From: a virus
DNA length: 41,022 bases
Virus record (IMG/VR): IMGVR_UViG_3300002772_000001
Location: 1 to 41,022 of that record
Reading direction: 5' to 3' (one strand)
Shown: one piece after another, positions 1 through 41,022 of the stretch
How the letters are laid out: every line of letters starts with the position of its first letter
Numbering within the stretch: the first letter of the stretch is position 1
The notes under the pieces: model-generated
Seen by the model: the letters and a program-made list of their open reading frames with translations, nothing else
Database searches by the model: none
Told to the model about the DNA's origin: nothing
Position numbers and translations under genes: made by a program

Positions 1-39
1 GCCCTCGTAGCTCAGTTGGATAGAGCGGCCCCCTCCTAA
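1..39 (+). repeat. attL core: copy of the 5' half of tRNA-Arg(CCU); not a complete tRNA
   Basis: Parses as gccctcg/ta/gctc/agttggata/gagc/g/gcccc/ctcctaa: acceptor 5' strand, D arm, anticodon-stem 5' strand, then a 7-nt loop with anticodon CCT. The following bases (ttgccatag...) cannot pair as the anticodon stem and there is no T arm. Confidence 0.85.
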
Positions 40-437
40 TTGCCATAGACTGGCAAGAATGGCTCTATATCAATGGGTTTGCCGAAGCAAAAGTGCACAA
101 AATGACCCATTTTTGCAGGGTCAATGGCACAGTTGGCACAGTAGAGAAGCCCCGGTCATCGGCTGGCACGCACAGGGGCGTCGTCAGACTCGCGGGGCAG
201 GATCATTTTCGTGGCGTCACGGAATAGATGCTGTCGGCGGATGCCGTTACAGGACGTCGGTCAACTACGCCAATTGGCCGATCAAGGCCAAGGGCGGCTG
301 GCGGGGCAGGCGGTATCGGAAGTAGGGGCCGCTGCCAACTTATCCAGGCGGCGTTGGAGCTCTTCGCGGGTGGCAGGCATGAGGGGCTCGGCGGCGGCGG
401 TGCGCTGAGGATAGCGCCCACCGGCGTCAAGAGTGGA

Positions 438-2501
438 TCAATTGCCCGGCCAATTAAGTGAACCTGACCCCTTTTCGAAGTGAACCTGACCCCGTTTTCG
501 TAGCAGTGATGCTTCATGCCGCGACCGCATCAGCGCCATTTCCAGCACGAAGCATTCATCGTAGCGCAGTCCCCATTGCTTGCCGGCAGGCATGGCAGGT
601 GCCGTCTCTATCTGTGTGACATTGCCATCGGCGTCCTCCACGGGCGTGTAAACCGCGTCGCGAGCCTCCCATTCGTCGTAGCACATCAGGCCGATTTCGA
701 AGGCGTCAATGCCGTGCTTGGCGAAGGCATCATGGACTCGTTGCGCCATCGTGCCGACGTGCCACCGTGCCTTTTCGCCCTTCGCGGCGACAGCTTCCTT
801 GAACTTGAATCTGTACCACTCAACTTCCGCCCATGCATCCAGCCATGCCTGTGGGATTGGCTCGATCTGCTCCTTCTGTGTTTCGTCAGAGGTATTGATC
901 GTGGCGGTGCCGGCATAGACAACATTCCAGCGTTGTCCCGACGATCCGAGCGAAATGGTGTTATCAGCGGCGGGTCGAAATGAAGACGCCGTGACCTGCG
1001 CTATCGACACAGTATTCACACTGAGGTATAAAGATGATGAGCCGCCATTCAAGGTAGTAGTCGTGCCCTTATGTCCAATGCCGTAGCTAAGGTTATTTGA
1101 AGTGTCCGCAAAACAAAATGAGACAAAAGAAGCGTCAGTATTTGTCCCTCTGAACCCTCGGTTGTTTACTGTGGTTACGTATCCGGGGAAATAGTATTCG
1201 CCAGCCACTTGGCTCACGGCCATAACTGATGTAGATGAGTCATCACCATTTTTAATCAACGATTGCCCGGACGTGCTGACATCACGCAGGATGGTGTTGT
1301 TTGCATTTCCGCTATTTGTGACCGTATGCCCGTTGGCAAATACATTGCTCAGGTCAACCTTGCAGCCAGATGTGCCGGCAAGGAATGTCAGGTTAATGGC
1401 GTCGAACTGGTTGCCAGTAAACACGGCAGATGAAAGGCCTACGGAAACGTCACCAAGGATTCGGCCACCGATAATCTTACCGCCGTTAGTTCCGAGAGGC
1501 CCGGTGCCTTTTTGGATGGTCAACTTTCCATATTGGCCGCCTCGGACTGTCTGAGAGCCGCAGTCAATAAACAGTAAGCCACCTGTTTTCTGGCTTGTGT
1601 AAACATTGGACAAGTCGTGATACAGCGTTGCGGTTCCGGAAACGCCAATCTCAATGTCATAGCCTGTGGCTGTAGCGTCGGTCGTTTGGTAAATGTCGCT
1701 GTGGTCTGTGATATGGAAACCACTACCCGTTGCCTTTACGGCACGCCCGTAAGCCCAGCGTGACCCACAGTTGACCATGCCGCATTGGTTGCCAGAGAAT
1801 GTGACATTATGCCCAGTGAGGGTTGGAGCTGCTGCGTCGCCGTAGAAGTTGATGTTGATGAGCTGCACATTATTGCCAGTAGACGCCAGAATGGGGCCAT
1901 TGTCGTTCTTGGTAATGCGTGCAATGCCGCCAGAGCTTGATAATGTCTGTAGGTTATTCGATTGTGAAAGATTATTTGCGTTGTAATGTAGGCCAATGAA
2001 ATCAATATTGAAGCCCGTGTTGATAGCGGTCTGAATTGCTGCGGTATGGTCCATGACTGGAGCGCCGGATAAGACATCCGCCTTCATCACGGCGTTCATG
2101 TAATCCAGGGGCGTTACACGTTCGCGAGCCTTGTCTTGCAGTAAGCCGGGCACCGCGCCTGCACCGGCCTGAAGGAAGCCGACGAGGGATGCCCCCTAGT
2201 TTGCTCCGGTGCCCGCAAGATCAGACAGGTCGGCACCAGCGGATACATTGTCTCGCGTCCAGATGGTGGATCCGCCTGAATCCTTCAGAGCGTAGCGATA
2301 CTGCTACGGCAAAAGGTATATGATGGCCTCGCCGCGCGCATCTAGCACGATGGGGTTAGTATTGGCAACAGACCCAGCCTTGTCGGTGTACGTGGCAAGG
2401 GGCGTCGTGGTCCCAGTGGCGTAGGTGTATAGGAAGCATCCTGCCGCGGGAGAGCCCGCATTGAAGAACTGCTGTTTTGCCGAAGGAGAGAGCGAAGCCA
2501 T
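438..2501 (-). CDS. Tailspike/tail fiber with C-terminal peptidase S74 intramolecular-chaperone domain (687 aa; needs read-through of 2 in-frame TAG)
   Basis: Fragments 2304-2501 and 438-2153 plus the unlisted segment between them share one frame. They are joined by TAG at 2304-2306 and 2196-2198. N-terminus is MASLSPSAKQQFFNAGSPAAG..LYTYATGTTTP, and the neck motif GASLVGFLQAGAGAV..QDKARERVTPLDY spans the joins. The C-terminus SDETQKEQIEPI...WHVGTMAQRVHDAF looks S74-like. True stop is TGA 438-440. Confidence 0.85.
456..500. repeat. Tandem direct repeat, 22 + 23 bp (aagtgaacctgacccc(g)ttttcg)
   Basis: Copy 1 at 456-477 and copy 2 at 478-500 differ by one inserted g. The repeat lies in the last codons of the tailspike ORF. 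Confidence 0.9.
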
Positions 2502-2718
2502 GTGTTACCCCAAGAAGGTCTGGATGTTGTTTTCGGTATTGATCGGCGTGGCGATGGCCTCACCAGCTTATGCCGCCACCGCATATTGGACGGGCCAGCA
2601 GGAACAGGTTCAGACGGTTACTGGAAAGTTTGTCTGGCGCTGTTACTACAATTACAACGGACAGGTTTTCTCGCGACTCTTTGAAACGTCGTGCGCGTCA
2701 AGTGTCGAGGTTGAGTGA
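2500..2718 (+). CDS. Small secreted protein (72 aa, signal peptide), antisense to the virion operon (moron-like)
   Basis: ATG 2500 with AGGAG at 2484-2488. N-terminus MCYPKKVWMLFSVLIGVAMASPAYA/ATAY is a typical Sec signal with an AxA site. Stop TGA 2716-2718. No TAG. Confidence 0.6.
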   Translation: MCYPKKVWMLFSVLIGVAMASPAYAATAYWTGQQEQVQTVTGKFVWRCYYNYNGQVFSRLFETSCASSVEVE

Positions 2719-2960
2719 TGCTTATTGAAAACAGCGCGGCTGTACGGATGGCAATGTCGGTGGTGATTTACCCCGCCGCAGCCTTTGTGCTGTACGGATC
2801 AGCCCGGATCATCGCCATGGTGCTTGTTCGCGTGCTTCCAGACTCGAAGCTAAAGCGGAAGTTATTTACCGACACCGACACCGGCTTGCTGGCCTACAAA
2901 CCCGGTGTACGGGGCAAGAGATCGCTCAAAGGCAGCTCGCTGCGCCACGGGGATTCGTGA
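2715..2960 (+). CDS. Small membrane protein (81 aa), translationally coupled to the preceding plus-strand ORF
   Basis: ATGA-type overlap with 2500-2718. Hydrophobic stretch VVIYPAAAFVLYGSARIIAMVLV. The 3' end overlaps the convergent minus-strand gene by about 100 nt, so the end is uncertain. Confidence 0.4.
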   Translation: MMLIENSAAVRMAMSVVIYPAAAFVLYGSARIIAMVLVRVLPDSKLKRKLFTDTDTGLLAYKPGVRGKRSLKGSSLRHGDS

Positions 2961-4901
2961 CAGGATCTTTTGTGATGCTGGGCTGGCTGGATTAAGCATG
3001 AGCTGGGCCAGCTTGCCGCGAATCTCGTCCGGTGCACCGAATAGCTTGTAAGCGGCATCCAAGGGCTGCACAAGCCGCGAGATGATTCCGCTACCCTGCA
3101 GATTAAGACCAGTCGATTTCGACACCTCGCCAAGTAGCGATTGCGAGGCAAGGTTCTGCACGGTGTTGGAGCCCGCTGAACGTCCAGCGGTTTCCGATGC
3201 GGCTTTCTTGCTTAGGTCACCGCCCACTGCATGCAATACCTGCAATTGGTCGGGGCTGAATACGCCCTCTGCCGTGGCGCCCTTATAACCCGTTGCCTTC
3301 TGGGCAATGTCGTCCAGCTTATTAAGGTTGCCCATGTAGCGGGCCGGCGTGAGCGTGGGATTGCCAAGCGCATCCGCCACGGGAGACCCGGCCTTGTCGA
3401 GAAACGCCTATCCGGTCTGCATCTGATTCACGGGGCCGCTCATCTACTGATAAGCGTCTTTCGCTTGGGCGTACTCCGGTGAAACCTTCTCGAGCTCGCC
3501 AAGCAATTGTTGCTTCGTTCCCTGCAGGGCAGCCTACTGGTTACGGCCAAGCGCGGTCGCGGCATTCGGCTGCATCATGTCATCAAGAGCCAGCTTGACG
3601 TAATGAAGGCCACGCACGGATGTCAATGGATTATCGAGACTCTCGCCCTGCTCTAGCGCGAGCTTTTTGGCTAGCGCCGATGCCTGCTGAATTCCTGGAC
3701 GCGAAGACAGCTGCCTAAGCCCGTCAGACGGAAGTAGCATGTTGTCGCGCACGGCATTGGCGGCGTCAACCGTACTCGGCTCATTGCGGAAAAGACCACC
3801 GTATTTTTGAAGCTCAGCCTCCTTGGCCTGGTCTGCCGCATTCTTTGCTGCGGCTATCCTGGCCACATCAGTTTCTCCGGCCTAGCCATAAAGCTGATTC
3901 GCCGCCCCCTGTCTGGCGGCGATTGCGCCGTCCAGATCGCTTGGCGTTCCCGCCACACCGCGCACGGCACCAACCCGCGCCGCGTTGTTGTCGAGCCCGC
4001 GCTGCACAAACTGATTCAGCGTGCCATCTGCCGCGCCAGCATCGGTCACAGCGCGTTGCAGCTGGCCGATACCAGCATTCCCCGTGGCCTCGGCTAAGGT
4101 CGGCTGAACCCCTGGCACGGCGCTCGCCTATGGCGCCATATTGCCGCCTTGGCCGAATCGGCTGATGGTGTTCGCAATGATGCGGGACTGCCCGCTATCG
4201 GTCAGCGGATCAACGAGGCTGCGCAGAGTGCGCGCACCAGCGCCAACGACAGCTGGAATGGCCTGACCTACGACGCCAGCACCAGCGCCAACGCCCGCAT
4301 TAAGGAGGCGCTGCCCTTGGCCTTGCGTGTTATCCAGTGGCTGCACAGCGCCCTGAGCGGCACCGGCAAGCGCGGCACCACGGTAGGTCTGCGGCACCAT
4401 CGAATCAATGACGCCAGCCCCCTTGAGCGCAGCACCAGCACCGATCGCCTGCATGGCTTGGCCGGAGATATTGCCCGCAATACCCGCCTTGGTTGCCATC
4501 AGCGGGGCGTCAGTGGCGTTCGCATCGGTCTACGCCTGCCGCAGTGAGGTGTCAGCTGCCCTAGCCTGATCGCCAATCACGTTTGGCACGCCCGCGACCT
4601 ACGTCAGCACATCTTCCGGCGAAAACACCATCTTGCCGATATTCGCCGCCGCCTACCCTGCGCCACGTAGGTTATCCATGACGGATTTTCCCATGCCGGC
4701 GAAGTAGTTCTGGACATTTGAGCCAAGCCCATCCTGCGGCTTGTCATCAAGCCCGACCAGATTGGTCAAGCCCGCCTTGCGGTAGAAGTCCTGCGCCGGC
4801 ATGTCAGCGTAATACTTCGTCCGAATCGCAGCCGCAAGTTTCCCATCTGGAACATCGGCGTACTGCGGGTACTTCTGGCGGAAGTCGTCGAGGACCGTCA
4901 T
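2862..4901 (-). CDS. Large internal virion/ejection-type protein (679 aa; 8 in-frame TAG)
   Basis: Fragments 4653-4901, 4128-4499, 3882-4118, 3534-3866 and 2862-3380 are in one frame. They are separated only by TAG at 4653, 4599, 4530, 4128, 3882, 3534, 3444 and 3408 (plus-strand 'cta' starts). ATG 4901 overlaps the upstream TGA (ATGA). Stop TAA 2862-2864. Gly/Ala/Gln-rich. Function is inferred from size and position only. Confidence 0.7.
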
Positions 4902-6841
4902 TTCAGAAGCCCGAGCGGGTCATTGTCATCGGCAGTTGGCGTGGCCTGCTGAGTTGCACCTGTCGCACTCGGCTTGTAACCGAGCGTCGTCGATGGTGCG
5001 CCGAGGTCAGCATAGGACTGTTTTGCGGTGTCCATGAGATTGCGGTATTTCTTCTGCGAGGCTGCAGTGAGCAGCGACGTTCCTGGCGAGTTATTGCCAA
5101 GGATCTGATCCCGCTTGCTTTGCAATTGATCCATTTTCTGCCGCATGAAGTCGGCCAGTGTGGCAATTGCTGTTGCGCGCTGCTGCGGCGGTGCGTTCGG
5201 GCTGAGGTTGGCAATCATCTGGCTCGTCTCGCCCTCGGTCGCCACGCCAGACTTGATCATCTTCTGAATTTCAGCCGATGCCAACGCAACGCCATTGTTG
5301 TAAGCCTTTAACGCATTGCCTGTAGCGGTGTCAAAATGCGAATTGACCGCGTTTTCAGCGGCGTTGAAAAACCCATTGTTCTGTGGCAGTTTTTTCGAGT
5401 CTTCCAGCAAGTCAGACAAGTGACTGAGCGCCGTATTCGCCGCCACAATGCTGCCGCCCGTGGAGGTAGAGGCATTGCTGGCAAGGTCTGCCATGAACTT
5501 CTGATTCTGCGCGTACTGCGGAACGTTAAGGTCTGGATTGATCGCCTAGGCCCGGGCAAGAATCTCCTGATTGGCGGGAGTCTGCATGAAGCGGGAGCTG
5601 ACCGGCAGCTTGTAGGATGCAATGCCCTGCGCGATGCTTTCACGGGACGGAGGCAACGGTTGATCGGAGGTGTCGTCACCGGGCATCTTGCCGCTCAACA
5701 TGTAGTTGCGTTTCTGCGAGTCGGTCAGCGCGATCCCTTGCGTGGCAAATCCCGCCAGATCGGCGGCGCGCTTCGTCGCGACATCTTCGCCACCACTCTT
5801 TGCTGGCGGCATCACGCGACCACTCGGCGCCCCACCATTGGCCCGAGCCAGCACGGATGGAACATAGTTCTGCGTCTCGGAAGGCAACTGCATAAGAGCC
5901 TGTACCGGATCGCCGCCAGCCTTGGACAGCGCCTGATCAACACGTCCCGGCCCGGCGTTGTAGGCCGCCAAGGCAAGCTGCGTGTTCCCGCCATACTTGT
6001 TCGTCATGGCGTTAAGGTAGTCGTTACCCACGCGCATATTCTCTTGCGGCGAGCCGTCCTGAACTGGCTGTATGCCATAGCCAGGATTGGCGGCAGTGGA
6101 CGGCATGAGCTGCATCAAGCCCTGCGCACCAGCCGGGCTCGCGGCATTGGGATTGCCGCCAGACTCCTGCTGCATGACGGCGTTCGATAGACTGCCCGGA
6201 ACGCCCTGCTGAGGCGCAGCTTGCGGAGCCGCCTAGCCGCCCGCGTAGTTGACGGGCTGTGCCGATCCGTCGCGCGGATTGAAGGCGGCATAGCCTTGGT
6301 CCGTTTTGATCGCAGTGAAGTTCGGCGCCTTGTCAGGAACGGATATTTTCAGCTTGCCGTCTGGGCCATAGACCTGATCGCCAGCATGGTAAACGGCGTC
6401 ATCCTTCTTGGTTTGTGGTGCCACAGTGTCAGCAATCTGCTTCATGTGCGGCAGCATGGACGGATCGAGCTGCGCTGGAAGATTCGGGCCAAGCACCTTC
6501 TGTGCTTGTGGGTAAATCGTCTGATACAGGCTCGCAGCACCCTGCATATCGCCAGTGCTGGCCATATTCGTAATCATGCGAGCGTACTGGCCGACGCGCT
6601 GTAGATCGGCATCCTATAGCGATGCTGCCTGAGCCTGCTACTGCTGGCCGATCTGCTGAATCTTTATGCCAGCATCCGAATCAGCGCCATAAATCTGCGA
6701 CAGCGCGGCCTAATCTCCACCGAGAGCCGGCTGGGCATACTGTGCCAGCGTTTTACGGGTGCGCGTCGCCTGACCATCCTTGATGCCGGACTGCATGGCG
6801 TCGTACATGTTGGGCATCATGAGCTGGCCGATGTATCCCAT
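4898..6841 (-). CDS. Internal virion protein with lytic transglycosylase (SLT/GH23) domain (647 aa; 5 in-frame TAG)
   Basis: ATG 6841 with GGGGAG 9 nt upstream. Fragments 6233-6577, 5546-6175 and 4898-5494 are in one frame. TAG at 6710, 6638, 6614, 6233 and 5546. SLT motifs: ESGGNPNA..GAQGLMQLMPSTA...LALAAYNAGPGRV. Stop TGA 4898-4900. Confidence 0.85.
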
Positions 6842-6898
6842 TAGATATGGCTCCCCATAAATCCGAAGGTGATATTGCGAGGATTATTCACATCAACC

Positions 6899-7918
6899 TC
6901 AGAATGAAATCTTGGGCGGGGCATATTGGCCGGCATCGGGAATTGGCGGTATATAGTTGCTGCCGTAGGGGTTGTTAATGTTGCTGTTCCATTGACTCTG
7001 ACCGTAAGCGTTGCCGATACCCTGCATGGCCTGCTGGCCAAAGTTCGACCACGCGTTAGCGCTGCCATAGATGCCTTGTGCGCGGGCCTGTCCGGCGTTC
7101 TGCAGATTGGCGCCCACCTGGTTGGCCGTATTCATGCCTAGCTGACCTGTCGTGTTGGCGCTGGTCTGCGCCATGCCGCTAAGCGAGGCGAGCCGGTTCA
7201 TGTATGGCGTATAGCCCTACTGGTCGGCGTAGTTCTGGCCGTATTGCGTCAGTGCCTTGAGCGTAGCTCCGGAGTTCAAGCCGCCGCGTGCGGCAGCGCT
7301 TGCCTGTACGGCCTTGTTGCCTTCATCCAGACCGAACTGGTAGCCCGGCGCGGCACGGAATGCAGAGAACGCATCCTGCTACGCTTGCGAGCCACTCACG
7401 GATGGATTCGACCCACCGCCAAGCGTTATGGGCGCTCCGGTTTCATGACCCACTGCGCCAACGCCGCCAGACCCCATGGAGGCGGAAATGTCGCCATTGA
7501 TCTTGTTCTGATCGGAGCCGCTCCAATAGCCTGTATTCCACTGCTTCTGATGCGCGGCCAGCTCGCTATCCCACGCCTGCCGATAGGCCGGGTTGCTCGA
7601 ATAGAGTTGCGCATTGGCAACGGGTATGCCCTGATCGTTGGTGGATACATATGGCAAGCCACCGCCTGACCCGGAATAGGGCTGACCCGACGAGCCGTTA
7701 CCTATGCCCAGCATATTCATGTACTGGTTCAGGCCAACCAAGCCGGCCTGACGAAACGGCGCCTAATCCTGACGCGACTGGTTGAACATCTGAAGCTGCG
7801 TCTGATTGGCCTGGTTGGCCGCGCCAGCCTGCGTATTTGCGGCGCTTTGGGCTGCATCTGACTACTAGCTTGCCGAATAAAGGCCAACTACGGCTGCGGC
7901 TGCGACTCCCCAAGGCAT
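6899..7918 (-). CDS. Gln/Asn/Gly-rich virion protein (339 aa; 5 in-frame TAG including an adjacent TAG-TAG pair)
   Basis: ATG 7918 preceded by AGGAGAG. TAG at 7865, 7862, 7763, 7379 and 7217. Listed fragments 7379-7741 and 6899-7201 are in frame. Stop TGA 6899-6901. Confidence 0.75.
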
Positions 7919-7919
7919 G

Positions 7920-8093
7920 TCAGCTCTCCTTCACAACGTTTCGGCGTATGTCGATCATCTAAAGCGCCATGTCACGGCATTCCTCAATCGTCAATTTTCG
8001 ATGTTCCTTGGTGCCCGCGCCCGGATGTACCTGCATTGAAGCCAAGGATGCGAAATACATATCAAACGGAATGCGTTCGTCCTCGTGCAGCAT
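7920..8093 (-). CDS. Small hypothetical protein (57 aa; 1 in-frame TAG)
   Basis: ATG 8093 overlaps the upstream TAA (TAATG). TAG at 7959-7961. Read-through ends at TGA 7920-7922, just before the next ATG (7918). Confidence 0.45.
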
Positions 8094-8674
8094 TAGTCGT
8101 TTCTCCGAACACAGATAATCAAGGTAATCCGTTCTTCGTCACTGTTATTAGTGACCCAGTGCAGTAGCGAGTTGTCGAACGTATAAATATCGCCAGGCTC
8201 CGGGCTGAGGCTTTCATCCTCGAAGCAAAATGCCTGATCCTTGTTCCCTTTGACCTGCACGGCGAACTTTTCGTAATGCCTCGCGTGCCAGCCAGTATCT
8301 ATGTGCGGCTTTACCCCGCCACCCGGAGGAATGCGGGTGATGAGTACGCCACCAAGCTGTTTTCCGCCAACTCGGCGCACCACATGACGGGCCAGCGACC
8401 ACGCGGCAGGAATCTTCCCGATTACGGGATACCAAACTGACGTATGGGCATCGTTGAAGGATTCGCGGTCGCCCTTGAAGTTGGCCCAGTCGTTGTACCG
8501 CACCCAAATGTCATCTATCGACTTGTGGGGCGTGTCGTATGCTTCCGTTCGCTGCGTATGTGTGTTCCACACTTCCGGGTGGTCGGCGATCTGTGAAACA
8601 AGCCGGCTCACGTCAAGCCCTGAACCAAGTCTACGAATAGACATGCCTTGCGTCATCGGCTCACAGGTTGTCAT
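8093..8674 (-). CDS. Aspartyl/asparaginyl beta-hydroxylase-like cupin/2OG-Fe(II) oxygenase (193 aa, TAG-free)
   Basis: Uninterrupted ORF. Metal-site context KPHIDTGWHARH ... LLHWVTN and overall family resemblance, by eye. Stop TAA. Confidence 0.6.
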   Translation of the reverse strand: MTTCEPMTQGMSIRRLGSGLDVSRLVSQIADHPEVWNTHTQRTEAYDTPHKSIDDIWVRYNDWANFKGDRESFNDAHTSVWYPVIGKIPAAWSLARHVVRRVGGKQLGGVLITRIPPGGGVKPHIDTGWHARHYEKFAVQVKGNKDQAFCFEDESLSPEPGDIYTFDNSLLHWVTNNSDEERITLIICVRRND

Positions 8675-9143
8675 TGATCGTCTTCGGGTTGAACCGTGGC
8701 AGCGGGGCGATCTGCGCGGCGCCCGACAAGCTATTGTTCTGCGCTACTTGCGTCTGCGCGTTCACCGTGTCGGTGATGGCAGAAACTTGCTGACCCGCTG
8801 CCTGCAGCCCGGTCTGCACGTCAAGCACCTGCGTCTAAGTGTTGGCCGTCTGCGTGATGACTTGAGGCACGGTTGGCGCATCAATGCCGCCGAGCCGGGT
8901 TTCCGCAATTTCCATAAAGAATTTGTACCAAACCGGCATCATGCGGCCAGAATCATCAAGCACGGCAACCTGCGCCCCGGGGAGCCAATTAACCCGTTTG
9001 CGAAGGCTGTTCGAACCGGCCCACGTTACCCTTCCGGTGGCTGAGCCAATGCCCGCCACTGTGCGGGCTGACGCCGTGAAGGAGATGAATGGCGAGCTGG
9101 CACTGGATACGCCAGCGACCGTTGCGCATGATGCCGTTGCCAT
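8661..9143 (-). CDS. Virion-associated hypothetical protein (160 aa; 1 in-frame TAG)
   Basis: ATG 9143 overlaps the upstream TAA. TAG at 8835-8837 in the context TQTANT[TAG]TQVLDVQTG. Stop TGA 8661-8663 overlaps the next gene's start region. Confidence 0.65.
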
Positions 9144-9721
9144 TAGTCAGGCAGGCCCAGTGTCCAACTTCCGATGACGTGTGACCCGGCAGACGGATAG
9201 CTCTGCTCGAGAATGGAGGACACTACCAGTGCCGAGCCGCCGCCCGTTGTCACACTGATCGGCGCTCCGCCACTGGTAGCGGCCACTTGAAACGTGTCCG
9301 TGGTGACGTTTACTGCAAAATAGGTCGTGCCCTCGGTCAGCCCCGTTGGCATCGTGTCACCATAGATCACGATAGTGCCATTCGTTGAAAAGCCGTGACC
9401 GGGACAGGTGAATACGCCCGTAGTGACGTTGGCGATGAACTCTTTCGGATTGCTTGCGTTCGGCGCATAGCCGACGTAGGTTGCGCCGTTCCACAATCCA
9501 AGCCATTTGACGGTTGTTCCGGCTGGAATAGCAAAAGTCACTGCCGAGGATAGCGTGCGAACTGCGCCTGAGGATGCACCGAAGGTCGCGGCCATCTTGG
9601 CATACGTGCCGCCGGTAACCTCATTGGCTCCGGTGGCTCCGGGGAATGCCGTGTGCGCACTGATCTAGGTGATCGTCAGTGCGTTGAGCATGGTGTCTTT
9701 TGAGGCGGTGACAAAGCTCAT
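9143..9721 (-). CDS. Virion-associated hypothetical protein (192 aa; 1 in-frame TAG)
   Basis: ATG 9721 overlaps the upstream TGA (ATGA). TAG at 9665-9667 (codon 19). The N-terminus MSFVTASKDTMLNALTIT[TAG]ISAHTAFPGATGANEV continues into listed ORF 9143-9595. Confidence 0.7.
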
Positions 9722-11130
9722 TTGCTGCTCGCTGTAGCGTCAAGGTTGGCACCGTACACCGCGATCTTCACGGGTTCGGTTGTGCGGATGCGGTAGACGC
9801 GGCGGCGGGACAATCCAAGGCGCCTAGCCACGCCACGGTTGCGATAGGCGCCAATCTGGCCTATGCGAACTTCGCGACTGTTACTGAAGTTTCGGCAACC
9901 GTCATCCGACCAGTCCAGCATCCATAGAGGATCGGCACCCGGTGTTGGCGGCGTGATCCCGTCAAGTCCAACGCCCATCTCGGCAATGATTTCAAGCCGG
10001 CTATGTCGGAGCCACTTATTCTCGTTCTCGATAACGGCCCACGCCCTCTCACGGGTGATCGAATTTCCGTTATCGGTGAAGGCATTCAGGTCCAGCACGT
10101 ATAGGTTGCCGCTGACGTAATCGCCGAGCACGTGCTGGCCGCCGAGGAACATGTAGGCGTTTCCGCGGTGCTGTTCCTGTGCGCCCGTGATTGGGTTGCG
10201 ATAGGTCAGCTGCGTCCAGCGACGCGACGCGGCATCAAACGCCCACGTGGCATACCCAGGAAACGTCAGCACATAGAGCGTATGCCCGTTCTGCTGGTAG
10301 CAGTAGCCCCATGCGCCAGAAACGTCGCCATAGCCCGCGATGGCGTTTTCCAGAGCATGCGTGGAGATGCGCGTCGGGCTGTACCCTTGGGCCATATAAA
10401 CCATGCCGATGCCGCTATCGTTCTGACTGAGCCAAAACACGGTGGAGTCGGACTTGGCGGGGGAGTATTTGGCCGCGCAGCCATATTCCATGATGGCGGT
10501 TCGCACAAAGACGAGATCCTTGTCGCCCGAAGTCTGCGCAATCTCCGTTGTCGTGGTGTTGAACAGCCACAGCTCGCGGTGATCAGATAGCACCGAAACG
10601 ATGGGGTCAGGATTAGCCTCGGAACTGGCAAAGTTCAGTGCATCAAGGGTGGTTGCATCGCCGATGTTCGTCCAGCCGTAAGTGCCATTCGTGTTGGGGA
10701 AGATGATGTAACTGTCTTGATACGTGCCCTGCGCTGTCGTCGGAGCGCCCGTAACCGACACATAGGCCAGTGTCGAGAAGGTCAGAACATGCCATCCCGC
10801 TGAATGCATGACGGCGAGCTGCGTGTCGTTGTAAACAAGGCTTACACGCCCCGCCCCAGGAACGGCGCCGATCAGCGTTGAAACGCCAGCCGTCGTGACC
10901 TGATATAGCGAAGCACCCGAGACGACCCAGCCAAACCCATTGGCCGTTTCCGCCGCACGGATCGGGCCTGTGCCGATGGTGGACAGCAGCCGCAGACCCG
11001 GCGCTCCGTAGAACATGCCCTCTTCGGACGACCCCGGAGGCGCGCCCTCAAAAAACAGGTTGACCAGCGTCTAGCCGGCCAATGGGAGCGATCGCGACTG
11101 ATAGGCCGCGCCAAGGAAATCAGTCTTCAC
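9718..11130 (-). CDS. Large virion protein, possibly a head-completion/DNA-stabilisation (P22 gp10-type) protein (470 aa; 1 in-frame TAG)
   Basis: GTG 11130 overlaps the upstream TGA (GTGA). TAG at 11071-11073 in AAYQSRSLPLAG[TAG]TLVNLFFEG, then the listed 432-aa ORF. The family assignment is from memory only. Confidence 0.55.
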
Positions 11131-11777
11131 CGAGCAACCTGCGTCAATCGCGAGCCGCGCGTGAAGCGCTGGCGCTCGTTGGACAACGCGGCCATCAGAC
11201 GGCCCGCATATTGAGACTTCCAGAGCGGCAGGCGACCGTCTTCACCGATGAATGGGGCTGACTCGGCCAGCGCGGCATAGAGCCACACATCCGGATAGCG
11301 GTTGAACGCAGCGTTCAGCGTGCCGGAAGAAATGTCGGGCGCCTTCTTGTAATACCGGCCAGCGATGACCGTGCCATCTGTCATTGTCGGGAAGAACAAC
11401 AGGTTCAAGCCCTGCTGCGTGTACTTGCGGGCCGATCCGGAGCCGCCGCCCGCCTTGAGCAAGCGCAACTGGCCTTCTTCGGCGACGTAATCCATCGGGT
11501 AATCGCCCGATACCTGCACGCGGATTAGCTCAAGGCAGTCGGTGGGAAGTGGCGCGACGTTGCCAGTGGCCGTGATGGCGAGCGGCGCCTCCATTTCGGC
11601 ACAGCGCAGCGGCGGAAGTACGCTCTGCACGCCGGTCATGCCGTAATAGACAGCCTGCTCGCCCATGCTGATCAGCAGATCCAGCGTGGACTAGCTCAGG
11701 GCGCCAGCATTCGTGTCGTCGCCGTCGATCATCTTCAGCACGGCGGTACGAAAGTCGGTATAGGTCGTGAAGTTCAT
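11127..11777 (-). CDS. Head-tail connector/completion-type hypothetical protein (216 aa; 1 in-frame TAG)
   Basis: ATG 11777 overlaps the upstream TGA. TAG at 11691-11693 (codon 29). The frame continues into ORF 11127-11666. Confidence 0.65.
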
Positions 11778-12067
11778 CAGACACGGCCCCGTGAGACGCG
11801 GAAGCCCGACAGGGCTGGATCGTTCAACATGCGGTTGGCGTGCACGGGGTTACGGATGAACTCCGCAAAGCTGACGCCATTATCGTTGCAGTATTGCTGG
11901 ATGATGATGTCGGGTATCTTGGCAAGCACCCGCATTTCACTATCGCCCGTCAGGCCGGCGCTCTAAAGCGCCCTGCAATGATCGGCAATAGCATGGAGAT
12001 CATCCATGTTGGCTTCGTAGACGTGAGCCTCATGTGTGGCGCTCACTTCCTCGATACGTGCCCGCAT
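11777..12067 (-). CDS. Small hypothetical head protein (96 aa; 1 in-frame TAG)
   Basis: ATG 12067 with AAGGAG 7 nt upstream. TAG at 11963-11965 (codon 35). Stop TGA 11777-11779 overlaps the next ATG. Confidence 0.65.
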
Positions 12068-12078
12068 GTCATCTCCTT

Positions 12079-12111
12079 GAATAAAGAGGGGCCGCTATGC
12101 CAGCCGGCCCC
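12079..12111 (-). terminator. Intrinsic terminator-like hairpin after the capsid gene
   Basis: On the minus strand, a 7-bp GC stem (ggggccg/cggcccc, plus-strand 12088-12094 and 12105-12111) with a 10-nt loop, followed by UCUUUAUUC. Confidence 0.6.
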
Positions 12112-12118
12112 GGGTTCA

Positions 12119-13090
12119 TCAGCTCAGGTCAAGAATCGACGCGAGCGGCTTCTCGTCACGCACCACCAGCGTGACTTCGGTACGAATCTGCCACTGCTTG
12201 GCATCGCCCGTGGTCGCCATCTGCTCCGACTCGAACGGGCGCAACTGACCGAGGGCCAGCTTGTCCGTGTCGATCAGGTAGGCCGAAGCCGTCAAGCCCA
12301 GTCCGCCCGACGCCATCACGCGGTCAGGAACCACCTTCGTGACGCCGAAGTCATGGCCGTAGAAGGTGAACGCGGTGTTCAGCACCAAGCTGCCATCCGC
12401 CTTGCTGGACGGCACGGTCTGCTGCCGGGTCACGTTGCCGGTCAGTGCTGATACCTTCTACTTCTGCGCCGGAGGAACCAGCAGCATGGTCGAGTCACCA
12501 CCATTCTGGTACGCGGCCAGCACCGCAGCCTTCACCAGAACGTCGGAGATGGCACGGGCCGTACCTGCCACCGGAGCCGTGTTGGTGACCGGGTTCGGAG
12601 CCACGCCAGCGCCCGCACCCACGCTGGCGTTCAGCGCAATGAAGCCGTACAGGCCGCGCATCTGGCCTGCAACGCCCGAAGTGCCAGTGACGGCAGCGCC
12701 GTTGCCGATGGCTGCCGCCTCGATGTCGCGACGAAGCTCAACCATCTTCTTCGCTTTCAAGCGATTGATTTCGGACGATCGGCCGTATTTCTTCACCGTC
12801 TCGGCGGTGTTGGACACGCTCAAGGTGTCCTGGAAGATCTGCGTGCGGTTGTTCAGCGGGCCGGGCTGGGTCTGCGCGGCGTAAGCGGCGTCGGCGCCTT
12901 CAATCGCAGCATTCGCGGCGTTGGTGGCGCGGTAGCTGTCACGGGTCCACTCGTGGAACACGTTCGACACCTTGATGCGGTCGATGGCACTGACCAGCGG
13001 GGTGTCCTACGGGTTGAAGTTGTAGATGCGGTCTTCCACATCCTCCGCCACACGGACGATGGACGGGGTAATCAGGGTGTTCGCAGTCAT
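12119..13090 (-). CDS. Major capsid protein (323 aa; 2 in-frame TAG)
   Basis: ATG 13090 with AAGGAAAAG upstream. TAG at 13007-13009 (NFNP[TAG]DTPLVSAI) and 12458-12460 (PPAQK[TAG]KVSALTG). These join ORFs 12458-12970 and 12119-12433. Lies downstream of the scaffold and is followed by a terminator hairpin. Stop TGA. Confidence 0.75.
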
Positions 13091-13099
13091 GTCTTTTCC

Positions 13100-14026
13100 T
13101 TAACCTAGCAAGTTGCCGAGGGATTGAAGGCTCTGTTTCGCATCGAAGCGTTTGAACGCCTCGGACTTGCTCACAGTCGCCCTGTTGGGTTGGTTTGCCG
13201 CCGATGGCTTAGCCACCCTTGGCAGTTGCGCAACGGGCTTGAGCGCGGCTGTTTTAGCCTGCAACTCGTCGTAGGCTTTTGCCTTAGCGGCAATCTCCCA
13301 CAAGCCTTTCTGCACATAACCGATGTCTGCGGTCTTGGGGCTGATGCCAGCCTTGCCAAGATATGCCGCCAGATCGTCGATTGTTTTCTCACCAAAACCC
13401 GGCAGGGTGTCCTTCAGCGCCTTCTCGGTAGCATCGGCTTGCTGAGCAATCCACGCTTGGCGTTGCCGCTGCGTTTCCTGCTGAACATTCGCGATGGCCT
13501 CATGTGCTGCGTTCAACTGGCCCTTGCGTGTTTCGTATTGCTCCTTCTGTGCGATGTACAGCCCCACGTCCTGTGAGGCCAATTCAACAGACGGTGGTGC
13601 GCCGATCTGCGATTCCGCAAACTTGGCGAACGCGTTCAGACGGTCAAGGGTCGCCGTCAACGCCCTTTCATTGTGCTGGCGGTATTCGTCGGCCTGTGCC
13701 TGCAGCGCCTCGACGTGCCTGCGCTCCTCCGCGACAGCCATCGTTTTCTGCGAGTAGTCGAAGCCCTTCTGAGCCAGCTCGATAACCTCGGACTTCTTGA
13801 GCGGAACGTCCTTGCCATCATGCTTAAGCACAATGGTGGCATCGTCGCCCTTGTCGCCCTCGGCCTATTCCTGACCCTCTTCGGTTTCCTCCCGCTCCTC
13901 GGCTTCCTCGCCTTCCTATTCCTGCTCAAGCTCCGGCTCAGCTTCCTGATCCGCGCCGTCCATCAGACCAGCCAGACCCGAAAGCGTATCGCCCTCGGCT
14001 GGCTGCATTTCTGCGTCACCTGCCAT
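13100..14026 (-). CDS. Scaffolding protein (308 aa; 2 in-frame TAG)
   Basis: ATG 14026. Acidic N-terminus with TAG at 13916-13918 (ELEQE[TAG]EGEE) and 13865-13867 (EEGQE[TAG]AEGD). Then a long Q/A/E-rich helical ORF (13100-13831). Sits between portal and capsid. Stop TAA. Confidence 0.7.
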
Positions 14027-14164
14027 GTTGTATACCTCGTTGGTGGAATGAATCTGCGGTGGCCGGCGCTGATCTCCGGCATGATGGCACTACTCCGTTG
14101 CCTCTGACCTAGCCAGCTAGAGAGGGACTTAGCGCATCAGTCGGCGCGTTCACCGCAAAACTTG

Positions 14165-14398
14165 TTACCCGATCGCCGCATTGATGACGTTGATCAGGCT
14201 CGTTACTGCCTCCTCTGGTGTCTTGCCAATTCCGCAGAACTCGCCGCTAGCCTCACCAAGCCGCACCAGGCCGGATTCGTTACCTATTTCAGCGCACCAA
14301 CTCGGCGCGGATTGGTCGCCGTCGAACGATAGGGCGAACTCCTTGTCGCGCGGCTTGATTTCAATGGCAAGTTCAATAAGTTTTGACAGGTTACTCAT
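14165..14398 (-). CDS. Hypothetical protein (77 aa, TAG-free)
   Basis: Complete ORF. ATG 14398 overlaps the upstream TGA (ATGA). Stop TAA. Confidence 0.55.
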   Translation of the reverse strand: MSNLSKLIELAIEIKPRDKEFALSFDGDQSAPSWCAEIGNESGLVRLGEASGEFCGIGKTPEEAVTSLINVINAAIG

Positions 14399-14676
14399 CG
14401 CCGAAACACTCCCTTGAACCGTTCAGCGCGTGATTGCTCAGCCTCGATGGCCTTGCTCTGCATCTTGCCGGTGATCATCGTCTGTTCCAGCACGTCACCA
14501 AGCCGTTTATGGCACTGGATCATGCGCCAGAGGTGATCGCGCTTCGCCTCGTCCGCTTCGATCTGCCAGCGAGCCAGGATTTCATCCTTGAGCTGCGCCA
14601 TCGTCTCGATATAGACGCGGTTTGACAGTACATCGGCGGCGAGTTGACCGCGTTCAAGCTCTTCCTATGGGGTCAT
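14395..14676 (-). CDS. Hypothetical protein (93 aa; TAG at codon 4)
   Basis: ATG 14676 overlaps TGA 14673-14675 of the read-through portal (ATGA). TAG at 14665-14667. The frame continues into ORF 14395-14601. Confidence 0.6.
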
Positions 14677-16904
14677 TCATTCTCGCCCTATTGTTCGCCC
14701 TTCGTGGCGGCCTGCAATTCGGCAATCTGCTGCTGCAACTGCGCAATCTGCTCGTTCTGCTGAGCGTCGATGTCCTTGTGCGCCATATCGTGCGCGGTGG
14801 CGACGCCGTGAATATGCGTGTCGTGCGCTTTGCGCTGAACATCAGCGGCCTTGACCCCGATATTTCCCTGATCGGCCTGCGCCTTGACTCCGAGTGAGGC
14901 CATCGCATGCTGGTGTTTCTGATCCGCCTCACGCGCCCGCTGCTGCAATTCCATCTGCTTGAGGTACGTGTCCGACTGCTGCTGCGCGCTCATCTGCTTG
15001 AGCTGGCCGTTTTCTTGACCGAGTTGTTCCAGCTGCTGCTTGGTCTGCGCCATTTCCTGCTGTTGCTGCTGTTGCTGAGCCTGATACGCCTGCGGGTTCG
15101 GCGGCATACCTGACGGCTGCGGACTAACGAAGCGTTCCGGTTCCTTGAACTCGGCGGCCTGCACGTACAGTTTGACGGTTTCGGCCACCTGAGCTGGCGT
15201 GACGATGCCGAACGGGGCAGCTTGCATCTGCACCTGCATCAGGCCCATGACGCGCGCGGCAAGTTGTTCCTTGCTGCCCGTTCCCAAGCCGACCTTGATC
15301 GTAGTGTTGAACTGGTCTTTCCACTCGGACGGATTCACAGCGACCCACGACCCGTTGACCTGCATCTGTTCGGTCTTGTCCTGGAACTGGATCGCCAGCT
15401 TCAGCATCTTGCTGAAAAGCCCCTTCATGCCGACCGCGAACATGCGCGACATCAGCTCAAGGCGCATGTCTGCCTTTTGCGTGATGATGCTGACGCCGGT
15501 CGCGGTCTTGTTTAGCGAGTTGGCGTCGGTGCCCTGCGAATAGCGCGTGAAGCCGGTGCGGTTCTCTTTCCATCCCTCAAGCCATTCGTTGAACTCGTAG
15601 GCGGGAGCGCCGAGAGCGGGCTGTACGATGGGCTGAATGGCGGTGTTGGCCGGACCGTGGCCGCGCACCGCGCCACCAGGCCGATTCTCCAGCCAGTCGT
15701 CCATGTTCACGCCAGCATCCAGGTTGATGTAGGTCCGCTGATTGACGGACAGCATCATATTGTCTTGGATAGCGCGGATGACGTTGGTGCGCAGCTTCTG
15801 TGGCTGCAACGCCATGTCGGCAGGGCAGTCGCCGAAGAACGCATGCGGACGAGGAATGGGGCATATCCACACGAACGGATGGCCGTCGCACTTTTCGTAC
15901 TCGACCAGCTTCTGCTCGATCATGTGGCAGCACAGCCATTCGGCAATGCCGTCGCCGTCCGCGTCCAGCTTGATATAGACCTCGCTGCACTGATACAGCT
16001 TGTGGCTTTCGTGCGGCTCAACAGCCGTGTAGTCGCTGTTCAGGCCAAGCTAGGCAAGCGTTTCGCTGTCGTAGCGCGAGTTGCTGCCGGCCTGCCCGAT
16101 GTCGGTCAGGTCGTAACCCTCTTCCTCTAGCTCAAACTTTCGCTTCGGGTAGACGTGGGCAATCATCGCCGGATCGTCACCCCAGCGCGCATTCGCATCC
16201 ACGCGCACTTCGTGAGGGGCGCATGCGGCCACCTTCACCGCCATGCGTTTATCTTCCTTCTTGAGCGATACCGTCAGCGTCGGTGCGGCGGGCTGCTGCG
16301 GTAGCGGCTGTCCATCCGGGCCATACTGCGCTGGCATGGTCTGTGACGGCTCAACCTGAGGTTCGTCGTCAAGCTCCCAGCCCGACTACTGAAGCATCGC
16401 CACCTGCTCCTGCGTGATGCCGGAATAGGTAGTTTGCAGATCCTCGAATTCCTCCTCGGCCCACACCTTGACGAAGCCGACCTTCTGGATCAGTGAATCC
16501 TTGAACCAGTCGTACATGATGCCTACACCGTCGTTGCGGGTGTAGAACAGGTAATTAACGTAAGCCGTGGCGAGCTGGGCAACCTGATCCTGATCGGGTC
16601 GGCGCGCCTGGAACTCGACCGCCTCGTCATCCGTCACAAACGGCTTCATGATCTGCGGCAACATCGCCTCGATCGTGTCAGCCACGTCGGTCGCTACGAA
16701 ATCGCTGCGGTCGTCAATCTCTGGCGGGGCTAGTTCGCCAGTAGCTTCGGCGTTGTAATATTCAAGGTTGCGAAGACGCTGCTAGGCAATCTCGGTGCCC
16801 GGACCGCCCATGCTGTTTTCCAGCGCCATGCGGCAGGCAAGCTCGACCTCAGCATCCGTCATCTTGGCGTGCTTGATTGACGCCTTCTTGGACGTGTATG
16901 CCAT
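14673..16904 (-). CDS. Portal protein (743 aa; 4 in-frame TAG)
   Basis: ATG 16904 overlaps the terL TAA. Fragments 16386-16685, 16050-16337 and 14688-15923 share one frame. TAG at 16782, 16386, 16050 and 14688. Motifs RLRNLEYYNAE, DADGDGIAEW and YSQGTDANSLNKTATG, plus a poly-Q coiled-coil tail. Real stop TGA 14673-14675. Confidence 0.85.
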
Positions 16905-18154
16905 TAGCGGGTAAGCCTGCGGTAGCTGATTGGTTGCATATCTTCGTTAACCATCTTGGGCGCCACACTTGCCATGTAGCGGAACATATCGGCGCCGTGA
17001 CTCCACTCGTCGTGGACGGGTGCGCCAGGCTCGCCCGTTGAAACAGGAACGCCGCGCTTGTACCGCTTGAGGCACTGAATCAGCCGCTCGCACTTGAGCT
17101 TGTCGATGTAGAGCTGGCCGAACGCCATGCGTGCCGCCTTAATGCCTGTCTCGACCGGCTGAATCGGAACGATTCCCACATCCCAGCCAAGCTCGCGCAT
17201 GATCTGCTCGGCACTCTTGCCGGTCTTGTAGTCACCGTGGGCGCCGTCGTGAGGTAGCCAGAGACGGCCCCAGTTGAGGTTCTTCTGTTTCAGCTCAGCC
17301 GAACACCAGTCGAGCGTCTTGTGGTCAACCTCGATGTACTTGATCAGCCGAAGCGACGAGATATGCCGCTGGCATAGGCCAATCGCCATCTTGTCGTTCC
17401 AGCCCAAGTCGAAAATGACGTGAACCTTGAGCGCCGGGTCATACGGGAATAGGCCAATGCGCCCCTCTTCCTGCGCCCTGGCAATCTCGTCAGCGTAGAT
17501 CGCGCCAGTCACGGCAGGCTTGCAGCGTCCTTCCCATATGTTGTCGTAGTCAGCCCTTGGTGTCGTGGCGAGCGCGTGTTGCCGCTCAGCCTCAAGCACA
17601 TCAGGGAACCACGGGTTGTCCGCGTAATTGATCTGCACCACCACGGAATCAGGGGGCGGATTCTCGATGAAACGGACGTAGGTTTCGTCGGTGTCCAGCT
17701 CGGGGTTTAGCGTGATGGTGATTCGCGACCCGTCTTTGCGGATCGTCGGGATAAGAATGTCCCACGATCGTTTGCTGATCGCCTGGGCTTCCTCGGCCCA
17801 AACGTCATCAACACCCTCGAACGACTTGATCGACTCGGCGGTCTGGTCGCTTAGGCCGGAAAATAGAAACTCGGTTCCGTTCGCGCCCTTGATGATGTTC
17901 TGCTGGACTTCGTAGAACGCGCCAAGGCCCATGGATTGAATCTGGTCACTCAGGAGCTTGTGCACGGAATCGCGGATGGACTTCTGCACCTCGCGAGTGC
18001 ACAGAAATCGTCTTTTCGACTAAGCGCCCCGGATCAGGTAGGAGCGAGCAACACCCCACGACTTAGCACCACCGCGGCCACCATGCAGGATCGTGTATCG
18101 CTGTGGGCCAAACAAGCACTGCAGCTTGGCGGGGAACTCAATCTGGCTTGACAA
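16904..18154 (-). CDS. terL: Terminase large subunit (about 416 aa; 1 in-frame TAG; start uncertain)
   Basis: Walker A in ILHGGRGGAKSWG, upstream of TAG 18020-18022, then LCTREVQKSIRDSVHKLL and the listed 361-aa ORF with nuclease-domain motifs (WSHGADMFRY). The only in-frame start after the upstream TGA (18158-18160) is TTG 18154. Confidence 0.85.
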
Positions 18155-18404
18155 AGGTCACCGTCAGGCTGGTCTTGAGTGGGTTGTCAGGATCGCCAGA
18201 CACCGTCATCGGCAGAACCTTGCCAACCAGCGTAAGGAACGCGTTCGGGTTGGTCTGCGCCTAGGTCAGCAGATACTTGGCTCCGCCCGCCTTGTCGAGT
18301 GCCGTCAGGATCATGGCCTTTACGTCAGCCGTCACCTTATTCGGTACGCCTTTTGGCCTACCCTTGCCTGCATTTCCCCTATTCGCGCCTACTTTGGGTT
18401 CCAC
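18138..18404 (-). CDS. terS: Terminase small subunit-like protein (88 aa; 1 in-frame TAG)
   Basis: GTG 18404 with GAGGAAAG 4-6 nt upstream. Motif GRPKGVPNK...ALDKAGGAKYLLT[TAG]AQTNPNAFLTLVGKVLP is of the kind seen in small terminases. TAG at 18261-18263. Stop TGA 18138-18140 overlaps terL. Confidence 0.6.
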
Positions 18405-18499
18405 GGACTTTCCTCGGGCTGCTTACGCGTCACCCATCATTGCTACGGATGCTTCTATCTCAGACCACGGTATGTGGCTTCAGTCATCGTCTTCACTGT

Positions 18500-18570
18500 T
18501 GGCGGGGGCGGACGGAATCGAACCGTCATAAGGCGGGTTAGAGCCGCTGTCAGCACCCAAGCGCGCCCCA
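18500..18570 (-). tRNA. Amber-suppressor tRNA, anticodon CUA (reads UAG); Gln/Trp-like acceptor stem, encoded CCA
   Basis: Minus-strand sequence UGGGGCG-CGCUUGGGUGCUGAC-AGCGG-CUCUAAC-CCGCC-UUAU-GACGG-UUCGAUU-CCGUC-CGCCCCC-G-CCA. The T arm is canonical (GGUUCGAUUCC). The anticodon stem has 4 bp plus an A.C pair. The 7-nt loop has U33, CUA (plus-strand 18539-18541) and A37. The acceptor stem has 6 GC pairs plus U1.C72, and the discriminator is G73. The D region is only 15 nt and I could not draw a canonical D stem. Confidence 0.8.
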
Positions 18571-18639
18571 CTAAAGATCGCATCCCAATGGCTGGCAAAT
18601 GTCGCCTGGTCCACGCTGAACGGGCGTGGCGCTGATCCC

Positions 18640-18759
18640 TTACCGTTCATACGGCTTCGGCACAGTCGGCTTAACCGGATTCGTCGTCTTGACCTTGTAC
18701 GTCAGCCAGCTATAGGCGCAGACGATGGCGAGGAGGAGTAGCAGGGCGATGGCGATCAT
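18640..18759 (-). CDS. Small membrane protein (39 aa)
   Basis: ATG 18759 overlaps the Rz1 TGA (ATGA). Sequence MIAIALLLLLAIVCAYSWLTYKV... has one TM segment. Stop TAA 18640-18642. Confidence 0.4.
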   Translation of the reverse strand: MIAIALLLLLAIVCAYSWLTYKVKTTNPVKPTVPKPYER

Positions 18760-19028
18760 GGCTGCAGCCCCTTTATCCTTGCCAGCTTGTCGTTTGAAGC
18801 GCCTAGGCATGCCTTGAGATGTATCGCGTACTCGACCAGTGAGCCGTTCGTCAGCTCGCTAGGCAACGCAACCGTGCAAACCTTTACTAGCTCGGCAGGC
18901 AAGGCAACGTAGACCGGAACCTTGACCTCGACCGTCTCAGTCCTGATTGCCGGTTTCGCGCAAGCGGCCAGCGACAACAGCAGGGACGCGAGTATTAGCC
19001 CACGCTTTGACAGTCGGCTCGCGCTCAT
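18756..19028 (-). CDS. Rz1: o-spanin (Rz1-like outer-membrane lipoprotein, 90 aa)
   Basis: Lipobox LSLAAC after a signal sequence. The start lies inside the 3' end of the i-spanin gene in another frame (overlapped architecture). TAG-free. Confidence 0.7.
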   Translation of the reverse strand: MSASRLSKRGLILASLLLSLAACAKPAIRTETVEVKVPVYVALPAELVKVCTVALPSELTNGSLVEYAIHLKACLGASNDKLARIKGLQP

Positions 19029-19374
19029 AAGTGGCCTGCAATGACTTGATGGACTTCTGTGCGCCGGCTTGGCGCTTGGTATCGCCCTGTGCGCTCAACC
19101 GCGCCTGCTTGTTAGCTTCGGGCTGATTGGCCTTGCACGTTCTGGCCCATTCGGCGTTCGCACCCTGTAGCTTTGCGATCGTTGCCAGATTGGTTTTCTG
19201 CGCACCCGCGAAGGTGCTGACTGCTGACTGCAGCGTGACGGCACTCGCCCGGTAATGCCTGACCTCAACATGCTGGACAGCCGCAACCATCAACAGCAGC
19301 CCAGCCAGTGCGGCAAAGATCGTGGCGCGGATGCCGCCGAGTAGTTCAATCAGGCCCATACGGCGAACCTGCAT
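18937..19374 (-). CDS. Rz: i-spanin (Rz-like; N-terminal TMD plus coiled coil)
   Basis: MQVRRMGLIELLGGIRATIFAALAGLLLMVAAV, then a Q/A/K-rich helical region. Start is ATG 19374 or ATG 19359; the longer listed ORF start is unlikely. TAG-free. Confidence 0.7.
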   Translation of the reverse strand: MQVRRMGLIELLGGIRATIFAALAGLLLMVAAVQHVEVRHYRASAVTLQSAVSTFAGAQKTNLATIAKLQGANAEWARTCKANQPEANKQARLSAQGDTKRQAGAQKSIKSLQATYEREPTVKAWANTRVPAVVAGRLRETGNQD

Positions 19375-19457
19375 ACCGCATAGGCACCGCCGATCAGAAT
19401 CCACAGCTTCGGGTTGAGAATCGTGTAGACGATCCGCTCTTTCCGCGTGTAAATCAT
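19350..19457 (-). CDS. Possible small membrane peptide (35 aa)
   Basis: ATG 19457 overlaps the protease TGA (ATGA). Sequence MIYTRKERIVYTILNPKLWILIGGAYAVCRFAVWA. Stop TGA 19350-19352. Confidence 0.3.
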   Translation of the reverse strand: MIYTRKERIVYTILNPKLWILIGGAYAVCRFAVWA

Positions 19458-20032
19458 CGCCCCGCCTCATCAAACTGCGTCTTGGTGAACATCAGTGGGA
19501 AAGCTCCCATCACCTTCATGAATCCGTTCGGGCTGATCTGCAGATCCAGCACTGATGTCACGGCGACTAGCTGGCCGTCCATGCTGAAAAGGCCACTGCC
19601 GCTATCGCCGAAGTAGCCGTTGTAGTCGATGACGTACAGCGTCTGGCCGTTGATGACGGCATAGCCCGACACATATCCATGCCGGTACATGTCGCGCAAC
19701 CTGCCGGGGTTGCCGAGGTTGAACACTTCCTCGCCCTGGTACACATCGGGCCTCACTTCCACCCAATGTGTATAGGTTGCGGTTACGCGGACGATCGCAT
19801 GGTCACGATGGTCAAGCTCAACCCGTAGCACTTCAACGGGAACGCTATCGACCGCGAGATTCTTTGTGCCGGTCAGGCAGTGTTCGGCGGTCAGGATCGC
19901 ATGCGGTCCAATCACCGTTCCGCTACAGGTGCCATCATCCATTCCCAGCAGAACGGTGGCGTTGTGCACTCGCGCAATCGGGCTGACGCAGCTCGCCAGC
20001 CCCACACACAGTAGGGCTGCGAGGATGCGCAT
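19454..20032 (-). CDS. Trypsin-like (S1) serine protease with lipoprotein signal peptide (192 aa)
   Basis: Lipobox LLCVGLASC. Catalytic His context LTAEHC. Ser context GDSGSGLF. TAG-free. Stop TGA. Confidence 0.7.
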   Translation of the reverse strand: MRILAALLCVGLASCVSPIARVHNATVLLGMDDGTCSGTVIGPHAILTAEHCLTGTKNLAVDSVPVEVLRVELDHRDHAIVRVTATYTHWVEVRPDVYQGEEVFNLGNPGRLRDMYRHGYVSGYAVINGQTLYVIDYNGYFGDSGSGLFSMDGQLVAVTSVLDLQISPNGFMKVMGAFPLMFTKTQFDEAGR

Positions 20033-20035
20033 GGG

Positions 20036-20302
20036 TTAGCAGCGAATGGTTAGCGGGTTAATGGGGTCGCAAGCAATGTATGCAGGACGCTGGTATGTTT
20101 CAAATCGGCGCATCGCATCGCAAGGCACGTCACATCGAGCTGGCGCAGCAGTCATTGGAATCACTCGCTGCCCATAGCCCGCCTGAATGGCGCCGCAGTG
20201 GCTACATTTAGGTGGCGGCGGCGGCGCTATGCTTGACCATGCACCTTGGTGAGCCATGACATTCCCGCCACAAATAGAGCAGGCGCCAATACAGGTGAGC
20301 AT
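20036..20302 (-). CDS. Cys-rich hypothetical protein (88 aa)
   Basis: Complete ORF with CxxC-type pairs (CSICGG, CSHCG). Confidence 0.45.
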   Translation of the reverse strand: MLTCIGACSICGGNVMAHQGAWSSIAPPPPPKCSHCGAIQAGYGQRVIPMTAAPARCDVPCDAMRRFETYQRPAYIACDPINPLTIRC

Positions 20303-20305
20303 GGT

Positions 20306-20515
20306 TTAGCTCGCCTTGGCTTCGTATGGAGCTTCTTTGACGATCAGATAGCGTGTGCTGGTGATGCCAGCCTGCGTCATCGCGGTCGGGTAATCGCAGC
20401 GCAGCGTCTCGGCCAATTTGTCTGACTCGCCTTCCGGGTAGCCCTTATCCCATACCTCGACGATGACCTTCCAGTCAGAAGTGTCGGCATTCTCGATGCG
20501 GATTTGCTTGGTCAT
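20306..20515 (-). CDS. Hypothetical protein (69 aa)
   Basis: Complete ORF, tightly spaced with its neighbours. Confidence 0.5.
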   Translation of the reverse strand: MTKQIRIENADTSDWKVIVEVWDKGYPEGESDKLAETLRCDYPTAMTQAGITSTRYLIVKEAPYEAKAS

Positions 20516-20602
20516 TGGTTAGGCGTCCGTAGACTTCTTGGTAACGGCGGAATCAGCGACGTTTGAGCCGAAGTACAGGCCCAGCGTCCATGTTAAATAG
20601 CT

Positions 20603-21325
20603 TTACAAAAGCGTTTGTATGCGACAACTCTTTGATAGATTATCTTTCGCCCAAAGCGGCCGGAGATTCGTTAGCGCCCACGCGCGGCGCAATTCGGGGT
20701 CGTCCGATCCGGTAATCGTGAAGCTCGCCAGCGGAATGATGTGATCGACATGCCATTTGCCGTAGTTGTCCCAGCTCATGCCCTTAGCGAATTGGCGTTC
20801 CAGATGGGCGCGAAGTTCATCCTTCCCGTACCAAAGAAGATCAATCCATCGTCTGCCACACTTCTTGTCGCGCAAAACACCCCATATCTGACGCCCCATG
20901 CGCCTAGCTGGGCCGCGCATGCTGGCGGACTTTCGCTTGCGTAATAGTTCGGCGTTGCCCGGTGCCGACTTCCATTTATCCAAACTTTTACGCTGGGACG
21001 CTTTGGACTTTTCCGGGTTAGCGGATCGCCATTTAGACGCCCTATCCTTTACGGTACCCTTATTTTCCAGATACCACTTTTGAAGTCTTTCTTTGGCTTT
21101 TTCACGATTTCTAGCATGCCATTCTCGGCTAATAGCCAAGTCTCTTTCTCGGCGCCCTGGATTATTGAGCTGTATCTCCATCGCCCTTGTGCGATCACAT
21201 ATACGGCAGATTGAGTTATATCCGTCCGAATTTCGCGCCTTCCTGGTGAACCCCTCAAGGGGCTTTTCCAAACCGCACCGCGTGCAGGATTTCGTCACTT
21301 TGTCATTCACGGCGGCGTCTCGCAC
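20603..21325 (-). CDS. HNH endonuclease (homing-endonuclease-like, 240 aa)
   Basis: C-terminal motif WHVDHIIPL...NLRPLWAKDNLSK. N-terminal CxxC...CxxC. Locally lower GC than its flanks. Inserted between the endolysin and the rest of the lysis cassette. Confidence 0.8.
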   Translation of the reverse strand: MRDAAVNDKVTKSCTRCGLEKPLEGFTRKARNSDGYNSICRICDRTRAMEIQLNNPGRRERDLAISREWHARNREKAKERLQKWYLENKGTVKDRASKWRSANPEKSKASQRKSLDKWKSAPGNAELLRKRKSASMRGPARRMGRQIWGVLRDKKCGRRWIDLLWYGKDELRAHLERQFAKGMSWDNYGKWHVDHIIPLASFTITGSDDPELRRAWALTNLRPLWAKDNLSKSCRIQTLL

Positions 21326-21771
21326 AATTTGCGTTCGGCAGCGCGGCGCTTGACCAGCCCATTTAGCTGACGGCCTTGGCTATACGTCCACCTGCTCAGC
21401 TCGCCGCAGAACGGCAGTCCAGCGTTAAGTTTGCGCATCAGTCCGGAATGACAGGCGGCGGTCGCGCCAACGTTGTATTCCCAGCTCAGGATGGCAGCAG
21501 CTTGGTTGCGCGTGATCGGCCGCTGAATACACGGCTCAACCTTGGCCCACTCGATGGCTAGGCGCTTGTCGAGCCGCTGCAGGCATTCATCCATCGTGGC
21601 ATGCATACCCAGCCTGATATCCGGGCCTGTCTCGCCAGCGCACAACGTCGCGGTGCCATTCACATCGTCGTAGGTGTGCGGGACAACGCCCTCGTAGTGC
21701 GCAACCAATGGCGGCACGATCATCAGCAACGCTCCGATGGCTATGCCGGATCTGCCCTTAGGCGCCGGCAT
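21307..21771 (-). CDS. SAR endolysin, T4/P21-type lysozyme (GH24), 154 aa
   Basis: N-terminal weakly hydrophobic Gly/Ala-rich segment GIAIGALLMIVPPLVA, followed by the catalytic E-D-T spacing (YEGVVPHTYDDVNGTATLCAGET). Confidence 0.8.
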   Translation of the reverse strand: MPAPKGRSGIAIGALLMIVPPLVAHYEGVVPHTYDDVNGTATLCAGETGPDIRLGMHATMDECLQRLDKRLAIEWAKVEPCIQRPITRNQAAAILSWEYNVGATAACHSGLMRKLNAGLPFCGELSRWTYSQGRQLNGLVKRRAAERKLCETPP

Positions 21772-21985
21772 CGGGCGGGTAATCCGCGTCGTGACGGTGC
21801 TTGAATGCGCCCCACTTCAATTTTGCCCACTGATACAGTCGGTAGATTTGCTGAATAATCACGAACACCGAGCAGATCGCCGCCAGCTGATAGCTCAACG
21901 TGTCCCAGCGATAGCCCGCGAGGGATGTGACCGCCACACCCACCGGGTAACTGACTTTCAAGACGTCCAAGACACTTTCCCGCAT
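21758..21985 (-). CDS. Holin (probably a pinholin, 75 aa, two TMDs)
   Basis: Two hydrophobic segments and a charged C-terminus. Lies immediately upstream of, and overlapping, the SAR endolysin. Confidence 0.6.
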   Translation of the reverse strand: MRESVLDVLKVSYPVGVAVTSLAGYRWDTLSYQLAAICSVFVIIQQIYRLYQWAKLKWGAFKHRHDADYPPDAGA

Positions 21986-22026
21986 TGGCGTATTCCTGTG
22001 ATGGCCGCCAGTGCGGGCCTGTGGGG

Positions 22027-22338
22027 TTATTTGATGGGTGTCACTTTGCCGGGCTTGCGGCTGGGGCAGCGCATGGAGCCGGTGGCGTTGTCCTCACCCG
22101 TGATCGCGCCGGTCTTGTACTCGACGAACAGGGCGTTGAAGCCGTGCGTATCGGCATACCAAGCGGTGCCGTGCGGGAAGATGACCTGACCCTTTTCGCA
22201 CTCGACGTATTCGGACTCGCCGTCAAGCTCGACCTCGATTTCGCCAAGGTCGATTTCTTCGTCCTCGGGTTCGTCGGTCATGGCTGCCTCGTTGAATTGG
22301 TCCGGGATAGCGCACCACGGCTGCGTTGACTGGCTCAC
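22027..22338 (-). CDS. Acidic hypothetical protein (103 aa), first gene after the late leader
   Basis: Complete ORF. Stop TAA 22027-22029. Confidence 0.5.
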   Translation of the reverse strand: MSQSTQPWCAIPDQFNEAAMTDEPEDEEIDLGEIEVELDGESEYVECEKGQVIFPHGTAWYADTHGFNALFVEYKTGAITGEDNATGSMRCPSRKPGKVTPIK

Positions 22339-22650
22339 GCCGGTCGTTTCGGTGTCCGCTGCTATGGCGGCATTTCAGGCCGTCCGGCATGGCCGAGACG
22401 CACCGAAATGGATTGGGAAACGGCTGTCGTCACAGCCTCACTGCGCACGGGTTACAAATCGACGGCCAGGTAACCGGGCCTCCCGAGATCGCCACACCCG
22501 CTAAAGCGTGGCCGTTATATGCACAGTTCCCAAAGGTGAAACCGCCTCGATCTTTCAGGGATGTTGGCGGCGTGAGGCGGTGAAAGTTCACTTTTCGTCT
22601 CACTCGCGTCCACGCTACATCATGAATCGGCGATCTAGATTTCCGTTCAG

Positions 22651-23145
22651 TTATTTGTTTCGGCGTTCCCGTATCAGGACTTGCCGGTATGCCGAGCCAA
22701 GATGCAGCAGGTAGGTATTCAGGCTCGCACTCAGCCGGTCGCGGATGCCGTCACGCAACCGCTTGTAAGTTTTCGGATCGACGCTGAGGTCAGCGGCCAT
22801 CACGGTATGCGGCAACATCGGCTCCATGTAGATAAGCAGGTGCAGCGCATCCAATCCGGCCACGCCTGCCAGTGTCGGCGTGTACGTCGTGCGCTTGACC
22901 GCGCCATCCAAGCAGGCAGCAATGGCGAATTCATGCACCCAGCGTTTCAGCTTCGGAATGTGCAGGTAGTCGCCCGCGTACACGGTACGGAACATCTCCC
23001 AATTTGGGAAGCCGTTGTTGAACTCAAGACGGCACAGGCGATCAGCGTCGATCAGCGTGCCGTGAACCTCGCTGACCATGCAGGTATCAATGTCGCGCCC
23101 GCGCAGATCATAGTCACCAACTGGGGATTTCATGACGGCGTTCAT
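22651..23145 (-). CDS. Hypothetical protein, last gene of the early operon (position of a late-gene regulator such as Q)
   Basis: ATG 23145 overlaps the upstream TGA (ATGA). Followed by a 310-nt non-coding leader. The regulator role is positional inference only. Confidence 0.45.
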   Translation of the reverse strand: MNAVMKSPVGDYDLRGRDIDTCMVSEVHGTLIDADRLCRLEFNNGFPNWEMFRTVYAGDYLHIPKLKRWVHEFAIAACLDGAVKRTTYTPTLAGVAGLDALHLLIYMEPMLPHTVMAADLSVDPKTYKRLRDGIRDRLSASLNTYLLHLGSAYRQVLIRERRNK

Positions 23146-23885
23146 GCCGCCACCTTCAACCTTGCATACCTCGGCTCGCACCGCGTCGATTGCGAATAGG
23201 TGCCACAGTCCTTGCACTGATACCGGACATACTTACGCGTCTGCTTGAGCGAGTAGCCACGGCGGATCAGGCGTTCACTGGCGCAGTTCGGGCAGCATTC
23301 CCCATCCTCGATCGAGGCGTTAGGCAGGCCAAGCACCCAGCCCTTTTCGTGCAGTTTGTCGAATACGGCCTCGGTGATCTTCACGTCGCCGATGTTGTAT
23401 TTGCGCATCAGGGCTTGCGCTTTCGGATCGCCGGCCAGCACATCTGTCCATAGCTCAAAGCCGCCCGTATCGACCTTCTTGCCGACGCCAAGCCACTGTG
23501 CGACGTAGTCCAGCTTGTAGCTCGGCAACGCGACCTGCCGGCGCACCGACTTCATCAGGTCGATTTTTGCGAATGGCGATGACTTACTCAGGCCGCACTT
23601 GAGGAATTGAGCCTGAATCCAGCGAATGTCGAACTTGTCGGAGTTCCAGCCGATGACACCATCCGCTTCGTCGAACAGGCGCAACAGCTCGCGGGCCATA
23701 CCTTTCTCGCCATCGGACCATAGCGACTTGAAGATCATTTCGCGGCTATCGTGGAACTTGGCGGCAAAGCACAGCAAGCCACCAGGCCGGCGAATCTGGT
23801 TAATGGCGACGAACTGCTTATGAAGCCCCCACGTATAGACCTCATTTGGGCGCGTTTCGATGTCTATAGTGAGAAGACGACTCAT
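23142..23885 (-). CDS. DEDD-type 3'-5' exonuclease (DnaQ/PolB-exo-like) with C-terminal zinc ribbon
   Basis: Motifs TIDIET, GWNSDKFDIRW and YNIGDVKITE. C-terminal CPNC...CKDC. Confidence 0.65.
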   Translation of the reverse strand: MSRLLTIDIETRPNEVYTWGLHKQFVAINQIRRPGGLLCFAAKFHDSREMIFKSLWSDGEKGMARELLRLFDEADGVIGWNSDKFDIRWIQAQFLKCGLSKSSPFAKIDLMKSVRRQVALPSYKLDYVAQWLGVGKKVDTGGFELWTDVLAGDPKAQALMRKYNIGDVKITEAVFDKLHEKGWVLGLPNASIEDGECCPNCASERLIRRGYSLKQTRKYVRYQCKDCGTYSQSTRCEPRYARLKVAA

Positions 23886-23894
23886 GAATAATCC

Positions 23895-24098
23895 TTAGTC
23901 AAGGAGCTGCTTAACTTTGGCCGCAACGCGAATAGCGCGTTCGGAATCTGCGATATGGTCATCGCGTTCCTGCTTGAGCGTTTCCGCCTTAGCGTGCTTT
24001 TGATCGGCGGTGGCGCGGAGATCCTCGGCCAAACTTAGAAGCTGCGCGCACTTCTTTTCCAGATCACCAACAATTGAACTGACAGTTTTATTAAACAT
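23895..24098 (-). CDS. Coiled-coil hypothetical protein (67 aa)
   Basis: Complete ORF. Stop TAA. Confidence 0.5.
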   Translation of the reverse strand: MFNKTVSSIVGDLEKKCAQLLSLAEDLRATADQKHAKAETLKQERDDHIADSERAIRVAAKVKQLLD

Positions 24099-24140
24099 GG
24101 CTGATCCTCTTTTGGCTTGTTTTGGGTTTTAAAGTCCGCT

Positions 24141-24848
24141 TCACAGTCGATCATCCGGCAACGTAACGTGATGCAACGGGTGTTGCGGATCGGTTACACA
24201 TGTAGCTTTTGGAGCTACATGCCCAACATCGCCGATGCCGAAACCTTTCAATTCCTCGGGGGTCAGCAAGTCGCGCACCCCGTCAAGCTCAGCTTGCGTA
24301 GCAATGCGGCTGCCAGCGTTCGGCGATTTTGCGGCAATGCCAGCGTTCGGGCTGAAACTGGCAAGATAGGCTGATTCGGCGGGGATGCCCTGAACGATGC
24401 TGAAATCCGCATCGGTGCCGACGACGTGCCAGTTGTTCGCGTCTTGCGCCTGCGCAGTGGCCGTGGTTTCGTCGTATAGCTGGCGGGCCGTCTTGGGTTG
24501 CCACGCTGGCGGCTTCTTCAACCAACGGTCCATGCGTGCGACAGACAATGCTGCCTCACACTCTTCCTGCAACGCGGCCAGCGCACGCCATGCAACCTTC
24601 GTACGGTGCCTGACGCCATCGGTATCAATCGTGCCGCGCGCCACGAAATGACGCAGCAGGCAGTCGTCGTGATCGGTGGACTTCGTGCGATCCCAGTGCA
24701 GCGGCTTGCCGGGATTGTGCTGGGCATTCCCGATACAGGATAGCTGGGCTACGGCAACCAGCGCGTCAGTGAAGTAGTCGAACAGGCCGGACGCGAGCGG
24801 GATGGCTTTTCGTGCAGCTGCGTCGCTGGGGAGTGAGTTGTTCACCAC
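24141..24848 (-). CDS. Protein with a DUF5664-like / dNTP-diphosphohydrolase-like N-terminal domain (235 aa)
   Basis: Motif IPLASGLFDYF..AL.AVAQLS..GNAQHNPGKPLHWDRTKSTDH.D..LRH resembles that family, from memory. Confidence 0.4.
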   Translation of the reverse strand: MVNNSLPSDAAARKAIPLASGLFDYFTDALVAVAQLSCIGNAQHNPGKPLHWDRTKSTDHDDCLLRHFVARGTIDTDGVRHRTKVAWRALAALQEECEAALSVARMDRWLKKPPAWQPKTARQLYDETTATAQAQDANNWHVVGTDADFSIVQGIPAESAYLASFSPNAGIAAKSPNAGSRIATQAELDGVRDLLTPEELKGFGIGDVGHVAPKATCVTDPQHPLHHVTLPDDRL

Positions 24849-25012
24849 ACCACCCCGCGAAGTTCCTCGACGCGGGCGCGGTGGTCAGCCTTGACGCTGG
24901 CGATGAGCTTCGTTGCGAGTTCATGCTGCCCGGAGCGCATAAGATCGGCGGCATGCGCCACGCGTCGCTGAAACTTCTTCGTCCAGCCGAAACAAACGGT
25001 TCGTTTCTTCAT
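24842..25012 (-). CDS. Small basic hypothetical protein (56 aa)
   Basis: ATG 25012 with GAGGG upstream. Stop TGA 24842-24844. In the same frame as, and 36 nt downstream of, the TAG that ends the preceding gene. Confidence 0.4.
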   Translation of the reverse strand: MKKRTVCFGWTKKFQRRVAHAADLMRSGQHELATKLIASVKADHRARVEELRGVVW

Positions 25013-25048
25013 TGCACCAACCCTCTTAGGACTGGTGCCAGTAAATCC

Positions 25049-25345
25049 CTATTTCGTGCAAGCCATCCTTGAAAACCTTGCACTATCTTTGTTGCCATCA
25101 CTGGCAAGGTAATAGACGTTCCTCCGACTCACTCCGAGTCGCTCCGCCGTAACATCCGGCCCCAGCGTCGGCAGCAACTTCGCCGCCTCAATAGCTTTGC
25201 GGTCACGGTTTGCGCCCTCGTCAATGGCTATCATGTTATTTATGGTTTCCGCGCTGAACTTCTCGCAGCGAGCAACTGACCAGCCGCAATCGTGCAGCAG
25301 CTCGGCCAGCTCACCCAACTTCGCATGTGCGGCTTGGCTAATCAT
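25049..25345 (-). CDS. HTH-containing hypothetical protein (98 aa); terminates at TAG
   Basis: C-terminal HTH-like TAERLGVSRRNVYYL. The stop codon is TAG (25049-25051). Confidence 0.55.
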   Translation of the reverse strand: MISQAAHAKLGELAELLHDCGWSVARCEKFSAETINNMIAIDEGANRDRKAIEAAKLLPTLGPDVTAERLGVSRRNVYYLASDGNKDSARFSRMACTK

Positions 25346-25348
25346 GTT

Positions 25349-25747
25349 TCACCCCTTCAAGTAATCAAGGATCGTAGCTTTCGCCGCTTCCCAACCTTTG
25401 CAGACCGCCACGCGATAGCCCGCATTGCCGAGGAATAGGTGGCACTCGGCTTGTTCGGGATCGACGCGGCCACCTTTAACTCGCTTGAGTTCGACATATA
25501 GGCCATGAAATCCGCCGCGCGATACAGGCAGGCACAGATCGGGAATCCCTTTCTTCACGCCCGACTTCTTCAACTTCACCGCCGTCACGATATTCACGAA
25601 CGCGCCGTTCGGGATCGAATGAAGCCAGCGCAGCTCGGGATACTTCTTGCTTGCCAGTTCCGCCCATTCCATCAGCGCCGATTGCTCGTCGTACTCGGTC
25701 GGTACGGGAGGTTTCGGCGCAGTGAGCTTGAAGGGCTTGGCGGTCAT
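25349..25747 (-). CDS. VRR-NUC domain nuclease (132 aa)
   Basis: Motifs EQSALMEW, PNG, KKGIPDL, YVELK and PEQ..C..FL...GY.V.VC. Confidence 0.7.
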   Translation of the reverse strand: MTAKPFKLTAPKPPVPTEYDEQSALMEWAELASKKYPELRWLHSIPNGAFVNIVTAVKLKKSGVKKGIPDLCLPVSRGGFHGLYVELKRVKGGRVDPEQAECHLFLGNAGYRVAVCKGWEAAKATILDYLKG

Positions 25748-25992
25748 GCCGCCTTCTTCTCATAGCTGCGCAGCGAATACAGGAACACCTTATCCTTCCC
25801 TGACCGCTTCATCTCTGGCGGCAAATAGAACGGGCGGCGCGTTAGCTTCTTCGTCTTGACGAGATAGCACAGCGTCCCCGTAACGCGATTGGCTGTGACA
25901 CCAAGCTCAAGGACAAAATCATCGACGGTTCCCGGACCTTCTGCGAACACGTCAAGGATTTTCTTGCAAACAGAGTTTTCGTGGGTCGGCAT
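25744..25992 (-). CDS. Hypothetical (winged-helix-like) protein (82 aa)
   Basis: ATG 25992 overlaps the upstream TGA. The longer listed ORF start is implausible. Confidence 0.5.
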   Translation of the reverse strand: MPTHENSVCKKILDVFAEGPGTVDDFVLELGVTANRVTGTLCYLVKTKKLTRRPFYLPPEMKRSGKDKVFLYSLRSYEKKAA

Positions 25993-26279
25993 CACTTCAC
26001 CTTCAGCACAAGTTGTCCGGCGTCGATCAGCCGGGAATGGGTTAGGACGATGGCGCGATCCATCTGCGCGCGGCGTTCGGCGCGGTCTAGGAGCCGCCCG
26101 TTGTCGATTTCGTGATGGCACTCGGGGCAGAGTGCAGCGGTCATATACGCGGCGGATTTCTGACCCATTCCGCGATCCTGATTGGAATGGGCGACCTGCA
26201 CTCCCCACTTGCCGCATAGGCTGCATGTTTCCAGGCTGGCGACGGCAGCGAACCACTTACGGTCGGCGGCAGTGGTCAT
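25992..26279 (-). CDS. YbcO/DUF1364-like putative nuclease (95 aa)
   Basis: Pattern C..CGKWG.QVAH...G.G.K......ALCPECHHEID. Confidence 0.5.
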   Translation of the reverse strand: MTTAADRKWFAAVASLETCSLCGKWGVQVAHSNQDRGMGQKSAAYMTAALCPECHHEIDNGRLLDRAERRAQMDRAIVLTHSRLIDAGQLVLKVK

Positions 26280-26500
26280 GCAGCTAGCTCATTGCAATTA
26301 GGACATGGGATTCCGCGCTTGGCCTTAGTTACCGAGATGGCAAGCCAGTCGGTTACGTGATCGCAAATCAGACAATTCATGCGAACGGTGGCTAGTCCAT
26401 CATCGTAATCATCGTGGGACGCATCGCAGACATGCATTAGCCTTTTAGGCTTGGCGCGCGGTGGCTTAAGTTCGACAAACATATCGGGTAGTCGATTCAT
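26276..26500 (-). CDS. Zinc-ribbon hypothetical protein (74 aa)
   Basis: CLICDH...CPNCN. ATGA couplings at both ends. Confidence 0.5.
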   Translation of the reverse strand: MNRLPDMFVELKPPRAKPKRLMHVCDASHDDYDDGLATVRMNCLICDHVTDWLAISVTKAKRGIPCPNCNELAA

Positions 26501-26925
26501 GCGACCCTCCTCTGCTCACCCTCATACGGCTCAGGGATATACGCACCACATTGCGCAGCGGCACGGAACACGACGGTCTCAAGCAGTTCGCCGAACGCCT
26601 TGGCATCCATGACATTCCGCTTGCCGTTTTCATCGCGTGTCGTGGTGCGGAATGGCACGCTCTCGACGCCCTGCGGATTACATGGCGTCTTAGGGCACTT
26701 GCGGTCTACCCATCCGAAAAATTGTCCACACACCCACTGGTGTATGTCTTCCACCGTGTAGCCCATCGCCTCGGCAATCGGGCCGTAGCACACGCCGAAC
26801 AGGTAAGCGTTCTGCGGATGCGTGCGCTCTTTCTTCCAAGCCTTCGCCGATACTTCCAGCGGCAGCTTGAGCGTGTGCAGGAACGTAACCCAGCGGGATA
26901 GCTCGGCAGGATTGGTGATCTTCAT
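26497..26925 (-). CDS. NinB-like recombination mediator (about 142 aa)
   Basis: Size, nin-region position and a THPQNAYLFGV..GPIAE-type motif. Start taken as ATG 26925. Confidence 0.45.
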   Translation of the reverse strand: MKITNPAELSRWVTFLHTLKLPLEVSAKAWKKERTHPQNAYLFGVCYGPIAEAMGYTVEDIHQWVCGQFFGWVDRKCPKTPCNPQGVESVPFRTTTRDENGKRNVMDAKAFGELLETVVFRAAAQCGAYIPEPYEGEQRRVA

Positions 26926-27105
26926 AACGGCCACCCGCACGCCTTAGCCAGTCCGCGATAGACCGGCATCGCCTCAGCCAGCGCCATCATTTCCGATGCC
27001 TTAGCGCGCCAGTGCGACCGATGCGTGCCAGATTGGTCGTAATGGCCTGCACCGTTGCGCGAGTCGCAGATTTCACGGGCGAGGGATTCGAGTTTTCGAA
27101 GTTGG

Positions 27106-27945
27106 TCATGCGATCAGCCTCTGTTGTGCCTGCATCGCATGCGCGGGCTCGTTAAACCAAAGAGACTCCACGCGCTCCCTCGCTCCATCCGCGTGAGCTG
27201 CACGATCAACGCGGAACCAGTCGCCATATAATCCGTTATAGAGTTCGGACGGATAGCCGGAAAGAACGACCATTCCCTTAAGCCGCTTAAGTCCATCTGC
27301 CAAAGTTACGTGCTGCTCGTCAGAAAGCTCATGCTTATAAGACTTTCGCTTAAGGTCATGATTGACTTTCACGGATCTGGTTGAATGCACATATGGCGGA
27401 TCAACGTAATGCAGTGTTTCTTCACCGTCCTGATGCACCATCACTGCCATTGCATCGCGTTGCTCGATTACCACGCCGCGCAGCCTTTCGATTAACGGCT
27501 CAACTGCGTCAGCATAGTTAGCCCAGTCATGCGCCGGCGTCGTTCCACTGCGACTGCTATTAGCTCGGAATCCAGATAGCTCACCACATGCAGCGGCGCT
27601 GCCGAACCCCTGAAAGCTGCGCAGAATTGTTCGCCGAGCCTGCTCGATGGGATCGTTAGATGGAACATATGCGGCAACGAACTCAGCCCTACTGAAGGGC
27701 GTAAGACGTATTGCTTCATGCAGCGCGGCGCCGTGGTCACGCATAACACGAAACACGTTGACTATCTCGCCATCCAGGTCGTTGTAGACCTCTGCATAGC
27801 TGCGCGGCTTCCTGAGTAATACCGAGCCACCACCGCCGAATGGTTCAACATAAACCCGGTGCGGCGGAAGGTTGGTGATTATCCACGGGGCCAACTTCCA
27901 TTTCCCGCCGTGATAACGAACAATTGGTCTTGTGAGAGATTTCAC
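27106..27945 (-). CDS. dam: N6-adenine DNA methyltransferase (Dam/D12 class)
   Basis: YHGGKW near the N-terminus. Motif I EPFGGGGSV. Motif IV VDPPY. GTG 27945 overlaps the upstream TGA. Confidence 0.85.
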   Translation of the reverse strand: MKSLTRPIVRYHGGKWKLAPWIITNLPPHRVYVEPFGGGGSVLLRKPRSYAEVYNDLDGEIVNVFRVMRDHGAALHEAIRLTPFSRAEFVAAYVPSNDPIEQARRTILRSFQGFGSAAACGELSGFRANSSRSGTTPAHDWANYADAVEPLIERLRGVVIEQRDAMAVMVHQDGEETLHYVDPPYVHSTRSVKVNHDLKRKSYKHELSDEQHVTLADGLKRLKGMVVLSGYPSELYNGLYGDWFRVDRAAHADGARERVESLWFNEPAHAMQAQQRLIA

Positions 27946-28166
27946 CGTCCACCCCTCCGCTTGGCATCCATCTCGTTCGCATTCTTCAGCGCCCGGTCAA
28001 TCCGAAACTGCATGCGCAGCCACGTCTGCACGACTTCGCGGCAATTGCCGGTTGTGCAATCGGAGTGTTCGCAGCGTTCCGGCAACGCCTTGGTCTGATC
28101 GGCCCATTGGCTTGCGGGCAGCTTGGAAATGCGCTGCGCCTCAGTGAGGCAATAGCTGGCAGTCAT
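27942..28166 (-). CDS. Hypothetical protein (74 aa)
   Basis: Complete ORF, coupled to its neighbours. Confidence 0.5.
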   Translation of the reverse strand: MTASYCLTEAQRISKLPASQWADQTKALPERCEHSDCTTGNCREVVQTWLRMQFRIDRALKNANEMDAKRRGGR

Positions 28167-28360
28167 GCCGACAGCCTCATTTCGGGACGGCCCATGCGGC
28201 GCATGCGCACCGTGTGAAGCTCGCGCACTTCGCCACTGGCGCGCAGTTCGTCAGCGGCGTGACGGATACCGCTCACGCTGCATCCGAGAAAGCGGGATAG
28301 CTCAGGGATGGTCAATGGCGTGACGCGCAGGGCGAATAGAATCCGGTCGCGGATGTTCAT
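28163..28360 (-). CDS. Small winged-helix DNA-binding-like protein (65 aa)
   Basis: Contains LTIPELSRFLGCSVSGIRHAADEL. Confidence 0.45.
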   Translation of the reverse strand: MNIRDRILFALRVTPLTIPELSRFLGCSVSGIRHAADELRASGEVRELHTVRMRRMGRPEMRLSA

Positions 28361-28929
28361 GCCGCAGCCTCCGGGTCAGGCTCGCGCAAAATGTCGCGCA
28401 CTCGGTCAAGGTGTTCTTTCACCACCTCGGGGCTGGCTGGCTTGATCGGCGTCACGGTCTTTTCGAGCAGCGCCACGGGTGCCACCGGAAGCTCGCCGCC
28501 GCCAATGACATATTCGACCGCAAGACCGTAGGCATCCTGCAACATCCGCTCAGCCTGCTTGCCCTGCGCGTTGCGGTAGGCGTAAACGTTCAAGTTCGAC
28601 CAGACCAGGCGCGAGAATCGGCTTACCTCGATCCTTTCCTCGCCGCCAGCTAGCCACTTGCGCTGGGTAAGCAGCTTGAACACTTCCGAATTGACCTTTG
28701 CCGGCGTCGGGATTTCATGACACATGGCGCAGAAGCTGGTTGAACTCGGCGGCCAGTTGCTGCCGCGTAACGTGTCGGCACGGAATCCTGCGGCCAACTG
28801 TTCGGCGGTCAAACCCGACAACGTGCTACGCCATTCTGCGGCGGCAATGCCGGACGGGGAATCACTGTACTGACTCACCCAGGCGTTGCCGTATCGGCTC
28901 CCCATCCGCATCCATACCTGCTCGATCAT
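28357..28929 (-). CDS. Replication-associated hypothetical protein (start uncertain)
   Basis: Lies downstream of the DUF1376 gene. Candidate starts are ATG 28929, 28911 or 29034. Overlaps the 3' end of the DUF1376 gene. Confidence 0.5.
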   Translation of the reverse strand: MIEQVWMRMGSRYGNAWVSQYSDSPSGIAAAEWRSTLSGLTAEQLAAGFRADTLRGSNWPPSSTSFCAMCHEIPTPAKVNSEVFKLLTQRKWLAGGEERIEVSRFSRLVWSNLNVYAYRNAQGKQAERMLQDAYGLAVEYVIGGGELPVAPVALLEKTVTPIKPASPEVVKEHLDRVRDILREPDPEAAA

Positions 28930-29716
28930 CGGAGCCGATAGAGGCTTGCGCTGCTCGTTCGGCGCGGCCAGCGTGGATGTTTTGCTCGATCCGCTCGACG
29001 GCGGAGAGCTTGCGGCTTGGCTGAATGTTTGCATTTCGTGTCTCCGGCTTGATTTCAAAAAGGCCCGTCCACCCGCGCTCGATCGACTGCTCAATAACGG
29101 CGGTCGGGTCGTGGCCCTTGGTTCGCAGCTTGGTCAGTGTCGCCAGCGAGAGTTCGCGGGCTTTGTACGTCCAGCCTTTGCGCTGGTTGCGGAAGGTGTG
29201 CCAGTCAGCCCATGCGGATTCGGTCAACCAGTCGGGCAGCGTCAGCGCAGGTGGCTTGCCGCCCTTTTGTTTTTGATCTTGTTCTTTATGGTGTATGGGG
29301 TCTGGTGTATGGGGAGCTTTCGATCCGGTTACGTCTTGGGTTTCATTCCGCTTAACCGGATCAGAACCCAGTGGGTTTCCATCTGGTTTCTTTGGACGTC
29401 CACCTTTTCCCCCGTTTGACCGCGCCGACTCAATCCTGATGCGGGCTTTGGCGATATCCGACTCAGCGCGGTCGTTATGGCGAAGCCCGTCAACCTGAGA
29501 AACTGGGAAAAACATATCGGCCACAACAATCACGGCTGATTGCTCGTCAGGCGTCATCGCGCGGGCAATACGGAAAAGGGTTGGGTTATCGTTGGGTATC
29601 GGCTTTTCGGTGCTGTAATAGGTCATCAGTAGCAGCAAGAAAGCGCCATGCTGGGCGAGCGTCAGGGCCGCTGTGTCGCGTTGGTAATCGCCCGGATACA
29701 GTTCGAAATAGTTCAT
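28862..29716 (-). CDS. DUF1376 (YdaU-like) replication initiation/primosome-type protein
   Basis: N-terminus MNYFELYPGDYQRDTAALTL.QHGAFLLLLM.YY is characteristic of the family. ATG 29716 overlaps the upstream TGA. Confidence 0.7.
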   Translation of the reverse strand: MNYFELYPGDYQRDTAALTLAQHGAFLLLLMTYYSTEKPIPNDNPTLFRIARAMTPDEQSAVIVVADMFFPVSQVDGLRHNDRAESDIAKARIRIESARSNGGKGGRPKKPDGNPLGSDPVKRNETQDVTGSKAPHTPDPIHHKEQDQKQKGGKPPALTLPDWLTESAWADWHTFRNQRKGWTYKARELSLATLTKLRTKGHDPTAVIEQSIERGWTGLFEIKPETRNANIQPSRKLSAVERIEQNIHAGRAERAAQASIGSDDRAGMDADGEPIRQRLGESVQ

Positions 29717-29850
29717 GCCGCGCTGACCAAAACAAGCCCCACCAGCCGCAACCACGCATGCATCGCGGCATCCATATCCCTTGCGTCTAGGGCGCGCACG
29801 TAGACGTTCCCAGCTACCCTCTTGGCGGCTTGGTGGAATAGGTTGGTCAT
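29713..29850 (-). CDS. Small hypothetical protein (45 aa)
   Basis: ATGA couplings at both ends (29847-29850 and 29713-29716). Confidence 0.3.
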   Translation of the reverse strand: MTNLFHQAAKRVAGNVYVRALDARDMDAAMHAWLRLVGLVLVSAA

Positions 29851-30101
29851 GCCGCAGACCTCGCGACGTACTGGCACTGGCGGATGAAGTCGCGGTAGTC
29901 CATGTCGCCTTTCATGCGGTTGCAGGCGCGGCAGGCCGGAAGCATGTTGCTGATACCATGACCACCGCCCTTGGCTTGCGGGCGAATGTGGTCAAGCGTC
30001 ATATCGGCGCGGGTAAGCCGGGCACCGCAGTAATGACACTCTACGAATGAACGCCCAGCAAGGATCAGCGTCCGGCGTACATGCTTCTGCTTGGAGTTCA
30101 T
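29847..30101 (-). CDS. Small HNH endonuclease (84 aa)
   Basis: CHYCG...LDHIRP...GG......N..PACRACN. Confidence 0.75.
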   Translation of the reverse strand: MNSKQKHVRRTLILAGRSFVECHYCGARLTRADMTLDHIRPQAKGGGHGISNMLPACRACNRMKGDMDYRDFIRQCQYVARSAA

Positions 30102-30394
30102 ACCGCCTCCCGCAAATGCTCAGGCACCCACAGGTCGCGCATGGATTCCCAGCTAACTAGGGTGTTGGAGTCGGTGAGGGGTTCGAGCTGGTCGGGAGAC
30201 CAATTTCTCCAGCATTCACCGTCATGAGACTCTGGCGAAATATCCAAGCCGTAGCCGATGCAATTCAGGCCCGTATCCGCATTCACGCCTTCACGGACAC
30301 TAATGATCACCCCGGCCTTGCCAACGTCTTTACGGCCGAGTTCGGAGTTCGCCCACTTAATCCGCACCCTCTGCCCAATGTAGAGGGTAGTCAT
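30098..30394 (-). CDS. Hypothetical protein (98 aa)
   Basis: Complete ORF with ATGA couplings. Confidence 0.5.
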   Translation of the reverse strand: MTTLYIGQRVRIKWANSELGRKDVGKAGVIISVREGVNADTGLNCIGYGLDISPESHDGECWRNWSPDQLEPLTDSNTLVSWESMRDLWVPEHLREAV

Positions 30395-30915
30395 GCCGCC
30401 CTCCGGAGCATCAGCGCGGCGTTTTCAGCCTCAAGAACGGCGATGCGTGTAAGTAGGGCCGGGATCGTCTCTTTAACTACCGGAATGCACTCATAGGCTT
30501 TCTTCGCCACTACGGCGTCATCAAGAGACGCATAAACCCCCAAGTAGACCCTCTTGCCATCACGCGCAGACGAATAGACGACAAACTTCCCGCTCCGCTT
30601 GTTGCGGGTGATGTTTTCCACACCTGTATTACTCCGGGGAGAGGTGTGCGTGTTTCTCGAATTCACCGAATACGTCACTGAGCGAAGATTGCAGCGACGG
30701 TTGTCCAGCGTGTTCCCGTTGATGTGGTCAACGACAAGCCCATGCTCACCACACAGGAGGCGATGCATCCAATTACGAGTGCCGTCGATTTGTCCGACCG
30801 CGTAGACGTAACCATTGCGGGTGGTATTCGCTAGCCAGCGAAACTGCGACAAATACTCGAAGTCCTCATCATCAACGAGGACTGAGAAACCCTTGTTCAT
30901 TTGGATGGTTTTCAT
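30391..30915 (-). CDS. HNH endonuclease with AP2-type DNA-binding domain (174 aa)
   Basis: HRLL......VDHINGNTLDNRRCNLR, followed by an AP2-like GV......GKF......DGKRVYLGVY.S.DDA..A. Lower GC than its flanks. Confidence 0.75.
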   Translation of the reverse strand: MKTIQMNKGFSVLVDDEDFEYLSQFRWLANTTRNGYVYAVGQIDGTRNWMHRLLCGEHGLVVDHINGNTLDNRRCNLRSVTYSVNSRNTHTSPRSNTGVENITRNKRSGKFVVYSSARDGKRVYLGVYASLDDAVVAKKAYECIPVVKETIPALLTRIAVLEAENAALMLRRAA

Positions 30916-31301
30916 GCGACAGCCTGCAGCGCATTCGTGCGCTCAAGCCGCTGCATGGTCTGCAACAACTGTGCTTGTTGGGCGTGGATCGTCTTGAGTA
31001 GCTCAGCCTGCTCATCAGCGGGAGCCTTCGCTGCCGGACGGTGCAGGCTCAGTTCGTCGCAGGCGTGATAGATCGGATCGAGACTGCTGGTTTCCTTGCA
31101 GATCAGGATGACCTCAGCAAAGGACAGTTTTTCGTCCTTGGACTCGTTCAAGCAGTTCTTCAGGCGGGCGTAGGCGCTATCCATCTTCATGGCAGGCCAC
31201 AGCGCGATGGCGACCTGTTTGAAGGTCTTGCCGCTGGACGTTATCGCGGCATTGATCGCCTCAGCGTCGGTGTCGTACCAGAGGGGGGATTGCTTGTTCA
31301 C
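30912..31301 (-). CDS. CII-like regulatory protein (CP76-type)
   Basis: GTG 31301 with AGGAG 7 nt upstream. Motif ARLKNCLNESKDEKLSFAEVILICKETSSLDPIYHA resembles the phage CII (CP76) family, from memory. Second gene of the early operon. Confidence 0.45.
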   Translation of the reverse strand: MNKQSPLWYDTDAEAINAAITSSGKTFKQVAIALWPAMKMDSAYARLKNCLNESKDEKLSFAEVILICKETSSLDPIYHACDELSLHRPAAKAPADEQAELLKTIHAQQAQLLQTMQRLERTNALQAVA

Positions 31302-31387
31302 TAGCAGCTCCTAGAAATTAGGTGTGCGTAGGGGTGTGCTGTTGAGGCCAAATAAAAACCATGACCACGACGAATCGCAGACATGGC

Positions 31388-31633
31388 TTAGGCCACCTCA
31401 CGCACGGATGGCGCATCCCACGGGAAACCGGGCAACGTCTCTCGGCGATTTACCTGCCCATCCGTGGCGTATTCGATGTTCGCCGCCAGCTCAGGACTGG
31501 CGCCCTTGTGCCCTGCCGCGATCATGTAGAGGTAGTACGGCGAGACGCCGCACACACCAGCCACACGGACAAGTTCGGCGCCCTCGCGGGTGAACCGGCC
31601 ATCTTTGCTGAGGAAGTACGCCTTAATATTCAC
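31388..31633 (-). CDS. Cro-like HTH regulator (81 aa), first gene of the minus-strand early operon
   Basis: GTG 31633. Divergent from the CI-like gene across an 86-bp operator region. Stop TAA. Confidence 0.6.
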   Translation of the reverse strand: MNIKAYFLSKDGRFTREGAELVRVAGVCGVSPYYLYMIAAGHKGASPELAANIEYATDGQVNRRETLPGFPWDAPSVREVA

Positions 31634-31642
31634 ACCGCTAGA

Positions 31643-31707
31643 TTACCCCTACGGTATATCTATTGCAAGCGGCAATTTACCTGTGCGGACATTTACCCGA
31701 TTGGTAG
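31643..31707. promoter_or_regulatory. Operator cluster (OR-like): TTACC-N5-GGTA(T/G) sites
   Basis: TTACCCCTACGGTAT at 31643-31657 and TTACCCGATTGGTAG at 31693-31707, plus a weaker site TTACCTGTGCGGACA at 31677-31691. All lie between the divergent cro-like and CI-like starts. Confidence 0.55.
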
Positions 31708-31719
31708 CGCTCACTCACC

Positions 31720-32244
31720 ATGAACGTCATGCTGACCATCGACGAAATCAGGTATCGGAATGCGCGCCTGCTGGTGCGCGGGATCGAGGAATCCACAGGG
31801 AAGTCCGGCGACCGCTCGGGCGCGATGACGGCGTTCGCCGCCAAGATGGGAAAGTCGCCAGCCCAAGCCAGTCACTTTGCCGGAGAGAAACCATCCAAGG
31901 CCATTGGCGATCAGATCGCCCGAGAGATTGAGGTGGCCTTCAACAAGGAACGCGGCTGGATGGACTGGCCGCAGTGGGAGATGGCTGCAGCGGAATCTTG
32001 CAAGATGAGACCGGATGCGTCCAAGCTGCAGGAAGCTCACAATGTGCTGCGTCGCCTGTTTTTAGGGAATGGTGGCGAGTATGAGTACATGCGAGATTCT
32101 GACCTGCTGGCCGAAGCGTATGACCTTGACGCAGTGGACCCAGTGGGCCGAACCATCGCCCTGATGGCAAGGGTGGCTCAACGCGTCAAGATCCAGGAGA
32201 AAGCGCATGGCGGAAAAGATCAAGCTAGTAAGCGTGGGAGGTAG
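31720..32244 (+). CDS. CI-like repressor (HTH, no S24 peptidase domain recognised); terminates at TAG
   Basis: HTH MTAFAAKMGKSPAQASHFAG...IGDQIAREIEVAF..ERGWMDW. No RBS before ATG 31720, so the mRNA may be leaderless. The stop codon is TAG (32242-32244). Confidence 0.65.
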   Translation: MNVMLTIDEIRYRNARLLVRGIEESTGKSGDRSGAMTAFAAKMGKSPAQASHFAGEKPSKAIGDQIAREIEVAFNKERGWMDWPQWEMAAAESCKMRPDASKLQEAHNVLRRLFLGNGGEYEYMRDSDLLAEAYDLDAVDPVGRTIALMARVAQRVKIQEKAHGGKDQASKRGR

Positions 32245-32407
32245 GCTCCTGCCAGCCGACAAAGAGGCGTGCAACAAATGCAGCGTGGTTCACTTGCACA
32301 AAGCATCTGCCGCCACAATTCCTAACCAAGCGCCACTGACTGATCTGGAAATCCTTCGACTGCGCACCATTTTCAGCGTTTGCCCCATTGCCCGAAGTAC
32401 CGGCTGA
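32207..32407 (+). CDS. Small hypothetical protein (66 aa) co-transcribed with the repressor
   Basis: ATG 32207 with AGGAGA upstream. Stop TGA. Followed by a strong terminator. Confidence 0.55.
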   Translation: MAEKIKLVSVGGRLLPADKEACNKCSVVHLHKASAATIPNQAPLTDLEILRLRTIFSVCPIARSTG

Positions 32408-32439
32408 CCAGTCATACAGACACGCCGGATAGCCTAACT

Positions 32440-32463
32440 AGCCCGCACCACGCGGGCTTTTTC
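32440..32463 (+). terminator. Rho-independent terminator of the repressor operon
   Basis: 7-bp stem agcccgc/gcgggct with a 5-nt loop, followed by TTTTT. Confidence 0.8.
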
Positions 32464-32481
32464 ATGCCACGACGATTTATT

Positions 32482-32524
32482 TTACCTTTGGGGTATTGAC
32501 ACAGATATACCTGCGGAGTAACGT
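32482..32524 (+). promoter_or_regulatory. Early-left promoter with an overlapping operator (OL-like)
   Basis: Operator TTACCTTTGGGGTAT (32482-32496) has the same consensus as the OR sites. TTGACA at 32496-32501, 17-nt spacer, TAACGT at 32519-32524. GGAGGA RBS before ATG 32554. Confidence 0.55.
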
Positions 32525-32553
32525 TCACTCCATCGCCACCCAAACGGGTCGGC

Positions 32554-33303
32554 ATGGAGGAACTCATGAGCGCAGCAGTCAAGAAGGTCGCGAAACCGAA
32601 GGCAGCGAAGGCAGCGAAGGTCGTTGAGGCCCCCGTCCTCATCACGTACAAGGGTTTCGACAAAGACCTGAAATGCCGTGGCTTCCAGTACGCCGTGGGC
32701 GAGACGTACACGCATGACGGCAAGGTCGAGGCTTGCAACTCGGGCTTCCACGCTTGCGAATATCCGCTGCACGTATTGCGTTACTACAAGCCCGGAACGT
32801 CCCGCTTCGCCATCGTGGAGCAGAGCGGAGATATTTCACGTCACGGTGACAATACGAAGGTTGCCAGCTCAAAGATCAAAGTTAGTGCTGAAATCAATCT
32901 TGCTGGGCTGATCAAGGCGACGATTGAGTACACGACAAGTCGCGCCAAGCCGGTCAAAGGCTCGACCACCACAGCTAAGAATTCAGCAGCCACCGCATCG
33001 GGCGACTCCGGCGCAGCCACCGCATCGGGCAACTCCGGCGCAGCCACCGCATCGGGCAACTCCGGCGCAGCCACCGCATCGGGCGACTCCGGCGCAGCCA
33101 CCGCATCGGGCCACTCCGGCGCAGCCACCGCATCGGGCCACTACGGCAGGGTGCGCGGCATAAACGGCTGCGCCCTGTTCCTGGTCGAGCGTGATCAAAA
33201 TCGAAAGATCATCGCCGTATGGGCAGGCATCGCTGGCCGTGACGGCATCAAAGCCGACACTTGGTATTCGCTCAAAGGCGGCAAGCCGGCGGTGGTCGCA
33301 TGA
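32554..33303 (+). CDS. Repeat-containing hypothetical protein (DUF7666-like N-domain; 249 aa)
   Basis: Motif CNSGFHACEYPLHVLRYY. Then about six copies of AATASG(D/N/H)SG encoded by a 27-bp tandem repeat. Confidence 0.55.
   Translation: MEELMSAAVKKVAKPKAAKAAKVVEAPVLITYKGFDKDLKCRGFQYAVGETYTHDGKVEACNSGFHACEYPLHVLRYYKPGTSRFAIVEQSGDISRHGDNTKVASSKIKVSAEINLAGLIKATIEYTTSRAKPVKGSTTTAKNSAATASGDSGAATASGNSGAATASGNSGAATASGDSGAATASGHSGAATASGHYGRVRGINGCALFLVERDQNRKIIAVWAGIAGRDGIKADTWYSLKGGKPAVVA
32986..33142 (+). repeat. 27-bp in-frame tandem repeat, about 5.8 copies
   Basis: The unit gcagccaccgcatcgggcgactccggc repeats at 32986, 33013, 33040, 33067, 33094 and 33121, with 1-2 substitutions per copy. Confidence 0.9.
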
Positions 33304-33614
33304 ACCCCCTGCGCAACCCCGAATTCCACACCCTCTCAGATCGCCAGCTTCAGGCCCGTCTTGAGCGGGACCTTGCAGCACGCAAGGTGGCTCGTGACGC
33401 GATTGACCAACGCATCGCCACGAAACGCAGTCAGTTCCGCGCTGATTCTCGCCTGCCGTTCCGGCCAGTGACAGTGATTGACGCGCCAGTTGTGCCGAAG
33501 CCCGTTCCTGCACTGATCCGCTGGCCCGTCATCGTTGTGTTCGCGCTGACCATGACGTTTGCCGTGTGGAAGTTTGCAGCGTGGGTTCTGCCGGTGGCCT
33601 GGGGGGGTGTATGA
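33300..33614 (+). CDS. Hypothetical protein with C-terminal TM segment (104 aa)
   Basis: ATG 33300 overlaps the upstream TGA (ATGA). C-terminal WPVIVVFALTMTFAVWKFAAWVL. Confidence 0.5.
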   Translation: MNPLRNPEFHTLSDRQLQARLERDLAARKVARDAIDQRIATKRSQFRADSRLPFRPVTVIDAPVVPKPVPALIRWPVIVVFALTMTFAVWKFAAWVLPVAWGGV

Positions 33615-33997
33615 ACCTCGCCCAAGCCCAATCACGCTACGACGCCATGCTTCCGCCCGAGCAGGACGACAGCGCATTCCAGCGGCGGATCGCGCAGATT
33701 GATGGCGACCCGGATCGCACCTTTGTCGGTGAGCTGCTGTTCGACGATCTGCCTTACGTGCCATCTGCTGCTCACGCTGACGATGACGCGATCGAACAAC
33801 GCGATGCGGCGGTTAAGTCGGCCATGGCCGTCACAGCTTACGCCATCGACGCGTTTCCGATCATCGAGCGGCTGACTGCTGGGCTTCCACTGACGCCGTA
33901 CCAGTCCGCATTGATCCCGCGATTCTTCCGCGCACTGAAGCCGTGGATCGAAAAGGAACCCATCGTGATTCGGCAGGCTGCGGAGGATGGATTGTGA
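33611..33997 (+). CDS. Hypothetical protein (128 aa)
   Basis: ATG 33611 overlaps the upstream TGA. Stop TGA 33995-33997. Confidence 0.5.
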   Translation: MNLAQAQSRYDAMLPPEQDDSAFQRRIAQIDGDPDRTFVGELLFDDLPYVPSAAHADDDAIEQRDAAVKSAMAVTAYAIDAFPIIERLTAGLPLTPYQSALIPRFFRALKPWIEKEPIVIRQAAEDGL

Positions 33998-34275
33998 GCG
34001 AGTAGATCAAAGATGGTGGTCCGGCGTTTTCTTGCGGGACTGACGAAAGGGCTTTGCTCATTGCAAAGCAAGAAGGGCGCGTTCTGGCCGGCAACTCTCC
34101 CGCCGCATTGCATAGCCGTGGCATGACCCTTCGCGATTATTTCGCGGCGAAGGCGATGCAGGGGTTTTCTGCCAGTCCAAACGAATTGTTCACTGACGCA
34201 ACATTCAGCAGGATTGCCGAGTACGCATACAGTCAGGCCGACGCCATGCTTGCTGCCCGCGAGGCCAAGTTATGA
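33994..34275 (+). CDS. Conserved small phage protein (93 aa; in-frame TAG at codon 4)
   Basis: GTG 33994 overlaps the upstream TGA (GTGA). TAG at 34003-34005. Read-through gives MSE[TAG]IKDGGPAF...GMTLRDYFAAKAMQG. There is no in-frame ATG/GTG/TTG between the TAG and the IKDGGPAF segment. Confidence 0.55.
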
Positions 34276-34356
34276 CCACGCCCGAATCATCCCCATCGTC
34301 GCCGGATTGCCGGCGAATGATCCTGATTTTCTTCCTCCTGCTTTGGAGTAGATCGC

Positions 34357-35148
34357 ATGAAATTTGAAATTCGTAACCGCTGGACTGGTGCCGTTCAATA
34401 CAGCTGCGAACTTTCCGCAGAAATGGCCGGCAAATCGTATGGCCTACAGCTTGGGTTTGTCGTGAAAAGTGCCATTGCGAGCGGCAGCAACCTGCGCGGC
34501 AGCAACCTGCGCGGCAGCTACCTGCGCGACAGCAACCTGCTCGGCAGCGACCTGAGCGGCAGCGACCTGCGCGACAGCAACCTGAGCGGCAGCGACCTGC
34601 GCGGCAGCGACCTGCGCGGCAGCAACCTGCGCGGCAGCTACCTGCGCGACAGCAACCTGCGCGGCAGCGACCTGCGCGGCAGCGACCTGCGCGGCAGCGA
34701 CCTGCGCGGCAGCAACCTGCGCGGCAGCGACCTGCGCGGCAGCGACCTGCGCGGCAGCAACCTGAGCGGCAGCTACCTGCTCGGCAGCAACCTGAGCGGC
34801 AGCAACCTGAGCGGCAGCAACCTGCGATCCATCCGAGCCGACTTCTACGATGTGCTGTCTTGGGCGCCCGCAGAGGTTCCGGCGCTGATTGATGCACTCA
34901 GGTCAGGCAGCGTTGATGGTTCGACATACACTGGCACTTGTGCCTGTCTCGTTGGCACGCTGGCGAATGCACGCGGCATCGAATATCAGTCGCTTGAACA
35001 TGACTCAGGCCGACCCATCGAAGTGTTTTTCGCCGCCATTCGTACCGGCGATACACCAGAAACGAATCAGGTATCAGCTATCGCGCTTGGCTGGGCCGAA
35101 TCGTGGCTGGCGAACATGCGTGAAGCGTTCGTGCCGAAAGCGGCATAA
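34357..35148 (+). CDS. Pentapeptide-repeat protein (263 aa)
   Basis: About 23 consecutive pentapeptides (S/G)(N/D/Y)L(R/S/L)(G/D), followed by a non-repeat C-terminal domain of about 105 aa. Stop TAA. Confidence 0.8.
   Translation: MKFEIRNRWTGAVQYSCELSAEMAGKSYGLQLGFVVKSAIASGSNLRGSNLRGSYLRDSNLLGSDLSGSDLRDSNLSGSDLRGSDLRGSNLRGSYLRDSNLRGSDLRGSDLRGSDLRGSNLRGSDLRGSDLRGSNLSGSYLLGSNLSGSNLSGSNLRSIRADFYDVLSWAPAEVPALIDALRSGSVDGSTYTGTCACLVGTLANARGIEYQSLEHDSGRPIEVFFAAIRTGDTPETNQVSAIALGWAESWLANMREAFVPKAA
34483..34826 (+). repeat. 15-bp in-frame tandem repeat, about 23 copies (ggcagc[ag]acctg[ca]gc)
   Basis: Direct reading of the sequence. This repeat encodes the pentapeptide array. Confidence 0.9.
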
Positions 35149-35456
35149 CCCAACAACCGCGAACTGCGCGCACCTCCTGGGGAGTTCCGGCCCCTAACGC
35201 AGTACCGGAGCAGCGGCACTCTCTGCGGCATGGATGCCAAGAGTGCACACCAAAGCAGCTAGTCGGCGGGCAGGCCGATCCGTAGAGACGAAAAGCTGGC
35301 TGCTTTTGTGTTCGTTTTCACCGGGGAAGTTATCGGAGTGCATGGGTGATCAGCGCCACTGCATTCGCCAGCTGAGGCCGTTACATAGTCTGGACGCGAT
35401 AACGCCCCACCCCATTCCAACACCGTGCCGGGCGGAATCCCGGTAGAGGATTTGAT

Positions 35457-36023
35457 ATGAACGATGAGACGAAAACTCATTACCGCAAGGCGTTCGATAG
35501 CCCGTATCTGAGCAGCGCCGATCTGGTCGAGCCGACACCGCTCACGGTCGCGTATGTCCGTCTTGAGCCGGACCACACCAAGAAAACGAAAGACCTGTTC
35601 AACACGGCGCATTTCGTCGAGAAGGAATTGCGGCCCGGTGAAAAGTTGAAGCCGATGATTCTCAATGCGACGAACAGCAAACAGATGAAGAACCTGACCG
35701 GCACGCCGTTCATCGAGGAATGGGTCAACGTGCGCGTCACGGTCTACGTCGATCCGAACGTGAAGTTCGGCAAGGAGTCGGTCGAGGGTTTGCGGATCAG
35801 TAGCAAGGCGCCGGCACCGCCCGTTGACGTGAACGCGTGGATCGGCAAGGTCAATGCCTGCGACACATCCGATGGCCTGCAGGATACGTGGAAACTCGGC
35901 GGCAATGCGTTGCGTGAATCAGGCAACCGCGATGGTTACGCGAGGCTCAAAGATGCCGTCACGGCTAGGCTTGAATCGATCAAAGCCAAGGCTGCCGAGG
36001 TCGCTGTGGAATCTGAAGCATGA
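35457..36023 (+). CDS. Hypothetical protein (188 aa) upstream of the exonuclease (possible recombination partner)
   Basis: ATG 35457. Stop overlaps the exonuclease start (ATGA). The partner role is positional only. Confidence 0.45.
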   Translation: MNDETKTHYRKAFDSPYLSSADLVEPTPLTVAYVRLEPDHTKKTKDLFNTAHFVEKELRPGEKLKPMILNATNSKQMKNLTGTPFIEEWVNVRVTVYVDPNVKFGKESVEGLRISSKAPAPPVDVNAWIGKVNACDTSDGLQDTWKLGGNALRESGNRDGYARLKDAVTARLESIKAKAAEVAVESEA

Positions 36024-36787
36024 AGATCATCCATTGCGATCAGGGCAGTGATGAATGGATTGCGGCGCGGTCCGGCTGCATCACGGCAAGCATGTTTGGC
36101 GTAGCGCGTAGCCGCGTCGGCTGCCTGACCGATCAGCAGCAGGCTTTTGTTTACGCCGTACGTGGTGGCGTGCCGGAAAAGGAAGCCGCGAAGATTGCCG
36201 GGTACAAGACAACGCCGCGCGCCACCGGCATCACGCGCGCACTGTCTGGACTGCCCGTAGGCGAATGGTCCGACGCATCCAAGGACTACGCGTTCCGTCT
36301 CGCCATTGAGCGGATCAGCGGAGAGCCGCTGGACGAAGGTTTCCAGACATGGGCTATGGCTCGCGGCCATGAGCTTGAGCCGGAAGCGCGCATGGAACAC
36401 GAAATGCAGACCGGCTTAATCGTTCAGGAGGCGGGGTTCATCACAACTGATGATGACCTGTTCGGCGCGAGTGCTGACGGCCTGATTGGCGAGGACGGCG
36501 GTGCGGAATACAAGTGTTTCCTCAACCCGTCCAAGCTGCGCCAATTCCATATCGACGGTGATGCCAGCGACATATTCGACCAGGCGCAAGGCTGCATGTG
36601 GATCACTGGCCGCAAGTGGTGGCACATCGGACTGTACTGCCCCGCGTTGGCGCCAGTCGGAAAACAGTTGTGGTGGAAAGAGTTTGCGCGCGACGACAAC
36701 TACATCAACGCGATGGAACAAGACCTGTGGGAGTTCGCGCAGCTTGTGGCGTCGTATGAATCGACACTCAAACAGAAGGCGGCATGA
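36020..36787 (+). CDS. YqaJ-type (lambda Exo-like) recombination exonuclease
   Basis: N-terminus MKIIHCDQGSDEWIAARSGCITASMFG is characteristic of the family. Confidence 0.75.
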   Translation: MKIIHCDQGSDEWIAARSGCITASMFGVARSRVGCLTDQQQAFVYAVRGGVPEKEAAKIAGYKTTPRATGITRALSGLPVGEWSDASKDYAFRLAIERISGEPLDEGFQTWAMARGHELEPEARMEHEMQTGLIVQEAGFITTDDDLFGASADGLIGEDGGAEYKCFLNPSKLRQFHIDGDASDIFDQAQGCMWITGRKWWHIGLYCPALAPVGKQLWWKEFARDDNYINAMEQDLWEFAQLVASYESTLKQKAA

Positions 36788-36788
36788 C

Positions 36789-37166
36789 ATGGCAGAGGCA
36801 CAGTTCATCAATGGTTTGACGTTCAAGGCTCCGAACGAACGAGCGCCGGAATACGTGAAGGCGAAAGGCTCGATCAAGCGCGCGGATTTGATTGCGACGC
36901 TGCAAGGCATGGGCGGCGACTGGATCAACTTCGACGTAAAGGTGTCGCAGAACGGCAAGTGGTACGCCGCTGTCGATCCGTGGAAGCCGAATAGCGAGAA
37001 GTCGGAGCGTGCGGCACGGGGCCAGGAGCGTTCCTCGCCGAGTCGGCAGGATCACAACGATTACATCGCGAACGGAACTGGCGATAAGCACGGCGATGCG
37101 AGCAATGGGTTTGCAGATGACTCAGACATACCCTTTGCGCCGATCCCGCTGCGGCAGCTCTGGTAA
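36789..37166 (+). CDS. SSB-like single-strand DNA-binding protein (125 aa)
   Basis: ATG 36789. The acidic C-terminal tip DDSDIPF matches the canonical SSB tail. The OB-like N-domain is unverified. Confidence 0.5.
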   Translation: MAEAQFINGLTFKAPNERAPEYVKAKGSIKRADLIATLQGMGGDWINFDVKVSQNGKWYAAVDPWKPNSEKSERAARGQERSSPSRQDHNDYIANGTGDKHGDASNGFADDSDIPFAPIPLRQLW

Positions 37167-37197
37167 GCAGCCTAACCACCACGAAGAGGATTGAGGG

Positions 37198-37392
37198 ATG
37201 AACTGGGACGATTTCCGACAGGCGTTCAGCACCGCTCGCCATACGATGAATCAAGCCGATAACGTCGCCAACGACATGGCGGACATGCTTGATGGGCGGC
37301 TGCGCAAGGTAAGTGGTTTCCGGCTGGCTAAGCTCAAGCGTCAGCTGCGCGACTTCAACATTCACACTGGCGAATGGAAGGAACCATCATGA
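37198..37392 (+). CDS. Hypothetical protein (64 aa)
   Basis: Complete ORF with GAGG upstream. Confidence 0.5.
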   Translation: MNWDDFRQAFSTARHTMNQADNVANDMADMLDGRLRKVSGFRLAKLKRQLRDFNIHTGEWKEPS

Positions 37393-37706
37393 CCGCCCTG
37401 CGCGAACTTGCCAAGTCCTTGGCCGAGAAAGAGAAGGACTACGCGACCCATGAGCGTAGATTCTCGGAAGAACTCATCGCCATCCTCGACGCCGATGATG
37501 ATGTTCGGCGTGAAGTTGAATGTCGCCTGTGGGATACGCAGTGGTTAAACATCGTCAACCACGAAAATTGTTACAGGGACTTCGACAAAGAAACCGCTAT
37601 TGCCGATGCGGTTCGCCGTACCGAGGATGCGATGGCAAGAAATTTCCGTGATGACAGATGGCCGCCACGCAAAGACGCCATCCAAGGAGAAACCTATGGA
37701 CGCTAA
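37389..37706 (+). CDS. Hypothetical protein (105 aa)
   Basis: ATG 37389 overlaps the upstream TGA. Confidence 0.5.
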   Translation: MTALRELAKSLAEKEKDYATHERRFSEELIAILDADDDVRREVECRLWDTQWLNIVNHENCYRDFDKETAIADAVRRTEDAMARNFRDDRWPPRKDAIQGETYGR

Positions 37707-38460
37707 GTACACGGTTGAGGAAATGCGGGAGATGGCGAATAAGCAGCGGGAAACAATGCCAATGACCGCCGCCATGCTAACCGCCTACGCCAACCTCCTC
37801 GCCGAGATCGAGCGGGCGAAGGCGGGGGTGACGGACGAGGCTTATATGAAGGCTAGCGAAGCTATCGCGGCGCGTTTTTCCAGTGACTTTTTCGACGAAC
37901 GTATGGTTCTAGAGTGTGGAAGAGCCGCCCTAGAATCCGTCGCCCACCTGTTGCCGAGGGGTGAGGTTGGGGTGGATGAGAGTGCGGTGCCGGTGGCTTG
38001 GATGCGTCGAACGATTCGCCACAAGCGCATAGGCGGCAGGGAAGATGGTGAGCGAGTGATGAGCGCGTCTAAGGTCTATCCAGATGACGAACCGCTATTC
38101 ACCCACCCGCCAGCACAGGCGGCGCAGGTGGATGCTGATCTTTACAAGTCAGCGTGCGACAGCGTCGAAGAATGGAAGGCTCGTGCGCTCAAGGCTGAGG
38201 AAGTTTCTGACCGGCTGATGGCTGAAATTAACCAGATGACCGGACCGACCTTCATGGGTGAGCCGGTATTGTCGAAAGCGCCAACGCAGGTAACTCGCGC
38301 CGAGGTTGAGGCGTTTCTTGTCGCCTACCACGCCGAAGTATGGGCAGCTGGCGAAGGTAACGGCACCGCTTACGACCAAGCGGGCGAAAAGCTCGCAAAG
38401 GCGTTCCTCGCAAGGTTCAACACTACCGAGCCAGTGGCGCACGAGAAGGATAAGCCGTGA
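37696..38460 (+). CDS. Hypothetical protein (254 aa)
   Basis: ATG 37696 with AGGAGA upstream. Confidence 0.55.
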   Translation: MDAKYTVEEMREMANKQRETMPMTAAMLTAYANLLAEIERAKAGVTDEAYMKASEAIAARFSSDFFDERMVLECGRAALESVAHLLPRGEVGVDESAVPVAWMRRTIRHKRIGGREDGERVMSASKVYPDDEPLFTHPPAQAAQVDADLYKSACDSVEEWKARALKAEEVSDRLMAEINQMTGPTFMGEPVLSKAPTQVTRAEVEAFLVAYHAEVWAAGEGNGTAYDQAGEKLAKAFLARFNTTEPVAHEKDKP

Positions 38461-38990
38461 AAACGTGCAGCATTGACGACCTCAAAGCGAATTTCCGCTT
38501 CGATGCTGAGACGGGGATTATCACCCGTATGCTCACAGAAAAATCGTTCAAGGCAGGGGATAGGTCCGGCTCTAGGACGAGTCACGGCTATCTAATGCTC
38601 AAGTTTCACGAAGTCCGATGCCTCGCACATAGAGCAGCGTTCGCCATGTATTACGGGTGCTGGCCCATCGGTCAGATAGACCACATCAACGGCGATCGTA
38701 CTGACAACCGAATCTCTAATTTGCGCGAAGTATCGAATTCGCAGAACCAGATGAATGCCGGACTGAATTCGCGCAATACCAGTGGCTGCAAAGGCATCTG
38801 GTGGTCAAAGGATGAAAGCCGCTGGCGTGCCCACATCATCGTGGACAAGAAGAAACTCTATCTTGGCTCTTACAAGACGCCTGACGAAGCCGCGCACGCC
38901 TACAACAAAGCCGCGATCCGATTGCACGGTGAATTCGCACGGCTAAACCCGATAGGTACCGCCGCACCCACCCCGGAGACGAAGGGATGA
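38457..38990 (+). CDS. HNH endonuclease with AP2-type domain (177 aa), paralogous in architecture to 30391-30915
   Basis: LAHRAAFAMYYG.....QIDHINGDRTDNRISNLR, then GIWWSKDESRWRAHI...KK.YLGSYKTPDEAAHAYN.AA. GTGA coupling. Confidence 0.75.
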   Translation: MKTCSIDDLKANFRFDAETGIITRMLTEKSFKAGDRSGSRTSHGYLMLKFHEVRCLAHRAAFAMYYGCWPIGQIDHINGDRTDNRISNLREVSNSQNQMNAGLNSRNTSGCKGIWWSKDESRWRAHIIVDKKKLYLGSYKTPDEAAHAYNKAAIRLHGEFARLNPIGTAAPTPETKG

Positions 38991-39340
38991 GCGCCGAACT
39001 GTGCAGGGCGGAGTTTGAGAAGTGGGTACAAACCACGAGCGCATGGCGCGCTTGCAAGCAGCGAAACAAACCCATGTACTTACGCCAGAGCATGGACGGC
39101 AGCTACAACGATTTCCGGGTGAATGATCGTTGGTTCGCTTATAAGGCCGCGTGGAACACCCGCGCCAACGACGTGGACATCGAAAGCCTACGCCAACTAG
39201 TGATTAAGTGGGAATCTCGAGCAGCAGAGGAAAGACGATATAGCGGCGAATATTACTCGGGCCGATCTCAAGCGTATGACGCGTGTAGTGAAGAGCTCGC
39301 CGACAAGCTCACCGCCGCGCTACCGGAGTCCAAGCCATGA
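38987..39340 (+). CDS. Hypothetical protein (117 aa)
   Basis: ATGA couplings at both ends. Confidence 0.5.
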   Translation: MSAELCRAEFEKWVQTTSAWRACKQRNKPMYLRQSMDGSYNDFRVNDRWFAYKAAWNTRANDVDIESLRQLVIKWESRAAEERRYSGEYYSGRSQAYDACSEELADKLTAALPESKP

Positions 39341-39600
39341 CGCTGTCACGGGAAGTTCAGGATGCGCTAAAAGAATTGAATACGCGCATCGACGCACAAA
39401 ATGAAAGGGTGCGCACCAAGGACGCAGAGATAGCGAGCCTTATCGACCAGCGCGACATGCTGTTACGTCAGTACAACGAAGCCGAATCCCGCCTCGCTGC
39501 GGCGAATGCGCTGCTTCGAAACGTAATGAACGAAGGATGTTCCATGCGTTCAACCCACGATGCCATCCAAACCCACCTGCAAGGAGCTGGCGATGAATGA
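39337..39600 (+). CDS. Coiled-coil hypothetical protein (87 aa)
   Basis: Complete ORF. Confidence 0.5.
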   Translation: MTLSREVQDALKELNTRIDAQNERVRTKDAEIASLIDQRDMLLRQYNEAESRLAAANALLRNVMNEGCSMRSTHDAIQTHLQGAGDE

Positions 39601-39820
39601 GTGGATGCCAATTGAGACGGCGCCGATTGGGGTAGTCGTGGACACGATCATCCGTGATGCGGATGGAGATCGAAATCATCAGACGCTGAAAGCAAGCCAG
39701 CGCGACCCGAATTGCCGCGTTATGTGGTGGCTCCCTGATGGCTCGATGTACGTCTACTTCACGCCAACACACTGGCGACCAGTGCCGTCAACAGCCCGAT
39801 GCACACCGGAGCAGCCATAG
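39593..39820 (+). CDS. DUF551-like protein (75 aa); ends with tandem TAG-TGA
   Basis: MNEWMPIETAP...THWRPVP. Stop TAG 39818-39820 is immediately followed in frame by TGA 39821-39823. Confidence 0.55.
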   Translation: MNEWMPIETAPIGVVVDTIIRDADGDRNHQTLKASQRDPNCRVMWWLPDGSMYVYFTPTHWRPVPSTARCTPEQP

Positions 39821-40134
39821 TGAGCCAGAATCCGGCAAGCGACCAACCATGGCTAACCGTCCCCGAAGCGGCCAAGTATTGCCGCTGTTCCGTCCGCGCG
39901 TTCCTCAACATGCGCTTGCCCGCCAATGACGCGGGAGGCCGCAAGGTCTACCATCGGCAGTCACTTGATGCAGCGATCACGGCCCGGACATGGCGAAACT
40001 CTACAAGCGCGGCCCCTGCTACTACCTTGACTGGTCAGACGGCGGCGAACGATTCCGGCGCAGTCTCGGGAAGATTGACAAGCAGGCGGCTCAGGCCATT
40101 CAAGCCGAGAAAGAAGCAGAGCTGCGCGGGCTGA
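39820..40134 (+). CDS. xis: Excisionase-like HTH protein (start GTG 39820 or ATG 39799; 3' end overlaps int)
   Basis: Motif WLTVPEAAKYCRCSVRAFLNMRLP....GRKVYHRQSLDAAI is typical of excisionase/MerR-type HTH proteins. Lies immediately upstream of int. Confidence 0.5.
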   Translation: MSQNPASDQPWLTVPEAAKYCRCSVRAFLNMRLPANDAGGRKVYHRQSLDAAITARTWRNSTSAAPATTLTGQTAANDSGAVSGRLTSRRLRPFKPRKKQSCAG

Positions 40135-41006
40135 TAACGCCGACGCGCGGCGCGATAGTCGCACAGATCATCGCCGACTATATGGCGTGGTATGAACATG
40201 CCAGACCGACCACGTTCAAGCGCGCCGGGTACACGTTCAAGCCGTTCCTGTTGAAATTCGGCAACCATGCCGCCGAGGGGCTAGACCCCGGACAGGTCGA
40301 AACGTGGGAGCTTGGCCGCGAGGCGCGAGGCAGCGCCAACAAGGCGGTCAGGCTGGCAAAAGCGGCATTCAACCGTGCCGTCCGCCTAGGTGCGATCCGC
40401 ATCAATCCGATGGCCCGCGTGAAGTCCACAACACCACCCATCAGCCGCGCACCGGACTACTACCGGCAAGCCCAGCTTAAAGCCCTCTACGGCTGCGAAC
40501 GCGGCCCGCTGTGGCGATTCATGGTCAACACCGGACTGCGACGCGCCGAGATGGCGAAAGCGTGCAGAACTGACATACGCGACGGCCAGATCATTGTGGA
40601 GAGTACGGCCAAGGGGCGCACAAAGTCGGGGAAGTGGCGAGCCGTGCCGCTGAATAGCGAGGCGCTGATGGCGCTGAAGAGGCTTGGGGATGATCGTCTG
40701 GCGCTGTGCCATCCCGACACACTGGGGGATTGGTTCGCGCGGGATCGTGACGCACTGGGCTTGCCCGGCTCACTTCACTGGACGCGGCACACGTTCTGCA
40801 CTGGCCTCGTGCAGCAGGGTGTGAGCTTGTACGATGTGCAACGCCTTGCGGGACACAGCTCGATCAAGGTGACGGAGCAGTATGCGCGACACGCGCCTGG
40901 TCACGGTGTAGAAGCGGTCGGAAAACTTGCGCGTTGGCACACTTCACGGCACAGTAAAAATAAAACTTCAATAAAATCAAAGCGCCCTCGTAGCTCAGTT
41001 GGATAG
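39990..41006 (+). CDS. int: Tyrosine integrase; stop codon is TAG inside the att core
   Basis: C-terminal catalytic signature LHWTRHTFCTGLVQQGVSLYDVQRLAGHSSIKVTEQYARH (HxxR ... H ... Y). The ORF runs into the tRNA-Arg repeat and stops at TAG 41004-41006. Confidence 0.9.
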   Translation: MAKLYKRGPCYYLDWSDGGERFRRSLGKIDKQAAQAIQAEKEAELRGLITPTRGAIVAQIIADYMAWYEHARPTTFKRAGYTFKPFLLKFGNHAAEGLDPGQVETWELGREARGSANKAVRLAKAAFNRAVRLGAIRINPMARVKSTTPPISRAPDYYRQAQLKALYGCERGPLWRFMVNTGLRRAEMAKACRTDIRDGQIIVESTAKGRTKSGKWRAVPLNSEALMALKRLGDDRLALCHPDTLGDWFARDRDALGLPGSLHWTRHTFCTGLVQQGVSLYDVQRLAGHSSIKVTEQYARHAPGHGVEAVGKLARWHTSRHSKNKTSIKSKRPRSSVG

Positions 41007-41022
41007 AGCGGCCCCCTCCTAA
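40984..41022 (+). repeat. attR core: second copy of the tRNA-Arg(CCU) 5' half; the tRNA may continue beyond the window
   Basis: Identical to 1-39. The window ends in the anticodon loop, so whether the tRNA is complete cannot be judged. Confidence 0.85.

Follow-up and report, generated by a model that had tools for sequence, protein, structure and literature searches.

A prophage with two probable codes

The stretch of DNA analyzed here in full (hereafter the window; IMG/VR record IMGVR_UViG_3300002772_000001, positions 1-41,022; 41,022 nt) is a complete, intact temperate prophage (~41 kb) of a podovirus whose head module is of the SU10 type and whose layout resembles that of lambda, and it uses two codes: the standard code for its early, replication, lysis and lysogeny genes, and a code in which TAG is a sense codon for its packaging and virion genes. 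Judging from sequence comparisons, we consider it very probable that these TAG codons are translated, most likely as glutamine, through a tRNA with the anticodon CUA (tRNA-CUA) that the phage itself carries. Four independent lines of evidence, i.e., the phage tRNA-CUA, the exchange of TAG with glutamine codons among relatives, purifying selection downstream of the TAG sites and the division of early from late genes by their use of TAG, support TAG as a sense codon, and the proposal of such a reading, made earlier from the letters of the window, is strongly upheld.

Both ends of the window consist of the same 39 bases (attL core, 1-39; attR core, 40984-41022; both plus strand), which are the first (5') 39 nt of a host tRNA-Arg(CCU) and which, on metagenome contigs, run on from the attR copy into the intact host tRNA gene. 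A tyrosine integrase gene (39990-41006, plus strand) adjoins this end, its 3' end overlapping the tRNA-Arg sequence, in agreement with the earlier description of a tRNA-integrated temperate phage. The phage has a GC content of 58%, and its host, as predicted from the flanking sequence (closest in similarity to Rhodanobacter/Dyella), is a Rhodanobacter-like soil gammaproteobacterium of the Rhodanobacteraceae that uses the standard code. Under code 11, the nine genes of the host flank are all intact; they stop at TGA (seven), TAA (one) or TAG (one), and the earlier statement that a GC-rich genome uses TAG least often as a stop is not established by them. Given that contigs of two other assemblies (one from ENA metagenome data, the other built by Logan from a sequencing run) are 100% identical to the window over 20.6 kb and 10.8 kb, an assembly artefact is unlikely.

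Not a single in-frame TAG occurs in the 7125 codons of the 47 non-virion ORFs (early, lysis and lysogeny), four of which, i.e., the integrase, the CI-like repressor (31720-32244, plus strand) and two further ORFs, follow the standard code to the point of using TAG as their stop. The difference in TAG versus CAG plus CAA between late and other ORFs is pronounced (Fisher's test, p = 4e-8). Among the TAG-free genes are all lysis genes of the window: the endolysin (21307-21771, minus strand), a holin candidate and the spanin pair (18937-19473 and 18756-19028, together spanning 18756-19473, minus strand), the last located upstream of the tRNA-CUA. Some more distant relatives have an endolysin with in-frame stops, and in one of them (L216) the codon was confirmed as TAG.

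Amber codons throughout the packaging and virion genes

All 37 of the sites listed earlier are CTA on the plus strand and in-frame TAG codons of minus-strand genes. With TAG taken as sense, 18 genes emerge on the minus strand between 18404 and 438, 16 of which carry the 37 TAGs; the count of 16 genes in the sequence-only reading is correct, and its statement that every packaging and virion gene is interrupted is a slight overstatement, as two genes are TAG-free (14165-14398 and 8093-8674). The 5766 late codons contain no TGA or TAA in frame, no frameshift is required anywhere, and the genes terminate with TGA (12) or TAA (six) and never with TAG. Neighboring genes are coupled through real start/stop overlaps (TAATG three times, TGATG once, ATGA four times and GTGA once).

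The block, encoded entirely on the minus strand, begins with a putative small terminase (88 aa, 18138-18404, TAG at codon 48), whose earlier label "terS" is right as to size and rests on position, its profile match (phrog_11043) having no known function. It is followed by the terminase large subunit (416 aa, 16904-18154, codon 45), the portal (743 aa, 14673-16904, SU10_portal, codons 41, 173, 285 and 739), a 93-aa gene (14395-14676, codon 4), one of the TAG-free genes (77 aa, 14165-14398), the scaffolding protein (308 aa, 13100-14026, codons 37 and 54) and the major capsid protein (323 aa, 12119-13090, SU10_MCP, codons 28 and 211). Further along are a 96-aa gene (11777-12067, codon 35), a virion protein (216 aa, 11127-11777, phrog_2941, Pfam SU10_adaptor, codon 29), a head-closure protein (470 aa, 9718-11130, phrog_578, Pfam Phage_stabilise, codon 20), a head protein (192 aa, 9143-9721, phrog_240, codon 19), a virion-module gene (160 aa, 8661-9143, one TAG), the second TAG-free gene, which is 2OG-Fe(II)-oxygenase-like (193 aa, 8093-8674), and a 57-aa gene (7920-8093, one TAG, site 7959). 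The block ends with a DNA-ejection-type protein (339 aa, 6899-7918, phrog_598, five TAGs including a tandem TAG-TAG at codons 18-19), an internal virion protein with a lytic transglycosylase domain (647 aa, 4898-6841, five TAGs), a virion/internal protein (679 aa, 2862-4901, phrog_5880, eight TAGs) and the tailspike (687 aa, 438-2501, codons 66 and 102). The sizes reported before for both terminase subunits, portal, scaffold, capsid, transglycosylase protein and tailspike agree with these. Homology does not end at the TAGs either, as PHROG profile matches cross the sites (e.g., large terminase 5-214, portal 15-694, capsid 2-322 and head-closure protein 4-465).

The TAG codons are strongly displaced towards the 5' ends of their genes, with a median relative position of 0.175 as compared to 0.57 for CAG/CAA (within-gene permutation, p <= 5e-5), and the first TAG lies within 50 codons in 13 of the 16 genes. 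The same bias recurs in relatives (L092, p = 4e-5; L002, p = 0.015; L091, p = 0.045; L170, p = 0.026).

TAG exchanges with glutamine codons under purifying selection

Related viral contigs have in-frame TAGs of their own, with TAG as the sole stop type. At the TAG sites of the window, close relatives have TAG (18), CAG (15), CAA (10) or GAR (10), and conversely, at 45 aligned sites where only the relative has TAG, the window encodes glutamine at 23, even though glutamine makes up 6.4% of late codons. As CAA is two positions away from TAG, this pattern reflects amino-acid equivalence and not mutational proximity alone. Beyond the close relatives, capsid site 211 is glutamine in 19 of 34 distant standard-code relatives, and at site 45 of the large terminase glutamine is found more often than any other residue in 120 homologues (Q 47, E 36). 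The tabulation of homologous residues, suggested earlier as a check, thus shows exchange mainly with CAG/CAA. Downstream of the first TAG, dN/dS is 0.08-0.20 (at dS 0.8-1.6), no higher than upstream. TAG accounts for ~9% of the glutamine-type codons in the late genes, and some TAGs are shared between relatives at dS ~1 (portal 41 and 285, capsid 28 and head-closure 20).

A phage-encoded amber suppressor tRNA

An amber-suppressor tRNA detected by ARAGORN (18500-18570, minus strand) follows the lysis cassette and precedes the first packaging gene; 95 nt separate it from the recoded genes, and it is directly upstream of all 37 TAG sites. It has the anticodon CUA, is 71 nt long, encodes its CCA end, and has an unpaired U1.C72, G73 and a reduced D arm. 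This tRNA, the key mechanistic part, was absent from the sequence-only reading. A tRNA-CUA occupies the syntenic position in every relative that extends that far, and the copies in four of them (L001, L004, L005 and L006) score 46.6-54.5 bits against the Rfam tRNA family RF00005 (gathering score 29). Among 11 such tRNAs, compensatory changes are seen at 16 of 21 stem pairs, and pairing holds in 92.6% of cells.

In Escherichia coli, the GlnRS identity set comprises U35, G73, G2-C71, G3-C70, a weak or absent 1:72 pair, A37, G10 and U38, and a tRNA combining the anticodon CUA with G73, G2-C71, G3-C70 and a weak or absent 1:72 pair is a classical GlnRS substrate; supE (glnV44) is an amber suppressor of this bacterium, where GlnRS also mischarges amber suppressors. 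The phage tRNA has the same combination as supE-type suppressors: position 1:72 is unpaired in all 11 copies, G2-C71 is present in 11, G3-C70 in nine and G73 in 10, and the window copy has U35 and A37 as well. It differs from supE in the outright 1:72 mismatch (11/11) and in C38 (found in all copies), and the window copy has no normal D stem and lacks G10, which nine of the 11 have. The absence of G10 and U38 counts against charging by GlnRS. TAG suppressors are glutaminylated in E. coli, according to Borges et al. (10.1101/2021.08.26.457843).

The window tRNA is atypical, and this counts against our preferred explanation: its D arm has at most 2-3 pairs, its best score in the Rfam tRNA clan is 16.1 bits, below the gathering threshold of RF00005, and energy minimization predicts a fold other than the cloverleaf. 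Nowhere in the window does any Rfam family attain its gathering score, ribozymes were not matched even by permissive searching of 18300-18800, and no sigma-70-like promoter or terminator was found flanking the tRNA on the minus strand. Neither a release-factor gene nor one for an RF1 antagonist was recognized among the PHROG matches and annotated proteins of the window, and this weighs against our preferred explanation, in which eight TAGs in one gene would have to be read efficiently in competition with RF1.

Alternative readings and the purpose of recoding

Standard-code gene callers fragment the late region, splitting the portal into three pieces and the capsid into two, as might be seen in a decayed region full of nonsense mutations or in a sequencing or assembly artefact. 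We regard such an origin as next to impossible, and the comparative data refute it: all 37 stops are TAG, relatives have different in-frame TAGs and again TAG only, dN/dS downstream stays low, the sequence is identical across several independent assemblies and a dedicated tRNA-CUA is conserved. The mixed stops, frameshifts and relaxed selection of a decaying prophage are not found, and the att repeats are intact. It is very unlikely that TAG is sense for a residue other than glutamine (Glu, Lys, Ser or pyrrolysine). At two scaffold sites the aligned residue is exclusively or mainly Glu, and at a few other sites it is Lys, Ala or Asn, but the Glu-aligned ones fall in an acidic low-complexity stretch, TAG is matched far more often by glutamine than by any other residue whichever way the comparison is made, CAA included, and G73, G2-C71, G3-C70, the unpaired 1:72 and U35 agree with the generally known rules of GlnRS recognition. 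The "tRNA-Pyl" label given by ARAGORN derives from the anticodon alone, and the window tRNA, with a canonical T loop and a variable loop of 4 nt, does not have the tRNA-Pyl architecture. A pyrrolysine system was rejected, with no Pyl synthesis or PylRS genes (pylS/pylBCD) among the annotated window proteins and TAG aligning with glutamine. Somewhat less far-fetched, if still improbable, is a recently defective prophage that lost a functional D arm and whose TAG-laden late genes are now silent or dependent on the suppressor of a helper or host. The weak Rfam score and non-cloverleaf fold of the window tRNA favor this, as all 75-nt relatives do fold into a cloverleaf. However, the same 71-nt form with a near-identical D region (CGCU[U/G]GGGUGCUGA) recurs in an unrelated phage (L111; large terminase 30% identical), where the T stem has compensatory changes, an A-U pair is restored in the anticodon stem and the large terminase itself has in-frame TAGs; moreover, the acceptor, anticodon and T arms, the CCA end and the D-region GGG of the window tRNA are intact, as are the att repeats, and the prophage has no other lesions.

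The tRNA-CUA would most likely be co-transcribed with the late operon and then processed, probably expressed late only, charged with glutamine by the host GlnRS, and would compete with RF1 at UAG. As to the purpose, we tentatively prefer a translational threshold lock on the virion genes: with TAGs concentrated in the first ~50 codons, translation would abort early and cheaply unless the suppressor tRNA is abundant, early termination may also trigger Rho-dependent polarity, and output would drop steeply with a rising number of TAGs per gene. The case for a simple on/off gate is weakened, as the tRNA is presumably transcribed together with the genes that it serves. It is also quite conceivable that there is no regulatory purpose at all, i.e., that once an efficient suppressor tRNA is in place, CAG can mutate to TAG almost without cost in any gene whose translation follows the appearance of this tRNA, and TAG drifts in and out through such C-to-T changes. 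Turnover of TAG between relatives is indeed rapid (relatives have CAG/CAA at most TAG sites of the window, and vice versa), the TAG share of glutamine-type codons is low and shows no clear difference between abundant and rare virion proteins, and the lysis genes are not recoded. Yet the TAGs shared at dS ~1 speak against drift, and the strong 5' clustering and the tandem TAG-TAG of the ejection-type gene seem more than incidental. Under drift, the 5' bias would reflect only selection for cheaper failed read-through, short abortive products costing less; this reading contests the purpose only and not the decoding. The absence of TAG from the early codons is compatible with both drift and the threshold lock.

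Relation to known recoded phages

Tracing the closest known cases, the Garnet and Topaz prophages recode TAG to glutamine, some of them integrated at tRNA genes, in standard-code hosts (Borges et al., 10.1101/2021.08.26.457843; later Nat Microbiol 2022). They share with the window a small temperate genome beside a host tRNA gene of a standard-code bacterium, in-frame TAG as glutamine, an integrase without in-frame TAG and fragmented standard-code gene calls. The earlier claim of novelty was therefore too broad, given that these prophages include ones in Gram-negative Prevotella; what stands is the Proteobacterial, soil and GC-rich setting, of which our literature search found no description (the word "Proteobacteria" does not occur in 10.1101/2021.08.26.457843). 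Garnet and Topaz have their hosts among the Prevotella (Bacteroidetes) and Oscillospiraceae (Firmicutes) of the gut as compared to soil Rhodanobacteraceae, and their recoding extends to most phage genes (10.1101/2021.08.26.457843), whereas in the window only the packaging/virion module, which lies downstream of the tRNA, is recoded. The TAG-free lysis genes of the window depart from the lysis-timing model of Borges et al. (10.1101/2021.08.26.457843), in which lysis genes are preferentially recoded, and this counts against our preferred explanation; the 5' clustering of TAGs is unmentioned there. Like the window, code-15 crAss-like, Lak and other gut phages (10.1101/2021.08.26.457843; PMC10879173, abstract) read UAG as glutamine by a phage tRNA-CUA (with a reduced D arm in the window) in a standard-code host, with late-gene enrichment and, in the window, TAG as the only in-frame stop of conserved genes. 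They differ in being virulent, large and low-GC, and some, according to the same sources, have RF2, tRNA synthetases or theta ribozymes beside the tRNA, none of which was found in the window.

Homologous portal, capsid, adaptor and head-closure genes occur in the same order in standard-code relatives (L144/L145 and 65 other metagenome loci). Portal identity ranges from 23-55% among 68 loci, and of these L170 alone combines several in-frame TAGs with a tRNA-CUA; the closest standard-code relatives (52-55% portal identity) lack a tRNA-CUA and show one TAG at most in the alignments. Recoding therefore arose inside this phage family with an SU10-type head module. The prophage represents a known phage strategy in a new host phylum, in soil and at 58% GC.

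Late genes interrupted by TAG

When the minus strand of the window (58.3% G+C over 41,022 bases) is read with TAG open, an unbroken chain of 18 packaging and virion genes extends from 18404 to 438, and 37 in-frame TAGs are spread over 16 of these genes, CTA being present on the plus strand at every one of the 37 positions listed by the sequence-only reading. The 5766 codons of this block include 37 TAG, 296 CAG and 72 CAA, with neither TGA nor TAA among them, the genes terminate in TGA (12) or TAA (6), and adjacent genes are joined by TAATG, TGATG, ATGA and GTGA overlaps. This agrees with the earlier reading, which held TAG to be the only interrupting codon, TGA and TAA the only late terminators, and read-through to restore gene couplings. 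It had also described every virion gene as interrupted, which stands for 16 genes and fails for two TAG-free ones, i.e., 14165-14398 and a 2OG-Fe(II)-oxygenase-like gene (8093-8674, minus strand). The latter, located amid the recoded virion module, is conserved in relatives at 76-79% and may be cargo whose expression needs only the standard code.

PHROG profiles recognised the terminase large subunit, portal, scaffold, major capsid protein, a virion (adaptor-type) protein, head-closure protein, ejection protein, a transglycosylase-domain internal protein and the tailspike in the late block, and the matches span TAG positions. The early TAGs are therefore intragenic and not artefacts of wrongly placed starts. 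A purine follows TAG at 27 of the 37 sites (G at 19), versus 58% after CAG/CAA, which is suggestive only. The sole large gap of the block (2502-2861) comprises 360 bp without a convincing ORF, between the gene of a 679-aa protein and the tailspike gene. The observation of interrupted late genes is confirmed, and its interpretation, amber read as sense, is supported on comparative grounds by a putative suppressor tRNA, by the alignment of glutamine in relatives and by dN/dS.

A complete prophage using two codes

The first 39 bases of the window are identical to its last 39, and this repeat is the 5' part of a tRNA-Arg(CCU), complete on metagenome contigs with the same element and adjoined by the tyrosine integrase, bearing out the proposal of a tRNA-integrated temperate phage. 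Element-bearing contigs run on into bacterial genes (SelO, TonB-dependent receptor and others, 64.5% G+C), the flanking SelO being 91% identical to that of Rhodanobacter sp. C01 and 82% to that of Dyella tabacisoli. Owing to these att-type repeats, the integrase and a host flank with such SelO matches, the window is recognised as the whole prophage of a Rhodanobacteraceae gammaproteobacterium. Contigs 100% identical to it over 20.6 kb and 10.8 kb occur in an ENA metagenome assembly and a Logan run assembly, respectively, and its integrase side is 99.9-100% identical to contigs of two further ENA assemblies and one JGI metagenome.

The prophage layout is lambda-like. The plus strand carries a CI-like repressor followed by an operon with exonuclease and HNH genes that ends at the integrase, and the minus strand carries, in this order, a Cro-like gene, replication genes, a methyltransferase, NinB, a resolvase, a holin candidate and an endolysin, then an HNH gene, a protease-like gene, spanins, the tRNA and the packaging and virion genes. 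Two plus-strand genes contain repeats. Six tandem 27-bp copies (32986-33147) lie within the gene of a DUF7666 protein (32554-33303), and their number varies between otherwise identical contigs (products of 227 aa in contig L007 and 335 aa in contig L008); 23 copies of a 15-bp repeat (34481-34826) encode a pentapeptide-repeat protein in a gene of the early-left operon (34357-35148).

All 37 TAGs lie downstream of the gene for a putative amber-suppressor tRNA, hereafter tRNA-CUA. The remaining 47 prophage ORFs (7125 codons) contain no in-frame TAG (late vs other ORFs, Fisher's test, p = 4e-8), and TAG is the stop of four of them, integrase and repressor included. The nine genes of the host flank all read intact with the standard code, and one of them has TAG as its stop. 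The prophage uses two codes, the decoder gene sits at the boundary between them, and the host keeps to the standard code. Apparent in-frame TAGs in 18640-18879 and 20603-21391 are upstream of the likely starts and were rejected. At 24842-25345 (minus strand) a 98-aa ORF ending in TAG is followed, 12 codons on, by a 56-aa ORF in the same frame; these are more likely two ORFs than a lone in-frame TAG outside the late block, because the sole homologue matches the second only.

The lysis genes of the window are TAG-free, and the lysis-timing model of Borges et al. (10.1101/2021.08.26.457843) is therefore inapplicable here as stated. Endolysin genes with in-frame stops lie upstream of the tRNA-CUA on contigs of distant tRNA-CUA phages (L113 6115-6573 and L138 7116-7553, both minus strand, and L216 5748-6167), the stop being confirmed as TAG in L216 only; a TAG-free lysis cassette is therefore specific to the lineage of the window.

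A putative suppressor tRNA at the code boundary

ARAGORN finds a single tRNA in the window (18500-18570, minus strand, anticodon CUA), 95 nt upstream of the first recoded gene and overlooked by the sequence-only reading. Its label, "tRNA-Pyl", derives from the anticodon alone and was rejected, as no Pyl genes were recognised in the window and the tRNA is built unlike tRNA-Pyl. A tRNA-CUA occupies the same place in every relative reaching this region. We aligned 11 tRNA-CUAs of this and other phages (from the window and contigs L001, L004, L005, L006, L103, L111, L113, L120, L127 and L138) and found compensatory changes in 16 of 21 stem pairs. The 1:72 pair is mismatched in all 11 (U.C, C.C, C.A, U.U or C.U) and every other acceptor pair is kept, with G2-C71 and an encoded CCA in all, G73 in 10 and G3-C70 in nine. 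E. coli GlnRS recognises U35 together with an acceptor end bearing G2-C71, G3-C70, G73 and an unpaired 1:72; the enzyme breaks the 1:72 pair and accepts amber suppressors readily as substrates. The 1:72 mismatch, unusual among elongator tRNAs, fits recognition by GlnRS. Glutamine charging of amber suppressors in E. coli was likewise pointed out by Borges et al. (10.1101/2021.08.26.457843). In global alignment the tRNA-CUAs share 40-56 of ~75 positions with phage or E. coli tRNA-Gln, which is non-discriminating.

The window copy is itself aberrant, i.e., 71 nt long with at most two or three D-arm pairs, below Rfam thresholds and not folding as a cloverleaf. The other copies are canonical at 74-77 nt, and four from relatives score 46.6-54.5 bits with the Rfam tRNA model. 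The 71-nt form, with its nearly armless D region (CGCU[U/G]GGGUGCUGA), recurs at 205-275 of L111, an unrelated phage contig whose terL is 30% identical to that of the window and carries in-frame TAGs, and there the tRNA shows compensatory changes in the T stem and a repaired anticodon-stem pair. On account of this recurrence we take the 71-nt tRNA to be a probable functional variant, and the weakest link for this prophage. The exact pattern matched nothing among JGI metagenome contigs and only L111 in IMG/VR. Rfam at gathering thresholds gave no match over the whole window, and a permissive search around the tRNA returned weak tRNA-Sec and tmRNA hits only, hence no theta or HDV-like ribozyme.

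Other tRNAs accompany related phages. IMG/VR contigs L101 (747-838), L117 (12770-12861, minus strand) and L124 (1121-1212) have a tRNA-CUA of 92 nt that carries G73 and an extended variable arm, resembles Ser/Sec or allo-tRNAs (compare PMC5389517) and may be a different kind of amber suppressor; their terL is 52% identical to that of the window, with a single in-frame TAG in the aligned genes. Close relatives L002 (5493-5660) and L005 (1100-1277) carry two extra tRNAs ca. 2.5 kb upstream of tRNA-CUA (Thr-UGU and Ser-UGA, or Ser-GCU and Ser-UGA), with no counterparts in the window.

In the proposed decoding, the tRNA-CUA would be co-transcribed with the late genes, released by RNases of the host, charged by host GlnRS and would then compete with RF1. 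It has no promoter-like or terminator-like flanking site on its own strand, a scan of the minus strand near the tRNA being weak negative evidence. No release-factor gene or RF1 antagonist was recognised in the window, though genes hold five to eight TAGs.

Glutamine at TAG sites and selection downstream of them

A megablast of 25 kb against GenBank phages gave no match (the best portal there is 33% identical), nor did a portal scan of GTDB representative genomes. IMG/VR contains seven distinct contigs with virion-module proteins close to those of the window (portal identity 75-86% where the portal is full). Translated with code 11, these align end-to-end with the window proteins, and their in-frame stops are TAG only, at positions partly shared with the window and partly different. 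At window TAG sites the relatives have TAG (18), CAG (15), CAA (10), GAG/GAA (10) and few others. Where only a relative has TAG (45 aligned sites), the window has Gln at 23, against a 6.4% share of Gln in the late codons overall. Of 34 standard-code relatives, 19 have Gln at capsid site 211; in more distant tRNA-CUA phages Gln stands at terS 48, terL 45, head-closure 20 and capsid 211, and of 120 database homologues compared at terL 45, more have Q (47) than any other residue (E 36). For the variable portal sites 41, 173 and 285, distant standard-code relatives are uninformative. Residues facing TAG were tabulated in this way as the earlier reading had suggested doing, and comparison with relatives shows glutamine as the predicted meaning of TAG.

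When the window is compared with each relative, codons that follow the first TAG of their gene have a dN/dS of 0.08-0.20 at dS 0.8-1.6, no higher than those that precede it. Such low values argue that the downstream regions are translated and under selection, ruling out both decay and artefact.

TAGs cluster near gene starts

The TAGs have a median relative position in the gene of 0.175, versus 0.57 for CAG/CAA in the same genes, and 54% of them fall in the first fifth (17% of CAG/CAA). The first TAG is at most 50 codons from the start in 13 of 16 genes. The bias is significant by within-gene permutation (p <= 5e-5), positions depart from uniform (KS test, p = 9.5e-5), and the pattern is repeated in relatives, also at TAG sites that the window lacks. 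Borges et al. (10.1101/2021.08.26.457843) do not mention a positional bias among recoded stops.

Two explanations fit this bias. It could reflect selection for an early, cheap abort of translation when suppressor tRNA is scarce, a threshold lock on the virion genes that Rho polarity would perhaps reinforce. It could also stem from minimising the cost of imperfect read-through atop near-neutral drift between CAG and TAG, and the rapid turnover of TAG sites between relatives speaks for such drift. The fullest reading adds to the lock, with 5' TAGs selected so that translation would abort within ~50 codons without abundant suppressor tRNA (maybe with Rho polarity), that this is the first characterised TAG-to-Gln recoded temperate phage lineage in Proteobacteria (GC-rich, of soil Rhodanobacteraceae), and that its suppressor tRNAs are unusual in an obligatorily unpaired 1:72 and, in two phages unrelated to each other, a D region almost without an arm. 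Taken together we regard this as a tentative and rather unlikely proposition.

Distribution and significance of recoding

Among 68 metagenome loci with portal identity of 23-55%, several in-frame TAGs occur together with a tRNA-CUA in one only (L170), and the closest standard-code relatives (52-55% identity, 64% G+C) have neither. Lighter recoding with a tRNA-CUA at the same position is found in the GC-rich contigs L103, L113, L138 and L216/L217 (L216 from an NCBI assembly). The window terL is 68% identical to that of L212 (10001-11287), a P22-type standard-code phage with P22 portal and coat and without tRNA-CUA or in-frame TAG. It follows that modules move across the code boundary, and the terminase module is common to phages of differing code and head type.

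In crAss-like, Lak and other gut phages it is established that suppressor tRNAs of the phage recode UAG to Gln while the host uses the standard code. Among jumbo phages, a survey reported alternative codes in 5.75-8.75% of those from rumen, pig gut and human gut and in only 0-0.65% in other habitats. The Garnet (Prevotella) and Topaz (Oscillospiraceae) prophages resemble the window in TAG recoding, integration next to tRNA genes and integrases without in-frame TAG, and Proteobacteria are not mentioned in that work (Borges et al., 10.1101/2021.08.26.457843). The novelty claimed by the sequence-only reading is thus reduced, TAG-recoded, tRNA-integrated prophages being already published; we found no recoded proteobacterial or soil temperate phage in the literature, weak evidence given incomplete coverage. 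The phenomenon is already described, and interest is added here by the new host group, by codes that part cleanly at the tRNA gene, by TAGs clustered at 5' ends and by the unusual suppressor tRNA.

These results extend phage stop-codon recoding from low-GC Bacteroidetes/Firmicutes gut phages to a soil gammaproteobacterial lysogen. Current models are constrained by three features, namely a code that changes sharply at the tRNA gene, lysis genes free of TAG, and TAGs gathered near gene starts. In practice, standard-code annotation shreds such prophages, so they are easily mistaken for defective ones. Relatives of the host genus are culturable aerobes, and a related isolate lysogen could therefore be a tractable system for RF1 versus a small phage without release factors, for the timing of suppressor supply and for lytic control.

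Follow-up and report, generated by a model that had tools for sequence, protein, structure and literature searches.

The window analysed here, a stretch of phage DNA of 41,022 nt (41 kb) with a GC content of 58%, carries virion genes that are interrupted by in-frame TAG codons, together with a gene for an aberrant tRNA with the anticodon CUA. The question raised by this locus is which amino acid is inserted at TAG, and by which enzyme the tRNA is charged. According to the reading favoured in this study, which is given a probability of roughly 0.8, the window represents a temperate, podovirus-like prophage that resides in a host of the Lysobacterales (Gammaproteobacteria), uses genetic code 15 and is predicted to have TAG translated as glutamine via the host's glutaminyl-tRNA synthetase (GlnRS).

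Features of a temperate element are located at the ends of the window. A tyrosine integrase (PF00589) is encoded at 39990..41006 on the plus strand; its gene contains no in-frame TAG and uses TAG as its own stop codon. A 39-nt direct repeat, present in identical copies at 1..39 and, adjoining the integrase, at 40984..41022, is regarded as the putative att core. This repeat resembles the 5' half of tRNA-Arg(CCU). Upstream of the tRNA gene and on the same (minus) strand, genes for a protease, an endolysin, an exonuclease, a VRR-NUC nuclease, a Dam-type methylase, an HNH protein and others (18937..31301) were found to be free of in-frame TAG and to end exclusively in TGA or TAA. The early genes and the integrase are compatible with the standard code. 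Among GenBank phages, no near-identity DNA match to the first 25 kb of the window was obtained. Regarding the host, one recoded relative (L051, identical to L009) is a prophage inside a 448-kb Luteibacter contig, and other related loci were found in genomes of Xanthomonas, Pseudoxanthomonas and Noviluteimonas. Based on these genomes carrying related prophages, the host of the window is probably a member of the Lysobacterales.

Reading TAG as a sense codon turns the minus strand between 438 and 18422 into an uninterrupted series of 16 virion genes. The first is a small ORF upstream of the large terminase gene (18138..18422; one TAG, 18261-18263) that has unnamed PHROG matches only. The terminase large subunit (16904..18157; phrog_3717, phrog_2; one TAG, 18020-18022) and the portal protein (14673..16946; four TAGs: 16782, 16386, 16050, 14688) follow, the latter being assigned by tblastn to annotated portals and by phrog_1216; these tblastn relatives show only about 30% identity and are therefore too distant for the column tally described below. 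A further small ORF (14395..14676; one TAG, 14665-14667) is followed by the gene for the head scaffolding protein (13100..14026; phrog_3927), whose two TAGs (13916, 13865) lie in an acidic stretch and which has two more TAGs upstream of its likely start. The major head protein (12119..13099; phrog_1328; 56 related loci) contains two TAGs (13007, 12458), and the small ORF next to it (11777..12115) one or two (11963 and 12095, the latter possibly upstream of the start). One TAG each is present in a virion protein with no role assigned (11127..11849; TAG at 11691), in a connector or head-closure-like protein (9718..11241; phrog_578; TAG at 11071) and in two small virion genes (9143-9739, TAG at 9665; 8661-9146, TAG at 8835). 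The module is completed by a Gln/Asn/Gly-rich virion protein (6899..7930) with five TAGs (7865, 7862, 7763, 7379, 7217), of which the first two form a TAG-TAG pair, an internal virion or tail protein with a lytic transglycosylase domain (4898..6883; phrog_28504, phrog_2013, phrog_342; five TAGs), a large virion protein with eight TAGs (2862..4919; hereafter the 8-TAG protein) and a tail fibre or tail spike (438..2504; phrog_1171, phrog_7121; two TAGs, 2304 and 2196). All of these genes are on the minus strand.

The late ORFs hold 40 TAGs, three of which lie upstream of likely start codons. After these were dropped, the count of 37 in-frame TAGs given in an earlier note on this DNA was reproduced; one of them (12095-12097) may also precede a start, leaving 36-37. 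Over the 5657 codons of the late module, 36 TAG, zero TAA and zero TGA codons are in frame, and the interruptions include no frameshifts, whereas the 28 non-late genes contain no in-frame TAG in 5425 codons (p = 1e-6, Fisher's test of late versus non-late TAG against Gln codon counts). The tRNA(CUA) gene sits at the boundary between the two codes, at the head of the virion module. Furthermore, the same TAG-only interruptions were observed in 13 IMG/VR relatives (L001-L006, L008, L009, L011, L022, L023, L032 and L047), which are diverged and have their TAGs at different positions; about 36 other relatives use the standard code.

Almost certainly, TAG represents glutamine in the virion genes. 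This assignment had been made in the earlier note, which had also named a tally of homologue residues as one means of testing it. The tally covered 37 TAG columns with 659 aligned homologue residues from 56 related loci, was anchored on curated frames and used a likelihood of substitution derived from these alignments themselves. Glutamine ranked first, with Ser at -334, Thr at -362, Glu at -429, Lys at -433 and Trp at -1243 log-likelihood units. In the calibration, all 50 resamplings per amino acid returned the true residue, and this held for all 20 amino acids. Glutamine also ranked first, with a lead of 110 units, when the standard-code relatives alone were considered, and again when 120 homologues of the 8-TAG protein from databases were used as an independent set (Glu at -170); use of this protein as query yielded just six further loci. 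Analysed singly, 11 of the 13 recoded relatives gave Gln, and the two exceptions have only six and nine columns.

Considered individually, 17 of the 37 TAG columns were called Gln and 16-17 are Gln-modal, a share somewhat below the 63% of true Gln columns that were called Gln in the calibration, in which columns of other residues were called Gln in 0-7% of cases. Four TAG columns are strongly conserved, and each of them has Gln as its conserved residue; column 11071 shows Gln in 16 of 16 sense-codon homologues and TAG in seven relatives. In the 8-TAG protein, five of eight columns are dominated by Gln among homologues of at least 50% identity. Other modal residues are Trp in one column (18261), Lys in four, and Glu in three, two of which are those of the scaffold. 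On the codon level, CAG (144) and CAA (42) were most often found opposite the window's TAGs in relatives, the next non-TAG codon being GAG (38), and among relatives of at least 80% identity CAG or CAA accounts for 19 of the 30 partners other than TAG. One transition suffices to turn CAG into TAG, and some of the CAG signal is therefore due to mutational closeness and not to selection. A separate six-frame ORF tally returned Tyr, Trp and Lys, single-nucleotide neighbours of TAG, and was rejected because of contaminating off-frame alignments. The Gln-rich or polar contexts quoted in the earlier note (SAS[TAG][TAG]SDAAQ, GQQ[TAG]QAQ, RNQ[TAG]AALQ, ADQ[TAG]G, EIA[TAG]QRL, EQE[TAG]EGE) are all present, although the argument built on them is weak when taken alone.

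In order to address how glutamine would reach these codons, the tRNA has to be considered. ARAGORN found a single tRNA, with the anticodon CTA, at 18500-18570 on the minus strand, comprising 71 nt including the encoded CCA. Its acceptor end shows a U1·C72 mismatch followed by the pairs G2-C71 and G3-C70, and the discriminator is G73. The anticodon stem comprises 5 bp (in the window 4 bp plus A·C), the anticodon loop is CUCUAAC, the variable loop has 3-4 nt and the T loop UUCGAUU is canonical. The D arm is truncated to a 3-bp stem and a 4-nt loop in which GG is kept; the best model is a 3-bp hairpin with positions 8-10 pairing with 15-17. No match at the gathering threshold (29 bits) of Rfam RF00005 was obtained for the window's tRNA, its best match in the Rfam clan being tRNA-Sec (16.1 bits, E = 2). 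Single-sequence folding gave no cloverleaf and was not better than for shuffled sequence (z = -0.38). For the fold, it is the comparative analysis alone that is informative. A scan for promoters and terminators around the tRNA returned none.

The comparison revealed that five diverged copies of the short form retain the fold of this tRNA. Ten pairs in the acceptor, anticodon and T stems are changed on both sides, 98.9% of cells are paired, and none of 500 shuffles reached the observed covariation values; support for the D hairpin consists solely of a one-sided change from G·U to G-C. The 1:72 mismatch is conserved in all five short-form copies and also in the canonical and class II relatives. 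In the recoded relatives that reach this region, a tRNA(CUA) is located just upstream of the terminase genes, L006 being the exception and the tRNA of L005 being a degenerate candidate only, found by eye. Three scaffolds occur at the same site, namely an ordinary class I tRNA of 75 nt, the 71-nt form with a miniature D arm and a 94-nt class II tRNA with a long variable arm. All tRNA(CUA) of recoded relatives, the class II form included, have a mismatched 1:72 pair and G73, and the relatives' tRNAs score 41-54.5 bits on RF00005. Class II tRNA(CUA) of close relatives are predicted to read TAG as glutamine as well. The short variable loop, previously taken to exclude suppressors derived from Leu, Ser and bacterial Tyr tRNAs, excludes class II ancestry for the window's tRNA only. 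It is possible, at somewhat less than even odds, that the suppressor-tRNA slot was refilled repeatedly with structurally unrelated scaffolds, all converging on an unpaired 1:72 and G73 and all decoding TAG as Gln.

The tRNA(CUA) carries U35, G73, a weak 1:72 pair, G2-C71 and G3-C70. The earlier note had recognised the acceptor-end elements as a GlnRS set; they can be read directly from the sequence and agree with published identity rules, in which Gln identity comprises U35, G73 and the 1:72 and 3:70 pairs (PMC9976931). Moreover, E. coli tRNA-Gln has the identical sequence at positions 1-5. Two elements of the E. coli set, G36 and U38, are absent; the window's tRNA has A36, which no amber suppressor can avoid, and C38. 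For G10 of the set, or the 10-25 pair contacted by GlnRS, standard numbering is not assignable in the truncated D arm, and no confident placement resulted. A weakened 1:72 pair or a G at position 73 causes amber suppressors derived from tRNA-Trp, -Ser, -Asn and -Lys to insert Gln (PMC9976931; PMC2965240). It thus appears probable that the tRNA(CUA) is charged by the host GlnRS.

The alternative that survives best, although unlikely, is that TAG is read as a mixture of mostly Gln and a minority of Trp by a tRNA-Trp derivative that, like su7, is partly recognised by TrpRS. As the earlier note had pointed out for the 2-7 stem, positions 2-7, their partners (66-71) and G73 are identical to those of E. 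coli tRNA-Trp, with an overall identity of 61%; the canonical tRNA of L008 shares 66% identity with tRNA-Trp and 50% with tRNA-Gln (both references are 100% matches to annotated genes), and BLAST of the tRNAs against GenBank phages and E. coli genomes returned only short matches that are uninformative for ancestry, the candidates being Trp or Gln for the window's tRNA and Ser, Tyr or Leu for the class II forms. G73, G2-C71 and G3-C70 belong to the Trp identity elements as well (PMC9976931), and column 18261 is Trp-modal. However, Trp is near the bottom of the tally, and TGG, which is a single transition away from TAG, is never found opposite TAG in close relatives (0 of the 30 partners mentioned above). 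In addition, the tRNA has U35 in place of C35, one of the major determinants for TrpRS, and has lost the A1-U72 pair. The charging of the tRNA-Trp(CUA) suppressor with Gln, cited earlier, is borne out by the literature: the E. coli tRNA is charged by GlnRS and loses TrpRS recognition, with U35 switching its identity (PMC2965240).

Glutamine could also arrive indirectly, by charging of Glu through a non-discriminating GluRS or GluRS2 and amidation by GatCAB, a very improbable route here. Many bacteria make Gln-tRNA in this way, and the amidotransferase reads 1:72 (PMC9976931), which is unusual in the phage tRNA(CUA); its preference, however, is for a U1-A72 pair and not for a mismatch. GluRS recognition needs a modified U34, whereas the window's tRNA has C34. 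Furthermore, the Lysobacterales, the probable hosts, have GlnRS, as glnS is present in all Xanthomonadales (PMC3568101), and non-discriminating GluRS is absent from Gammaproteobacteria (PMC3927822).

Hardly more can be said for a residue other than Gln, be it Glu, Lys, Ser or pyrrolysine, which is the least probable reading among those that retain decoding of TAG. The Glu-modal columns of the scaffold lie in a low-complexity acidic stretch, and the tally places Ser, Glu and Lys far below Gln. Lys is modal in four columns and LysRS can charge U35 amber suppressors, but LysRS needs A73 and is disfavoured by G73 (PMC9976931). Pyrrolysine is suggested by the ARAGORN label 'tRNA-Pyl', which is given to every CUA anticodon, and by the small D loop, the 3-nt variable loop and G73 common to both tRNAs. 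In tRNA-Pyl, the anticodon stem is 6 bp long, a single base separates the acceptor stem from the D stem, the D loop lacks GG and the T loop is atypical; the T loop and the D-loop GG of the window's tRNA are canonical. PylS and PylBCD were not found in a Pfam scan of the 30 non-late ORFs, which also detected no aminoacyl-tRNA synthetase or release factor gene. Finally, a decaying prophage with nonsense mutations and a tRNA pseudogene, for which the failure of the tRNA in Rfam and the integrated state of the element with att repeats and integrase could be cited, is barely credible, since all 36-37 interruptions are TAG and none is TAA, TGA or a frameshift, 13 diverged relatives repeat the pattern at other positions, TAG aligns with Gln, and five diverged phages retain the short tRNA with compensatory base changes.

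Returning to glutamine insertion via the host GlnRS, the following course of events is proposed. Genes for lysogeny, replication and the endolysin, lacking in-frame TAG, would be translated by the standard code. Next on this strand come the virion genes, which, being nearly all interrupted by TAG, would become translatable only once tRNA(CUA) is made. As no phage synthetase appears to serve this tRNA, charging would fall to the host enzyme: with U35, G73, G2-C71, G3-C70 and an unpaired 1:72, the tRNA would be a GlnRS substrate, and TAG would therefore be read as Gln. Insertion of Gln at TAG would compete with release factor 1. Recoding would act as a gate on late-gene expression.

Recoding of TAG to Gln is already known from gut phages, namely crAss-like phages and the Garnet and Topaz prophages (Borges et al., bioRxiv 10.1101/2021.08.26.457843; Peters et al., PMC9523058), and the window is a new example, not a new principle. 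The gut code-15 phages likewise translate TAG as Gln, encode their own tRNA(CUA), concentrate recoding in structural genes and have integrase genes without in-frame TAG that may end in TAG; the host GlnRS has been proposed as the charging enzyme there, too. Their hosts use the standard code; the early genes and the integrase of the window would be compatible with such a host. In contrast, the gut phages are of low GC content with Bacteroidota or Firmicutes hosts, whereas the window has 58% GC and is assigned to a soil or plant-associated gammaproteobacterium; their lysis genes are reported to be enriched in recoded codons, whereas the window's endolysin is free of TAG; and the tRNA scaffold of the window is unusual and varies between close relatives.

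With E. coli su7 (tRNA-Trp with CUA, mainly Gln-charged), the window's tRNA shares acceptor stem 2-7, G73 and the anticodon, but it is natural and phage-encoded, has a U·C mismatch in place of A1-U72 and a truncated D arm, and is 61% identical to tRNA-Trp. Laboratory Gln-mischarging suppressors made from tRNA-Ser, -Asn and -Lys have the same weakened 1:72 and/or G73 as the phage tRNA(CUA) (PMC9976931). Unlike these mutants, the phage tRNAs are natural genes under selection, their charging being predicted from sequence. The A1/G82 mutants of tRNA-Tyr su3 are further Gln-mischarging amber suppressors from the laboratory. Animal mitochondrial tRNAs and tRNA-Pyl resemble the window's tRNA in combining a small D loop and a short D stem with normal acceptor, anticodon and T arms; it differs from them in belonging to a phage of a bacterium with ordinary tRNAs and in having a D-loop GG and a canonical T loop, and no homology is implied.

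The results extend TAG-to-Gln recoding from low-GC gut phages to a temperate lineage of 58% GC in soil and plant-associated Lysobacterales, which is at odds with the published low-GC route to recoding. They also provide a clean example in which the boundary between codes is marked by the tRNA gene itself. Standard gene callers shred the window and at least 13 relatives, and truncation is evident in the homologues of the 8-TAG protein from databases; translation with code 15 recovers full virion proteins. The natural tRNA(CUA) variants, with one acceptor-end motif on three scaffolds, represent a panel for studying the tolerance of GlnRS and the ribosome, and a possible source of compact amber suppressors. 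If the slot was indeed refilled with different scaffolds that all decode TAG as Gln, GlnRS would accept class II and truncated-D-arm tRNAs in vivo, the latter would add a structural type not seen before among the functional elongator tRNAs of bacterial systems, and nature would have re-run the classic laboratory selections for Gln mischarging.

Counting TAG as a sense codon yields 16 contiguous minus-strand genes at 438-18422. In total, 40 in-frame TAG codons were found across these late ORFs, three of which precede likely start codons. The remaining 37 equal the number of sites reported in the earlier note, and the peptide contexts quoted there were all recovered in the translated ORFs. One further TAG is doubtful as well, leaving 36 TAG and neither TAA nor TGA in frame over the 5657 codons of the late module. 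The 28 other genes of the window (5425 codons) contain no in-frame TAG; the TAG pattern is beyond chance (late versus other genes, p = 1e-6, Fisher's test against Gln codon counts). TAG occurs in 15 of the 16 genes downstream of the suppressor tRNA(CUA) gene (18500-18570, minus strand) and in none of the same-strand genes upstream of it: the tRNA gene is the exact boundary between two codes in the window. Outside the late module, genes terminate with TGA or TAA, save the integrase gene (39990-41006, plus strand) and up to three further candidate ORFs that end in TAG, namely 31720-32244 and 39560-39820 on the plus strand and 28411-28653.

In order to determine which amino acid TAG encodes, the 16 window proteins, with TAG represented as X, were aligned to all related loci, and the likelihood of the residues opposite TAG was calculated for each candidate amino acid, with substitution frequencies estimated per identity bin from those alignments. 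When known-residue columns were resampled as a control, the method was correct in 50 of 50 cases for each of the 20 amino acids. With 37 columns and 659 residues in the tally, Gln scored best, with Ser at -334, Thr at -362, Ala at -384 and Lys at -433. Glu (-429) and Trp (-1243), both left possible by the earlier note, are now unlikely as the principal meaning of TAG. Gln also ranked first when only standard-code relatives were considered (lead of 110 units), and again in an independent set of 120 database homologues of the large virion protein containing eight TAG codons (2862-4919, minus strand), where Glu followed at -170. The assignment of TAG to Gln, proposed in the earlier note from the sequence by itself, is supported by each of these tallies; in the homologue tally suggested there as a check, Gln, rather than another residue, fits the 37 columns best as a set.

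Individual columns gave a corresponding picture. Gln was called for 17 of the 37 TAG columns; in the benchmark, 63% of true Gln columns and 0-7% of the columns of any other residue were called Gln. All four columns with one dominant residue show Gln, and at 11071-11073 Gln is present in 16 of 16 homologues, in addition to TAG in seven relatives. In the protein with eight TAG codons, five of the eight columns are Gln-dominated at an identity of at least 50%. The codons facing window TAGs are mainly CAG (144), CAA (42), TAG (39) and GAG (38). Among relatives of at least 80% identity, CAG or CAA accounts for 19 of 30 non-TAG partners, and TGG, likewise a single transition from TAG, for none. Column 18261-18263, in the small gene that immediately precedes the one for the large terminase, is the sole TAG column in which Trp is the commonest residue (W 6, Q 4, E 2).

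Related loci were collected by scanning IMG/VR with the major head protein, giving 50 loci of 48-91% identity, and by scanning bacterial genomes, giving six related prophages. Thirteen IMG/VR relatives are recoded alike, with many in-frame TAG codons within tblastn alignments and no more than an occasional TAA or TGA at places where the alignment runs past the gene end; some 36 relatives show the standard code. Among loci added later, L051, L057, L058 and L060-L064 are recoded too. L051, identical to the recoded locus L009, is located in a 448-kb Luteibacter contig, other relatives are prophages in Aquilutibacter, Pseudoxanthomonas and Noviluteimonas, and Xanthomonas genomes were also named among the homologue sources. 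The relatives are Lysobacterales prophages.

The tRNA at 18500-18570 (minus strand, anticodon CTA) is the single tRNA detected by ARAGORN in the window. CCA is encoded, and the acceptor-end features described in the earlier note are all present (U1·C72 mismatch, G2-C71, G3-C70, G73), as is a variable loop of 3-4 nt. In comparison with E. coli references that exactly match annotated genes, positions 2-7, their partners and G73 are the same as in tRNA-Trp, and positions 1-5 the same as in tRNA-Gln. Only 15 nt separate the acceptor stem from the anticodon stem. The Rfam tRNA model missed the window tRNA, the sole short form searched against Rfam, and single-sequence folding of it did not produce a cloverleaf. 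Pattern scans revealed four further 71-nt copies in diverged contigs (L058:205-275, L065:60-130, L066:823-893 and L073:889-959), whose flanks share no DNA similarity with the window. Across the five copies, ten pairs in the acceptor, anticodon and T stems are changed on both sides and 98.9% of cells are paired, values reached by 0 of 500 shuffles. These three stems covary, and the D region, CGCUKGGGYGCURA, shows almost no variation and is compatible with a hairpin (3-bp stem, 4-nt loop) that follows the acceptor stem without a spacer. Judging from these covariation patterns, the window tRNA, though abnormal, is an RNA under selection.

Every recoded relative spanning the region, except L006, carries a tRNA(CUA) just before the terminase genes; the genes in this slot differ even where head proteins are about 90% identical. 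For the recoded relative L005, neither ARAGORN nor Rfam found a tRNA; a degenerate tRNA-like candidate with a CUCUAAA loop, T arm, U1·C72 mismatch, G73 and CCA was noticed by eye at the syntenic site (L005:4745-4821), its acceptor stem resembling that of the L073 copy. Relatives L002 and L032 encode a canonical 75-nt tRNA(CUA) with C1·C72, and their homology to the window ends exactly at the tRNA 5' end, as if the tRNA gene had been exchanged with precision. The terminase of these relatives is 93% identical, and window positions 18573-18669 align with L002:4329-4425 and L032:1-91 up to the tRNA 5' end; the tRNA(CUA) beginning there is 56% identical to that of the window. Canonical forms also occur in L047 (C1·A72) and in L008 (4110-4184) and others, the latter with an acceptor stem identical to the window's. 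Moreover, within the 20 kb fetched for each locus, L009 (4572-4665, identical to L051:4572-4665) and L023 (4230-4323) were found to encode a 94-nt class II tRNA(CUA), in which the variable arm is long, A1·C72 is mismatched and position 73 is G. A mismatched 1:72 pair and G73 are common to all these scaffolds. The class II carriers read TAG as Gln by the same tally (leads of 129 units for L009 and 169 for L023), not as Ser, Leu or Tyr. The short variable loop, one of the arguments of the earlier note, is therefore not the Gln determinant here; the determinants would be the acceptor end and U35. In the standard-code relative L012, tRNA-Gln(UUG) and tRNA-Trp(CCA) genes are adjacent (L012:1940-2181), the former showing the acceptor-end motif of the suppressors (U1·U72 mismatch and G73); either could be a source of suppressor tRNAs.

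No synthetase or release factor was detected among 30 non-late ORFs scanned against Pfam; lacking its own synthetase there, tRNA(CUA) must therefore be charged by a host enzyme. Since glnS is present in all Xanthomonadales (PMC3568101) and non-discriminating GluRS is absent from Gammaproteobacteria (PMC3927822), the route open for making Gln-tRNA is direct aminoacylation by GlnRS. U35, G73 and base pairs 1:72 and 3:70 are read by GlnRS, tRNA-Trp(CUA) accepts Gln, and amber suppressors derived from tRNA-Ser, tRNA-Asn and tRNA-Lys become Gln-inserting if 1:72 is weakened or G73 is present (PMC9976931; PMC2965240). These published identity rules fit the window tRNA closely, and host GlnRS would charge it with Gln.

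The window (41,022 bases, GC 58%) carries a perfect 39-nt direct repeat, GCCCTCGTAGCTCAGTTGGATAGAGCGGCCCCCTCCTAA, at its two ends (1-39 and 40984-41022). The repeat resembles the first (5') half of a tRNA-Arg(CCU) gene, covering acceptor stem through anticodon loop. The tyrosine integrase gene (PF00589) adjoins the right-hand copy. This arrangement suggests putative attL and attR sites flanking a prophage that inserted into a tRNA gene; the window therefore represents a temperate phage, either caught in the prophage state or cut at the att sites. On the minus strand, reading down from about 31.4 kb, early/replication genes (HNH endonuclease, DUF1376, Dam-type methylase, VRR-NUC nuclease, exonuclease) are followed by the endolysin (21307-21771) and a trypsin-like protease, the tRNA, and the podovirus-like virion module encoding large terminase, portal, scaffold, major head protein, a connector-like protein, an internal virion protein with transglycosylase domain and a tail fibre. 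ORF 24141-24848 matches the dATP/dGTP diphosphohydrolase N-terminal domain (PF18909, E = 6e-8), which is tied to phage DNA-base replacement pathways; partner genes were not seen among the ORFs scanned. Plus-strand accessory genes at 32554-33303 and 34357-35148 lie near the lysogeny end: the product of one has a DUF7666 domain and matches a collagen-like repeat weakly, below threshold, and that of the other is a pentapeptide-repeat protein.

Decoding of TAG as Gln is established in suppressor-tRNA phages of standard-code hosts, including prophages with a standard-code integrase (bioRxiv 10.1101/2021.08.26.457843), and was confirmed for phages by metaproteomics (PMC9523058). At the sequence level, the window appears to belong to this class, but differs from known members in its GC content, its Lysobacterales host (deduced from relatives) and the unusual type of its tRNA. 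The most original candidate observations are the turnover of tRNA scaffolds and the miniature D arm. Regarding regulation, the late genes would be untranslatable until tRNA(CUA) is made; the same gating was suggested for gut prophages (bioRxiv 10.1101/2021.08.26.457843). If the suppressor is active late, the products of the TAG-terminated ORFs, integrase included, would be extended.

Follow-up and report, generated by a model that had tools for sequence, protein, structure and literature searches.

A compact predicted suppressor tRNA and a TAG-recoded packaging and virion module in a high-GC temperate phage

The 41,022-nucleotide stretch of DNA analyzed here (the window) makes up an entire temperate, podovirus-like phage or prophage of ∼41 kb, with an integrase and 39-nt bounding repeats, and it very likely uses two codes: TAG codons in its late genes would be read as glutamine by its own 71-nt tRNA(CUA), such that virion production would depend on this tRNA but lysogeny and lysis would not. 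Judged from the sequence, the system belongs to genetic code 15, in which TAG stands for Gln, and its suppressor tRNA is encoded by the phage. The repeat, present as identical copies at positions 1 to 39 and 40984 to 41022, looks by eye like a tRNA gene's 5' half and is the probable attachment-site core delimiting the element; a tyrosine integrase gene (39969 to 41006, plus strand) has no sense TAG, and its stop codon is a TAG within the terminal repeat. The window has a GC content of 58.3% (54 to 65% in its relatives), and TGA predominates among the stops of its ORF set (33 TGA, 9 TAA, and 2 TAG, with the tail fiber gene contributing one further TGA). The hosts are probably Xanthomonadales-like bacteria, and standard-code homologues of the phage are located in Lysobacter, Pseudoxanthomonas, Luteimonas, and Roseateles genomes. 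A megablast search of the late region against GenBank phages gave no match, and the best cultured relative by protein shares only 33% identity in the portal. Scanning genome contigs with a single portal sequence returned no loci, and an alignment-based portal scan returned 12.

The early, lysogeny, and lysis ORFs (n = 29), the integrase among them, contain no sense TAG. The lysis region (18640 to 22093, minus strand) codes for a holin candidate (21985-21758), an endolysin (21771-21307), an HNH endonuclease insert (21325-20603), two small ORFs, a trypsin-like peptidase (20032-19454), an Rz-like ORF (19491-18937), an Rz1/LysC protein (19094-18756), and a 39-aa membrane peptide (18759-18640), and the initial annotation was right that the lysis cassette upstream of the tRNA lacks in-frame TAGs, there being none in any of these genes.

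The 15 recognizable packaging and virion genes, all on the minus strand, contain 36 in-frame TAGs, no TGA, and no TAA. At least one TAG is present in each of the 15, in agreement with the earlier claim that every such gene needs TAG decoding. The first is a putative small terminase subunit gene, terS (18138 to 18404, one TAG at 18263), which has a GTG start at 18404 preceded by a GAGGAAAG Shine-Dalgarno sequence and lies 95 nt 3' of the tRNA, the spacing reported previously; the terS label is given by position only, the product matching phrog_11043, of unknown function. The large terminase gene (Terminase_3; 16904 to 18154) has a TTG start overlapping the terS stop, and its TAG (18022) directly follows the Walker A motif. 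It is followed by genes for the portal (SU10_portal; 14673 to 16904; TAGs at 16784, 16388, 16052, and 14690), a 93-aa product (14395 to 14676; TAG at 14667), a head scaffolding protein (13100 to 14026; TAGs at 13918 and 13867), the major capsid protein (SU10_MCP; 12119 to 13090; TAGs at 13009 and 12460), a 96-aa product (11777 to 12067; TAG at 11965), an adaptor (SU10_adaptor; 11127 to 11777; TAG at 11693), a head closure/connector Hc3-like protein (9718 to 11130; TAG at 11073), a 192-aa head-protein-like product (9143 to 9721; TAG at 9667), and a 160-aa product (8661 to 9143; TAG at 8837). The remaining genes code for a DNA-ejection-like protein (6899 to 7918; five TAGs, at 7867, 7864, 7765, 7381, and 7219), an internal virion protein with an SLT transglycosylase domain (4898 to 6841; five TAGs, at 6712, 6640, 6616, 6235, and 5548), a 679-aa internal/ejection-like protein (2862 to 4901; eight TAGs, at 4655, 4601, 4532, 4130, 3884, 3536, 3446, and 3410), and the tail fiber/tailspike (438 to 2501; two TAGs, at codons 66 and 102). 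Two TAG-free inserts interrupt the late region as previously described, a 77-aa ORF (14165 to 14398) and an Asp/Arg-hydroxylase-like (cupin/2OG oxygenase) ORF (8093 to 8674), both on the minus strand.

Several observations indicate that these TAGs are sense codons and that glutamine is probably the residue inserted. All late genes have TGA or TAA as their final stop, and Pfam and PHROG matches run across the TAG positions (Terminase_3, SU10_portal [6e-169], SU10_MCP, SU10_adaptor, SLT, and Hc3). The late genes have 34 TAGs among 4,964 codons and the early genes none among 5,185 (Fisher p = 2.6e-11). When TAG columns are aligned to homologues, Q is seen most often in 17 of 32, with E and K next, and the mean BLOSUM62 score is 1.75 for Q versus 0.88 for E, the second best. 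In the reverse comparison, TAG makes up 169 of the 172 in-frame stops of the relatives, and opposite 71 of these 169 the window carries Q, against a Q background of 6.9%; several TAG positions are common to more than one relative. The nucleotide following TAG (+4) has no clear shift from background, and stop-to-stop ORF totals under alternative codes do not discriminate in this GC-rich window.

The minus strand at 18500 to 18570 is a real tRNA gene, beyond chance. It had been proposed from its fold, and ARAGORN calls exactly one tRNA in the whole window, at this position and on this strand, with anticodon CTA. Seven canonical tRNA(CUA) genes from related phages were used to build a covariance model, and this model, with the window sequence left out, scores it at 58.1 bits (E of about 9e-12). 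The predicted arms and the encoded CCA are all present: the acceptor has U1.C72 followed by six G-C/C-G pairs and G73, the T arm (GACGG-UUCGAUU-CCGUC) has the canonical loop UUCGAUU, and the anticodon arm (AGCGG-CUCUAAC-CCGCC) begins with an A.C mismatch, leaving four Watson-Crick pairs. The variable loop is 4 nt, position 38 is C, and the D loop contains GG. Only 15 nt separate the acceptor and anticodon stems, forming a rudimentary D arm of at most two or three pairs, and it is in this arm that the gene departs from the canonical cloverleaf (3- to 4-bp D stem, 7- to 11-nt D loop), the other three arms being present and covarying.

This 71-nt architecture is shared. Five distinct sequences have 93% paired cells, versus 33 to 51% in slid controls, with compensatory changes at seven pairs distributed among the acceptor, anticodon, and T stems; in the D arm, two pairs are invariant and a third forms in only some relatives, so the pairing there lies outside what covariation can assess. 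A sixth distinct sequence with the same architecture is present in locus L105, and a second metagenome contig is 100% identical to the window across the 3,171-nt tRNA locus. The window tRNA has no match to Rfam RF00005 at the gathering threshold, and at permissive thresholds there is still no tRNA-family match in the window, the best score in the clan being tRNA-Sec at 16.1 bits; the Rfam tRNA model also misses the other 71-nt members and detects those of 74 to 106 nt. The single-sequence minimum-energy fold of the locus is uninformative and has no cloverleaf (z = −0.38), and an exact-pattern search of viral contigs with the 3' half of the tRNA gave no matches. The near-absent D arm, the four-pair anticodon stem, and the Rfam failure count against the mechanism described below. 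Glutamine as the amino acid, the flaws of the D arm, and the ORF crossing the tRNA gene are all absent from the initial annotation.

The acceptor end of the tRNA is tRNA-Gln-like, with an unpaired 1:72 (U1.C72), G2-C71, G3-C70, and G73, and its ends, UGGGG...CCCC(C/A)GCCA, match those of Escherichia coli glnV and glnW. For E. coli glutaminyl-tRNA synthetase (GlnRS), the published determinants are the 1-72 and 3-70 pairs, the discriminator base, and U35 (with G36), and GlnRS also binds the 10-25 pair (PMC9976931). U35 is present; like every amber suppressor, the tRNA has A at position 36. No normal 10-25 pair can be assigned in the reduced D arm, and thus this GlnRS-bound pair is probably altered; in the canonical tRNA of relative L024, most D-arm bases match glnV (by eye). 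Among its closest parallels is the amber suppressor E. coli supE (glnV44), in which a tRNA-Gln body carries the anticodon CUA and places Gln at UAG; it shares the weak or unpaired 1:72, G2-C71, G3-C70, and G73 acceptor determinants (PMC9976931), although supE is a canonical 75-nt cloverleaf with U1-A72, whereas the window tRNA has 71 nt, U1.C72, no normal D stem, and C38.

The association between tRNA and recoding extends to about 100 related loci. All loci with in-frame TAGs in late genes carry a tRNA(CUA) no more than 1.8 kb upstream of terL, at the same place in each, and loci lacking such TAGs lack the tRNA, with the exception of a GC-rich group, L024 to L027, in which the tRNA is present and there are zero to two TAGs. 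The same partition into TAG-free and TAG-bearing genes recurs across the clade, with 4 TAGs in about 7,650 early and lysis codons of the relatives (a tally of per-locus rows), and the positions of the TAGs vary from relative to relative. L015 and L028 have TAG in some lysis genes, and the boundary is therefore not absolute in the clade. Taken with the domain matches and codon counts, this co-occurrence upholds the earlier placement of the tRNA at the junction between TAG-free genes and the packaging and virion genes that require TAG decoding.

In the mechanism we propose, the lysogeny, early, replication, and lysis genes would be readable in the standard code, and from terS to the tail fiber the TAGs would have to be read as Gln by the phage tRNA(CUA). 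The tRNA would be transcribed with the late genes, and host RNase P together with 3' processing enzymes would release it, its CCA being already encoded. Host GlnRS would charge it, the acceptor end bearing Gln determinants and U35 of the CUA anticodon favoring GlnRS, and the charged tRNA would compete with release factor 1 at UAG. No phage factor acting against release factor 1 was found, and genes with five to eight TAGs require very efficient suppression. Delivery of the decoder on the same transcript as the late genes is plausible, because the tRNA is on the same strand and a terminator scan of that strand from the lysis genes to terS revealed no terminator-like site; promoter and terminator scans near the tRNA gave nothing above shuffled sequences, and no promoter-like site adjoins it. 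The first TAG lies before codon 50 in 12 of 15 late genes (4.9 expected; p < 5e-5), an excess that holds with the portal gene left out, and clade-wide the TAG share of Gln codons falls from 22 to 23% in the first fifth of genes to 3 to 4% at the end. Before enough suppressor is charged, ribosomes would thus halt at TAGs mostly within the first 50 codons and yield only short peptides, and because of these early stops, virion production would be tied to the tRNA, with lysogeny and lysis functions independent of it. Expression of the tRNA, its charging and timing, the efficiency of suppression, and any regulatory purpose are what we infer from the sequence.

Other explanations differ greatly in their merit. 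That the element is a dead prophage gathering nonsense mutations, with an incidental tRNA, agrees with the fragmentation of the late genes under the standard code, but it is exceedingly improbable and in effect already refuted by the TAG-only pattern of in-frame stops, which nearly all in-frame stops of the relatives follow; moreover, there are no frameshifts, protein sequence is conserved around the TAGs, and some TAG positions are common to relatives. It is very unlikely that TAG is decoded as another amino acid, namely pyrrolysine, Glu, or Lys. The tRNA-Pyl gene, pylT, has a CUA anticodon, G73, and G1:C72, a D arm that is reduced, an anticodon stem of 6 bp, a variable loop of 3 nt, and a non-canonical T loop. 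The compact 71-nt family is reminiscent of this in its short D arm, and the relatives L003 and L015 also show a 6-bp anticodon stem with CUCUAAA as its loop and a variable loop of 3 nt; the ARAGORN label is also Pyl, although this is merely its default name for the anticodon. The resemblance, judged against general features of tRNA-Pyl, is architectural only (CUA, G73, and a compact core), and tRNA-Pyl identity was rejected: the window tRNA has four Watson-Crick pairs in its anticodon stem, a variable loop of 4 nt, a canonical T loop, GG in the D loop, and an unpaired U1.C72, and among the ORFs examined none is synthetase-sized or matches a synthetase or Pyl-biosynthesis protein (pylS/pylBCD). 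Glu and Lys draw on the rank of E and K after Q at the TAG columns, but Q clearly fits these best, and the tRNA-Gln-like acceptor end is common to the canonical 74- to 75-nt suppressors of sister phages. Slightly less improbable, yet still quite unlikely, is that the 71-nt tRNA has decayed into a non-functional relic and that readthrough comes from another source, such as a host suppressor or a helper phage. The rudimentary D arm, weak anticodon stem, sub-threshold Rfam score, and lack of a cloverleaf in the minimum-energy fold speak for a relic; however, the architecture is found in six distinct sequences with compensatory changes maintaining three stems in the five tested, the D region is conserved rather than decaying, an identical sequence occurs in an independent contig, and this is the sole tRNA in the genome, and each recoded relative has one in the same place.

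A more serious possibility, though one we consider clearly less probable than the regulated two-code arrangement, is that the recoding is real but not regulatory, having arisen by a neutral ratchet in which a supE-like tRNA came first and CAG codons then drifted to TAG in genes expressed when the tRNA is abundant, with TAGs purged only where failed readthrough is costly, late in long genes. TAG accounts for merely about 10% of late-gene Gln codons (36 versus 339 CAG plus CAA), TAG positions are unlike between relatives, and L024 to L027, with the tRNA and few TAGs or none, suggest that the tRNA preceded the TAGs. The 5' bias is also predicted, as it could reflect cost minimization instead of regulation, since early termination wastes less. 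Against drift alone stand the presence of at least one TAG in 15 of 15 virion genes, usually before codon 50, the absence of TAG from about 5,000 early and lysis codons, and the repetition of this partition across the clade; one early TAG per gene is too regular a pattern.

A further feature of the locus is a small ORF of 56 aa (MNGKGSAPRPFSVDQATFASHWDAIFS...NSEDDD*; 18480 to 18650, minus strand) that runs in frame straight through the tRNA gene; Pfam and PHROGs give no functional family for it or for terS. Its 23-residue N-terminal core, KGSxPRPxSVDxxTFAxNWDxIF, is conserved both among relatives that carry the tRNA and among those that lack it, including those using the standard code, and the frame through the tRNA is kept in 14 of 15 tRNA-bearing types by compensating shifts at the junction, even though the tRNAs are 71, 75, 87, 90, 104, or 106 nt long. 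In many relatives the ORF continues past the CCA into a conserved peptide, IYVDDATGxxVTExWWPGD, often with a TAG nine codons after the tRNA. We suggest tentatively, as a conjecture that may well be wrong, that the tRNA is embedded in a conserved small protein gene whose RNA has two exclusive fates, as mRNA or as a source of excised tRNA, and that together with 5' gatekeeper TAGs this could form a self-referential translational checkpoint for virion assembly. If so, in some relatives completing the host ORF would need that ORF's own embedded tRNA.

Recoding of late genes from TAG to Gln with phage suppressor tRNAs, including in prophages, has been published (bioRxiv 10.1101/2021.08.26.457843; PMC9523058; PMC11210395), and code-15 suppressor-tRNA recoding itself is already known from gut phages, to which the window adds variant features. 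Like the crAss-like, Lak, Garnet, and Topaz clades (Borges et al., bioRxiv 10.1101/2021.08.26.457843; Peters et al., PMC9523058; Cook et al., PMC11210395), the window phage has TAG aligned with Gln in late and structural genes, a phage tRNA(CUA) presumed to be charged by host GlnRS, an integrase and early genes compatible with the standard code, and recoded and non-recoded close relatives that are interleaved. However, those are low-GC phages with Bacteroidota and Firmicutes as hosts, and the evolutionary route proposed for them (bioRxiv 10.1101/2021.08.26.457843) gives low GC a central role, with TAG and TGA stops depleted, whereas the window phage is 58% GC and TGA is its main stop. A second difference is that the published clades have recoded lysis genes, in some preferentially, whereas in the window the lysis cassette, from holin candidate to membrane peptide, is entirely TAG-free and recoding is confined to the packaging and virion module. 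The preprint of Borges et al. does not mention a 5' TAG bias, an ORF-nested tRNA, or a compact 71-nt tRNA type, and a literature search, incomplete in coverage and weak as evidence, found no reports of recoded high-GC, soil, or Xanthomonadales phages, of ORF-nested tRNAs, or of a 5' bias of recoded stops.

With these differences, TAG-to-Gln recoding would reach beyond the low-GC gut phages and take in high-GC temperate phages whose hosts are probably Xanthomonadales-like, thus weakening low GC as a prerequisite, and because the recoded block can exclude the lysis genes and comprise packaging and virion genes alone, they argue for a virion-production checkpoint rather than control of lysis timing. 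A suppressor is detectable in only 40 to 52% of code-15 phages (Borges et al., bioRxiv 10.1101/2021.08.26.457843; PMC11210395), a figure that non-canonical suppressor tRNAs missed by the standard covariance model, such as this one, would help to explain. Both the crowding of TAGs toward the 5' ends of genes and the nesting of a tRNA within an ORF are design features that can be tested, and the compact 71-nt tRNA is of possible interest for engineering orthogonal suppressors. The arrangement is also reminiscent of the Jade-phage 'code change module', in which a suppressor tRNA and an aminoacyl-tRNA synthetase as well as a release factor are located upstream of the lysis cassette (Borges et al., bioRxiv 10.1101/2021.08.26.457843). 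In both, the decoder sits directly upstream of the gene block needing it and is itself in a standard-code context, but the window phage has a single tRNA with neither synthetase nor release factor, and it is positioned ahead of the packaging genes, not the lysis genes.

The window is a complete temperate element in which in-frame stop codons, all of them TAG, are confined to the packaging and virion module. Its first 39 nt are identical to its last 39 nt (1-39 and 40984-41022; GCCCTCGTAGCTCAGTTGGATAGAGCGGCCCCCTCCTAA), and this direct terminal repeat, which by eye looks like a tRNA gene's 5' half extending to a CCT-containing anticodon loop, is the probable att core; a tyrosine integrase gene (39969-41006, plus strand) stops at a TAG within it. 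Early and replication genes lie on the minus strand upstream of the lysis genes, which are also on the minus strand and comprise a holin candidate, an endolysin, an HNH endonuclease insert, a trypsin-like peptidase, an Rz-like ORF, and Rz1/LysC. The last gene before a tRNA gene encodes a membrane peptide of 39 aa (minus strand), and 95 nt after the tRNA, on the same strand, is the GTG start (18404) of a small basic ORF, the putative terS, which is assigned by position only and matches a PHROG family of no assigned function. The minus-strand late genes continue with terL (Terminase_3; TTG start at 18154), an SU10-type portal, scaffold, major capsid protein, adaptor, Hc3-like connector, three ejection or internal proteins (one with an SLT domain), and a tail fibre. 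The HNH insert of the lysis cassette is a 240-aa ORF (20603-21325, minus strand; HNH-like motif by eye) in a lower-GC region between the endolysin and peptidase genes, and two other ORFs match Pfam HNH_3 (30391-30942, minus strand, and 38454-38990, plus strand, the latter with an AP2 domain). The early-left operon codes for a DUF7666 protein that contains a tract of GDSGAATAS-type repeats (32500-33303, plus strand) and for a long pentapeptide-repeat protein (34327-35148, plus strand).

With TAG taken as a sense codon, long ORFs run unbroken through the late region (438-18404, minus strand). The 36 in-frame TAGs are spread over all 15 recognisable late genes, at least one in each; in-frame TGA and TAA are absent, and every one of these genes terminates with TGA or TAA. 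Domain matches extend across the TAGs: the portal, for instance, matches its Pfam model over 582 of 593 positions (6e-169) across three TAGs, and the terL TAG sits directly past the Walker A motif. The 29 early, lysogeny, and lysis ORFs contain no sense TAG in 5,185 codons (late versus early, Fisher p = 2.6e-11, tail fibre left out). These counts agree with the initial annotation, which had described TAG-free lysis genes, a need for TAG decoding in every recognisable packaging and virion gene, and two TAG-free inserts within the recoded block, both of which are present: a 77-aa ORF of no assigned function (14165-14398, minus strand) and an Asp/Arg-hydroxylase/cupin-like ORF (8093-8674, minus strand), the oxygenase-like homologue of which is also found in two related loci (L001 and L003). 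The inserts may be moron-like and expressed without the suppressor. Two standard-code genes, an early ORF (25049-25348, minus strand) and the integrase gene (39969-41006, plus strand), apparently end at TAG, and an active suppressor would let readthrough extend their products.

ARAGORN's only tRNA call in the 41,022-nt window is the gene that the initial annotation had proposed, at 18500-18570 (minus strand; anticodon CTA). The acceptor stem has U1.C72 followed by six G-C/C-G pairs (ARAGORN drawing and sequence), the anticodon arm is AGCGG-CUCUAAC-CCGCC with a top A.C pair, the variable loop is 4 nt, the T arm is GACGG-UUCGAUU-CCGUC, and G73 precedes a gene-encoded CCA; the arms and CCA are thus as first described, and the reduced D arm had been overlooked. 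The acceptor and anticodon stems are only 15 nt apart, so a normal D arm is absent, which accounts for the lack of an Rfam match at the gathering threshold (the sole match at a permissive threshold is tRNA-Sec, 16.1 bits) and for a single-sequence fold that is not a cloverleaf. A covariance model built from seven canonical 74- to 75-nt tRNA(CUA) genes of related phages, excluding the window, gives this tRNA 58.1 bits (E about 9e-12) and has no other hit in the window. The same model detects the 71-nt architecture in L003, L015, L028, L102, and L105. In this 71-nt family, 93% of cells pair, compared with 33-51% in slid controls, and seven pairs show compensatory double changes (five distinct sequences); the D-region pairs G9-C18 and C10-G17 are invariant in the five sequences, so covariation cannot bear on them. 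The 3,171-nt locus read, tRNA included, recurs with 100% identity in a second metagenome contig, making an assembly error unlikely. The structure of this tRNA(CUA) is under constraint, and its acceptor end is of the Gln type.

Metagenomes, IMG/VR, and genomes supplied the related loci, each taken around a portal, terL, or small-ORF homologue, and in these the co-occurrence of in-frame TAG and the tRNA is strict. Among the collected loci, terL has an in-frame TAG only where a tRNA(CUA) is ≤1.8 kb upstream (ARAGORN or covariance model) and never an in-frame TGA or TAA, and neither method finds a tRNA(CUA) upstream in the standard-code relatives, which have no in-frame TAG. By a tally of per-locus rows, TAG makes up about 0.5% of late-gene codons in recoded relatives, with 4 TAGs in about 7,650 codons of their early and lysis homologues. 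L015 and L028, both with 71-nt tRNAs, have TAG in the endolysin and/or peptidase homologue upstream of the tRNA, so TAG-free lysis genes are not universal in the clade. A GC-rich subgroup (L024-L027, IMG/VR, 65% GC) has a canonical 74-nt tRNA(CUA) upstream of terL, and its aligned late genes hold only 0-2 in-frame TAGs; recoding there may be at an early stage or may have reverted.

The suppressors are 71, 74, 75, 87, 90, 104, or 106 nt long, although their acceptor end and genomic position are constant. The long forms, with very long variable-arm or insert regions, are at L001 425-530, L002 8099-8202, L005 999-1104, L012 5322-5411, and L019 323-409; ARAGORN misses three of these (L001, L002, and L005), and that of L001 has the anticodon loop UACUAGC, with A instead of U preceding the anticodon. 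At the gathering threshold, Rfam RF00005 detects the canonical and long-arm relatives of 74-106 nt and none of the 71-nt family (the window and its five counterparts), some members of which have non-canonical T loops (CGCAAUU, UCCGAUU). No close cultured phage was found (best portal identity, 33%), and the sole host clue is annotation of standard-code homologues in Lysobacter, Luteimonas, Pseudoxanthomonas, Aquilutibacter, and Roseateles genomes.

Sequence comparisons align TAG with Gln. Q dominates two of the three portal TAG columns in a 120-homologue alignment (43/106 and 98/118 residues; Q background, 8.6%), and in a tblastn comparison of all late genes against about 95 related loci, Q is the most frequent residue at 17 of the 32 TAG columns and has the best mean BLOSUM62 score (1.75; E, 0.88). 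In-frame stops in the relatives are TAG in 169 of 172 cases, and the window has Q at 71 of these 169 positions (Q background, 6.9%). The tRNA ends match bona fide Escherichia coli tRNA-Gln genes, and most D-arm bases of a sister phage's canonical 74-nt suppressor match glnV by eye. Published Gln identity depends on the 1-72, 3-70, and 10-25 pairs together with the discriminator and U35, and amber suppressors derived from other tRNAs tend toward glutaminylation (PMC9976931); the window tRNA carries U35 and the acceptor-end determinants, with no assignable 10-25 pair. Among the ORFs examined, none is long enough for, or matches, a synthetase or release factor.

A 56-aa ORF (18480-18650, minus strand) reads in frame through the whole tRNA gene, and ORFs of this kind, already called by gene callers and without a protein family match, are present in L001-L006, L009, L012, L015, L016, L019, L028, L032, L102, L105, and L106. 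The N-terminal core, KGSxPRPxSVDxxTFAxNWDxIF, is also present in standard-code relatives without the tRNA, and over 29 distinct sequences that include these it has a coding signature (entropy 33.0 at codon position 3 versus 16.3 and 15.7 at positions 1 and 2). The same frame is used at the tRNA 3' end in 14 of 15 tRNA-bearing types, with tRNAs of 71-106 nt whose lengths differ modulo 3, and is open in 14/14 types, compared with 13/28 for the other frames. Two alternative conserved C-terminal tails follow CCA, ...SEDDD* or IYVDDATGxxVTExWWPGD; the latter peptide occurs in many relatives, only directly after CCA, and often with a TAG inside.

TAGs cluster at the 5' ends of late genes. The first is before codon 50 in 12 of the 15, where 4.9 are expected if TAGs are placed randomly among each gene's own Gln codons (p < 5e-5); TAGs lie on average at relative position 0.31, and the bias persists with the portal removed. 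Clade-wide, TAG accounts for 22-23% of Gln codons in the first two gene deciles, declining to 3-4% in the last, and TAG positions vary between relatives. The interpretation in the initial annotation, of a UAG-decoding phage tRNA at the boundary of TAG-free and TAG-requiring genes, is supported. The tRNA is likely made as part of the late transcript, as it lies on the late-gene strand, where no terminator-like site was detected from the lysis genes to terS. It would then be processed and charged by host GlnRS, in competition with RF1, such that virion proteins would be made only after the suppressor accumulates, with lysogeny and lysis genes independent of it; TAGs early in genes could provide cheap and complete abortion of translation when the tRNA is absent. 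A neutral ratchet or cost minimisation is a serious alternative for why the TAG pattern arose.

This phage belongs to the known TAG-to-Gln recoded phages with suppressor tRNAs. Such recoding of late genes is established in gut phages, including a "code change module" upstream of the recoded block, the temperate prophages Garnet and Topaz, whose integrases lack TAG, and proteomic proof of TAG-to-Gln in crAss-like phages (bioRxiv 10.1101/2021.08.26.457843; PMC9523058; PMC11210395). However, the window phage is 58% GC, whereas the published evolutionary route for recoded gut phages begins at low GC, and its lysis cassette is TAG-free, whereas published clades recode lysis genes, some preferentially. 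The 5' TAG bias and the tRNA nested in an ORF are further departures, neither found in the literature searched, and bioRxiv 10.1101/2021.08.26.457843 makes no mention of positional TAG bias. The suppressor also differs in being compact and non-canonical, and Borges et al. predicted that non-canonical suppressors explain why a tRNA is detectable in only 40% of recoded genomes (bioRxiv 10.1101/2021.08.26.457843).

Follow-up and report, generated by a model that had tools for sequence, protein, structure and literature searches.

The 41,022-nt stretch of DNA analysed here (hereafter, the window) represents an entire temperate podophage, lambdoid and SU10-like, that has integrated into the tRNA-Arg(CCU) gene of a Rhodanobacter-like soil gammaproteobacterium, and we consider it probable that this phage uses two codes, with a morphogenesis operon in which TAG would encode glutamine, a decoder tRNA of its own and a translational gate acting gene by gene. 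The prophage is bounded within the host gene by attL (1–39, plus strand) and attR (40984–41022, plus strand), the cores of which form an exact 39-nt direct repeat; attR supplies nucleotides 1–39 of the host tRNA-Arg(CCU) gene, which is intact, and attL is identical to the 5′ part of that gene. The host uses the standard code and has a GC content of 62–68 %, the phage one of 58 %.

The recoding of the virion block (438–18404, minus strand) is real: the block contains 37 in-frame TAG codons, distributed over 16 of its 18 genes, versus no internal TAA or TGA and no frameshifts. GC3 and coding periodicity continue across these TAGs, and Pfam and PHROG alignments span them in the terminase, portal, capsid, adaptor and other late genes. 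Reading TAG as sense lifts coding density in the late block from 0.63 to 0.92 (that of the early block is unchanged), whereas standard-code gene callers break the portal into four pieces and the capsid gene into two. A preliminary description of this DNA had concluded that the virion genes require TAG to be sense, and on this point it was right. It had also stressed that late genes never end at TAG; their stops are indeed TGA or TAA only, which follows from TAG being sense there, and the counts of TAG-terminated genes (0 of 18 late versus 5 of 45 early) are too small to prove the absence statistically.

The late genes, all on the minus strand, begin with a small terminase-like protein (18138–18404; phrog_11043), whose TAG (18261–18263) aligns with Gln in a relative, and the terminase large subunit (16904–18154), in which codon 45, located after the Walker A motif, is TAG. 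The SU10-type portal (14673–16904) has four TAGs and a true TGA stop at 14673–14675; because this TGA shares an ATGA with the start of the next gene, the near-terminal TAG at 14688 is sense. Next come the scaffolding protein (13100–14026; TAGs at codons 37 and 54), the SU10-type major capsid protein (12119–13090; codons 28 and 211), the SU10-type adaptor (11127–11777; codon 29) and a head-closure or stabiliser protein (9718–11130; phrog_578; codon 20). A 2OG-Fe(II) oxygenase or Asp-Arg hydroxylase-like gene within the block (8093–8674) has no TAG and just 6 Gln codons. The remaining genes encode a DNA-ejection protein (6899–7918; phrog_598; five TAGs, including a TAG-TAG tandem at 7862–7867), an internal virion protein with a lytic transglycosylase domain (4898–6841; five TAGs), an internal virion or ejection protein (2862–4901; eight TAGs; phrog_5880 aligned to residues 58–504) and a tailspike or tail fibre (438–2501; phrog_1171; TAGs at codons 66 and 102), the first TAG of which is crossed by a phrog_26190 alignment (residues 16–89). 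Expression of genes with five to eight TAGs would demand highly efficient suppression even though RF1 is present, a point that weighs against the proposed two-code reading.

Judging from aligned codons and from the acceptor end of the phage tRNA, TAG is glutamine in the late genes. Gln is enriched 4.0-fold at TAG sites in non-recoded relatives, and in close recoded relatives the TAGs of the window align with TAG (10), CAG (10) or CAA (2) and with nothing else. Directly upstream of the recoded block, exactly at the boundary between the codes, ARAGORN predicts a suppressor tRNA with the anticodon CUA (18500–18570, minus strand), which has an unpaired U1·C72, G2:C71, G3:C70, G73, an encoded CCA and an aberrant D-arm. 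An unpaired 1:72 position, G2:C71, G3:C70 and G73 are identity elements of Escherichia coli GlnRS, and the classical amber suppressor tRNA-Gln, supE, combines a CUA anticodon and a weak or unpaired 1:72 with the same G2:C71, G3:C70 and G73; the window tRNA resembles supE in its anticodon and acceptor end and differs from it in its truncated D-arm. The CUA tRNAs of relatives are built on unrelated backbones, among them a 94-nt form whose variable arm is long, and the acceptor-end features are common to all. Function of the predicted tRNA is not assured, because its D-arm is not canonical, the Rfam tRNA model does not recognise it and no cloverleaf fold is obtained. Neither an aminoacyl-tRNA synthetase nor a release-factor gene was found beside the lone tRNA among the annotated open reading frames (ORFs), nor was a gene for an RF1 antagonist or RF2 found.

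The tRNA sits within the late transcription unit, has no promoter-like site of its own and directly follows the coding part of a small ORF (18480–18650, minus strand), of which the first 26 codons are conserved (MNGKG...HWDAIF) and end exactly at the 5′ end of the tRNA, while the reading frame runs on into it. Being flush with a coding ORF, the tRNA would probably be processed from a late polycistronic transcript, and its position makes late-only expression plausible.

Outside the virion block, none of the 45 lysogeny, replication and lysis ORFs has an internal TAG. Comparison of these 6674 codons with the 5373 codons of 13 large late genes, which contain 33 TAGs, gives a Fisher p of 2.5e-12. 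Internal TAGs are absent from the lysis cassette (18640–22338, minus strand), with its endolysin (21307–21771), trypsin-like protease (19454–20032) and Rz-like spanin (18756–19028), all on the minus strand; from the rightward early operon (22651–31301, minus strand), which contains a replication initiator, a helicase loader, a methyltransferase, NinB, VRR-NUC, an exonuclease, HNH genes and a cII-like gene; and from the leftward early operon (32554–39600, plus strand), with a DUF7666/collagen-like gene, a pentapeptide-repeat gene, a YqaJ exonuclease, HNH and others. The preliminary division into lysogeny/early and late genes stands in so far as a single temperate genome of 41 kb uses TAG in two ways, but the lysis genes, late in function, are TAG-free.

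Four genes had been named as ending at TAG; all do so, in the frame and on the strand claimed, and these TAGs are genuine terminators. The tyrosine integrase (39990–41006, plus strand) ends at 41004–41006, inside the att core, and its PHROG alignment stops at residue 327 of 338. This TAG falls in the D-loop of the host tRNA-Arg(CCU) ('GGATAGAGC', within the 39-nt core); it is a true terminator, but one dictated by the host sequence and therefore not evidence of a chosen coding strategy, contrary to its earlier use in support of the partition. Read-through would enter the host tRNA gene and add 25 amino acids in the prophage. The putative CI-like repressor (31720–32244, plus strand; phrog_12107, E = 2e-8, on which its label rests) ends at 32242–32244, and the 27 codons beyond are non-coding-like (GC3 of 0.44 versus 0.69 within the gene). 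A 98-residue HTH-like early protein (25049–25345, minus strand) has its TAG at 25049–25051, where a homologue at 62 % identity stops with TGA; the Shine–Dalgarno sequence and ATG of the next gene follow, and read-through would fuse the protein to that ORF. The DUF551-like ORF (39560–39823, plus strand) ends in TAG (39818–39820) and TGA (39821–39823) in tandem, so that read-through would add one residue, compared with 27 for the CI-like protein. The labels of the latter two genes fall below threshold (HTH_17, E = 0.017; DUF551, E = 0.78). The claim that these genes are interpretable only if TAG is a stop was too strong, as no read-through outcome is demonstrably lethal. A fifth TAG-terminated ORF (35234–35446) is doubtful and was omitted by the gene callers; TAG stops in early genes (4–5 of 45, about 10 %) are at an ordinary frequency.

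Taken as a whole, this anatomy fits a temporal switch in which TAG would be a stop until the late tRNA appears. We envision that TAG stands for Gln throughout the 18-kb morphogenesis operon, from the small terminase to the tailspike, and that the phage supplies the decoder, most likely cut from the late transcript, as a tRNA(CUA) with GlnRS-type acceptor features encoded upstream of that operon, while the genes that would have to work without it (repressor, integrase, recombination, replication and, here, lysis) avoid internal TAG and keep TAG as terminator. In the lysogen and soon after induction, host RF1 would terminate translation at TAG; late transcription would then supply the tRNA, with TAG being read mostly as Gln. 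On this view, as in the preliminary description, leaky late transcripts would give truncated products in the lysogen, and lysogeny proteins may acquire C-terminal extensions once the tRNA is made. With a TAG among the initial ~100 codons of almost all late genes, translation without the tRNA would give only short, harmless peptides, whereas the yield of full-length late proteins would climb steeply with tRNA level; a per-gene translational gate and noise filter may in this way lie atop transcriptional control.

Were the genome written throughout in code 15, the lack of early TAGs would be due to chance and the four TAG stops would be read through. Either code gives near-identical proteins for about 40 of the 45 early genes, in line with the 'dual-coded' early blocks described with Mgcod, yet ~20 early TAGs would be expected at the late-gene rate (P(0) = 5e-10), and the TGA of the HTH homologue, the composition of the CI extension, the host tRNA gene beyond the integrase and the ordinary frequency of TAG stops all make this reading most improbable. 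A decaying, defective prophage, with TAGs as nonsense mutations and the tRNA as a degenerate remnant, would agree with the poor D-arm and failed Rfam model and with the fact that a free-phage copy of this exact genome was not found among the contigs examined; we regard it as highly unlikely, given that the interruptions are exclusively TAG, that periodicity is intact, that copies of the late region from other samples are 100 % identical and that the same pattern is found, together with intact CUA tRNAs, throughout a diverged clade to which non-integrated viral contigs also belong. The same early/late partition is seen in five relatives, and relatives that show it occur in Luteibacter and among soil viral contigs. 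As to the residue inserted, pyrrolysine is suggested by the ARAGORN label 'tRNA-Pyl' and by the small D-loop, 3-nt variable loop and G73, and another residue such as Ser or Tyr by the 94-nt tRNA of some relatives, which has a shape typical of Ser tRNAs. Such assignments are scarcely credible: ARAGORN gives this label to every CUA tRNA of any shape or length (71, 75 or 94 nt), no pyl genes are present among the annotated ORFs, phages with the 94-nt tRNA have Gln 5.7-fold versus Ser 1.1-fold at TAG sites, and the exchange of TAG and CAG between close relatives favours Gln.

A more serious alternative, though in our view still a rather unlikely one, accepts both codes and denies the partition any regulatory function. 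With a tRNA made late, CAG-to-TAG changes would be tolerable only in genes translated simultaneously or later, and tRNA timing would produce the partition incidentally, through neutral gain of TAGs there and purging elsewhere. TAG makes up just 8.5 % of Gln-type codons in late genes; close relatives show rapid turnover of its sites (10 retained versus 12 CAG or CAA), with free TAG/CAG interchange at 91 % identity; at mid and far divergence it is retained about as often as CAA, the minor synonymous codon, which is the pattern expected under neutral drift; and the extent of recoding differs among relatives, some of which have recoded lysis genes. Against this passive origin, the first 60 codons hold 16 of the 37 TAGs versus 46 of 368 Gln codons (Fisher p = 1.5e-5; Mann–Whitney p = 9e-6), a bias that is present in both conserved and variable site classes and recurs in most relatives. 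TAGs also reach more genes than chance would allow (16 of 18 versus 11.6 expected; p = 0.002), and 7 of 8 recoded relatives, distant ones included, share the TAG at codon 20 of the head-closure gene, where non-recoded relatives have Gln. The N-terminal bias suggests per-gene gating of late genes. Such a bias could also arise without gating, from a rare-codon 'ramp' or from selection that removes late TAGs when suppression is leaky.

Gut phages with such a two-code layout have been described before, whereas the host group is new; neither a high-GC proteobacterial host nor the N-terminal TAG bias is described in the recoded-phage literature compared. The logic that the preliminary description shared with recoded gut phages has a published counterpart, both as a lysogeny-switch and late-gene-gating hypothesis (Borges et al.) and as code blocks (Mgcod). 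Garnet and Topaz are temperate, ~24-kb TAG-recoded prophages of gut Prevotella and Oscillospiraceae, for which a two-code lysogeny switch was proposed and legitimate TAG termination of the integrase is occasionally reported (Borges et al., bioRxiv 10.1101/2021.08.26.457843). Our phage shares with them integration beside a host tRNA gene, a standard-code host, recoded TAG and an integrase without in-frame TAG, but 45 of its 63 ORFs are TAG-free and only the morphogenesis operon is recoded. Garnet and Topaz infect low-GC gut Bacteroidota and Firmicutes, in contrast to the high-GC soil host here, and their evolutionary route (low GC leading to rare TAG stops) misfits a phage with TAG stops in about 10 % of its early genes.

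In crAss-like phages, the early block is readable in the standard code and the late block needs TAG as sense (Ivanova 2014; Yutin 2021, PMC7886860; Mgcod, bioRxiv 10.1101/2022.06.29.495998), and a tRNA(CUA) is likewise placed for expression before or with the recoded genes. Those phages are, however, virulent and ~100 kb in size and switch code where they switch strand, whereas here the switch lies within one strand, inside a lambdoid late operon and at the tRNA itself, and the early block, with 4–5 TAG-ended genes, is not fully dual-coded. Jade phages have a 'code change module' (tRNA, TrpRS and RF1) that precedes recoded lysis genes (Borges et al., bioRxiv 10.1101/2021.08.26.457843). The decoder is again directly upstream of the genes that need it, but the module is reduced here to a lone tRNA and the lysis genes lie upstream of it; because these are TAG-free, the published 'lysis timer' role is inapplicable to this phage. 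Suppressor tRNAs linked to theta (HDV-like) ribozymes occur in gut phages (PMC10879173); no ribozyme or other Rfam family was detected adjoining the window tRNA, even at E ≤ 10, and, like those tRNAs, it appears to be embedded in a longer transcript from which it would need to be processed.

The virion genes, which occupy the minus strand from 438 to 18404, make sense only when TAG is read as a sense codon, as had been claimed from the sequence alone: 37 in-frame TAGs are distributed over 16 of the 18 late genes, HMM alignments run across them, and full-length homologues of the terminase, portal, capsid, adaptor and other proteins are restored in profile/HMM alignments once TAG is translated. 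GC3 periodicity is unbroken over every late TAG, and the coding density of the late block rises from 0.63 to 0.92 with TAG as sense, that of the early block remaining unchanged. The stops of the 13 large late genes are TGA (8) and TAA (5), and the near-terminal TAG of the portal gene (14688) can be assigned as sense because the TGA that follows it overlaps the start of the next gene as ATGA. As TAG is the sole interrupting codon of the late block (that is, there is no in-frame TAA or TGA), we reject the reading of the window as a dead prophage. The early genes hold no TAG in 6,674 codons, where the frequency seen in late genes would predict about 20 (P = 5e-10; Fisher p = 2.5e-12), and on this ground we also reject translation of the whole genome under code 15. 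The genome thus falls into code blocks, an early one that can be read in the standard code and a late one that is recoded; the lysis genes (endolysin, spanin and protease) have no TAG in the window, and the holin-to-spanin region is free of it.

Some individual genes deserve mention. A 2OG-Fe(II)-type oxygenase gene resembling Asp/Arg beta-hydroxylases (8093–8674, minus strand) lies within the virion block and is one of the two TAG-free late genes, an absence that is not significant because it has few Gln codons; its homologues in two relatives do contain TAG. The ejection protein gene has consecutive in-frame TAGs at codons 18–19 (7862–7867, minus strand), and all four recoded relatives aligned there likewise have TAG at the second. 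A trypsin-like serine protease gene (19454–20032, minus strand) lies between the endolysin and spanin genes of the lysis cassette and is kept in relatives, there with in-frame TAGs. A look-up of the protease returned 100%-identical copies only, and hence no usable strain-level variation; an exact-protein look-up of the spanin ORF returned no record.

The four early genes previously singled out as ending at TAG, namely those for the integrase (39990–41006), a putative CI-like repressor (31720–32244), an HTH-like protein (25049–25345) and a DUF551-like protein (39560–39823), do end at an in-frame TAG that in each case is a genuine stop. For the integrase, the PHROG alignment stops at residue 327 of 338 and the TAG falls in the part of the att core that corresponds to the host tRNA's D-loop (GGATAGAGC), so that this stop is set by the host sequence rather than by a choice of the phage. 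A 62%-identical homologue of the HTH-like gene has TGA at the same residue, together with the same downstream Shine–Dalgarno/ATG layout, and the DUF551-like ORF terminates in TAG-TGA. The CI-like stop was judged by base composition (GC3 of 0.44 in the 27 codons past the TAG versus 0.69 within the gene), given that its homologues (188–191 amino acids) have a different basic tail and align only weakly beyond this point, which makes their tails uninformative. The homologues of the HTH-like and CI-like proteins came from database searches; none of the four TAG-ended proteins had homologues in the loci fetched through capsid or phosphatase relatives. Including a doubtful fifth TAG-ended ORF (35234–35446), the 45 early genes stop at TGA (30), TAA (10) or TAG (5, or 4 if that ORF is discounted), an ordinary frequency that indicates no avoidance of TAG as a terminator there. 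The preliminary description held these genes to be interpretable only if TAG is a stop; the stops are real, but the wording is too strong, as read-through would extend the proteins by 1, 25 or 27 residues or join two small ORFs into one.

An exact direct repeat of 39 nt (1–39 and 40984–41022) marks both ends of the window. In longer metagenomic contigs with an identical integrase, this repeat opens an intact tRNA-Arg(CCU) gene, of which it makes up nt 1–39, and ordinary bacterial genes come next (SelO, a TonB-dependent receptor and a pseudouridine synthase among them; 62–68% GC). One flanking host protein shares a cluster (at least 90% identity) with Rhodanobacter sp. OK091 and R. umsongensis proteins. 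Together, the repeat, the tRNA gene and the flanking genes show the window to be a prophage, complete from attL to attR, of a Rhodanobacter-like gammaproteobacterium. This host uses the standard code: its flanking genes are intact under code 11 and carry Pfam domains, and one of nine stops at TAG. The layout of the 58% GC phage genome is lambdoid, with a Phage_integrase domain, a duplicated att core and a tRNA-Arg(CCU) regenerated intact at attR. On the plus strand, an operon (31720 to 41006) begins with the CI-like gene, continues with recombination genes and closes with the integrase; on the minus strand, another (31301 to 438) begins with a cII-like gene and continues with replication genes, the lysis cassette, one tRNA and the virion genes, the last of which is the tailspike. 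The virion genes form a module of SU10 podophage type (Pfam SU10_portal, SU10_MCP and SU10_adaptor), and neither half of the window gave a megablast match to INPHARED phages.

Capsid-based searches yielded about 55 related loci, in about 15 of which the late genes are interrupted by in-frame TAG and by nothing else; one of the related loci, L001, is a prophage mid-way in a 448-kb contig of a Luteibacter metagenome-assembled genome. In seven relatives the equivalent site, ahead of the terminase genes, is likewise occupied by a CUA tRNA. Where the early region could be compared, in five relatives, TAGs occur in lysis and virion genes and in none of the replication and early genes, from which we conclude that the early/late split is a conserved property of the clade. 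The boundary differs by phage: unlike in these relatives, the holin-to-spanin region of the window is unrecoded.

The tRNA(CUA) of the window was located by ARAGORN at 18500–18570 (minus strand), just before the recoded genes, and by its anticodon it is a predicted suppressor. It is non-canonical, lacking a proper D-arm (1–3 weak pairs at most, with a 5-nt loop), falls below every Rfam tRNA model, and has a minimum-free-energy fold that is not a cloverleaf; the 75-nt CUA tRNAs of relatives fold canonically. At gathering thresholds Rfam gave no match in the entire window, and at E <= 10 it gave only insignificant tRNA-Sec and tmRNA matches around the tRNA, with no ribozyme. The heavily interrupted genes (5–8 TAGs) would need efficient suppression, and the annotated ORFs of the window include no release-factor or synthetase gene. 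A small ORF (18480–18650, minus strand) has 26 conserved codons (MNGKG...HWDAIF) that stop exactly at the first base of the tRNA, through which its frame carries on, and the same ORF (M-N/S-G-K-G ... W-D-R/A-I-F) precedes the tRNA in relatives L001, L014, L029 and L063; insertion of the tRNA seems to have taken place at one set position, within this ORF or behind it. At this locus the relatives have CUA tRNAs (L001 and L015, 4572–4665; L029, 4230–4323; L008, 4427–4501; L053, 3826–3900; L014, 4110–4184) of unrelated sequence and of 75 nt or, with a long variable arm, 94 nt, all with an unpaired 1:72, G73 and an encoded CCA; in phages with the 94-nt form it is Gln, not Ser, that is found at TAG sites. 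Comparison of these genes suggests repeated replacement of the tRNA, converging on GlnRS identity.

Gln is likewise the residue favoured at the TAG sites of the window, being enriched 4.0-fold in non-recoded relatives (23.5% versus a background of 5.8%), and close recoded relatives have TAG (10), CAG (10) or CAA (2) at these sites and nothing else. The ends of the tRNA (5' UGGGGCG, 3' CGCCCCC-G-CCA) imply an unpaired U1·C72, the pairs G2:C71 and G3:C70, and G73. An unpaired 1:72 with G2:C71, G3:C70 and G73 is the acceptor identity set of E. coli tRNA-Gln. TAG as Gln is thus the reading that the codon comparison and the predicted acceptor stem support. ARAGORN labelled the gene 'tRNA-Pyl', a label that it gave to every other CUA-anticodon tRNA here, whatever its shape. 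We reject pyrrolysine decoding, as this label is structure-blind, Gln is enriched at the TAG sites, and no pyl genes (pylS or pylBCD) are present among the annotated ORFs of the window.

The TAGs of the late genes are concentrated towards the N terminus: the first 60 codons hold 16 of the 37 TAGs, compared with 46 of the 368 CAG/CAA codons (Fisher p = 1.5e-5; Mann–Whitney p = 9e-6), and a TAG occurs by codon 60 in 13 of the 18 late genes and by codon 110 in 16. A start-codon artefact is excluded, as HMM alignments and relatives cover the N-terminal TAGs; the terminase TAG (codon 45), for example, lies downstream of the Walker A motif. The N termini of late proteins are no less conserved than the remainder, the bias is present within both conserved and variable site classes, and it recurs in most relatives, mostly at other sites. 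The number of genes with a TAG is likewise higher than chance would predict (16 versus 11.6; p = 0.002). This clustering and spread favours a per-gene translational gate. Selection against late TAGs under leaky suppression could equally have produced the N-terminal bias, however, and so could a rare-codon ramp. The quick exchange of TAG and CAG between close relatives speaks against a strong site-specific function, with codon 20 of the head-closure gene, where TAG is kept in seven of eight recoded relatives, as the exception. The N-terminal clustering provides a concrete, falsifiable prediction that separates a regulatory gate from neutral drift; we found no paper describing such a bias, within a limited coverage of the literature that does not prove its absence.

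A scan of 17900–22600 for promoters and terminators found nothing above shuffled expectation and no site serving the tRNA. Given this, and the small ORF flush with the tRNA, the tRNA is most likely excised from the late polycistronic RNA, which under the lambda paradigm would be made only after induction. In the lysogen and early phase RF1 would terminate at TAG, and in the late phase the tRNA would compete with RF1 at these codons. Such a two-state model (that is, TAG as stop early and as sense late) is plausible but unproven. The parallel that the preliminary description drew with recoded gut phages was apt, as the same model has been published (Borges et al., bioRxiv 10.1101/2021.08.26.457843; Mgcod, bioRxiv 10.1101/2022.06.29.495998); the observation is confirmed, and its interpretation was in principle already in print.

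By its defining features the window belongs with the code-block phages recoded from TAG to Gln, and with recoded prophages such as Garnet and Topaz. It differs from the known recoded phages in its proteobacterial soil host, its 58% GC, the normal TAG stops of its early genes, the confinement of recoding to the morphogenesis operon with lysis genes unrecoded, and a lone tRNA inside the late operon. Preferential recoding of lysis genes has been described as a convergent feature (Borges et al., 10.1101/2021.08.26.457843); it is absent from the window but present in five relatives (c379, c192, c162, L062 and L063). A low-GC genome in which the recoded codon is rare as a terminator has been proposed as the evolutionary route for gut phages, albeit not as a strict criterion, and the window does not conform to it, as TAG ends four or five of its 45 early genes at a GC content of 58%; recoding is therefore not limited to low-GC gut phages. 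We found no paper on recoded prophages of Proteobacteria, again within a limited literature coverage that leaves their absence unproven. Within-genome code switching in phages has been argued almost wholly from gut metagenomes, with low-GC phages that are hard to manipulate. Here, a compact 41-kb lambdoid prophage has a clean boundary (the tRNA, followed by 18 kb of recoded virion genes) and a host related to culturable aerobic soil bacteria, so that this phage or a cultured relative would make a practical system in which to address the timing of the tRNA, its competition with RF1 and the effect of removing TAGs.

Combining these observations, we tentatively propose a scenario that, taken as a whole, we consider somewhat more probably wrong than right. 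A high-GC soil lineage, comprising temperate phages of the proteobacteria Rhodanobacter, Luteibacter and relatives, would have been recoded independently and not by the low-GC route of the gut phages. In nearly all virion genes, selection would maintain one TAG or more close to the 5' end, and a suppressor tRNA released from the late transcript would gate each late protein individually. A deliberately unpaired 1:72, together with G73, would steer interchangeable tRNAs of unrelated backbones (one with a long variable arm) all to GlnRS. If this were true, the gate would act as a threshold filter against capsid, portal and terminase proteins arising from leaky transcription in lysogens.

Several further features of the genome were noted outside the virion block. 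Four HNH or endonuclease VII-type genes are dispersed over the early and lysis regions (20603–21325, 29847–30101, 30391–30915 and 38457–38990), one such gene separating the endolysin from the remaining lysis cassette. An excisionase-like HTH_17 ORF (39799–40134, plus strand; TGA stop) overlaps the start of the integrase gene by about 145 nt in another frame. A 27-nt tandem repeat (32959–33174, plus strand) lies in a gene (32554–33303) for a collagen-like, Ala/Gly/Ser-rich DUF7666 protein, and its copy number varies among otherwise 99.9–100% identical prophage copies, with products of 227, 249 and 335 amino acids depending on the sample. A gene of the leftward early operon (34357–35148) encodes, in some 30 tandem units of 15 nt (34406–34901, plus strand), a pentapeptide-repeat protein, which may be an anti-defence protein or a DNA mimic.
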